NCBI GenBank assembly: GCA_053919585.1
Contig: CM132806.1
DNA: 64,000 bases
From: Euprymna scolopes
Taxonomy: Eukaryota
Strand: one strand, 5' to 3'
Below are positions 1-64,000 of this stretch, one piece after another. Under the pieces are notes generated by a model, which saw nothing but the letters and a program-made list of their open reading frames with translations, made no database searches and was not told where the DNA came from. The translations under genes were made by a program, and so were the position numbers. The number at the start of each line of letters is the position of its first letter. Position 1 is the stretch's first letter.

Positions 1-1042
1 GCCCAGCGTATTAATGCTAGAGTCCCTCAAGGGTCCACCCTGGGCCCAACTCTTTTCCTGATCTACATCAATGATCTCCCTAAACACATACTTAAATCAT
101 TCGTTGACATCTATGCTGATGACACGACCATCTACAGCAACACACCAAAGGCTGTAAATGACAAAGCTCTCTCTGATTATCTCTCCTCTGATCTCGAGCG
201 CGTGGTTCAGTGGGGGAAGACGTGGCTGGTTACCTTTAATGCATCTAAAACCAAACTCCTATCTTTACATCATCAACGCTCTGATCCCCATCTGGCATCA
301 ATTGAAATGGATGGCTCTCGTCTAGGAGAAGCCCTATGTTTTGACAAGCTTCTGGGCTTGACCTTCCCTCCTGATCTGAAATTGAACACGTACATCAAGT
401 CTGTTGCCAAGGTCGCTGGAAAGATGGTAGGATCATTCTACCGATCCAGAATATATCCCACTACTGTTGCAATTCTCTGTCTATATAAAAGCCAAGTACG
501 TCCAAGGATGGAATACTGCTTCCATATCTGGACAGGAGCTGCTAAAAACAGCCTATCCTGCCTTGCCAGAGTACAAAATAGACTTCATGGCATAGTGGGG
601 GATGTCCTTTTCTCTTTCCTGCAACCTCTCTCCCACAGAAGAGACACCTATGTTTGTTTAATCGTTATTTCCATGGCAGGTACTCGTCTGAACTCAAATC
701 TCTGGTCCCCTCGCCTATCTTTTACGAAAAACACCCGTCTAGCTGAATCCACTGTCAAAAACTTTCCCCATTTTTTATCTATGCCTAAATCACAACGTAT
801 AATCCATGAACAAAGCTTCTTTCTTAGAACTACACGCCTGTGGAACTCTGTTCCGTCTGCCTGCTTCCCACCTGACTACAACCTGGATGTCTTCAAGTCC
901 AACGGAAACAAACTCCTGATGAACCGCCCCCTTAAGAAGACACTTTATTAATTCTCCGCACTAACGTACTGTACTTACAATAACCCTTATTCCTGAGTGA
1001 CTTCCGGGCCTAGATAAGTGGTGACCACTTTGTAAAAAAAAA
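1..1042 (+). mobile_element. Non-LTR retrotransposon (CR1/L2-group LINE), 3' part of RT ORF plus 3' UTR and poly(A); decayed, cut by window edge
   Basis: Encodes VPQGSTLGPTLFLIYINDL...YADDTT at the start. ORF 202-951 is the RT C-terminal region. Ends in an A-run at 1034-1042 and is colinear with the copy at ~58620-59663. Confidence 0.92.
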
Positions 1043-3049
1043 GATACTTTGATTTTAATTGAAAACGTTAAGTATTGATTTGTTTGAGATAGCCAATGTA
1101 TGCTTCTGTCCATTAATTGCCAGGCATCAAAATTGTGACTATTGAGTTGAAACTTCGTATAATGGGTAAAAATGGGTTAGAATAAATTATGTAAAAAGAA
1201 AACGTTATTTATTTTATTTAAAAAGCTAAATATTGATTCTCCCATAAATAGGCCACTAAGTACATGTGATATATTTTAGAAATCAATAAGACTATACATT
1301 AAAGATAAAATTTTCACATTTTGGTAAGAAGCAAAGATTTATATTACACTTCTTTGGCAATACGTTTGTAGCTTACTATTGGAAAACTCGTTTATATAAG
1401 TTTTACACCATCTAGCAAATAAAAGTTTAGCAAATTTCCCAAGAATTTTTAAAAGAGTTTAAATAAACTCTCGGAGAGCAGTTGATGAATACAGATGTAA
1501 TTAATCGTTTCCTCGGAGTAATTACTAGAGATTATCACAGAATTTAAATATAAATTTGATGGTGTCTTATTAATAGGACAGTGGGATCTAATGTGCTAAT
1601 ACTTTAAGATATTTATTGTAATGTTCCGTCGTGTCTGTTATTCTCGAATTAGCAGAAAAACTGTGTTGAGCGAGGATCTATACTCCCATCTGTCTGAAGA
1701 CATGGCATGATATTACCATATACCTAATATTGTCTTAAGTTCATATTTCATATTTATTTTTGGCGTAAGGTCCAAGGATTACACGATCGAGGGAAATCAT
1801 CTACAGGGACTTTTATTGAACTTTATCGATTATGTTTAGGAATTTTTCAGATGAGGATTTATAATTTGTATTATCTTTACTTATTTATAAAATACACTTT
1901 GTGTGTTTAAATGTGTGTGTATATATGCGTTTATGTGTGAGCGAGTTCGTTTCCTATAGACTCGGAAACAGTCGTACCAATACTTTAAAAACTTTACACA
2001 ATAACAGCTTATGTGTTTGTCTGCATTCTTCTAAAAGTTTTGTATCAGAACACTCCTGATAAGTATCGGAAATCGATAATCGCTAATCGAAATAATCCGA
2101 TCAAAGAACAAACAGCTCGATTTTGATCAAAATTAACACTCTGATATTAACTAGCATCTTAAATGAATTTTATAAGTTTTATCACCGCAACAGTAGGTTC
2201 TTTGATAAGACAAGGATGCGTTCAAAATGAATGTTTCTGTTTAAAGCACCATTGAACGATGATACTTAACCTTTGTATTTAAAATTTTAATTCAAATCAT
2301 TACATAAATATAAAACTAATTTTATACAATCAACTGAAGGTTCTCTACAGTGCAATCTAAATTACAATCTATTGTGGACTAAGCCACTGCTGGGATGAAT
2401 TTGATGCATCCTCCCGGTGCACCGTGTTAAGTCCCTGACTAGAGCAGGCAATCAATCGATTGGATTGAAAAATGGATAATTCCACCGATTCGATGACAAT
2501 GAAAGTATTGAAAGTTTAGAACATTCGTTGATCCCCATTAAATCCCGATCAACGTCGGGTCTCCCTGCTAGTATGAATTATTCTAATTACTATATCATTT
2601 TGAATTGTTATTTTCACGTTTTTTTTTGACCGATGTAACATTCGACGCACTTATTGTCAAACTCATGAATCTTCCTAGCGTAACAGATAAAGTACTAAAG
2701 TAATAATCAATTCTAAGTTACAGTTTTATGGAGGTTGACGGTTCAATTCTCAGTCTGGGCGATACTAAGGATACAATTATAAATAATACGTTTATTAAAT
2801 GAAACGGTTTCGTTTCAATTTCCCTACAGATCGCCGAGTTTTATAGAAACATTTATTCTCGCTTTAAAGAACAGCATCAAAGATGAGAACACTTTATAAG
2901 TTATCCAAATCGTACATCTCTTTTTAATCGATTTTTATTCCTGAAGCACTAAACGTTCTGGTCTTAATTCTAGAGAATAGATAATACCCAAGTTTTAACA
3001 CCTCTGCAACTACATTTATTTTCACTAGCAACACACGTTTTCTTATTTT

Positions 3050-3428
3050 GCTTCAATTGAAATGTATCTCTTGTCCTGATGAAACCTCTTGCTTTGATAA
3101 GCTCCTTTCAGTCAAAGCATTAAATGGAAGACTTACAACATATGCGTTTTCGGAGAAAGAATGGTCGGATAATTCCATCGGCACAGGAAATAATTTAATC
3201 CTGATGCAATCTTGTACCTGTAAAGGAGTCACATAGTACTACGATGGAGTAATGATGTCACTATCTTTTTGTTTATAATACAAAATCGACTTCGCAATGT
3301 AGTGGGTTAAGATCAATTCTCTTCTCCAAAACTCCTTTCTCATAGATGAGTCGTTGCTAGTTTTTCAATACCTTTTTGCTATTTCGATGTGGATGCTAAA
3401 CTGAGCTGTACTCCCTAGATCTTCCTCA
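3050..3428 (+). mobile_element. Highly decayed fragment of the same LINE family
   Basis: gatgaaacctcttgctttgataagctc and later tracts resemble the EAPCFDKLL...RR.VASL region of the 57979-59663 copy. Confidence 0.55.
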
Positions 3429-3865
3429 TCTATAATATAAATCTTACCTGTCTGTTTAAATGCATTATGTATGTATGCATGTTTGTATGCCCGCCTAAAA
3501 CTTTCGACAGAGGCGACAGATTTTCACAAGATTGGTATCATTTTGAAGCTCGACATCTCTGACGACAAATATCGAAAATTAGGCCAAAAACATTACTCCC
3601 CCTACCCTCAACTGGCAGTTTTCTACAAGGAGGTGTCGATTTTTGCGATCTATTTTTTGACAGTTATCGTATCGGTTCGATTGATTTTGCCTAATTTTAA
3701 CGTTCCGAACTTCCGTCGCGTCATTGAGTTGCGGTAAGACGTCAGATTTGTTTCACTTGCTTTTCCGCTTTCTCGCCACGGGTTCGAGCCTACCTGCCTA
3801 CTACCACCTTTTTTTTTTCAACACACACCTCCAAATACTCGGGCAACGCCGGGCACTCAGGCTAG
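3429..3865 (+). mobile_element. Non-autonomous Helitron
   Basis: Starts A|TC. Ends with the hairpin ctcgggcaacgccggg followed by CTAG|T, the canonical Helitron termini inserted between A and T. Confidence 0.75.
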
Positions 3866-3908
3866 TCTAAAATAAATAATAATGAGTTATCTTGCTATCG
3901 TTAATTAT

Positions 3909-4150
3909 TAAGACCCTACGACTATAGCGATTAAGTTAACTAGTGTTAATTTTGACAATTGTCACACTGAGTGTATGCTAACCTACATTTGTAACACAGG
4001 AGTTTAATGAAAGATGGGTGACGTAAATTTGAGGCAGGCGGTAGTAGGTCAAACGGTAAATAAAACAGAGTTGAACGATGACGACTAACGCCACGTTTCT
4101 AGCCGATTAAAACACACGTTTTCAAATTAGTCTCTACGTGGAAACCGTGC
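3909..4150. repeat. Dispersed repeat, second copy at ~30835-31110
   Basis: Shared tracts gaccctac..atagcgatt and aatg.aa.atgg.tgacgtaaa...caaacggt....aac.gg.gttgaac.atga. Confidence 0.6.
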
Positions 4151-4856
4151 GGACGTTGCACTACTAATAACAGCGTTTTTTTTCGCAAGAACTTCTGTCC
4201 GTTGAACACATTATGCTTATAACCTTTATGCTTCACTGTAGACTACGATATAGTCGTCTTCAAATCTTATGTTAAGAAATAAGTAATGAAACTTTGTTAA
4301 TTGCATTCATCATTTTTAATTCTCTTAAGATATTTTTCATCATTCAACTCACATACCATCCATCGAATTAGTTTTTGGTCTGGATAAGTTGTGAATCATT
4401 AGTAAAAAAAAAATCATTCAACTTCCGTAGAGCTTTGCATTTATCATTTTCAAATAATATGTAGTATCGTGTACGAAAGAATAAGCCGATAAGTTATTAA
4501 CAAATAGTTGCTAATTTTAGCCTAATAAAAAAAGAAAATACTATAAAATCGGTGCAGGGATATCTTTTGAATCGGACAAAAGACAATTTTCTTCTTCACT
4601 GTTTACGTAAATAATTGTAAGATGCCAAAACGCTTATAGAATCAGAAGGCGAGAAAAGTAGAAAAAGGTTTTGATAATTTCCAACATCTAAAAACAAGTG
4701 GAAAACAAAATAAAAAACAAAAACAAATAAACAACAAGTAACTGTTACCAAAGGCAATAAAAGTAAGCTAAACTTAATTTACGGTAAAATAGGATACCGT
4801 TTTGTCTGTTTCCAAAAGCGAGACAGCACTGAAATAAAAAATATTTTAAATATCTC

Positions 4857-4859
<3 letters not shown>

Positions 4860-4933
<74 letters not shown>
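4860..4933. repeat. (TA)n microsatellite. Similar tracts at ~10528-10613, 12220-12284, 12873-12909, 16166-16224, 16477-16520, 17269-17330, 17519-17567, 19600-19682, 30274-30300, 51773-51802, 63503-63556
   Basis: Seen directly in the sequence. Confidence 0.98.
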
Positions 4934-5309
4934 ATTGTTGTGTCTTTATTTTTTTGTAAAATATAAACAATTTTTACATGAAAATAAACATACGATACGC
5001 ATTTTTCTCATTTTAACTGCTGTTTCATTGCTTTTACTGTTGAAAATATTATTCATTTTGATTTTTTTATGCAGGTTTGTTTTCATTTATTTTTTTCTCT
5101 GGCTATTTAAGTAATTCTACGTTGACATTAGTTAAGTTTTGTCTAGTTCAAAAGTTGCACCACTACAGTATATTGAAAAAAAATTAAGAGAACAATACGG
5201 TGCCAACAGCATAAGATACACGTGGAGATTAAACTGAAACTAATAGAAGGCTGAAATATCCAACTACTGATACGATGGCTTCTTTTTTTTTCTTTTATAG
5301 ATTGGAAAG

Positions 5310-5379
5310 ATGGAGGTGTCAAAATCACTTTTACTGCTGCTCATGGCTTTCTTATACATTGGAAATGTCAGCATAATGG
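5310..5379 (+). CDS. Coding exon 1 of EGF / Caspr-fibrinogen-like gene: signal peptide MEVSKSLLLLLMAFLYIGNVSIM(G)
   Basis: Polypyrimidine tract with tag acceptor at 5299-5300 (exon starts 5301, implying an upstream UTR exon). ATG at 5310, hydrophobic core, donor G|gtaaga, phase 1 matching the next exon. Confidence 0.8.
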
Positions 5380-5551
5380 GTAAGATATGCATTTCAAACT
5401 TTTACTGAAATTAATTTTAAGTAAATTAATGGCATTTGATTTAAAATTTCGCATTTATTAAAAAAAACAAACAAGAACGACACTAAACGTATAGTTTAAT
5501 CGCGTTTCAGAAGTTTTAAAATGAGGTCTTATTATTTATATTATTGTATTA

Positions 5552-5745
5552 TTTGAACTATTACGCATCTAACAAGCAGTATAGTATACAAACATAGTAT
5601 TTGGACTATGGCAACTGTAAGAAACAGTATAGTATACGAACATAATATGTGGATTATTACACCTGTAACAAACAGTATAGTATACAAACATAATATTTGT
5701 ACTATTACACTTGTAACAAACAGTATAGAATACAAACATAAGACA
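5552..5745. repeat. 48-bp minisatellite, ~4 copies (actattacacctgtaacaaacagtatagtatacaaacatagtatttgg)
   Basis: Visible tandem unit; the same unit recurs at 9790-9962. Confidence 0.9.
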
Positions 5746-6818
5746 TTCAATTTTCTTGCTCTGAACTGCTCTACTATGGAGTACAATACCGTAGCGCTGT
5801 TTCACAGCTGAATACAACATGATCGTTGACAATGGAAACAAATTCTTGTTGAGATGTTCATCTCCAATACTCTAATCCTACCCAAATTGTACACTTTTTT
5901 GATCCTATCAATCCTTACGGGTCACCTGGCAATAATTAATCCTTATCCTAGAGTGGTCTCTAGTAAAAAAAAATCGTATTGGATGCTGTTTTAATAAAGT
6001 TCTGTTTGATTTAACCTACAATGTTCTTCAAATACATTCTGTCAAACTCGGGAATCTGTTCTGAATTCATAAATGATTTATTTAATACGCGGAGGTAGAT
6101 TTTTCTCGTTCTGTCCGTCATGATTGATTATAATAAGTCTTCTGTGGAATATTTTAAAAAAATTCTTATTACCACTTGTAATCAAGATTGAACCTTCACC
6201 CTATCCAACACTGTTTAGAACTTATTATTACTGAACACTTTCATCTGTTGTGCCAGGTAATCGGTTAAAACATGTACTAATATAAACAGACCATTAGTGT
6301 CCAACCAGGACATTCTTAGTTAATTCAATGAACATACGTTGATTACAGCTGTTTCGCACCTATAAAGACGACTCGATTACATTGGATAATGAATAAATGT
6401 TTTTTTTTCACCATTTCTTATCTAGATTAGAGTGTGACGTGTAGATTGTTCCCAGCAGAAGAGTTTAGGAACAACAACGATGTGCGCACGGCGTCTTGGA
6501 TTGTTCAAATATTTGGAATTTCTCGCACATGCTGGCCTTGTCCAATACTCTGTGATTTTACGGTTACTTCTGATTTGCCATTATCTTTGACGAAACCAGT
6601 TTTATCTCGCAATCTCTTACAAAGAAAATGGAATGAACTTCCTCGTCTGATTAAAGCTGACTATTTTGAATATTCCTTCTTGCACTTTCTCTATATGACA
6701 TCGTTAAACATAAAACATTTAATGCATTAAGGATTCGTAAATGTTTTAAGGCAACTCATTATTCAATGCCGTTATTTGGAACCCGCCTTGAGACAAGCAC
6801 ATCAAGTCGTATTCTTAT

Positions 6819-7741
6819 TAGTTTTGGGACCATTAATCGGAATCGGAATCGGGCATTGGAAACGTTTGAACTTTTGTGGGTATCAAAATCGGTATCGGAA
6901 AAAAATTGAATTTTTGTGGTAATCGGAATCGGTGTCGGAATCGGTATCGGAATCGAGAAAATTAATGACTATTTTCCGATGCATGAAATGATTCCTATGA
7001 TGATTTATTTTTTGGATTTATTTTGCGTAAAACTTAATTTTTCAACGCTAGCACAAGTGAAACGTATGTTGCGCAGTCGGTTTTTCGTCACCCAGAAAAA
7101 AAAACAAAAACTTGTACACTTCGTTTTTGTATAAAAATATAGAACCTTTTATTTTCCGTTTCTTTATTTACTGCCTCATGTGCGTGCCCAGCAATAGACA
7201 GAGAGTATGGACGGGAAGGTGGACGGGTAGAACCACGAGCTTGTGCTTGCATGCTGACTGCAGGCTTCTCTCTTCTGTTGTCTTTTTTCTCTGGACTATA
7301 TATGTGACCCTCTCTTTGCAGGTGCTCTCACCTTCGACGGTTACCATGCATCAAATAGTTGACTTTTCAGTACTGAGGATATCAATTCCGACAACCTGAC
7401 CACATCGTCCACTACGTTTGCTACAAGATGTTATGCGTGCATTTGCGTGTGTGCACCTTTAACGCGTGACACAAATGATTAAAATGATCTTTTGATTTTA
7501 AACTAGCAATGAAATTAAAATCTCTCAATTACTCCAAAAGTGTATGTTTTATGTTTGCAAAAATATATGCATATAATACATTGGCTGTTACGGTAATCTG
7601 AAAAAAAATAATAAAAAACAATAAACTACATATTTAAATATTTTAAAAGAATCGGAATCGGTAATTTTATCCTAATCAGGAATTCACAATAGAATCGGTA
7701 ATTGTATTGGAATCGGAAAAATTGGATTTGTCCCATCACTA
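6819..7741. mobile_element. hAT-like non-autonomous element with internal (aatcgg)n subterminal repeats
   Basis: Imperfect TIRs tagttttgggac / gtcccatcacta. Flanks attcttat and ctacttat match at 6 of 8 positions (decayed 8-bp TSD). aatcgg arrays near both ends. Confidence 0.55.
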
Positions 7742-7824
7742 CTACTTATGAAAGAATGTTTATAAATATAAAGGTATATTTTGCAAAGTTACAGAGACTT
7801 TATTATAAGGATCTGTTAACAAAA

Positions 7825-8732
7825 CAGTATGGAACGATAAAATTGCGGCCATGGAAAACACGACATGATTCCATTTCCGTTTGGTGAAAACCAGTTTTCA
7901 TTGTTGCAGACGTTATGTACAAATCTCAAAAGCGATATGAGCCTTCTATCATATCTAAAAGTGACACCGTGTTCAACGAGCGAGATCAGAGATGCGTCGC
8001 TGTACAACTCATGCTCTCTACGGATCGAAGTTGTGACAAGAGGACGATTGCTAGCACCCTCAAAATGAATCGTTGGGTTGCCACGAATAACAGGAACGTA
8101 CCCAAGGCAATGAAAACAAAGTTTCTGATCACGGTTATGGTCTTCGGTTTGGTTCCAAGTGAGGGTCATATCATACCACCTCACATCTTCGAATTCAGCT
8201 TGAAAGTCAATACCAAAGTGTATTTACATGTGCTGAATAGTGTGGTGACACTTTGATGGAATCAGGTGGCCGCTGGCAGACCCTGGATGTGCGAGCAAGA
8301 GTCAGCGTCAGCCCACAAGTCTAAAGAGACAGAGGCTTAACTTTAGAAGGAGTGCTACGACTTTGTACTCTACTCTCATCGGCACCCCTCTTCCCCCGAC
8401 CTGAACCTGCTGGACTACTGTGTTTTAACATATGTCAAGGTTATCACCAACATTACCCTCCCCCCACAACACCAAAAACCAGCTTGATCGTTGTCATCCG
8501 CCAAGTATTCGCTGAGCTCCCGCCGAGCTCCCACCGGCGCTTGTGGAAAAGGCATGCTTTCTGTTCTGGACTCGTCTCGAAGCGGTGATTAGGGCTGAAG
8601 GCGGCTATATTGAATATATATCAGCTATTCTACATAAGAAATTAAACTAAATTGATGTTTTTCAATAAAAATTTTAAAAATAAAGTTGTAATGTTGTTTT
8701 CATTAGAGCGACACTTTTATCGTTCCACCCCG
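7825..8732 (+). mobile_element. Tc1/mariner-superfamily (DD37D/maT-like) element, internally deleted transposase remnant
   Basis: TIRs tggaacgataaaa / ttttatcgttcca with ta after the right end. Remnant motifs MVFGLV.SEGH..PP.IF and SPDLNLLDYCV. Confidence 0.8.
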
Positions 8733-9449
8733 TACTTAGGGTTTTACTCGGAGATTTAAAGGGTGTAAGAGACACGTGTATATCTATTATTAAATTAATT
8801 TATTACATATAGGAACGTGAAATTTAAGATCCTCTATCTAATCGTATAATTCTGAATAGATCATATAACTATTTATATTTCTAGTAGGATTGTGATGCGA
8901 TTCGAACAAACGTCAGCAATACAACTGCCTCTTTTTACTGCCTCCTCTGTTTTCTTTTGCTTCTTTGGAATACACTATCTTCTTCACTTCCAAATGCAAG
9001 TTTTCACACGAATGTGTTAACTTAATATTTCTGAAATGGCCCTTTTCGAATTGATTACGCTATGTGCTGATCCTGTGCAGTTCTAGGAGACCAACCTCCA
9101 TAAAATTTATCTTCTCTCTTCGAAATTGGGGTTAGTTTTTTTTACTAATCGCCGTAGGCTCCCCTATCGCGGAATCCCGACACGTCTACCTAGACATATC
9201 TTGCAGGCTGAGGTGCTTCTTCTCGATGGCGTTGATTCTTCATATTTCACTTTCCGAACCTTGAGTCACATCTCGTCGCAGGAAGGATGTAAATAATCAA
9301 CCCAGTAGCAATATTGAAATGCGCATGCGTAAAAAAACAAGAATCATAGCAAGTTATTTTATATGTACGATGAAACTTACGCACATAATGAAAAACAAAT
9401 TTCAAACAAGATCTTTTATATAACTTGTTTCATGTGGTCTTTTTTCCAG

Positions 9450-9602
9450 GTGAACAATATGGTTGCTCACTTCATGAGTTTGTTACTTGCCACCCACGGG
9501 CTAAGTGTATCGACCTGCCCGACGGCACATTCAATTGCATATGTCCAGAGAATTCAATTGGAGACGGCCTAAAGGGAGAAAATCATACTGGATGCGTTAT
9601 TG
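9450..9602 (+). CDS. Coding exon 2: EGF-like module 1 (EQYGCSLHEFVTCHPRAKCIDLPDGTFNCICPENSIGDGLKGENHTGCVI)
   Basis: tttttccag acceptor and gtaagt donor. 153 nt, phase 1-1, six Cys in EGF spacing. Confidence 0.93.
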
Positions 9603-9789
9603 GTAAGTTATAGATATATGTCTTAATGGCAAAACATATTAGTAGTGTTACTATAATTATTAACAAAATGTATTAGTATTATTACTGCAGTTTCTATCTA
9701 CTTTGCCTCCTCAGGAGGGCAGAGTTAGACTCCAAAGTTGTTTTTTAATGTGGAAAAAGTAAAAACAATTACAAATTGTCTCAGTAACT

Positions 9790-9962
9790 TAACAGGAACA
9801 AACAGTATAGTATAAAGACATAGTATTTTGACTATTACACCTGTAACAAACAGTATAGTATACAAATATAGTATTTGGACTATTACACCTGTAACAAACA
9901 CTATAGTATACAAACATACTAATTGAACTAATACACCAGTAACAAACAGTATAGTATACAAT
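9790..9962. repeat. 48-bp minisatellite, ~3.5 copies, same unit and orientation as 5552-5745
   Basis: Seen directly in the sequence. Confidence 0.9.
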
Positions 9963-10525
9963 AACTAAGGACAAAAAATTGAACAGATACTACTCTTTGT
10001 ATCTTGGCCCGAAGGCCAATGAATCTCTTATGGTTTTAAGAGTATTATTTTTATAGTTATTGGTAAATTAAGATATTTATATCTTATAACAAGCAGTTAA
10101 TAGTAAATTTTCGAAAGACACGAATGAATAAATTTGAATCCAAAGAGAAATATAGTTTGCTTGAAGCATTACTGAAAAACATGTGAGTATTTTACAATTA
10201 TTGCATGAAACCAGAACAGAGAAAGAGAATACGAACAAAACAAAGAATAGAATACAAAATTTAGATGACCAATCTTCAGATAATCTTATTTATCAAAAGA
10301 TTTTTCACATATCGAATCAGTAATTATGGGATTACTGTTTTATAATAATAAAAATATGTGGGATGGGGTAACATCTTTGACAATTGCTAACCCTAACCCT
10401 AACGCTCGCTCCTTAAAATGCATTCAACAGTAGACGACGAAAAACAATAATTTCAATTACTGAACTTACCATACATTTAACCATACTTTGAAATTTAACC
10501 ATATAGTGCAACGAAAAAAAAAATC

Positions 10526-10617
<92 letters not shown>

Positions 10618-12219
10618 TATACTTGTTATTCATTAGAAGTCTAATATATATGTATATTTGCTTTTATGAATAGTTTCTCATTCCCGCTAATGACGATTTG
10701 ATTGCTCTATCCACGAAAAAAAGTGGATGGATTTAAATCGTGATTCCTATTTTAAGCTTGCAAAATCGTCATTTGCCATCTCTTTATGTAATTGTAATTG
10801 CAAACAAATGCATTTATCTTCCAAGCTTTTAAATGAAAATTGACGTTTTCGTTTGTTTTCTCATATCTACGCGAATCTTTTATCGTCTTACAAAATGGGC
10901 TTTAAGCGTTCTTTCTTTACGAATGGATACGTTTGAATTGCGCCCGACTCCAGTTTTGAATCCAGAACAACTGCCCACCTATCTATCATCCGCCATTTTG
11001 TTTCCCGTTTCCCTTGCACAAAGACAAAGCAAGTTGTTTTCTCGTTATATACCTATGTTATTTTATTCTACATATCTGCTAATGTGACAGCGATCGCAGT
11101 TTTTAAATATAAATAAAAACATTGAAATAAGCGAATTATCAGATGGTAATAACATTTTAAGTATTCATTTTCATAAATGATTAATAGCCATTAAAATAGA
11201 CTGGCAAGATTAACCGACATTGCGACGATTTATGAAAAAGAAAACAAACGAAAACAAAATGCAATTATAGAAGTTTAAACTAAAATATACTTTCTTGATC
11301 GTTTGGCTAGGATCTAAGGGTAGTATTTGTTCTGTCTACAGATGGTATAATGATATCGTGGCGTCTATACAATAGAAATATATCACAAACTTTTATAAGG
11401 ATATTAGAGATAAACCGTAATAACCAGATATATTGTGGCACTACATTAATCAGATTATTTAGACAAATACTTTTACTGTTTTAGCAAAAGAGCTACAAAA
11501 ATATCGTGGGGCCTCCATTCACGCTGAATGTCGACAGAATGCCCAGCAGCAATATATTAAATATGAAAGATGCCGCTTTGGAATTTCCACAGGTCCCGTT
11601 AGTTTATACAAATAAAATTATAAGTGTAACCATTAAAAGTATTTTCATTCCTTTACATACAATTTTATACAGCGGCCATATTGTAATAATTGGGTCCATT
11701 ACTCAGAACTAGGACACAAATATGGTGTACTTACGTGATATTTCCCCTTAAATGTAAAACTTAAATATTTTTGCATCCAGCAATCTGTTTTTCTATCTTT
11801 GTCTTCAAATTTTTTCCGTTTTTTTACTCCCCCTCTCCCTTCCTCCACCAATCGCATTCCTCTCTTTTGTTTTAATGTATTGAAAATAATTACAGTATAA
11901 GGTTTTCATCTCGATTTTATATAATAGATAATATGATAAAAACAACCTGATTCCCCTGAGGAAATTTGACCCAATTGACTCCCAAAGAATGTATAATTAT
12001 TTTTAACTTTTAGATATTATTTTCTGGAATATGTTAACTTTGTGGGTATTTGTTTTGTAGTTTTTTTACATTTACTTTGCATTCTTTGTCTTGCATATAA
12101 TAAAACGTCTAGATTTGAAATTTAACCGTGTCATATCATAAAAATTAAGTTACTAAATTATGGTATATATATATATATTTAACCGTTTCACATCATAAAA
12201 ATTAAGTTACAAATTATGG

Positions 12220-12283
<64 letters not shown>

Positions 12284-12869
12284 TCCCATACTTTAGGAAC
12301 ATAAATTGTATGATGTGAAACGGTAAAATTTCAAATCTATAATTTTTATTATATGCAAGACGAATAATATATTTCAATAAATATATCTCCTTAACGTATA
12401 GGTTTTCGATGTTTACCTATATCCTCAGAGGAAAAAATATTAGCAAATATTATATGGCTTATATCCAATTTGCTAAATGTAATAAACATAGAAAATCATA
12501 ATTAAAAGTTTGTAAAGTTTTTAAATGATAGTAAGGGAAATTATATATGAGTTCAGAATGAAAAGGATATTGAATTTCGCATCCAAATTGAATGGTAATC
12601 TTGACGTGAGAGTATTAGGTAGCAGGGAGGGAAGAGGATCCAATGTATATCGTAAATCTTTCAAGAGACAGGGTAACAATCCGAAGTAGGCATGGTTCCT
12701 TGGTTTCTCCTTTGGTTCGATGAGATATTCGGTGAATATAGCAGTCCAGTGAAGATGCTTATATTTTCATGATGTTTATATTTTGTATTGCCTTTATAAA
12801 ATATTACAGCCAATAATATTTTGTAAGACCGATAATCACTGGATTTACATCCTAGGAGATTTATTGCAT

Positions 12870-12918
<49 letters not shown>

Positions 12919-12963
12919 CGTGTATCAAATGATGTATAATGGTATAATTTCTTATTTCCATAG

Positions 12964-13086
12964 AGGGTGAACGAATTGCGTGCATCGACAACAGCACATG
13001 CCATAAGACCTTGGGTTTCTGCAGTGTCAGCAACTTCTGTGAATGCATGGTCGGGTTCACGGGCGATGGTGTTTCCGATTGTAAAG
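12964..13086 (+). CDS. Coding exon 3: EGF-like module 2 (GERIACIDNSTCHKTLGFCSVSNFCECMVGFTGDGVSDCK)
   Basis: ttatttccatag acceptor and gtaagt donor. 123 nt, phase 1-1, CxC..GFTGDG..C motif. Confidence 0.93.
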
Positions 13087-25022: not shown

Positions 25023-26709
25023 TATTTTCTCATTTGAAAGGAAACACTATAATTTCTGTTTCTTTACCACGGTCTGTTGGTATTTGTAATTGTGTGAAAT
25101 ATACTCCGTATGTCAGGTTTCAAATTTCCAAAATGGCTACTTTACATGGAGCTGCCAAAATAGAAATGGCGGCAGAAACGATTCAAGGACAGCTTAATAG
25201 CCTTCCTCAAACGGTTCGATTTGTATTCCAACTCGTGGGAACACCTAGTTCAAGATATACGTTCCTGGCGTATCTCAAGCCACAAAGGAAGCTAGAAGTG
25301 TGCATGTGCACATATTGTAGAAAGCGAGAGGAATGTACTATTAGAAAAGTTAGTGTAGTCAGCCCCCCTACTACAGAATCATCTTACTGGTATCCGACAT
25401 ACGGGAGATAATTCACAACTAAAATCGGTCTGGCGAGCTATCTCCGGACAGACAGAACTATTACATAAAGAGGGTCATCTTCGTAAGAGTTGGATTAACA
25501 CAATAATCGTTAAAGCTCCATAAAATTGATACAAAGATATAACGAAGTCACCGTCACGTATGCATATAATCGTGGCGCGAGGCGACGTCACAGCGAACGA
25601 AAGAAAGAGAAAATTAATAGAGAAAAAAAAAAGCACGTGACGGCGAGACTTTTAAGCACGTGTCGATACAGCGGAGTTTTTTCTAACCACGTGGCGGCAA
25701 AATAAGAACTTTAAAACAAAATGCAGGGCCAATTCAATTTATCTCCGAACGTTTTACAAAATTTTTGGATGACCATATTGTCGGTGTCTCATAAAATACA
25801 TGTCAGGCGACCGGTAATAACAGCCATTTCTGTCAACTAAACGAACAAAACTCGTGTCGAATTTATTTTACTTTGTTCCTTTGCGAAACTTTCATAAACA
25901 ACGTCAGAGCCGAATTATATGAAGAAGCCACGTTACAGATGCCTGAGTGGGTTTCATAGCAATTGCCTACGGTTTCTTTATCATTAAAAATTCAAAATGT
26001 TCTGAATCACATATTGACCAACCCTGTTATACTGGTATTTTATTCAGTGGACGATAACATTCTCTTGACAGTGTCCTAACATTTGTTTATTACTATTTTA
26101 GTATATTTGATTAATAATTTCGATTGTCAGTGTGCGTCAAAAGATGGCCCAGACTTTGATCAAAGAGATTACGCAGTCATCTGTCTATATCAGTCTGTTT
26201 GGTACTCAAATTATATATGTTACAAATAGATTCATATTACTATTGTTTTTATATTTGGTCAATTGAATATGACTATGTATTATCTTTATCCACTTATACT
26301 TAATTGGTCCCCCGACAAAGGAGAGTCGATCTAGTAATTCACTCCCGTAAATGTAAATTTTTGCCAGAACGAATGTTCTAGGATGATTCTGGTTGCTCTG
26401 TAGTGACCATTATAGAGGAAAAATTGTTGGTCCCCCGACAAAAGAAGAACTGGCAATAGTAATTCACTTCCGTTCGTCTGATTGTCCGTTCGTTTGTTCG
26501 CACTCTTCTAAATAACGACGCCTTGGAGTTTTATTAAATTTTGCACAATTAGACATGGTGAAGTAAACTTTTGCCAGAACGGATTTTCCAGGATAACTCT
26601 AGCTGCCCCTAGGGGCCATTATAGAGGTAAAATTACCCGAAATCGTTCGTTTGTTCGTTTATTCGACACTTTTCTCTGTAACCACGCTTTGGAAAATGTG
26701 CACAAGCAT

Positions 26710-27597
26710 TGTTATATTGGGTTTCATTTTAAAGAGAGTCTTAGAGTCTTATTAGTAAAGATATGAGTCTTAGTGAGTGTTCTTGTCTTATTATAGTGAG
26801 GGATGTTGTAAGACTCAGAGAGAGAGAGAGAGATTTTTGTTGTAAGAGACTTAGAGATATTGTTCATGTTAGGAGAGATTCATATTTATATTAAAACTGT
26901 TTATTCTTTAGATGCTGTAGATTGGAAGAGAAGGAGAAGCTCTTTGAGTGAGGACATGATGATGTTGAGACGTGTATGTAAAGACATATAACACAAATAT
27001 ATAATACAATTGGACTTTACCTTTGTATAAGAATCATATACACAAGACGAGCTTTACAAAACACATGATGGTTTATTCTTCACACGGCCGTGTTCCATCA
27101 CCAAGAATTCAAAGTCTCACATTTTTCCTTGAAGTGACGTCTCGCTCCCAGACGAATGCCTCCCTCTGAGTTTTCTCACTGACTGTTTTCTAACTAAAGT
27201 TTTTCTCTATTCCTCGAACTTTCTATTTTCCGTGAGGTCATACACATGTTAAAACATGTGCATTCTTTCACGTGTCCTGGACATACGTGTCCAAAACTTT
27301 TTCTATTTCTACAAAAGGAATTTTAACCTATATTCAATATGTTAAAAACATTATCTTATAAGCTGCATTCTTTCAATTTAAAATTTCATAACAAACTTGA
27401 TAGTTAACGTTCTTTCCTTGAAATATTTATCTATTTCTAAACAAATGTTTGTTTTACATTTTTAAATTCTCACGCGTAATCTATTTCTAAACTAGATTAC
27501 GAGGTTCGAATTTCGCCTATGCCATTTCATTTTCATTTTAACTAAATTCTCCATTTTTATACTTACATGAAAATGGGACAGCCCTTATCGTGTAACA
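26710..27597. mobile_element. Solo LTR, inserted into an internally repetitive element (~26300-27810)
   Basis: TGTTA...TAACA with a 4-bp TSD GCAT. The flanks rejoin as gcacaagcattagtcacggtgaaag, matching the neighbouring repeat units. Confidence 0.85.
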
Positions 27598-27859
27598 GCA
27601 TTAGTCACGGTGAAAGTAAATTTTTCTCAGAACTGACTTTCCGGGATAACTCTGGTTGCTTCTAGGGGTCATTATAGGGGTAAAATTACCCCAAATCGTT
27701 CGTCCATTCGTTTGTTCACACTTTTCTCAATAACCACGACTTGGATTATTAAAAAAGTTTTGCAGAAACATTAGTTATGGTGAAAGTAAATTTTTGCCAG
27801 AACACCTAGCTTGTCTATGGAGCGTGCGTTTATACCGGATGAAATGAATCACATAACGG

Positions 27860-30270
27860 ATCGGCTTGGAAATTATATTAGTATTCGTCATCAACTTAGT
27901 TAAGAAATTCTTGTCATTTTTTTTATTTCTTTTGTTTTTACAAGTATCTTTCTATCAGTGACGAATTTGCAAAACAACGTGCTTTAATTAAGAATAGCAA
28001 ACAATTATCTCCTTTTGTTCGAAGGAGATATGGTTATGAACATCATGGAAGCAAACATATATTACATTTTTCAAGCACCATGTTAACAGACACCGAGATT
28101 AAAGTCTTATCAAAAGGATTAGATTTCTGTGTCCCCCCTATTATTATAGATAAAGAGATAACCCTTGCTGCGTTCGAGGTTCTGTTATCTCAGATTATAC
28201 ATCATACCTCTATTTTACTGCATAATATTCCTACAATCGGATCCAGTTTAGTTGATCTGGTACACCGATACAGTAACGCTCCTATTGACCACGGGGATTT
28301 TGTTTGGAACAAAACATACTTTAAAACCATTAAAGAACTAAAATCAAATTCTGATATTTATATATGCCAACCAGACAAAGGAGCAGGAGTCGTGATCATG
28401 GATCGTTCAGACTACGTCGAGAAAATGTTATTATTCCGAACAAGTCATCTAAATTCCGTAAACTTGGACCTATCGGGTTGGCAGATAATACTTGCAAAAA
28501 TGAAATCAAAATGCAAAAGCGTCTTCTTGGATTATATAAAAAGAATATTTCTCGAATGACGTTATGACAGGATTAGACCTTCTGGATCATTACGTCCCAG
28601 ACTTTACGGTCTACCTAAAATACATAAGCAAGGTATCCCACTGAGACCTATTTTATCTATGATAGGCTCCGCTCAACATTCTTTGGCTAAGTGGCTTTAA
28701 AAATTTTGCAACCTGTGCGTGAGTTATATACTATGTACTATATACCTAATTCTTTCCGGCTTGTTGAGTATTTCCGTGGGTTAAATCCGGTTTTTGAGAC
28801 ATCTTTTATGTGTTGTTTTGATGTCTCTAGTCTTTTTACCAATGTACCATTGGATGAGACTATACATATTTGCAGCGACACACTCTATTGTGGTCGCCTG
28901 ACTCCTCCCCAGTTTTCTAAGGAGATATTCACAGAACTCGTATTAATGTGTACTAAATTATACAGTTTAGCTTCGCTGATATTATGTACAGTCAGGTCAA
29001 CAGGGTCTCAATGGGATGCCCATTGGCCCCAACTCTACCTGATATTTTCGTCGCTTATTATGAATCTGTTCTTTTCAGTTCAGGAACTAAACCCACGACG
29101 TAAGTTAGATATGTTGACGATACTTTTGCAATGTTTTCATCGCCAGATAAAGCGTCAGCAATTTTCTATGAGTTGAATTCCCTGTATGGGGCTCTGCAGT
29201 ACACTATGGAATGAGAGCAAGAAAACACTCTTCTCTTCTTGGATGTTCTTGTTGGTCGTTCAAGAAGTGGCTTTCTCACTACCATTTACAGGAAGCCGAA
29301 TTTTACTCGCTTGCATGTCAACTGGTCTTCTTTTGTACCTAAATCGCGAAGAATCGGCTTAATTAACACGTTGGTACATAGAGCCCGCATAATTTGTTCA
29401 TCTATTAAATTGAACACCGAACTGGATAAGATCAGGGATATTTCCATTGGTAATGGTTATCCTGAAGACCTTATTAATGATTGTATAAATAAAAAGATTG
29501 CTGATTTCAAATTCCCTAAAATATTTCGCCCTTTAAAATGCCGTGTTTACTTAAAATTGCCGTGGATACGGGATAATGGTACAGAATTAAGTAAACAGAT
29601 GGTTAGAAGTGATATTAATTGCTTCTACTCTGTTTCCTTGCGTTTGGTATTTACTACTAGACCTGCCATTCATTCTTTTTTAAAGGCTCGTTTGCTTTAC
29701 ATCCAAAATAGTAACATTATTTATCAATTTAAATGCCAGTGTGATGCTACGGACGGACTTCCCTGCATTTGCAGACTTGTATAATCCAGCACATTCCATC
29801 TAAGATTAGACAGGGTAAAGTGGGATCTGTGGGTCTCCCTTCCTCAACGATTTTGGACTCCGCAATTGGTCAACATCTGAGTGAGAATCCAGTATAAAAA
29901 AGAGTGATTTCAGATACTTCATAGAGCGGATTCTAAAAATCATTTAAACATTTTAGAATCTTTCTCTATCGCAATTCGTAAACATTTTTTTGTGCCGGCA
30001 GAAGGAATTCTTAAAAGCGCTAAATCTTTTCGGAGAAATTTGACCACCTCCCCATTTAACTTTTTTTTCCATCGCGGTGCTATTTTAATCGCTTTTTATA
30101 CGCTTTATTTAATCAAATTATTCGTTTTAACCGTCCTGTATTGGAATCTTTAATTTATAAAAGATCCCCCATTGATCTTTTTTTCGTCAATAATATTATT
30201 ACAATGCTATCGATTTCTCTTGATGAGATCATGGCTGAAGGGGCTCTTGAGAAATTTCCGCTTATTTTCA
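27860..30270 (+). mobile_element. Penelope-like retroelement (RT plus GIY-YIG endonuclease), frameshifted, with 3' pLTR abutting (TA)n
   Basis: Motifs PDKGAGVVIMDR, LYGLPKIHK..PLRPI, FDVSSLFTNVP, RYVDD, LDVLV, YRKP, NGYP and IIYQFKC.C. Degenerate hammerhead at 30216-30252. Confidence 0.92.
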
Positions 30271-30532
30271 AGTATTATATATATATATATATATATATTA
30301 TAAATCCCAGATGAAGAGCGTGTTTTGCTATTAGTTCACTTACACTAAAATAGCAATTTATTTTTACTTTTATAAGTCGTTGGTATTTTACATAATTTAA
30401 TTGTTATCATTAATATAATGGCTCATTCATCAATCCTTGTGACGTTTACACCTGTTTCACTTTCACACTGCCATCAGATATTTTGACTTTAATACTTATA
30501 TATAATACTTTTTTTTTTCAAATTTTTTGAAG

Positions 30533-30652
30533 ACATCGATGAGTGTGCGTCTGGTCACAATTGTCATAAGGACGCCATTTGCACGAATCTACCTGGATCT
30601 TACAACTGTAGCTGCAAACCCGGTCTTTATGGTGATGGAATAGACTGTTCGC
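30533..30652 (+). CDS. Coding exon 6: calcium-binding EGF ([40 protein letters not shown])
   Basis: T-rich tract with aag acceptor and gtaagt donor. 120 nt, phase 1-1, cbEGF consensus. Confidence 0.95.
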
Positions 30653-31965
30653 GTAAGTATGGAGATTTTAAGATCCCGAAGATAATTTGTAAGAAAATAA
30701 TCGTAAGGATTTGTCACAATAGAATTTATATTTGTCGTTTGTATCCCTCTATCACAAAAGGAAATAAGAACCAGACATTCTTAATCGACGATATATACAT
30801 GTAAAAACAGGAAAAAAATGTAAACGCTACATATTAGGGACCCTACTTCAATAGCGATTGCGTCAGCTAGTATAATTTCTTTACAAAGGTCACATTGAGT
30901 GTATAATAACCCAGATCTGTGTGATACAATCGTTTCTAGGGTCGAATGGAAAATGGATGACGTAAAGTTAACGCAGTGGGCAACAGGCCAAACGGTGGGC
31001 AGAACACGGGTTGAACAATGAACGAATAACGGATAATGAATGACTTCACGTTTACTGAGATAAGGGCAAACTTATGTTTTTAAATCAGTTTCTCCTTGAA
31101 AACTGTGAGAATGAAACGCCGCCAATGATGTAGAACACCATTAATCTCAGCGAATGTTACCGGCGTCTCTATCCGCGTGCCACATTATATCAGTTTAGTT
31201 GAGCAGTTAAGAACTAAGTAATTAGCGCCATACTTTCCAAATAAAAAGCTTGAAGCAAACCCAGCGAACGTCTCTTTGTGTTTCCTTTCTTAATGCCAAA
31301 AAGCTTATTACTATAGCAATGAGGATTAGCAATTAGAATGAAGCATTTTTTTATGGTTTAAATTGATGCGTAGATAATATTCATGGATGAATTTAAAGAA
31401 AGAAGAGAAAAGAGGTATATGAAGAAACGATAGAAAAAAAAGAACGCGCGGGAAAAAGGACTTCGACAATTAGTTTCACACACAAAAATTTCGCTTCTAA
31501 AAATATAAAAAAAGGTTTTCACATCGTTATACATTCTCAAAATCTGGCTCTTGCTGATTATGTTCATGTTAATTTAAGTTTTACTTATACAGTGTTATGC
31601 CATTTGATTTTATACTAGCCATCATTTTTGCCTGGACGAGAAAGAGGCTAGAAATTTTGAGTCTTTTTCCTACACTAACACCAAAATATTACAATCGAGG
31701 ATAAAATTTGTTATATATTTACTTGATCTTGACTGATAGCTACCCACGAATCTATATACGCAACGACAATGAAAAAAAAAACAAAACAACAACAGCGGCG
31801 ACAGGGCAATAATTATAATTTTTAATTCTACATTCTTCGAGAAACTGTTCGGTAACATTTGCTTTCCCGACAGTGATTCCAGCTCATGTTTCCAGATTAA
31901 TCATTTTGTTTAGGCAGATTCTTGTTTCTTGTTTCACGACATATCTACTTAATAACAAGTCCAAC

Positions 31966-32004
<39 letters not shown>

Positions 32005-32497
32005 GTAATAATAGTAATAATAATAATAATAATAATAATACGAATATGAGCAAACCTGCAATCAGATAAAATCACTTTTATATATAGTTTTTACTGCTGC
32101 AAAGACAAAACATGAAACACTACATGGAACCAAGAACACTGAAGCCGCATGTCTATAAGTTATCTAACTACAACCCCACCCCAAGCCTACCAATGCCACA
32201 TCACTGCACCCTCCTCCAAAAAAAGCAGAGTCAAAGAGAAAGGAAAAAACGGAGAACAAGACCAAGCCTCCACTGGATAAGTGCGAAGAGAACTGGGACC
32301 GTGGGAGGCTTATTGCCACTCAAATTCTAGTGAAGACCAATAGCGGCTATTTCGATAATGATAATTTATTTGAAAATGTTATCGAAAGAGGTGGAGAATA
32401 CTGGAAACCTGGTGAGACGTGTTGTCACTCAGCTTCCAGGGAACACCACCGGCTGTTGTCAAGGAGAGATCTTTGATGACCTGTGTGAAAGCTCCTT

Positions 32498-32539
<42 letters not shown>

Positions 32540-32545
32540 GTAATA

Positions 32546-33580
32546 AACTAAAACCGAAAGGGAACCAAGAAAACCGAAAGCGCAAAATACTACCCCCCCC
32601 ACAAAATATGGTGGCGTCTACATCGGATGACGCCACATAAGAGTTGCGAACGGTTTCGGAGGATCGAAGGCTACGTGCATTAGCCAGACCTCTACCAGTA
32701 AAGAATTTAAGGTAAGAAATCAACAAAAAACTGAAACAGAAATGGTTTGAGAAAAAATGCATGGCCAATTCAGTAGTGATTTACAAAAAGCAGTGGACAA
32801 GGGAAAAAGCTGGCGATAGTTGTCAAAATGTAACTTGAAGCTGGGAGAGAAGCCGTAGTATGTGTTGCAAAATGGAGTTATCGCTCAAGACAAATTATGA
32901 GAAATATCACATTAATAAGACGACAGAAAGTCCCATATGTCTACTGTGTAGACAAACAGATGCGAATGTACAACATACCGTCAGTAGTTGTGAGAAGTTA
33001 AAGAGGCGCCATGACAATATTCCGATAAAGTGCAATTGGAAAATATATAAGAAATGTAATTAGTGTAAAACAGCAAGAGAATGTTCCAGAATGGGGTGGT
33101 GGGAGGTGATAATGTGAAATTATTGTGAAATATGAATATCCAATGTGAGAATTTTATTTAAAGAAGGAAACCGAATTTAAGCAAAAAGGAACACAAGACA
33201 ATAATCATTGATAAGGCAGTACCAGTTGCTGTGAACATGGAAGAAAAGAAAATAAGGTCGAAAATATTAAGATTAAGGATGGCGGAGAAAGTAAAAGTTG
33301 TAACTGTTTTGATGGGAGCTTTGGGGAGTGTGGCGGAGAGAGTAAAATTTGTAACTGGGGAGTGTGGTAAAAGAATTTGACAAGTGAATCGAGAATATTG
33401 GGATACATTGCAATTTTTGAGTGCTTCAGAATATTCCCGTGTTGTGAACCGAGATACACTTGCTGAAAGTGTGGCAGGCCTAAGAGAATATACTTGATAG
33501 CCTATGGTTATTTGTTAGGATGTCTCTATCAGATTATAATTGGCAATGTCAACAGACAGACACATGTGACAACAGAAATA
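32546..33580 (+). mobile_element. R4/Dong-like (restriction-like endonuclease) non-LTR element, decayed 3' portion, in (TAA)n; a probable second 3' end at ~32290-32498
   Basis: Remnants HGQF..., TNY.KY.I.KT.ESP.CLLC...V.H.VS.C, KRRHDN and IQC...RKP. Flanked by (TAA)n at 31970-32040, 32499-32545 and ~33578. Confidence 0.7.
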
Positions 33581-33640
33581 ATAATAAAAAATAAACTAAA
33601 AATATAATTAATATTTAAGAACATATCTCAATTACATATA

Positions 33641-33875
33641 TACGGCATAATTACGTTGACACACCGGTTCCCGTCAGAATTCGCAAGTTAAGCAACGTCG
33701 ACCCTGGTCAGTACAAAAATGAGTGACCACTTCGGAATTCCAAGTGCTGTATATGCTCTCTCTGCTTATCTCAGCATTGTTTCCAGTCAGGCTTGGACGT
33801 CTTTTTGCAACTCAACCCAAGCAGTGACAATTCAGAAGTGTGGTTGGGGATTACGCAACATTAGCCTCACAATTA
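33641..33875 (+). mobile_element. 5S rRNA-derived SINE (SINE3-type), older copy
   Basis: 33641-33752 aligns by eye to metazoan 5S rRNA (tacggc..acgttga..caccggttc.cgtc...aagttaagcaacgtcga...gtgacc...ggaat..c...gtgctgta). Followed by a body shared with 39916-40224. Confidence 0.8.
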
Positions 33876-34642
33876 CACGTGTAGCTAACTTATAGACTGC
33901 CCCTTGTCTCTTGAGACTGAATGGAGGCATCGAACTCTGTTACCAATAATAATGAAGTCCTACGTTAGATACAAGAGGGAAGGACATTAACTGGTATATG
34001 AATAAATACCTTTTCAAAAGTTGATTGAAAAGGATGGGATACCTAAAAACATCAGAACTTCAACATTGGCGTATACCCTATAAAGTGGAAAAGAGGAAAA
34101 ATAAAGAAAATGTGAAATAAAATGAAACTATTACTCACACGTATCCAAAAGACAATACATTGTTTTATTTTCGTGTTTTACTGTTCTTTAATTCATGCCA
34201 TTATTTCGTGTTCAAACTTTTCCACAATTACATCAAAATCTATTAATACTGTTTGGCGTTAAACGTTATCCGCGAACCAACACACGTTGTGTGCAGTTTC
34301 AGTCGCAAAGTAGACCAAGACAAATTAATTGGAAATAACTCAAACCAGCTTTCTCTCTGTAGCAACATTTATTTCCTCATTGGTACAGCCGTGACATGAC
34401 CCACGTGATACAGAATGTTCTCCACGTCTCTCACGGGATCTCGAACGTTATCTCTTCTCCCTCAGGATAAATCTCTTTTTCTTTTTTATGTAGTCTTTTT
34501 TTCTTCCCTGGTGACGTCACCTCGCAGGCATTTACATACGCGCATTCGCTCTTTGTTACAACTGTACACAGGTATATTTAATTTTATTTAAGTGTTTAAT
34601 CAGCACTACGTTTATGTTTTCCTTTTTAAAATTATTTTTCAG

Positions 34643-34746
34643 GAACTCCACCCACATGTCAAGGTGTACTTGATCTGAACCCACTTGCGAGAACAGGTTA
34701 TTACCAAATTGACCCTGATGGTTCAGGACCTTTAAAACGCATAAAA
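34643..34746 (+). CDS. Coding exon 7: start of Caspr-type fibrinogen-like domain 1 (TPPTCQGVLDLNPLARTGYYQIDPDGSGPLKRIK)
   Basis: tttttcag acceptor and gtaggt donor, phase 1-0. YYxIDPDGSGPL is the Caspr/Neurexin-IV signature. Confidence 0.93.
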
Positions 34747-37388
34747 GTAGGTTTCACTTTCGAAAACTATATAATTACTTTTACCTATATTAATTACGAT
34801 GCTTGTCCTTACAAAATATAATGGGGGAAATATGGCAGGTTCAAATAAATAATCAGGTAAACCTTTTCATGTACTTTCGAGTCAAGCAATAGTAGATACA
34901 GCAAACATTAGAGAAATTTATGGAGTAGAATTTTAATTAAAAAAATATAAACTACTTTCGTCATTCGTATTAGTTGGATTTACTGTTCTCACCTTCAGCG
35001 TCATTTTCATAAAGTTCTGGTCGATGTAACCTTCTACCTTCTTCAGGTATATCTTGTCAAACTCGGCAATGTTTCTGTCGAACTCGGGGGTTTTGACGAA
35101 ATTTCGAACGGAGTCCTTTATTTACATCACGTGGTAGCATGCTCTTGTTCCATCAGCCATGACAAGATAGAAGTCCTAAGTAATTCGCAATTGTATTTTT
35201 GGTCCCCCACTCTGAGAATTGAACCATTCATCCTTCAGGAGAATAACACTTTTACAATCGATTTTTCAAAGTACTCCAACTACTGCGCCACAGGTCCATT
35301 CAAATAATCAATCCTCTTCTAAAAAGTTCAGAAACGTAACTTTTTCGTATTTTTACGATTAAACATTGATTTTACGATTAAACATTGATTAGGATTTGGC
35401 GAAATGGCAGATTGACTTATGTCCCTTGTTTTGCGTGTTTGTAGGCTTATTAATGGCGAATCAGAAAAATACGATAAAACTGATTTATTTTTTAATTAAA
35501 ATTCTATTTGATAAGTTCCTTATTTATTTTAGATAGATATCTACATGTATGTATATCAAAGAATTTTCATTGTTAATTTATTTACATAATTTATGCAGCA
35601 TCAAAATATACAGATAAAATTCTGCTAAATATTTCATCCGAAAGCCCCCCCCCCAATAAAAACATAATTTCCTGTTTTGCGAAATTTATCTAATTCCATA
35701 TCAAAATGTTCGGTACTAGTTCACTTATTGATCCGTGCTGAAATAATAACGTTATTATTTAAAAAAAAGCCATTCTTAACATGGGGAGGGCAGAGTGTTT
35801 TGTACCTATTCTGTACTTTAACCTTACAATTGAACGAGAAAACATGTAATACAACTTTAATTAAACTTGGAAATGCGATTTAAAAAAATAGCGCGGATCA
35901 GTAAGTGCATTAGCACCAAATGTTCTTTGCTATTGTTGTACTTTTTATGGCAACTCATTTCCAAAAGATATGAATTAATTTACCAACACTGATAAGTGCG
36001 TGTTTTCTGTTCCTATGCCAATAGGTTGCTTTTCAGTTAAATCGAAATTTGTAAACGAACGTATCACCATATTTCATAATAAGAAGATAGGTCTGAATTT
36101 AGTATTTTATATATTAAATCGCTCCAATCTTTATGTTTGCTTCCCGGTGAATCAAATGGCTTTGTTTTGAAAAGTCATCCCATTTTATCGAGAACTCTCT
36201 TTAATACACGAATGTCATATTTCAGCACAAAAAGCAAATAGATCAATCAATACTAACATTCGATTAACATACTCCGCAAACAGAGTAAAAAAAAATCCGT
36301 AAAAATCTATACTACTACTACTACTACTACTACTAATAATAATAATAATAATAATGATAAAAGTATTTCAGAAGGCTTATAGCTATGTTGGATATCGGGA
36401 CAGTAACAGAACATATAAACAAAAACAGATAACCAAAGACAACATTAAAATTATAATTATCTATGTTATTTTTCTGAGAAAATATCTCATTATCAAAAAA
36501 AGTACGACACAAAAAAGAAAAAAAAAGCACAAAAAAACTAAACAAATCCAAGAAGACATTATGCTATCCGATTATAGTCAACAGTAAGTTCATATTTACG
36601 GATTTATATGTGAAAGATGTTATCAACTGTTTTGGATTTGTATTCGTTGTGCTGTTTTTACTGCGTACGTCTTTTTTTTAGTTTGTTTTTGATAAGGAGT
36701 GGTCTGTTCTCGAAATTATCAAAGTCATAATGCTATTTCGGTTATATTTAACAATAAGTTCCTATTTATTGATTTATATGTGACCGAAGCTTTGAAAAAT
36801 AGGTATGCGAAGATTTGTAATTTAAATTCTGCCTTTTGTTGCCTGCTTTGTTTTATACGCAACGTCACTTTGCTTTCCCGATATTCTACATTGCTATCGA
36901 CCTTCTTAAAGACTTACACGTTTGCTTATCAGCAATAATTAAAGCAATCTACCTCTTTCATCCATACTACTACTACTACTACTACTACTACTAAAATAAT
37001 CACAACAATAATAATAACATAATTATAATGTTATAAATTGTCACCCCTTCCTACCTCAAAAGGTAACGTAGTGGCACTAACCTCGGCTGATACTTAAAAG
37101 AATAGTCGTAAAGGGTCACGGAGATAAAAAGGCTTAGGAAGAAGAGTACTAAATATCCTTCCAATAATACAGTGCGAAGAGTAATGAAACCTTGGTGCAA
37201 CCTATATCTCATTAAAGACCAATAATCATTGCGAACGAAGTGATTGTTGTCCTTTGTTTTGACAAACTACTAGAACTGAGTTTTCACTCCAAATTTCAAA
37301 TGGGAGTCTCATACTCAGTCCGTACCTCAAGTTACTGCAAAATTGTCGCTGTATTAGCGGTGTCAGAAATTTTGTGAAAATAGCGAAT

Positions 37389-37985
37389 AATTCCACCCCA
37401 TCTTTCCAAGCTTATAACTCCTCGAAAAATGCAATTCAAGCCCTAATTTTTTTTTTCAATTAAAGGAGCAAGGACCAAGATTTCATTAAAAAAAAAAAAC
37501 AAAAAAAAAACGTGTTTTTTTTTTAAAAAGGTTTTAAACTTCGGACTTTACAGGTAAAATTCTACGAGAACAATATGTTCTTTTTGTTTTAAATTTGAAT
37601 ATATTATGTATTGACCTTTTCTCTTCAATTTGTGAGTAAATAATTATGTACTTAAGCGAGTCTAAATTAATTATTATTAGACATTTACAAAATGGGAGGC
37701 GTGAATTATTCGACCCCCTGTCTTTCCAAGCTTATAACTCCTCGAAAAATGTAATTCAAGCCCTAATTTTTTTTCAATTAAAGGAGCAAGGACCAAGGTT
37801 CCATTAAAAAAAAAAAGAAAAAAGAAAAAACAAATAACGTGGTTTAAAAAAAAGGTTTTAAACTTCAAACTTTACAGGTAAAATTCTAAAAGAACACGAT
37901 GTCTTTTTTTTTTTAAATTTGAATATATTATGTATGGACCTTTTCTCTTCAATTTGTGAGTAAATTAATTATTTACTTTCTAATA
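37389..37985. repeat. Tandem duplication of a ~315-bp unit
   Basis: tctttccaagcttataactcctcgaaaaatg...caatttgtgagtaaat occurs twice (from ~37400 and ~37720). Confidence 0.85.
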
Positions 37986-39454
37986 GACACTTAAAAATTG
38001 GGATGGGGGGGGTCGTGAATTTAAAAAAAAAAACGTTTGTCTAAAATATTATATTCGATTTATTGGAAAGAACATAAAATTTCACACTGACCCTGAAAAT
38101 ATCGTAAAAATAGAATCAATAGAAAAATTTTGATAGATTTTTAAAGTTTAAAGATTGAAAAATATTGAGTTCGGAAAATTCATTACTGTTTTAAAAAAAA
38201 AATATTTCTATTACTTTTAAAACAACTGTAATAGTTTATTTTGGAAGTATAATCCATAAAGAAAATAAATAACCCACTTTTAACAGAGAAATTCCGAGAT
38301 TTTTATATTGTATTCGCAGTTTCGTGTTAGGTGTGTAAAAAATTCCTACAAAAATTCTGATACCGCTATCGCTGTATTCTTCCACTTCAGAATGATTCCG
38401 GTTCACAATGTAATCCTTTACCCATATAAAAGTCAGATGTAATTCAAGATTGAATACTACTGCCACATCTGGTGAAAGTCACTTAGAACACCTTTTCCTA
38501 CGTCGACAGATCAATGACACAATCTAATCAGAGATAATCTCTTCTCGTTCTTTCGCCAACTTTATCACAGAAAAAAAGGTTGTTAGACTGTCTCTAATCT
38601 AACGTTATTTCTATGGATGATGCTCGACTGAGCTTCAATCTCTGACCGCCCTCGGTGAAAAATTGACATTCAAAGTTAACAATCGTATTCAACCACGAAA
38701 GCCCCCACAAAGGGCTTTATTTTCTTCCTAGCTATGCCTGACATCAAACGGTATTTCCATGAAAAGATTGTCTTTCAAAAACCTCCCATCTGTGGAACAC
38801 TTTTCCACGGAACAACAACATGAATGTCTACAAATACAGTGTCAACTTATGTTTGTCATAAACTCTCCACATGATTAATTAAATTTCAAAAGCACTCCCC
38901 TGTGGGGTCCAGTAGAAGTTCTAAAAAGTGCCTTGCGATTGCTTGTTTTTAATCCAATCACATGGCACATAGCAAACGATTTCTTCAGTAAAATTTTGAT
39001 GTATAGCTGCTTAGAGAAGCTACCATCACTAGTCTTATTGGATTCTCTCACAATTCAGATTATTTTAATCTAGACTAAATAAGTGAGAACATTTTAGAAT
39101 TAAAGGAAATGATTAAAGTTGCAATATATTTCTAAAATACATTACTTTGATAAAATAAAAAAATTCATGTTTTATGGAGTATCATGTATGCATGAATATT
39201 GATAATAGAAATGGAAACTAAAAAAAATAATTAAATTTTAAAATGAAAAATCCCAAACACGTGCCACTAAGTGTACTGCATCTCATACCTTGCCGGACAT
39301 TTTCTATCTCAACTGGAGGCTCGCTGAATACTGAAAAAAAATATGCGAAAGGAAAAAAAAAAAGGTTTGCCCTAAAGAAGATATTTTTATATATCAAAAC
39401 TCTTAGAATATTAGAATAATCAATGCTTTGTTATTTTCAAAAAACATCATTTTA

Positions 39455-40638
39455 CGAGGTGCCTTCAATAAGTTTCCAGAATTTTAGTATGAACACTTTA
39501 ATTGATAGTACACACATGAAACTCTAGTCCTTTTGAAGTAATCTCCTCCGGCTGCTATACACTTGTTGTGCCGTTACAACAACTTCTGGAAGGTCCCCAT
39601 GGCTCTCCTCTTGTGACGCTCGTTACAGCCTCTTTCATCACTTACGTTGTCTCATAACGACAAGCTCTAAGGTTTTCCATTAGCTTAGGGAATAACCAAA
39701 AGTCATAAAGTGCAGGGTCTCGACTATAGGGATCTGAATTTATCACAGCTCGACCATTTTCCTGCTGTCAGGGCAACATGTTTCTTTCTAATCTTTTCTG
39801 GGCACCCTTCGCATAAACTTCCTACAAATCATCCACACCTTGATTTCCTCGCGAATAATTGTGTGAACAGTTCTCACACTGACATCAAACTGTGCACTTA
39901 TTGTCTCAATAGACAATCGACGTACGGCATAATCACGTTGACACACCGGTTCTCGTCAGATCATCGAAGTTAAGCAACGTTGAGCCTGGCTAGTACCAGA
40001 TGGGTGACCATTTGGGAATTCTAGGCGTTATTCTTGTGTGCTTTCCGGTAATCTCGGCATTGTTTCCAGTCGTCCTGACCCTCCACTTGCCACTGGTATT
40101 CAACAATGTCGATTCAGGAGAGGTGTGGTTGGAGATTGCACAGCTCTTACCACAAAGAAATTTCACGCGCAGGAACCCCTACCATGGGTATCCATAGTCT
40201 GTCAAGACGAAAGGAAGCCTTTTTATAGACACACAACACCCCTTATCTATGAATGTTTTTATTTGGCCAGTCAACTCTAATTTTCTGACCTCCTTACTCC
40301 TCCCAAACCTCTTAGCATCCTTCATAGATTCCCTGTCTTCCTTGAATCTCTTATGCCACTCACAAAATGATGCTCGATTCATGCAATATGGTGCAAAAGC
40401 AGTCTAAATTATTCCTATGTTTCTGTGGCCTTTTGGCAAGTTTAAAACATATTTTTTATTACATATCGTTTTTCTATAGTGTCCTCAAATTTAGATTGCC
40501 TATTTGGAATTAATCAAAAGTGATAATCAGACTTTAGCATGGCGTATTCCAATTCCTTCTGTAACTGTTCATTTGAAACTGAAATCAGAAAAAAATGGGT
40601 CAGTAATCCAATAAGATGTATAACAATAACATACTGAA
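39455..40638 (-). mobile_element. Mariner-like deleted element, interrupted by a 5S-SINE, right end lost
   Basis: TA|cgaggtgccttcaataagtttccaga TIR. Minus ORF MNRASFCEWHKRFKEDRESMKD..R.GR is a mariner HTH region. Colinear with 49503-50395. Confidence 0.85.
39916..40224 (+). mobile_element. 5S rRNA-derived SINE (SINE3-type), apparently full length
   Basis: 5S-like head at 39922-40030 with box A-like aagttaagc and box C-like gatgggtgacc. Non-5S body and a T-run end. 7-bp TSD atagaca (39909-39915 / 40225-40231). Confidence 0.85.
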
Positions 40639-41289
40639 TAAAATAAATACGTATTAAATACGTTTGAAGCAAAAACAACACATTATTACAAAATAAATAG
40701 ATATTTATTTTGTTTGAAATTTATATTGAAATTTATAAATATATTTCGAAGATACACTTCATCATCAGTATTATATTTTTTCTTTATTTTACCATGTTGT
40801 TGTTAGAGCATAGAATCAGTAGAAGTCCGTTTGTTGTTTTTACGGTAGTAATTCAAATGTAAGAACGGCGCGTTGGTCACGCGGAATTCACGTTAGGGTT
40901 TGTGTTACTTGAATAGAAGCGCTGGTTGAGTCCACTACAAGTTTAAATGGTTGTATGAAAATCTTTGGAAACTTACTGAATGCATCTTGTAACATTTTAT
41001 TTCTATTATAAATAGATTTTTTAAATTCTCTATTTTTTCGTAATAATTTTTTATATGATAATGTATTCTGAATTTGAATTTTAATATAAATCGTTTAATA
41101 TTTGATTCAATACTAAACAGTTACTATCTTAGTTATTTTATTGGCACAATATAATTTAGTGGGTCATAAACATAAAAAAAAAACATTCTTCAGGGAATCT
41201 ATGACGATGACCTGTGACGTAGTATTATTTGACACATTATTTGGCGTTAGCATATTCGATGTTTGTACATATTTCACTTTTCGTTAACA

Positions 41290-41735
41290 CGCCACGCAAC
41301 CTTTTTCTCGTAGGAGAGACTTTGCGAGTCTGTCTCTTCTCTATCTTTATTTACATAGCAAGTACTCGTCTGAGCTTCAATCCATGATACCCCCACTTTC
41401 ATAAAACCACTCCTCTAGCTACAATCACTAGCAACAGTTCCCACAGTCTATCTCTGTCTAAATCCAACCGCAAATCTCATAAACAAAACTTATTTCCTAG
41501 AATAGCTCATCAATAAAACCCGGTTCTGGTGGCATACTTTAAATCTGACTGCACCATCGGCGTCTTCAGGTCCAATGTAAATAAGCTTTTGATGTCTTGC
41601 CACTTAAATAATCAAATTCTACATAACTTGCACCACTATCACTAAGTATCGATCACTAAGCCGTTGTTTTAGTGACCACTTTACATCCATTAACCTTTAT
41701 TCTCAAGTGGCCTTCGGGCCTTGATAAGGTGAGTC
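41290..41735 (+). mobile_element. Decayed 3' end of the CR1/L2-group LINE (similar fragments at ~15140-15290 and ~38440-38640)
   Basis: gcaacct.t.tctc..aggagagac.ttgcgag and the 3' UTR motif taacctt.attctcaagtggcc.tcgggccttgataag. Confidence 0.65.
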
Positions 41736-41891
41736 GTTCGTAAACATATGCACTGATTTAGCAACAACATTAAAAAAAAACGTCTTTCAATTGAACTGTT
41801 ATGATAACATCTACAAATATTAGATTGTTAACGAGAATTTACACCCAGTCATTCCAAATTATTAATGTGCTATTATTACTTTTTTTTTCAG

Positions 41892-42049
41892 GTATATTGC
41901 ATCATGCGCAAGAATCTAGGAATAACTGTTTTCGAAACGAAGTTTGCAATGTGGATTAGAACCGGAACACACCAAGTAAAATACAACACTGACCTTGCCA
42001 CCATAAAAAGTGTGATAAAGAACTCTGATTTTTGCTATCAACATATGTC
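41892..42049 (+). CDS. Coding exon 8: fibrinogen-like domain 1 continued (VYCIMRKNLGITVFETKFAMWIRTGTHQVKYNTDLATIKSVIKNSDFCYQHMS)
   Basis: ttttcag acceptor and gtaagt donor, phase 0-2. VYCxM and S.FC.Q motifs. Confidence 0.92.
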
Positions 42050-42199
42050 GTAAGTGCACATTTTATTATTTACCAAAGCAGATTTTTCGTTTTGTTTTTT
42101 TCAACGAGGAATTTTGATTAATTATCTTATTGCGTCCTCAGTCATCCATGTTTTAATGTTTCATCGTGGAAACAACAGTTTGCTCTAATCTCAACAAGA

Positions 42200-43340
42200 T
42201 AATGACAGAAAAAAAACATTAAACGATTCATCTGTTTTATTTACCTTGGCTCAGAGATCATGCGTAGATCCCAAAAGATAAAAAAGATATGCCCGATTTA
42301 GACTAGAATCGTTAAAGCAAGTTGACATTACAGTACCGTACAGAATCGGTAATCGCTCCAGATAGATTGAATCAGCTTCCTCTGAAGAAAAAAGTTTCAT
42401 GGAAATATCAAATTTACAAGCAGCTTCCAGTCGCTTGTATACTCGGGTTAGAGGAGATGACAACGTTAGGTTTTTGCAGTTCTTCGACGTCAACCTACAT
42501 ACAGCGGTTTGTATTATCTCGTACTGAACAAGCTTAAGTTGCAAAATCTACAATCGTTTTTTTTACTTAGTATTTCGATATTTTCTAAACGCACCAATTC
42601 TTATAAAATTATTTTCTAGGTATAAAAAGTACTTGTTGTCTTATTGGTCGACGAATTTGCCCTGGATTATTATTTCATTGGAAGTTTTCTTTAATTTTGT
42701 ACACATTCCCAAACCTTCAGAAAAGAAAAGAAGATCGTTGAGAATGTCGGATTTAAGGTATCTCTTTAAATATTCTGTATTAATAATGGCTGCATTCAAG
42801 TTGTTACTATATGTATCAAATGACTTCATCCGACCTGTATCGAATCGATTTCGAGATCGATCTATGACGAACGCTTTAATTGATTTTTTTCATAAATGAT
42901 TGATTAACTTAGCAGAAACCTAAGAATGGTAGCCTGAACAGTTAACTCTCCGGGCATTTTAAAAAGTAATTAACATTATTTTGCCAATTTTATTCCACTT
43001 TATTTATTATTATCAATATCCCGTGTCTAGTTGCAATTTAACATTTGTATTGTTCAGTTCTATGTTTAACAAATTTTCTTTTTATATTTGTAAATGGGTT
43101 GTATTTTTCTTTCCATAATTAACCGTTCAATTGCTGATATCTTCACTTTCTACAATGTGAGAACGTATGGCACTTACTCCCCAAATTATGACAATCTTTA
43201 TTTCTAAACTGACAATTTTTATATTCACATAAGTGCATTTTGCCGCATTCATAGCAAGGACAATTTCCAACGGAAAACCTTTTAATTTGTTACTTTTTGT
43301 GTTCGGCAAAATGAAGAGACGAGGCAATATCATATTGTAA
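42200..43340 (-). mobile_element. Decayed Gypsy (Mag/K02A2.6-like) gag-protease-RT fragment
   Basis: Minus strand shows a double zinc knuckle CYECGKMH...CQFRNKDCHN.GSK.H..SHCR, protease VKLQLDTG, then FSEGLGMCTK and an RT start. Confidence 0.72.
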
Positions 43341-44838
43341 ATTTATTATACACTAACATAGCTACCGGAAATTTCCCGGGGCAAGTGTGTAACATAAATT
43401 CTATTCCCATCCCCCTCTCTCTCTCTCTTCTATCCTCCCCCATCTTCACCCATCCACTCTTTCTTATTAGTCCAGCCCATTCCACTCTCTGGACATACAC
43501 ATAACTAGAGTTGGCGCAAGGGAAATAATTATGTTAAAAATATCAAAGTAACTTCCCTTTAAATGATAACAGTAAAAGTTGTGTGTACATATTGGTAATA
43601 TTAAATGATGTAAATGACCATTATACTTCCAAAGAATCATATTTTTCAAATTTTGAACATTTTTGTATGGTATTATGCCCACTAAAACAGTACTAAAATT
43701 TTAAGAGTTTGCTGTGTTTTAGCTAGACACATAAATAGTCAAAGGCCATTTATATGAAAAATTGGCATTTTCCTGTACTATTTTGCAATGTTAGTTTCGA
43801 ATTTTTTCCAGGTTTGCTAGTAGACGTGAACTTATTACAGTGCTGTTGGAGTCCAAAATTTATACAAAAATAATATACTTGAACAAATCTGGTGTGAGTT
43901 TGGCGAGTTGAAATGTTCCGCATTTTTATTGACAATCCTTGTGAAAGTAGTACAATTGTTGAATATGTTTTATAAATTAAAAATCAACTCCATTTACACA
44001 AAATCCTTGTTAGCAAAAATAGTTTCTAAACCAAAATATATCCTGGATTGTTTGGTAGCACGCAATGTAAATATTGATTCTATTCAATATGTCCAAGTTT
44101 TCTCTGAAGCTAAGATAATTTAGTTTTTCAACTTTGTATCTACGTCTGTAGATATTGTGCAACCGTATTGATTAATACAACATTTCCAATCTGTTATATC
44201 GCTATTCGTAGTAGAATGCATAAAGAATTAATCTGAAGACAATGCTATCAACAACTATAACTTCTATTGTCTTCATAAAACGTATATACTTACTTCCCAC
44301 CACAGGAAATGTGGATGAAGGTCAGAAAGGGGAAATGGTCGGCCAGCGTACAAGAAGTAGTACACTGTGACCTACAAAATGCTTCAGCAACTCTCTCGCA
44401 TTACCTGGTAAAGACGCCTCTGGCGATTGTCGGTAGAACAAACTTTTTCTACAAAGAGAGAAGAGAAGTCTATAAGGGCGGAACCTGATAAGACAACAAG
44501 AAAAAGATACATCCGACCGACAAAGTAAAACCAGAAAGTGCTACGACTGTGAGACTGATTGCCGAGGACGTGACCTCGACATAATAGCTGAATAGGGAAT
44601 TCCTGTTATTATAAAAACAAAACATTTATTTTCCTCCCAGACGTATATACGTTTTATGTACAGAATCAAAGATATAGTTGGCGATAGTTTTGTCTTCATC
44701 CTTTGTTGAATATCATCTCTTTCTTACTGTCTCGACTGTCTTCCTTTATATAGTAGCATATTTATTTCTAAAATGACTTTAAAGATTGTAAATGTTGAAA
44801 ATCACTGGTCTAGATTAAAGAAACGAGATAAAATGTTC

Positions 44839-47800
44839 AGTACATCCAAGTTTGGAATACTGATGCCACATCTGGACAGGGGCTGCTAAAAACAGCCTAT
44901 CCTGCCTTGACAGAGTACAAAATAGACTTCATGACTTAGTGGAGGGATGCCCTTTTTTCTTTCATGCAACATCTCTCCTACAGAAGAGACGTTGCAAGCC
45001 TGTCTTTGTTTTATTGTTATTTCCATGGCAAGTGCTCGTCTGAGCTCCAATCTCTGCCCCCCCTCGCCAATCTTTCACGATAAACACCCGTCTAGTTGAA
45101 ACCACTGTCAATAACATCGGTCAACAAAAAGAAACTTTTTAAAAGGTGTCTGATATTTTTTAACTGATTTGCTATATTTTTGCCATGCTAAATCTAGAAA
45201 TAACATCCATTTTGCTCTCGGAGGTCAAATTTTTTTGTAAATTTGAATTTAAAATTATTCGACTTATATTTAAAAAAAAATGTTTTCAAGATTTGCTAAT
45301 GATGTTTCAATGGCAAAATGTCAGTTTTTATGATAAAATTGCTGTATTCTAACAAAGAATCATGTACACTTCATATATAGTACATATAACTAAAAATGAA
45401 AACTTAATGTTTGATTATTACGGTCTAAACTTTCGTTGTTTTTGATTGTCTTGAATGTTTTGGTGCTTGCACACCTCTTTTTAAATTCCAACAGTAGTCC
45501 GCCATCATCACCCTGTCCCACCTTCCCTGGTAGCCTGATTCCATTTCTCTCAAGTCCTGGTGAAAGCACTCTCCATGCTCATCGCTTAAAGAGCCAAGAT
45601 TTTCGGGAAAGCGGTCCATGTGCGAGTACAGGTAGTGCATTTTTATGCTCATATTGCAGCCAAGGTTCCTAAAGCCCACTAACATGTTTGCTACTACATC
45701 TTTATAGTTCTCTGCTTTTGTGTTGCCTAGGAAATTCATCACGACCTGAACAAAGCAATTCCACGCTTGTTGCTCAACAGGATTTATGGTCTCCTCAAAC
45801 GCGGGAGAGTTTTTGATCGGCTGCCTAATTTGAGGACCATAAAAATACCAGCTTTTAATTTTTCAGTTGACAAATTGAGGAAGGTTTTACACAGAAACTG
45901 AAAACACCGTCCATCTTTATCCAGGGCTTTTGTGAATTGCTTCATCAAACTGAGCTTTATGTGCAGTGGAGGAAATAAAATACGTCCCCTGTCAACTAGA
46001 GGCTTGTTTATCAGATTTTTTGCTCTACAAATTGCAAGCTCTTCACGTACTGGCCATTCTTTTTTCACGTAATGTTGAGTACGATCCCTACTATACCAGA
46101 GGCATAAAAAGCATGGGTATTTAGTGAATCCAGACTGTTGACCAAGCAAGAAATTGACCATTTTTAAGTCAACGCAAATCAGCCAATTATGTTGGTCATA
46201 AGAAATTTTTTCTAGGACGTACTTAATTGCTTCATGCTATTCTTTTAATGTTGTCAAATGTGCCAATGGCACAGATGCAAATTGATTTCCATTGTGTAAT
46301 TTCAAACACCTTTTGCTGCTGTCGATAAAAAGTCGCCAGTCCTCTGATTTGTATTCAGGTACGCCGAGATGTTTCAGTAGCTCTTCTATGTCATTGCAAT
46401 AGACTAATTCTTTTTCTTGAGCAAAATATCTTAAAAATTCCTGGTGCCTGGTACGAAAGAAACTTACCTTAACTTTACCATTTAGCATGTTCTTGTCCTT
46501 TAAACTAGATGCAAGTAGTTCGGCAGAGTCTTTTGGCAAATTTAAATCGCAAACAAGATCGTTTAGTTCGTTTTGGGAAAACAATTTTGGCTGCTCATCA
46601 TTGTCATCGGGAAAGGATGCATCATGATGATCATCGGTAGTGGTAATGCTTTGAGTTTCATGCTGGCTACTGCTGCTTTCTTCAATACTTGTATCTTCAA
46701 ATACAGGTACAGGAATTTCTTCACTATGAGGAGTAGAGCGCATAGCTGACGGCAGGTTGGGATACTCTAGTGTTGTGCGATTTTTTTCTGTTAATCCCAA
46801 TGACATTGATAGCACAAAAGTAGCAATCGGTTTCATGATTTGAAGGCTCTCGCCAAATCATGGGGATGCCAAAGTTCATGGACTTTCGCGTGCCTTTGCT
46901 CCATTGACGGAAATACTCTGTGCATCTTTTGCAAACCATGTGAGGTGCCCAACGTTTGTCTTGATCGTCGAGCTTCATGCCAAAATATGCATAGTAAACG
47001 CGTTTGATAAAGGTGGTGACAGTATTGCGATTTGGTGCAAGTGTGTATTCACCACAAACATAGCAAAAAACATCTGGCTTATTTACACACATTCTTCGAG
47101 TCGCCATTGTATACCTGAAAAAATTAAATTTGTGTACGTTGTCTCCATGAAATTTAAAGTCTGTATCAAAAAAAATCGGCACAATTATATCTATGTCCTG
47201 GAACACAATAATGAAATAATTTGACTCTTAAACACACAGAACCAATACGTAAGACTTACATCCTCGTCTGCTTTCATATGTTGGTGTGTTTTAATAACAA
47301 GTTTTACCATTGAATTCCCTTATCTTATCTTTAAATATCGCATAATAATCGCAAAACTTAGACTCCCTAATTAAAATGTAATCAAAAATTGTTTATTCAA
47401 ATGCTTTCTTCTTTGTATTTCTAGTGCTAAAAAATTTAAATTTGTTCATGTAATAGAATTTTAAACGGTAAACGGTTAATACTTCTGTTGTACCTTTCTG
47501 GGGTATTTAAAAGTTAAAAAATAGAAAATTAACGATAGCTTAAAATGTCGACCTGACCCAGCAAAAAGAGTGTTATTTTTGGATTCAGCACATCCAAAAT
47601 TGTCCAAAATCAGCTTACAAAACTGAGACACCAAATTTGCTGTTGACCAGTGTAATTTTCCCCACTCTTTATCTGTGCCTTAATCAAAGCGTAGATTCCA
47701 TGAGCAAAGCTCCTTTCTTAGAAGTAAACGACTGTAGAACGCTCTTCCGTTTGCCTGTTTCTCACCTTACTACAACTTGGATGTCTTCAAGTCCAACATA

Positions 47801-47949
47801 AACAAATTCCCGATGAACCTCCCCCTTAAGTATGACACTATCAAATTTCCAATACTAACGGTTACTACGATACTATTTCATTAACAATAACCCTTATCCC
47901 CGAGTGGTTTTCGGGCCTTGATAAATGGTGACCTCCATGTAAAAAAAAA
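44839..47949 (+). mobile_element. 5'-truncated CR1/L2-group LINE copy (44839-45114 plus 47653-47949) split by the Chapaev insertion
   Basis: The two halves rejoin to the family sequence ccactgtcaa.aa.tttccccac. Ends in poly(A) at 47941-47949. Confidence 0.9.
45115..47652 (-). mobile_element. Chapaev3-type (CMC superfamily) DNA transposon, full length, transposase frameshifted
   Basis: TAA TSD on both sides. Termini catcggtcaaca / tgttgaccagtg. Transposase ~47107-45425: FCYVCGEY, DQDKRWAPHMVC..C, WREPSNH..DCYFC, WRLFIDSSK, GFTKYPCFLC, LHIKL, SDEHGE.FHQD. Confidence 0.9.
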
Positions 47950-48156
47950 TCTTTACTAGCATTAAATATTCTTTAGCGTTGTTGTATTGTAGACATCAGT
48001 AAAGACAAATTTATTATTTTTTATATTTATCTTTATTTTCTACTATTTATACAAACTCAGGAAATATTTAATCACGAAGACTCAGCAAAAGGAATAAAAT
48101 AAAACACTGTTCTATCTTTTACTTTCCTTTTTAATATTTGTTTTCTTTTTCTCAAG

Positions 48157-48259
48157 ATTCAAAAGCGACTCATCGCAATTGTTCAATGGAAACACATACT
48201 GGACAGATGGAACCGGAAGGAAGCAATTCAACTGGGGCGGAAGTAATGACACTGGCACG
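48157..48259 (+). CDS. Coding exon 9: fibrinogen-like domain 1 continued (FKSDSSQLFNGNTYWTDGTGRKQFNWGGSNDTGT)
   Basis: ttttctcaag acceptor, phase-2 entry, W...WGG motif. The weak donor gtcggt gives the phase 0 that exon 10 requires. Confidence 0.88.
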
Positions 48260-49292
48260 GTCGGTATCAAACAATATATTAACGGTGCATATATTAAATA
48301 TTCACATCAATATAGCTGTCTATTGGTATATGTATACATTACATAAACACGCATCATTTCTTCAAACACACCCAATGAAACATCTATAGTCTTCGATCCA
48401 AATTTGTGGTTGCTACTCTACAGACCAATTTGCAGACAAATGTATCATTAGAAAATGTAAAAACATTAACGTTACACTCCTCACACAAGCTGGTATTTAA
48501 ACCTACGCTTGCAGCACATACAGTAATTATTACATCGCGACACCCAACTAAAGTATATACGAGCATAAAAGAGTTCATTGATTTCATTTGTTAATTTGAT
48601 TTGTAAAAGACCTCCACAATAAAGCATATACGCAACTCTCACCGTAGATTGATTATCGAATATGCTTTTACCAATGACTACAGAAAATTTACTTTTTAAA
48701 ATGATCTACATTCGAATCAAACATATATGATATCTCTAAATTTTGATATCTGTTGCACTTCCGCTATTATTCTATTCGGGCTCAGCTTTAATGAAAATCG
48801 ATTCATACAATGGGTGAACATTTGATGTAGGGAGCGCAGAATAACGAGAGATGCTCATCCTAAATACATGAGATGCTTATTGAACCTAGTCTTTCGAATA
48901 TTAATAATGTAGGTATGAAAAACAAAAAACAGCCAATAGAAAGACAGTGCTATAAGATTGCAGTTGTTGGTAAAAAAAAGCCGCTGAAATAGGAAGCTGT
49001 ATTACGATGGGGCATAAAAAACCGCTAATTTGTGGAGACCACTAGACGAACAAGTTAAGCTGATAAAAATAAAACGGTGAGCAAATACAACTATTCCGAG
49101 CAACGTATGTTATAAGAGCATTTAAAAAATACTGAGATTAGCAACATCACATCAGTGTGTGAAAAGTTACAGATAAGAAAAAAGGTCATGCTACTCAAAT
49201 TACAGATATGGTTTTGTATGCGCATATCTTTGCTCAGCCTTTATTTTCTCACCTTATTATTACTCTCTCTCTCTTTTTATTACTTCCTTCAG

Positions 49293-49482
49293 TGTTTATG
49301 CGGGGTCATCGGATATTGCTCTGACCCCACAAAACTTTGCAACAATGACGGTTCAGCTGGTTCCAAAACAGATTCAGGTAAAATCATCGACAAATACTTG
49401 TTACCGATCCAAGCAATCACAGTAAATGGCAAACAATCTCACGTCAAATTCGGTGATGTGATGTGCAGTTCAAAACCTTTCG
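49293..49482 (+). CDS. Coding exon 10: end of fibrinogen-like domain 1 (CLCGVIGYCSDPTKLCNNDGSAGSKTDSGKIIDKYLLPIQAITVNGKQSHVKFGDVMCSSKPF)
   Basis: ccttcag acceptor and gtaagt donor, phase 0-1. Caspr pattern CxCG...C.DP..CN.D...D.G...K..LP...G...C. Confidence 0.93.
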
Positions 49483-49502
49483 GTAAGTTTTTATTTTTTA
49501 TA

Positions 49503-50395
49503 TGCGATGCCTTCAATAAGTTTTCAGCACTTTTATTGATAGTACACGCATGAAACTCTAGTCCCCCTTCGAAGTAATCTCCTTCGGATGCAATGTACTT
49601 GTTATACCGTTCAAACAACTGCTGGAAGCCCTCATGAAAGTATCGTCACAGTCTCTTTCATCTCCCCACTCGTCTCATAACGACAGTCTCTAAAGTTTTC
49701 CTTGAACTTAGGAATCACCAAAACTAACAGTGAGCAAGTCTGGACTATAGAAAAGGAGATGAATTGCCATTTTGCCTATGGAGGTCCAAATACTCTAATC
49801 TTCTTTGAGCACCATTGGGACAAACTCTGCGCAAATCTTCCGCATTTTTAGTTCCTCGTGAATAATTGCGTGTTCAGTTCCTACACTGACACTTAACTGC
49901 ACTTATTTTCTTTTCAGACACATAACGATCCTTATCCATGAAATTCGTTATTTGGCCAATCAATTCTGAGATTCTCACTTCCTTACTCCGCCCACACCTC
50001 TCATCATCGCTCACAGACTCCCTGTCTTCATTGAATCTCTTATGCCACTCAAAAACGGATGCTCGGTTCATGCAAGATCTCCCAAAGAAGTCTGACTCAT
50101 TCCATACGTTTCTGCGGCATTTCCCCAATTTTTAAATAGAATTTTACTGCATATCATTATTCTTAAGTGTCCTCACGTGCACATTGCATTTTTGAAATCC
50201 ACAAGTTACAACAATCAGGCTTTAGTAGGGTTTAATTTTAATTTTAGCTGTCGTTATACATTTGAATCTGAAATCATAAAACTTGATCAGTCATCTCATA
50301 AGATATATAGTAATAATATACTGAATTTTCAAGAGTCTATGACAATTTTAAATGCCTGTATCAAAAAAGTCTGGAAACTTATTGAATGTACCTCA
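49503..50395 (-). mobile_element. Mariner-like deleted element with both TIRs
   Basis: TA|tgcgatgccttcaataagttt ... aaacttattgaatgtacctca|TA. Minus ORF CMNRASVFEWHKRF.EDRESVSDDERCGR. Confidence 0.88.
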
Positions 50396-51541
50396 TAATG
50401 CACGAATGATTAAAGGGCTCAATAGTGGTGGTCTTTTGATAAAGCAACGCAGATTCAAACGAAAAATGAAGCATTATAAACTTGACCCTGAAAGCATGAT
50501 ATGTACGCATAAGTCGCAGAGTAAATGGACCTGTATTTATAAAGTCCAAATGGTTTTACGAGAGCGCACACACAAAGGAAGGGTAACAAAGTTTGAAATG
50601 AATTTTTATTCAAGGCTAGACTTAGTGAACATAATACACGTCTCAACATTTCACCTTAATTAGAGAGTAGACCAACGAAGATAAAGTATCCTAACGCAAT
50701 AGTAAATATATCATTTTCTGGTCTTAATAATGTCTTCGGCTGATCATTCTATTCGACATGAAAGACAATTATTCAACATTTGCTCTGTGGTTCAGTAAAT
50801 TTTATGGAATATTTTGAATATCTGTTTCCACGGTGAGAAAGATTCACTTTGTCTCTGTCTACATCAGAACCTGCAGCCTAAAAATGAAGGGACCAAGCAT
50901 CGTGAATGGAGGGACCAACTATTCTATTATAGTATAATTTACCTTCTAAAACAGAATAAATATAGCTACGATAATGACTCTTTTAACCTGACAGCTGTTT
51001 TTTTTTTAAATTGATAAATCATTGAATACAAATATCTAAACATATACACATAGCTAACTTTATAAATATATTGGCAAAATATGCGACAAGGATGGAAAGA
51101 GGCATCATGGTGAACGAACATATACTACACTGGCCCTAAAACAGGAGGTAATTACTGGGAATATGTTATCAAGAGGATCGAACAATACCCTTTTCATATA
51201 AAAATTCGCGGTTAATAACATTATAATAACACAACACGTACATTAAGGGGATATTATCACGAGAAACAAACATATACTATATTACACCTTAAAAAGAGGT
51301 AATGCCTAAAAGGAATACATCATGGCGAGTGTAAATTTATAGCACTCTCCTCCTAAGGTGGATGTAAATCCTAGAAGGATCCTTCTTATTGAGGATGACA
51401 ATGGTGGAAAGGCGGTAGTATGCTTAGCTAACGGAAACGCATAGAATTTTTGTTTATAACTTCGTAGTTTTCTTTTTACTTAGTAATATAACTCGTCTTC
51501 TTAGGGCTGGTCATCTTTTTTTAATTAAAACGCATTTATTA

Positions 51542-51622
51542 TTAGGTTGGTGCAAAAATAACGTCGTTTTTTATTAGATATATATACGTAAAAAACGACA
51601 TTATTTTTTGCAACAAATCAAA
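51542..51622. mobile_element. ~80-bp palindromic mariner-type MITE (MADE1-like TIR ttaggttggtgcaaaa)
   Basis: Inverted arms around a short TA core, with TA flanks. Confidence 0.65.
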
Positions 51623-51740
51623 TATATATAATGTGTGTAAGTCTGTGTGTGTTTTCGCTTATACATGCATAAGCCGACTAACCGCTAGAATTGCAAAAAA
51701 CAAAAAAGAATTTAACTACATATCTTTATAAAGTTAATTA

Positions 51741-51769
51741 TTAGGTTGGTTAAAAATAATGCCGTTTTT

Positions 51770-51805
<36 letters not shown>

Positions 51806-52435
51806 AAGGAGATTAGAACAATAGTCTAAAGAGCAGAGTGTATTTTAATGTAATAGTAAAATTACTAGTTTAATTAAAATACAGGAAAGAAAAAGTGCTC
51901 GTTGTAATTTAGATATATAATAAGCTCGATAGGTAAATATCCTAGAGCTAATTTAATATTTAGTAATGTGATTGATAATTTAAAAATCAAATTATAATTA
52001 AATTAAAAATCCGTTTCATAAACTAAAAAGCTATAGCAAGCATCTATATGAGTACTTTAACCATAGTTCCTGATTTCAAAAGGCGAAAAATTAAAAGATA
52101 CATCTGCCTTACTTTTTATGCTAGGTTTATTTATGGTGTCTTTTAAATTTAATAAAAACCCTTCACAATATTTGCTGATGAGGAAACCCTGTTTGTTAAA
52201 AAACTATATGTAATAATTATTGTCCGTAACTTGATGTCTACCACAATAAAAACACTGTTTTCCGAAACGATCGTGCAAATAATTGATTTTGTTGTTGTTG
52301 TTCCTTCTTATGAAACGGATTTTTAATTTAATTATAGTTTGATTTTTAAATTATCAATCACATTACTAAATATATATATATATATATATTTATATATACA
52401 CGTCAAAAAACGAAATTATTCTTGCACTAACCTAA
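51741..52435. mobile_element. Second mariner-type MITE whose central TA tract holds a ~570-bp hammerhead-bearing insert
   Basis: TA|ttaggttggttaaaaataat ... attattcttgcactaacctaa|TA. Insert bounded by (TA)n on both sides. Confidence 0.7.
52169..52281 (+). ncRNA. Hammerhead ribozyme motif with long stem II/loop, probably inactivated (GUG cleavage triplet)
   Basis: tatttg-CTGATGA-ggaaa...tttcc-GAAA-cgatcg-TG-caaata. 6-bp stem I and palindromic stem III. Confidence 0.65.
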
Positions 52436-53170
52436 TACTTTAACCTACCAACACCACTACAGAATTTGTCCAACAAGTATAACTGGCTAAGCTTCAGTTA
52501 TGCCCATTTCAAACATACTGTGATTATCGGGTTGTATAAATAAAATTCCTAACAACATTTCTACAAGTAGAATGAAGATAGCTGCATATTTTGACTTTAT
52601 TTAGGTACTCACAGTTAACATTCTTCTTTGTTTACGATTTACATTTTACGTAAGCCGCACAAAATGATTTATTAAGGTTTAATACGGCCTGCAGTTCCCC
52701 TTGTTTAATCTTCGTTTTGAATAATATAAATCATATTCAATAAAGCCCTTGTTAACTACCATATCAATGCGAAACTTCTTTCTGACTTACACTATCAATT
52801 TAGGAAATCCGTCCCACTGTAGATATCTTAACGGACATCTCTGAACACATATATACTGCACGATAATTCATCAGGACTTAGAGTGGGAACCATGCACATA
52901 TTCAAAGCCTATAACAAGGTCTGGAATAAAAAAATTCCTCACAAAAATGAAATAATACGGTATTTTTGAATGAATGCTTAACATAAAAAGATCCTTTTTA
53001 AACAAGAGAAACATCTAGATGGTTCAAGATGGTTGTACGTTTAATCGACATGATATTAATGTTGCATCCATGTGTCTGCCTAAAAAGTACTTTAATGGAA
53101 TATGTTTTGTAAGATAACATCAGGGTTATAGTGTTAATTGCCCATCTATCTATCTATCTATCTATCTATC

Positions 53171-53202
<32 letters not shown>

Positions 53203-54289
53203 GTGATAAGTGGGTTAAACCAGTGACCTTGCTAGGCTAATAAGAGAAATATTATTTTGGTAAAATAAGTTTCGCTAAAAGTTAATCATGTAAATAGTTA
53301 AGTGATATGTTTATAGATTTAGGTGTAGTTAGCCATAAACATAAGAATGTAGACATCCGAACCAATACTTGATAAGTGGCATGGTTCACGCCACATTTAG
53401 AAAGGTGACCGGAGGTCATGTTAAGAAGACGTGTCCTTTAATCGGCTACGTCACCGGAATTGACAGATCGAAACGATTAGAGCTGGGAGTTTGGATTTGG
53501 TCACCAAAGTGTGCATGCATACTCAAAAGGCTAGAAAAACACATGTAGACACGTAGTAGACTTTGTGAAACACGGAGACATCTGAAATAAATTTATATTG
53601 ATAAAATATAAAGTTTTCTCAATCATCTTATTGTGTTAGTATGGTGGACAGTCATCACAGCGTCCAGCACCAGGGACACAAAGGACCTCCGGACAGAAAG
53701 GTATGAAGCATGATTCTTCTTCTTCCACATTGTGCCCCTTGACACTTCCGACTAATTTGATAAGCAGTAAAATCCCACGCCACCACTATTGAGATCTTCA
53801 GATGCTGACAAACCTTCTACTGTAACAATTCCTTTCCTCTGACTGGTAAACTTTAGAACTCCCTCCCCAATTCCTTCTTCCTTTCTTAATTCCCATGCAT
53901 AAGTTTAAATATAATGTGAACAAACATCTTACTGGTTAACTGCCTACAAGATATGATCCAAAATACTTACCCCTTTTTTGGGGGGGCGGTGAAGATTTAA
54001 GTATATCAGTAATTTTTTTGCTATTTTTTTAATCTACAGTTTCGGGTTTATTTTAAGTTCAAAAGTTTCTTACTTCGCCAACATATGTATATCTTATGTT
54101 AATTTATGACAAATCTCGACTTTAACTTTATTTAATGGCTGAGGTTTTATTAAAAGTACACATATTGTAATAGTGTAAAATCTTTGGGCGGTTATACGCT
54201 ATATAGAAGTAATACACTTATATGAAAATAGTAAGGTTTGAATATAATCATTACACTCACATCTTGAGATCAAAATGAGATTTAAATGT

Positions 54290-55240
54290 ATAGAGAGTGT
54301 TGAAACAAAACAAAAAATGAAAAAAAAAAAAAACAGAATAGGCAATGAGCCAAAAATTTGTGTATGCACAGAAAAACTTTTTTTTTTGGGGCAGTAGTTA
54401 GATTTATATATTACATCATTTTCAACAAATCGTTATCAGTGGAGACTACTAGCTCCAAGCGGTTAAGAAATGAGTCAAACGATTTGGTTACTATATCTTT
54501 GTTCATAGCAACTTTACACCTTCACGGTGCCAGCCTTCACATAGTCGCCCGTTTTGTGGATGTACTTGTGTATTTTGGCTTTAATCACGCTCCAGAAGAA
54601 ACAGTCAAGAAATTGCAGTCAGGTGGAAAAGTTAGCAACGTGCCACGAACAGTGCAAAAAAAAAAAAACATTATTCAGCTGTCACGCGTTAGTCGTCTGG
54701 GCCTTCTTGGCCAGACTTGGTTTCTGTAGGAAGGCTTTGGCTTGTGAGGCAGCTATCTTATCTACACAGGACTAACCTTTGATCATTATCATCTCAAGAT
54801 TTCGTCTACTTTTTGTTAAGCGTCGGGTTTTGTCTGTAACACCCTGTTTAAAAAGAGAAACTATCCGACAAAAGCTCTCAGGATGCCGATGTCTGTAAGC
54901 TCTTGTGATACTTTTAAAGATTTTTACGTTAAACGATAGGAAGCAAGTCGTAGTTTATGTAAGCGCGTACTATTGCACATGTGAATTTTCAGCAATGAGC
55001 GACCAAGAAAGAAATCAATAAAACAAAGTATTTTTACATACGTGCGAGGTCGCTGCTCTCAAATCTCCGATCGTCGCTTTTCTATGCGTGGGTTATGACC
55101 CTTCGTCGATGTTGATCTGTTTAACTGTAGAGTGTCCTTTTCCTCTACGCGAACTGGATTAAACATTTTTTTTTATTTTTTTTTTTACTTTGAATACCTG
55201 AGGTCACCCCATCTTCTATTTCGACGCCTGTACATACCAT
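54290..55240 (-). mobile_element. Possible very decayed Tc1/mariner-like remnant
   Basis: Minus-strand DCFFWSVIK resembles the D.F.W motif after the third catalytic residue. Ends not resolved. Confidence 0.35.
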
Positions 55241-55832
55241 CCGCAGCCGGGCCCATCCCCTTTTATTACCACTTTATTCTGACATATATTCTCATGTGTT
55301 TACCTGTTTAACTCAAGAGGAATCTAATCATGCATGGAAACACAATAGAGGCTTGCTGCGATTTCAAAGGTTTTATTCAGAGGATTTGCTCGTCGTAAGA
55401 GATGCCACGTAAAAAATTTCTTAATTTTCTTACTTATCCCTTACATGGTCGACGTGCGAGCAAAGTCTAGGAGCCATATTCACTAAAATTATCTCTACAT
55501 CTTTAGAACACATACTGTCTCTCTCGCTTCCAAAGTTCAATGACTCGAAATTCTGTTCTCTCTCCCGAACTCGCGACATTAATTCTTTCTAATACCATTC
55601 GACACCAGAATTTCTAGTGCGTTTTGTCTAGGGAAGTAACCCTTAGCATCCCATTTCAATCACACCACCAGAATCTGGTTTATTTATGTTTGTCCTCAGG
55701 TTATCCTGACATGTACTTATGTATCCTTCGTCAATATTCATACTAGTTAACGTAATCTCTACTTACGGGCGTAAGATCTGAATATATAAAATAGTTATGA
55801 ATAATCTCGATTTCTATTTTCTTTTCTTTCAG

Positions 55833-55998
55833 ATTTTCCTCGTGATTGTCATGAAGCTAAATTTACATATGGCATCAAACACAACGAATCCATGTTTATT
55901 GATGTTGATGGACCGGAAGGACCACGTCATCCAATACCAATCTATTGTCAAATGAAAGAAGAGTTTCATGTCGGAATAACTATTGTCTCTCACAAACA
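55833..55998 (+). CDS. Coding exon 11: start of fibrinogen-like domain 2 (DFPRDCHEAKFTYGIKHNESMFIDVDGPEGPRHPIPIYCQMKEEFHVGITIVSHK)
   Basis: ttctttcag acceptor and gtacgt donor, phase 1-2. PRDC...IDxDG..GP..P..YCxM...T.VSH motif. Confidence 0.93.
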
Positions 55999-57978
55999 GT
56001 ACGTATCACGTCCTGTTGTCTCTTTTCACAGAAGGTTTGCACGTGTGATTATATTTAGTTTGTAGCAGTGACGAAATGGTTTATCCCGCATGTAGGAGTT
56101 GAAGTGAAAATGAATTATTTAATGATTAGTATCGATTTTTGGCAATATTTTATCTTCCAAGTCAATGCAAATTACTACAAATATTCTTTATTTTTTGATC
56201 CAGCTAACACTATATCGTATGAATAAATATTTAAAGATATAAACAACTTGACGTATAAAAGCGGTTTTTTTTTCAAAACATTTTTATAGGAAGCTAATAC
56301 CGTTGGTTGGGTTATAATGCTTAAGTTTGAAATAGAATTTTCTTTAATTTTGTCTGTTATGCTTAAAATTGGAATAGTGTATTCAAATTGGAATAGTGTA
56401 TACATATGTATCCACCCATCGGTCAATCAGACTATTGCTGTAAATATATATTAAAAACTGAATTACATGTGATTGTCTCTGCCCCTTCCACGAAATATGG
56501 GTCAATTTTATTTTGTTTTCAAACTCTCATTAAATTATAGAATTATATATATGATNNNNNNNNNNNNNNNNNNNNNNNNNNNNNNNNNNNNNNNNNNNNN
56601 NNNNNNNNNNNNNNNNNNNNNNNNNNNNNNNNNNNNNNNNNNNNNNNNNNNNNNNNNNNNNNNNNNNNNNNNNNNNNNNNNNNNNNNNNNNNNNNNNNNN
56701 NNNNNNNNNNNNNAATAATTTTTGCAAGGAATGAAGCTGGTTAAACAAAATATTGTTAGGAACTTAAAAGATTACGCTACAAGATTCAATTTAAAATTTA
56801 TAAATTTTCAAAGTGAAATTTTATAAACTGTACAGAACCTGGTATATAACTTTAATTGACTTTAAATCTAAAAAGTATCTTTTATGTTATGTTATGTTAT
56901 ATATATTTTGTTGCGCATAAAATAAGTCTCTACATTACTAGTAAAACCATGTTACTACGCCCCACCTTATCAGAGAAATAACTTTTTCAAATGATCAGTG
57001 AAAAACAAATAAAACAAAATTAAGAACACCCCCCAAAGCAGTAAAATCAATCTCTTTTCACGCACCTCTAGAAAAGAAATTCTTTTTTAAGTGAGCACTG
57101 ACAAAAATAGAGCACAGTAATGAATCCAGTAAATAAAATTAAGCAGGCTTCTAGAACACTACTGGAACCAAATTCTTCTTCTAGAGGAGAATTTATATTT
57201 TAAAGAGGCCTCCAGTGCACGATTAAAATAATTTTTAAGTACCTTATTACTTATTTAAAAAAAAACTACACGATCTTTTTATGCAATTTTTTTTATTGTA
57301 CGACTTTTTTTTCTGCCACAATCGAGATATACAGTTAGATTATCAAATAAATGGTATATCTTTAAGCGATTTTAAAATAGAAAGGTCAGTAGATTATTTC
57401 CAAAAGCTAGTTATTAAGATTATTGTTAGATTATTGTAAGGTAAGATTATTGTTAGGGAGAACAAAGTGTATCAATATATAATAGAACATAATGTATCAA
57501 TATATAAGAAAACATAATGTATCAATATATAAGAGAAATAATTATGCGAACATATTATTATAACTCACAGAAAGAGATCCTAGAACTGAGAGAATCCCGA
57601 ATAAAATGAGATAAAAAAATTAAGAAAAAGTGTAGTTAATATCCCAAAAGCGGAAAGTTATCTAATCCAAACAACAAATGAATACAAAATCCAGACATCA
57701 ATAAATAAAAATGGATGTAAACCATATATGCATAAAAAAGTCGGTAAAAGGATAAAAAAATCAAACCTATAGATAGAAAGGTTAATAAGACAATGATAAT
57801 ATTAACTATTAATGGGAAAACACTAAAATGAAAAGATGCGGGAAGAGAAACGAATTTAAATTACTTAATATGAATAAATAAACAAATATGTACAAAAAAT
57901 AAAGAAAGTAAAAAAGTACAGAAATGGAAAAAAAGGAAAGGAGTAAGAGACAATGGAGATAATATAGGAAGATAGAAA

Positions 57979-59663
57979 TTTCCTCCTATAACACAGAACA
58001 AGCTAGGTAACATACAAATATCCGTGCATGAGGTCGCCAAGCTAATCAAGAACCTAGATTCCAGTAAAGCAACTGGCCCTGATGGCATCCCAATTATAGT
58101 GTTAAAAAAGCTTCAACCAGAACTTGCTCCCATACTTACGAAACTATTTAAGCGCTGCCTTAAGGAGAAGTGCTTTCCGACTCCCTGGAAGACCTCATCA
58201 GTTTGCCCTGTATTTAAGAATTCAGGTGATAAGTCATCTCCCTCTCAGTACAGACCAATAAGTCTCCTGTGTGTTATGAGTAAGTTGCTGGAATCCATAT
58301 TAAATAGAGAAATAGTCAACCACCTCAGCAGGAATAACCTTCTTAGTGACACACAATATGGTTTCCGCTCTACAAGATCTACCGCAGATGTGTTGACGGT
58401 TATATCCCACACGATTAGTGAATCTCTTGACAAAGGCTTCCTTTCTAGGGCAATTGCTCTTGACATATCAAAGGCCTTCGACAAGGTATGGCACAAGGGT
58501 CTACTTCACAAGATTTCCAGCTACGGTATAACTGGAAATGTTTTCTCAATCATTAAATCATTTCTCTCCGATAGGCTCATAAGAGTAGTGGTAGATGGAG
58601 AAAAATCGGAGGCCTGCAATATAAATGCTGGAGTCCCTCAGGGGTCAATCCTGGGCCCAACTCTCTTCCTGATCTACATCAATGACCTCCCTAAACACAT
58701 ACTTAAATCATTCGTTGACATCTATGCTGATGACACAACCATCTACCGCAACACATCAAAGGCTGTAAATGACAAAGTTCTCTCTGATTCTCTCTCCTCT
58801 GATCTCGAGCGCGTGGTTCAGTGGGGGAAGATGTGGCTGGTTACCTTTAATGGATCCAAAACCAAACTCCTATCCTTACATCATCAACGCTCTGATCCCC
58901 AGCTGGCATCAATTGTGATGGATGGCTCTCGTCTGGGTGAGGCCCCGTGTTTTGACAAGCTTCTGGGTTTGACTTTTACTCCTGATCTGAAATGGAACAC
59001 GTACATCAAGTCTGTTGCCAAGGTCGCTGGAAAGATGGTGGGATCCTTCTGCCGCTCCAGAAGATATCTCACTACTGATGCAATTCTCTATCTATATAAA
59101 AGCTAAGTACGTCCAAGAATGGAATACTGTTGCCATATCTGGGCAGGAGCTGCTAAAAACAGCCTATCCTGCCTTGACAGAGTACAAAATAGACTTCGTG
59201 GCTTAGTGGGGGATTCCCTTTTCTCTACCCTGCAACCTCTCTCCCACAGAAGAGACGTTGCGAGCCTATCCTTGTTTTATCGTTATTTCCATGGCAGGTG
59301 CTCGTCTGAACTCCAATCTCTGGTCCCCCTCGCCAATCTTTCATGAAAAACACCTGTCTAGCTGAATCCACTGTGAAAAATTTCCCCCACTTTATATCTG
59401 TGCCTAAATCAAAACGCGGATTCCATGAACAAAGCTTCTTTCTTAGAACTGCACGCCTGTGGAACTCTGTTCCGTCTGCCTGCTTCCCACCGGACTACAA
59501 CCTGGATTTCTTCAAGTCCAACGTTAACACATTTCTAATAAACCACCGCCTTAAGTAAACACTTCATCAAATCTCCACAGTAATGTAATGTACTTGCAAT
59601 AACCCTTACCCTTGAGTGGCTTCCGGGCCTTGATAAGTGGTGATCATTGTTTAAAAAAAAAAA
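57979..59663 (+). mobile_element. 5'-truncated CR1/L2-group LINE with near-complete RT domain
   Basis: ORF 58024-59106: KATGPDGIP, YRPISLL, QYGFR, LDISKAFDKVWH, GVPQGSILGP, YADD. One CAA-to-TAA stop at 59104 and a frameshift near 59340. Poly(A) at 59653-59663. Confidence 0.95.
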
Positions 59664-60335
59664 GGTTTTCGAGTGGGCGTATTAAAATGTATCAACAAAT
59701 ATGAGTTAAAAAGCAAAGAGAAGACAGACTAATATATGCATGTTAACAGACTAGACAAACAAAAACTATGTCAAAGAGACAGCAATGTGGGTTCCTTCAG
59801 TCTTGACAGACAATGGGTACCCACTTTGTTGCGCATAAAATAAGTAAGCCTTTAGAGTACTACTAAAACCATGTTACTACGCCCCACCTTATCAGAGAAA
59901 TTACTTTTTCAAATGATCAGTGAAAAACAAACTGTACGTGAAATTTGTGTGGCAAGAGTTGCGCAGTCTCAAGAGAAAGAAAATTAAAACTGTAAGTTGA
60001 ACTTTACAATCAAAATTTATTGTTCGATTGAATACTCCAAAAAACAATTTACGAACTTCTTATTCCGCAGTTTCAAAGATTGCTATTCTTTTTATTCTTA
60101 TCATCAGAGGACATAAAGAAATCAGCAAATTATATTTGTATCAATGCTAGAATTTGCTAGTTAAGGCATTAAGTGAAACCACAATTTATTGTAGTTATAA
60201 ATTGCCCCAAAAAACAAACAAAAAAAATTGAAAAAATGTTGGATATGTAAAAACCCAAACCGCGCATAATATTTCAGCTTGAATGAAACTCCTCTCAAGT
60301 TGATCCAAAATGTAAATGTATTCTCTCTCCCCCCC

Positions 60336-60379
<44 letters not shown>

Positions 60380-60471
60380 TTATTTAATTTTATTTTAAAC
60401 ATCAGGTAGGCCATTGCTTCATATGGTACCTACGCTAAACGGAAAATATCCATCTTATTTATTTTTGCCAG

Positions 60472-60595
60472 AATTGTAAGTACGGAAGCAAAACCCGGCG
60501 TAATAACTATCGAATACTCCTCGCCAATGGAGGACATCCGTGAATTGATTGCAAATTCGAGATTCTGTATACAGGAATTAAAATACGAATGCAAG
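60472..60595 (+). CDS. Coding exon 12: fibrinogen-like domain 2 continued (IVSTEAKPGVITIEYSSPMEDIRELIANSRFCIQELKYECK); gene continues beyond the window
   Basis: tttttgccag acceptor and gtaacg donor, phase 2-0. Caspr motif Y...M..I..LI..S.FC.Q...Y.C. Confidence 0.92.
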
Positions 60596-61859
60596 GTAAC
60601 GTTGCAAAACTTTTCACCTTTTCATATTTTCGCTATCTTTTAAATCTTTTCATCCGTATCAACAAAGTATAAGGCCTGTGCAAGTATTTCCATGTGCAGC
60701 TACAACTTTCTGATGTTTTCTTTAAATATATACAGTAAAATAAAGTCTCAAAAGTATTATAAATGGTGACGCCAGCACTGACGAGAATGCATTCACTTTT
60801 GTTTTATTTTACTTCAGTCGAAGTTCTCACAAAATCAAGGGGACCACAACCCGGGGGAGAACACTTGAAGTCTATATGAGGTACATAGATATTCGAATGT
60901 TCCATTCAAGTTATTTATCTCTCAAACGCTGATTAGAAAAGAAATTGAGAACAGAGATTTCCTCTCCTCAATTAACCATTTTTATACGTTGTATTATATC
61001 TTTCATTTTGGTCTCTTGGTCTTACTGGATTCCAGGACAAGAATTTATCTAGTCTGGTGGAGTATAAAGCTTCGTGCTATTACTTGATGTAAGATCACTT
61101 CGAGAAAGTGCACCATTCCTTGTAAAATCTAATTAGGATTAGCGGTAGTGAGGAGATCTTATTGTCAGCGAATACTATGTGATTTTGAATATTTGATCAG
61201 GGTTTACTTCTATGGAAAAAGTATCCTCATGCCAGGTTGTTCTGACAAACCCCTGTACAGAAAGACCTTAGACACTCGAGGACAGTGTCTAGTAGGCATT
61301 CAAGTTCTCTCCCATTCATTCATAGCTCTCTCATTCATAGAATAGATCTCATGTCCAGCCAAATCCATAGTGCTAATAGCAGATAATCATATAGATAGCT
61401 CTTTGTTGTTATCATCTGTTAGGTGGCTTTGATTTTAACATCGTATATATACTAGATTGTAATTCCCGCCAACGCCACACGCTTCTCTTGGTTTATATAA
61501 AATATTGTTTAAGACACAACGAAAACAAGCTAATGTTATATTTTATTTAGAAATTTTAAGCTTGTATTAAACGTCCAAGTTAACTGCAACAAGCAGGTTG
61601 AAACACAGCGACAAAACAAATTAATGTAGGGAAACGGATAAATTAAATTTATGATGTTTGATTTGATTTAATTTATATTGATCAAGTGTGTTGTGTATAA
61701 TTATATTTTTAAGAAGTACTTAACGGTGATGTTTGGATGGGAAATATTGTAAATGATATTATTTGCTATACCTGAGTTTAAGATCTTGGTGTGTGTATTT
61801 AACTTGTAGATCCATTTATTTTTTCTATTGTGCTATGTAGAATTGAAAGTTATGTGAAG

Positions 61860-62760
61860 CTATACGCGTTTTAATTTATCTATTGTATTTTTTATTAGAT
61901 TGTAATGTAGTAAGAATAATGAGTGAGTGTTATTGCCTCTTATCGCTTCTTGTAGGTGTTTAAGATCCAATAAGAACAGAGTGTCTGTCGTGCTGATATG
62001 ATCATCCTGACTTCAATAGGTGCATTACCGTGAGAATTTTGAATTGGTTGACTTGCCGAGGGTAGGTTGGTGGGGAAGAAAGGAGTGCTGGTAGCTGTGA
62101 CCAACACGGCCGGTGGTCCGTTAATCAAAGAGTGCCTATTCCTTACAAGTTAAATAGACATTCCAGTCACGCGTGAATCTCGTTGACTGAGAGTTGGAGT
62201 AGATAAAAAGGGGTGGCCGCTCTACTGTTGTTGTAGTAGTTGTTGCTGCCTTTTAGACAAATTACACTTCGACCATCGTTACCCATTTGTTACTTTTACA
62301 AGGAAAGACTGCTTGTAAGCAACGTCGACATTTCGTTGCAAGACTTAAACTGTCTTTTCTTCCCCTCCCCCCTACTCGTCGGTATGCTAATTCCGACATT
62401 ACATATAGTAAATGAAGTTAGCACTGTAGCACATTATACCCGGGAATTCGAGGTTGATATGGGAATTAGAAAATGTGATAACAGGTTCCGTATCTATATA
62501 ATCGCAGATCTTACGTCGATTTTAATTGCATGGTTGTTCTATTATAGTTTTGCCCTGGCTAACGCGTAGGGTGCTGATACATTAGCTGTTTGTCTTCTAG
62601 CATTGTTTGGAATTTCGTTTACTAGAGAGGTTATGCCTGGAAATATAGGAAGATTTTGGATAGTAAAGATTTCGCCTATGATCTGACGTCAAAGACCATT
62701 AGGATCTGTTATTGTTTATCTTGTCTTGTAAACGATCTATTTTGTCGGGCGTAATTTATT
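61860..62760 (-). mobile_element. Heavily decayed Penelope-like GIY-YIG region
   Basis: Minus strand CYSANFIYYM*CRN*...GE resembles C.S.N.IY...C..C...Y.GET, and SYWILN occurs further on. Confidence 0.45.
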
Positions 62761-63703
62761 TATTTGAAATATATTTAAAACTTAAATGTTTTTGTTTGTT
62801 TGTTTGTTTTATAACATTTTATTTGTAAATAATTTACATGGCTGAAATGGGAAATGAAATAGGAAATTTTCTATTCTGTCCCGAGACATACGAACAGAAA
62901 CTCATCTTAAAAATTCATTAACTAATCAGTTTTAATTAAAGTTTTGATATGAACTAAAAATAAAGAGTACATTAAATTTTAGTTAACATATTTTCTTGTG
63001 TTTTATTTTATAAATAAATGTTGTACACACCGTACTAAAATATTAACGTTATTTAAAAAGCCACTGTTAACAGGGGGGGGGGTTTCCAACTATTCTGCAC
63101 TTTCATCTAACAATTTAATGAAAAAAAAAAGATACCACAAAAATTTAATTTAACTTGAAAATCCTATATATCTGTATTGCATGAGTTTCAGGGGGTAATT
63201 GCTATTTTTTTTTAATATTGAAAGGTGACCAGGCCTGTTTTTCTTTTGTGTTCTGTTGTATGGTATAAATCATTTTAGTTTGTTCAGATGATTGCCGTTT
63301 AAATCAAAAATACATGTGGCTATCTGGGTTTGGTATAAAGGGATGTGATGATGCGGTTATTCCACCACTATAACGAAACATGTGACAGTCACTTGCAAAA
63401 AATATAGATACTTTCCCTATAAGAATAATAATTTGGAGACAAAAATCATAAAAATATAAAAAGGAAAAAATTATGATTCTGAAAAACTACGTGAAAAACT
63501 ACATATATATATATACATATATACATATATATACATATACATACACATATATATACAAATTAAGATTACAATAAGTTTACCAAGGTAATCAAAATGGTAA
63601 ACTTAAAATATATTATAAATATTAAAGAGTTAATATTTACAAGTAAAGTAATCTCAACCAGATGTAAACGCTCAATAAAACCGAAAAGGAAATAGAGCTT
63701 ATA

Positions 63704-63920
63704 ATATGAACAAACGATTAATAAAACATGTTAAAAAAAACTTGGAAAAGAGTTAAAAACATATTTAATATTAAAAAGGAAGCACAAGATAAGTGGATAG
63801 TCCTTAATCCGCGGTTTAAGGACTATCCACTTATCTTATGCTTCCTTTTTAATATTAAATATGTTTTTAACTCTTTTTCAAGATGTTTTTTAACCTGTTT
63901 TATTAATCATTTGTTCATAT
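63704..63920. repeat. ~217-bp near-perfect palindrome centred on ccgcgg (63809-63814)
   Basis: Arms such as aagataagtggatagtccttaa / ttaaggactatccacttatctt, continuing ~105 bp each side with few mismatches. Confidence 0.95.
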
Positions 63921-64000
63921 ACATACATATATGTATATATATATATTTATACATATATATATATACATATATATACATATGTATACATACATGTATAAAC

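What the first reader, a model, noticed from the sequence alone, without database searches (positions are those of the whole stretch)
5310..60595. Hidden 12-exon gene: signal peptide + 5 EGF + tandem Caspr-type fibrinogen-like domains, without LamG or discoidin
Seen: 12 exons with canonical GT-AG ends whose phases (1,1,1,1,1,1,0,2,0,1,2,0) join into one 514-codon open frame. Known: the IDPDGSGPL...VYCxM...C.Q...WGG...CxCG...LP module is the fibrinogen-like domain of Caspr/CNTNAP and Neurexin IV. There it is a single domain between laminin-G domains, behind an N-terminal discoidin domain. Here it directly follows an EGF/cbEGF array and is repeated at once. Inference: this is not a Caspr orthologue but a separately assembled secreted or surface protein using the module as a tandem building block (possibly a matrix, mucus, adhesive or recognition protein). 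Automated pipelines would probably mislabel it 'contactin-associated protein-like'.
Basis: partly seen in the sequence, partly recalled or inferred. Interest (0 to 1): 0.75.

Follow-up and report, generated by a model that had tools for sequence, protein, structure and literature searches.

The report
Start of giant seven-module secreted gene
The twelve exons are real and expressed, but they are only the first fifth of a 2,606-residue secreted mollusc protein that strings seven copies of the "Caspr fibrinogen-like" module (whose predicted fold matches the collagen C-propeptide) in front of a mucin/VWF-type assembly domain; the family is unstudied.

Summary
Observation confirmed. All 12 exons, their GT-AG ends, their phases and the 514-codon open frame reproduce. 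An assembled public transcript (L028, 98-100% identical to the genome) has every junction exactly as predicted. The three N gaps lie in introns, and the mRNA shows that no coding sequence is missing there.

Interpretation partly right. The gene is not a Caspr orthologue: its product has no LamG domain, no discoidin domain and no transmembrane segment. It does use the Caspr-type module in tandem. The gene spans about 323 kb and about 52 exons. Its order is signal peptide, 5 EGF, 7 modules, 3 cbEGF, a VWD-C8-TIL assembly like those of FCGBP, MUC2 and VWF, more cbEGF, Kazal, TSP1 and a weak VWF-type cystine knot.

The seven modules correspond position by position in cephalopods, gastropods and bivalves. 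Trichoplax proteins also carry exactly seven. Databases list these proteins as "uncharacterized". A Biomphalaria orthologue was detected by mass spectrometry in snail-conditioned water.

The modelled module fold matches the procollagen C-propeptide (Z 14.2) far better than fibrinogen (Z about 5).

Most likely role (inferred): a secreted, disulfide-linked mucus or matrix component.

Earlier scan notes did not cover this locus.

The parts
5301..5379 (+). First coding exon (second exon of the mRNA). It holds 9 nt of 5' UTR, the ATG at 5310, and the signal-peptide-like N-terminus MEVSKSLLLLLMAFLYIGNVS. It ends in phase 1.
   Evidence: Transcript L028 53-131 aligns at 100%. The only hydrophobic 19-mer of the whole protein lies here.
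9450..9602 (+). EGF 1, a phase 1-1 exon.
   Evidence: Pfam EGF scores 28.3 bits, above its cut-off. Transcript junctions are exact.
12964..13086 (+). EGF 2, phase 1-1.
   Evidence: Six-cysteine pattern and a sub-threshold EGF_3 hit. Transcript junctions are exact.
17943..18081 (.). Assembly gap inside the intron between EGF 2 and EGF 3.
   Evidence: The mRNA runs from 13086 straight to 20255 with no extra sequence.
20255..20377 (+). Calcium-binding EGF 3, phase 1-1.
   Evidence: Pfam EGF_3 47.8 bits and EGF_CA 45.1 bits.
23287..23494 (.). Assembly gap inside the intron between EGF 3 and EGF 4.
   Evidence: The mRNA runs from 20377 straight to 24422.
24422..24529 (+). EGF 4, phase 1-1.
   Evidence: Weak EGF and Teneurin-EGF hits plus the cysteine pattern.
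30533..30652 (+). Calcium-binding EGF 5, phase 1-1.
   Evidence: Pfam EGF_3 44.8 bits and EGF_CA 40.3 bits.
34643..34746 (+). Module 1, part 1 (..YYQIDPDGSGPLKRIK). It enters in phase 1.
   Evidence: Module HMM covers P0206 234-417 at 2e-56.
41892..42049 (+). Module 1, part 2 (VYCIM...FCYQHM).
48157..48259 (+). Module 1, part 3 (...NWGGSNDTGT). The donor ACG|gtcggt is weak.
   Evidence: The transcript confirms the junction 48259|49293.
49293..49482 (+). Module 1, part 4 (CLCG...LPI...CSSKPF). It leaves in phase 1.
55833..55998 (+). Module 2, part 1 (...FIDVDGPEGP...IYCQM...).
56556..56713 (.). Assembly gap inside the intron between the two module-2 exons of the window.
   Evidence: The mRNA runs from 55998 straight to 60472.
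60472..60595 (+). Module 2, part 2, and the last coding exon inside the window. Module 2 is completed 6.1 kb further on, outside the window.

Best explanation
Shown: the twelve exons are the 5' fifth (residues 1-514) of one large gene. The gene spans about 323 kb and about 52 exons on contig C24, in what other scan notes call a squid genome. It is transcribed and spliced into an mRNA of about 8.2 kb that encodes a 2,606-residue protein. The domain order is a signal peptide, five EGF domains and seven tandem modules of about 190 residues. Three calcium-binding EGF domains and one VWD-C8-TIL 'D assembly' of the FCGBP/MUC2/VWF type follow. The protein ends with further cbEGF, two Kazal-like units, one TSP1 repeat and a C-terminal cystine-knot-like domain. 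It has no membrane anchor, no mucin-type Ser/Thr/Pro stretch and no collagen triple helix. Each module and each EGF is bounded by phase-1 introns. This is the exon-shuffling cassette format, and it explains how the array was built.

Shown: the module is homologous to the so-called fibrinogen-like domain of Caspr/CNTNAP. Its confidently predicted fold is that of the fibrillar procollagen C-propeptide (COLFI).

Inferred: the protein is secreted. It probably becomes a disulfide-linked multimer through its D assembly and cystine knot, as mucins, FCGBP and VWF do. It would then serve as a non-mucin structural component of mucus or another extracellular matrix. The seven individually conserved modules would be distinct binding or self-association surfaces.
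For: Gene structure: transcript L028 aligns to the genome with exact GT-AG junctions for 40 exons. The remaining 3' exons lie colinear on C24 up to about 50524163. The 5' UTR exon lies 86 kb upstream. Exon translations are 503/505 identical to P0206.

Architecture: Pfam finds EGF_CA, EGF_3, VWD, TSP_1 and Kazal and, in orthologues, TIL. There are seven module-HMM domains. Residues 1700-2120 match FCGBP, MUC2, MUC5AC/B and VWF D assemblies at E 1e-36 or better. The C-terminus matches the VWF CTCK domain at E 0.015. No hydrophobic segment exists beyond the signal peptide. There is no PTS stretch and no G-X-Y run.

Module: AF2 pLDDT is 96 and pTM 0.90. Foldseek's best hits are procollagen III/I C-propeptides at TM 0.61-0.64, E 1e-9. 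VIA-align gives 5k31_A Z 14.2, with the next row at 6.6. Atlas TM is 0.89 to a CNTNAP5-named cluster. CNTNAP2 is hit at 7e-43.

Conservation: the protein is about 2,600 residues with seven modules in Octopus, Lottia, Pecten, Mercenaria, Dreissena, Babylonia, Biomphalaria and Lymnaea. Module i matches module i best in 7 of 7 cases, and most positions form clades.

Secretion: the Biomphalaria orthologue LOC106052747 was identified by mass spectrometry in snail rearing water, together with mucin-2 and a SCO-spondin-like protein. Its peptides include the module's CNCD motif (PMC12639052).
Against: No experiment addresses the function in any cephalopod. The CTCK assignment is weak (E 0.015). There is no PTS domain, so it is not a classical gel-forming mucin. 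A single D assembly may not be enough for mucin-like polymerisation. Detection in snail water shows release, not a role in mucus. The signal peptide was judged by eye and hydropathy only. The structure is a prediction made on the orthologue's module 1 (P0001), which is about 70% identical to the window's copy.
Confidence: 0.75

Rival explanations
1. One reading: a separate, moderate-sized secreted protein with a signal peptide, five EGF domains and just two Caspr-type modules, whose C-terminus lies shortly beyond the window.
For: Within the window only two modules are visible, and the frame is still open at 60595.
Against: One transcript contig runs on through five further modules and a D assembly. 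Two other cephalopod transcripts and many mollusc gene models have the same 2,600-residue layout.
Confidence: 0.03
2. It is a divergent Caspr/Neurexin-IV orthologue, a membrane adhesion receptor of septate or paranodal junctions.
For: The module is homologous to the CNTNAP domain.
Against: The full product has no F5/8-type-C domain, no Laminin_G domain and no transmembrane segment. A different locus, C24:57504434-57515131 (-), matches the CNTNAP2 EGF and module in the right order and is the better Caspr candidate.
Confidence: 0.01
3. The molecule is the same but its role differs: a fibrillin-like structural protein of connective tissue or basement membrane, not a component of mucus or other secretions.
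For: It has many cbEGF domains and a TSP1 repeat. Automated names are 'fibrillin-1/2' in Trichoplax and 'fibrillin-2-like' in a jellyfish relative. The COLFI-type fold is otherwise known from a matrix protein.
Against: There is no TB/8-Cys domain. The closest solved relatives of its D assembly are the mucus proteins FCGBP, MUC2 and MUC5. The snail orthologue is shed into water.
Confidence: 0.2
4. It is a soluble pattern-recognition or lectin-type immune protein, by analogy with invertebrate fibrinogen-related proteins (FREPs, ficolins).
For: The N-terminal 58 profile positions of the module match fibrinogen, angiopoietin, ficolin and tachylectin domains at E 1e-5 to 1e-7. The snail study groups the released proteins under 'immune proteins'.
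Against: The match to fibrinogen-type domains is only partial (TM 0.32, Z about 5). It does not cover the fibrinogen P-domain, where ligands bind. No Fibrinogen_C Pfam hit was found.
Confidence: 0.07

Closest known systems
Mollusc orthogroup of predicted ~2,600-residue proteins (Lottia gigantea V4AG22 'VWFD domain-containing protein', Octopus sinensis LOC115209782, Pecten maximus LOC117321874, Mercenaria LOC123560993, Dreissena LOC127863381, Biomphalaria LOC106052747)
   Same: They have the same length and the same order of signal peptide, EGF array, seven modules, cbEGF, VWD(-TIL) and cbEGF. Module i is most similar to module i.
   Different: There is no difference in kind; this is the squid-type member. 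None has a name, a described function or a paper about it. The only trace found is a proteomics table entry.
Caspr / CNTNAP1-5 / Drosophila Neurexin IV
   Same: They share one homologous module, the domain annotated 'fibrinogen C-terminal-like'.
   Different: Caspr has a single copy set between LamG domains, an N-terminal discoidin domain and a transmembrane anchor. This protein has seven copies and none of those other parts.
Fibrillar procollagen C-propeptide (COLFI, PF01410; PDB 5k31, 4ae2)
   Same: It is the best structural match over nearly the whole module (Z 14.2, 160 residues; TM 0.61-0.64). The profile also hits it at E 4e-7. A Trichoplax module passes the Pfam COLFI threshold.
   Different: This protein has no collagen triple helix. 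This gene's own modules score below the COLFI cut-off (19 bits against 26). Whether the modules trimerise is unknown.
FCGBP, gel-forming mucins (MUC2, MUC5AC/B) and VWF
   Same: All have a VWD-C8-TIL D assembly (E down to 1e-181 summed over FCGBP repeats). A possible C-terminal cystine knot is also shared. All are secreted.
   Different: This protein has only one D assembly, no PTS region and no VWC or VWA domains. The seven-module array is absent from those proteins.
Trichoplax sp. H2 'Fibrillin-1' and 'Fibrillin-2, partial' (RDD42651.1 and a 2,505-residue protein)
   Same: They have exactly seven tandem modules flanked by EGF arrays, followed by VWD and TIL, at 31% identity over 97% of residues 1-1600.
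   Different: They have many more EGF repeats. Position-by-position orthology of the modules with molluscs is only suggestive.

Membership tests
Caspr / CNTNAP / Neurexin IV | N-terminal discoidin (F5/8 type C) domain | tested here: not met
   There is no PF00754 hit in P0206 at E<=1e-3, while CNTNAP2 (P0078) scores 1e-31.
Caspr / CNTNAP / Neurexin IV | Four laminin-G domains flanking the module | tested here: not met
   P0206 has no Laminin_G hit, while CNTNAP2 has four.
Caspr / CNTNAP / Neurexin IV | Single-pass transmembrane anchor | tested here: not met
   The only hydrophobic 19-mer (KD>=1.6) lies at residues 3-25, in the signal peptide.
Caspr / CNTNAP / Neurexin IV | The 'fibrinogen-like' module itself | tested here: met
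   The module HMM hits CNTNAP2 589-790 at 7e-43 end to end. Atlas TM is 0.89 to a CNTNAP5-named cluster.
Fibrinogen-related domain (FReD, PF00147) | Pfam Fibrinogen_C match and the full A-B-P subdomain fold | tested here: not met
   There is no PF00147 hit. Only profile positions 3-58 match. TMq is 0.32 and Z 5.1-5.2.
COLFI (fibrillar collagen C-terminal domain, PF01410) | Fold of the procollagen C-propeptide | tested here: met
   5k31_A gives Z 14.2, rmsd 3.5 A over 160 residues, with the next row at Z 6.6. Foldseek gives E 1e-9 and TM 0.61-0.64. This rests on a predicted model with pLDDT 96.
COLFI (fibrillar collagen C-terminal domain, PF01410) | Pfam score above the gathering cut-off | tested here: inconclusive
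   The module scores 19.1 bits against a cut-off of 26.2. The homologous Trichoplax module scores 75 bits.
COLFI (fibrillar collagen C-terminal domain, PF01410) | Location after a collagen triple helix; chain trimerisation | tested here: not met
   There is no G-X-Y run of 5 or more. Trimerisation cannot be tested with these tools.
Mucin / VWF / FCGBP-type polymerising proteins | VWD-C8-TIL D assembly | tested here: met
   VWD scores 97.5 bits. Residues 1700-2120 align over about 400 residues to the FCGBP, MUC2 and VWF assemblies.
Mucin / VWF / FCGBP-type polymerising proteins | C-terminal cystine knot (CTCK) | tested here: inconclusive
   The VWF CTCK (4nt5) matches at E 0.015 over 70 residues. 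There is no Pfam hit.
Mucin / VWF / FCGBP-type polymerising proteins | Ser/Thr/Pro-rich O-glycosylated region (mucins proper) | tested here: not met
   The highest S+T+P content in any 100-residue window is 27%.
Mollusc seven-module VWFD protein orthogroup | About 2,600 residues with seven modules in conserved positions between an EGF array and cbEGF-VWD | tested here: met
   (7 of 7 on the diagonal against Lottia and Pecten).

The most novel reading that the evidence does not exclude
The seven-module array with its EGF and D-assembly frame is an ancient metazoan protein. It was fixed at seven individually specialised modules before the mollusc classes split, and possibly before placozoans and bilaterians split. 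The 'fibrinogen-like' domain of vertebrate Caspr would then be a lone surviving copy of this COLFI-fold module. The module might mediate oligomerisation or calcium-dependent assembly, as the procollagen C-propeptide does. That would give a new handle on what the unexplained Caspr domain does.
Probability: 0.3. Interest if true: 0.6.

Novelty: new variant of a known kind. Interest (0 to 1): 0.45.

Why it matters
First, it turns a sequence-only guess into a verified, expressed gene model and shows the true extent of the gene. Second, it defines a conserved but entirely unstudied family of large secreted proteins in molluscs, with look-alikes in Placozoa; the family is probably part of mucus or matrix. 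Third, the domain that databases call 'fibrinogen-like' in Caspr/CNTNAP, a protein family linked to autism and autoimmune encephalitis, belongs to a widespread mobile module. That module has no Pfam family that its copies in this gene or in CNTNAP2 reach, and its predicted fold is that of the collagen C-propeptide. No paper in the searchable library mentions both COLFI and Caspr. These are useful leads, not a surprise that overturns anything.

Tried and rejected
The 3' exons were located instead by a protein search of the own genome.
- Exon-by-exon Pfam gave nothing for the module exons.
- Literature searches by orthologue accession or by concept found nothing, except one proteomics table. One search call was malformed.
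- The idea that the downstream modules are separate tandem genes was rejected, because one transcript spans them all.
- The idea that the N gaps hide exons was rejected.
- Firm positional orthology with the Trichoplax modules was not obtained (2/7 and 4/7 best hits on the diagonal; unresolved deep nodes).
- The joined 514-codon model was built only inside a script, to count stops and to align it with a database protein. Searches used single exons by reference, or proteins that the tools themselves returned.


Full report

I rebuilt the model from the sequence. Six-frame scans located a signal-peptide-like start at 5310. They also located five cysteine-rich EGF-type open segments and the segments carrying IDPDGSGPL, VYCIM, NWGG, CLCG...LPI and FIDVDGPEGP...IYCQM.

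Choosing AG/GT sites that keep the frame gives twelve exons: 5310-5379, 9450-9602, 12964-13086, 20255-20377, 24422-24529, 30533-30652, 34643-34746, 41892-42049, 48157-48259, 49293-49482, 55833-55998 and 60472-60595.

Joined inside a script only, they make 1542 nt, which is 514 codons without a stop. The two other frames of the same join carry 23 and 37 stops. Pfam recognises exons 2-6 as EGF, EGF_3 or EGF_CA, and finds nothing in the later exons taken singly.

**2. The gaps**

The three N runs (17943-18081, 23287-23494, 56556-56713) all fall in introns. The mRNA described below passes from 13086 to 20255, from 20377 to 24422 and from 55998 to 60472 without any extra sequence. Nothing coding is therefore lost in them. 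I did not fill them or look their letters up.

**3. Transcript evidence**

However, a profile of the C-terminal part of the module (A1), searched against 1.84 billion representatives, returned 1401 hits. The top hits were proteins of about 2,600 residues with seven matched stretches.

- The best hit, P0001 (2,604 aa), comes from Logan transcript contigs of about 8.4 kb. It aligns colinearly to the window and its downstream flank at about 75% nucleotide and 73% protein identity, so it is an orthologue from a related species.
- A word-index search with P0001 then found P0206 (2,606 aa). Its contig L028 (8,209 nt, run SRR27666080) matches this genome at 98-100% nucleotide identity, block by block.
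- Refining the block ends gives 40 exons in the 184 kb I hold. All have GT-AG ends and 29-30 of 30 flanking bases matching.
The in-frame exon translations are 503/505 identical to P0206 1-514.
- An intron-free contig that spans more than 300 kb of genome can only come from spliced RNA. The gene is therefore expressed and spliced as predicted.

**4.

The first 52 nt of the transcript map 86 kb upstream, at C24:50201239-50201288. The 'first' exon therefore begins at 5301, behind an AG.

Downstream of the window the open frame continues. Module 2 is completed at window-equivalent 66692-66992. Five more modules follow, up to 145844. After them come three cbEGF exons (149395-161833) and the VWD exons (164381 onward). 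The remaining 3' exons lie colinear on C24, up to about 50524163.

The gene thus covers about 323 kb and about 52 exons. The window holds 23% of the coding exons and 20% of the protein.

No module or EGF exon lies in the 100 kb upstream. In the whole genome the module profile finds only this locus plus one other, at C24:57.50 Mb.

**5. The protein (P0206)**

- Residues 1-23 are a hydrophobic leader, the only hydrophobic 19-mer in the chain.
- Five EGF domains follow.
- Seven modules occupy 234-417, 419-614, 616-797, 796-994, 996-1174, 1173-1377 and 1379-1575.
- Three cbEGF domains follow, then VWD at 1712-1861.
- Residues 1700-2120 align over about 400 residues to the VWD-C8-TIL assemblies of FCGBP, MUC2, MUC5AC/B and VWF.
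- More cbEGF, Kazal and TSP1 units come next.
- The last 117 residues weakly match the VWF cystine-knot domain, at E 0.015.
- There is no Laminin_G, no F5/8 type C, no collagen repeat and no Ser/Thr/Pro-rich stretch.
- Every module and every EGF is bounded by phase-1 introns, while the introns inside modules differ from copy to copy. This is what exon shuffling of 1-1 cassettes predicts.

**6. What the module is**

An HMM built from the seven modules of P0001 hits tenrec CNTNAP2 at 589-790 (7e-43), lamprey CNTNAP2 (1e-39) and tick and jellyfish relatives, end to end. That stretch of CNTNAP2 lies between its LamG domains.

The fold label is not. Three lines of evidence point to COLFI instead.

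- Sequence against solved structures: a 94-sequence alignment (A2) hits fibrinogen-type domains only over its first 58 profile positions. It hits procollagen C-propeptides over 110 positions.
- Structure: AlphaFold2 on A2 gives pLDDT 96 and pTM 0.90. Foldseek ranks procollagen III/I C-propeptides first (E 1e-9, TM 0.61-0.64), with fibrinogen at TM 0.32. VIA-align, run independently of Foldseek, gives 5k31_A Z 14.2 over 160 residues. The next row scores 6.6, and FGL1 and fibrin score 5.1-5.2.
- Pfam: both this module and the CNTNAP2 segment get only a sub-threshold COLFI hit. A Trichoplax copy passes the COLFI cut-off at 75 bits.

The ESM Atlas shows the same fold (TM 0.87-0.90) joined to Ig, TSP1 or LamG domains in cnidarians, arthropods, molluscs and chordates. 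The module is therefore a widespread mobile unit of the COLFI superfamily, and no Pfam model is reached by its copies in this gene or in CNTNAP2.

**7. Relatives**

Proteins of about 2,600 residues with exactly seven modules occur in Octopus, Lottia, Pecten, Mercenaria, Dreissena, Babylonia, Biomphalaria and Lymnaea. Module i of the squid-type protein scores best against module i of Lottia and of Pecten in 7 of 7 cases. A quick ML tree groups most positions as clades, with SH-aLRT 92-99. The seven copies had therefore already diverged before the mollusc classes split.

Two Trichoplax sp. H2 proteins also have exactly seven modules, flanked by EGF arrays and followed by VWD and TIL. Their positional match to molluscs is only suggestive.

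Shorter arrays of two to five modules occur in hemichordates, echinoderms, a brachiopod, a flatworm, a jellyfish, ticks and some fishes.

Source names for these proteins are 'uncharacterized protein', 'VWFD domain-containing protein', 'mucus 2', 'zonadhesin' and 'fibrillin'. Only some fragments are called 'contactin-associated protein-like 2' or 'neurexin-4-like'.

A better Caspr candidate in this genome lies at C24:57504434-57515131 (-). There an EGF and a module match CNTNAP2 in the right order.

**8. Function**

Nothing is published on the family, with one exception. The Biomphalaria orthologue LOC106052747 was identified by mass spectrometry in the rearing water of three snail species, alongside mucin-2 and a SCO-spondin-like protein. 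Its peptides include CNCD-motif peptides of the module (PMC12639052).

The rest of the case for function comes from the architecture: a leader peptide, no membrane anchor, a mucin/FCGBP-type D assembly and a possible cystine knot. Taken with the snail result, the most likely role is a secreted, disulfide-linked component of mucus or matrix. This is an inference. The rival readings (fibrillin-like matrix protein, lectin-type immune protein) are listed with their tests.

**9. Verdict**

The gene is a new member of an unstudied, conserved family. Interest is moderate.

Other scan notes call this genome a squid (s1-280705). I did not verify the species.

Noticed in passing
window 57976-59103 (+), continuing to about 59555: This is a stop-free stretch of 376 codons with a strong reverse-transcriptase match (RVT_1, 3e-36). 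It is a LINE-type retroelement fragment sitting in the sense orientation inside the intron between the two module-2 exons. A nearly identical short translated piece occurs at 95-229 (-) and at 58706-58840 (-), so a second copy of the element lies at the window's start.
   Followed up: partly
window 62030-62405 (+): A repeat of about 375 nt is present in at least 40 other places of the genome at 94-97% identity, on many contigs. It looks like a young, abundant SINE-like family.
   Followed up: partly
G000:C24:50201239-50201288 (about 86 kb upstream of the window's exon at 5301): The first 52 nt of the transcript map here at 100%. This is a non-coding first exon, followed by an intron of about 86 kb.
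   Followed up: partly
G000:C24:57504434-57504745 (-) and 57515015-57515131 (-): This is the only other place in the genome found with the module. Together with an upstream EGF match it is colinear with CNTNAP2 residues 519-766, so it is probably the true Caspr/Neurexin-IV-like gene.
   Followed up: partly
P0209, P0210 (Trichoplax sp. H2 'Fibrillin-1' / 'Fibrillin-2, partial'): These placozoan proteins carry exactly seven tandem modules plus EGF, VWD and TIL, the same count as in molluscs. One of their modules passes the Pfam COLFI threshold.
   Followed up: partly
P0024, P0025, P0020 (sturgeon 'versican core protein-like', bichir and shark uncharacterized proteins): Some non-teleost fishes have proteins that end in two tandem copies of the module. 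Vertebrates therefore keep the module outside the CNTNAP family.
   Followed up: no
window 21013-22262 (+), 28080-29784 (+), 45784-47206 (-): These are clusters of ORFs of 125-212 codons inside introns, with no Pfam hit at E<=1e-3. They may be decayed mobile elements.
   Followed up: partly
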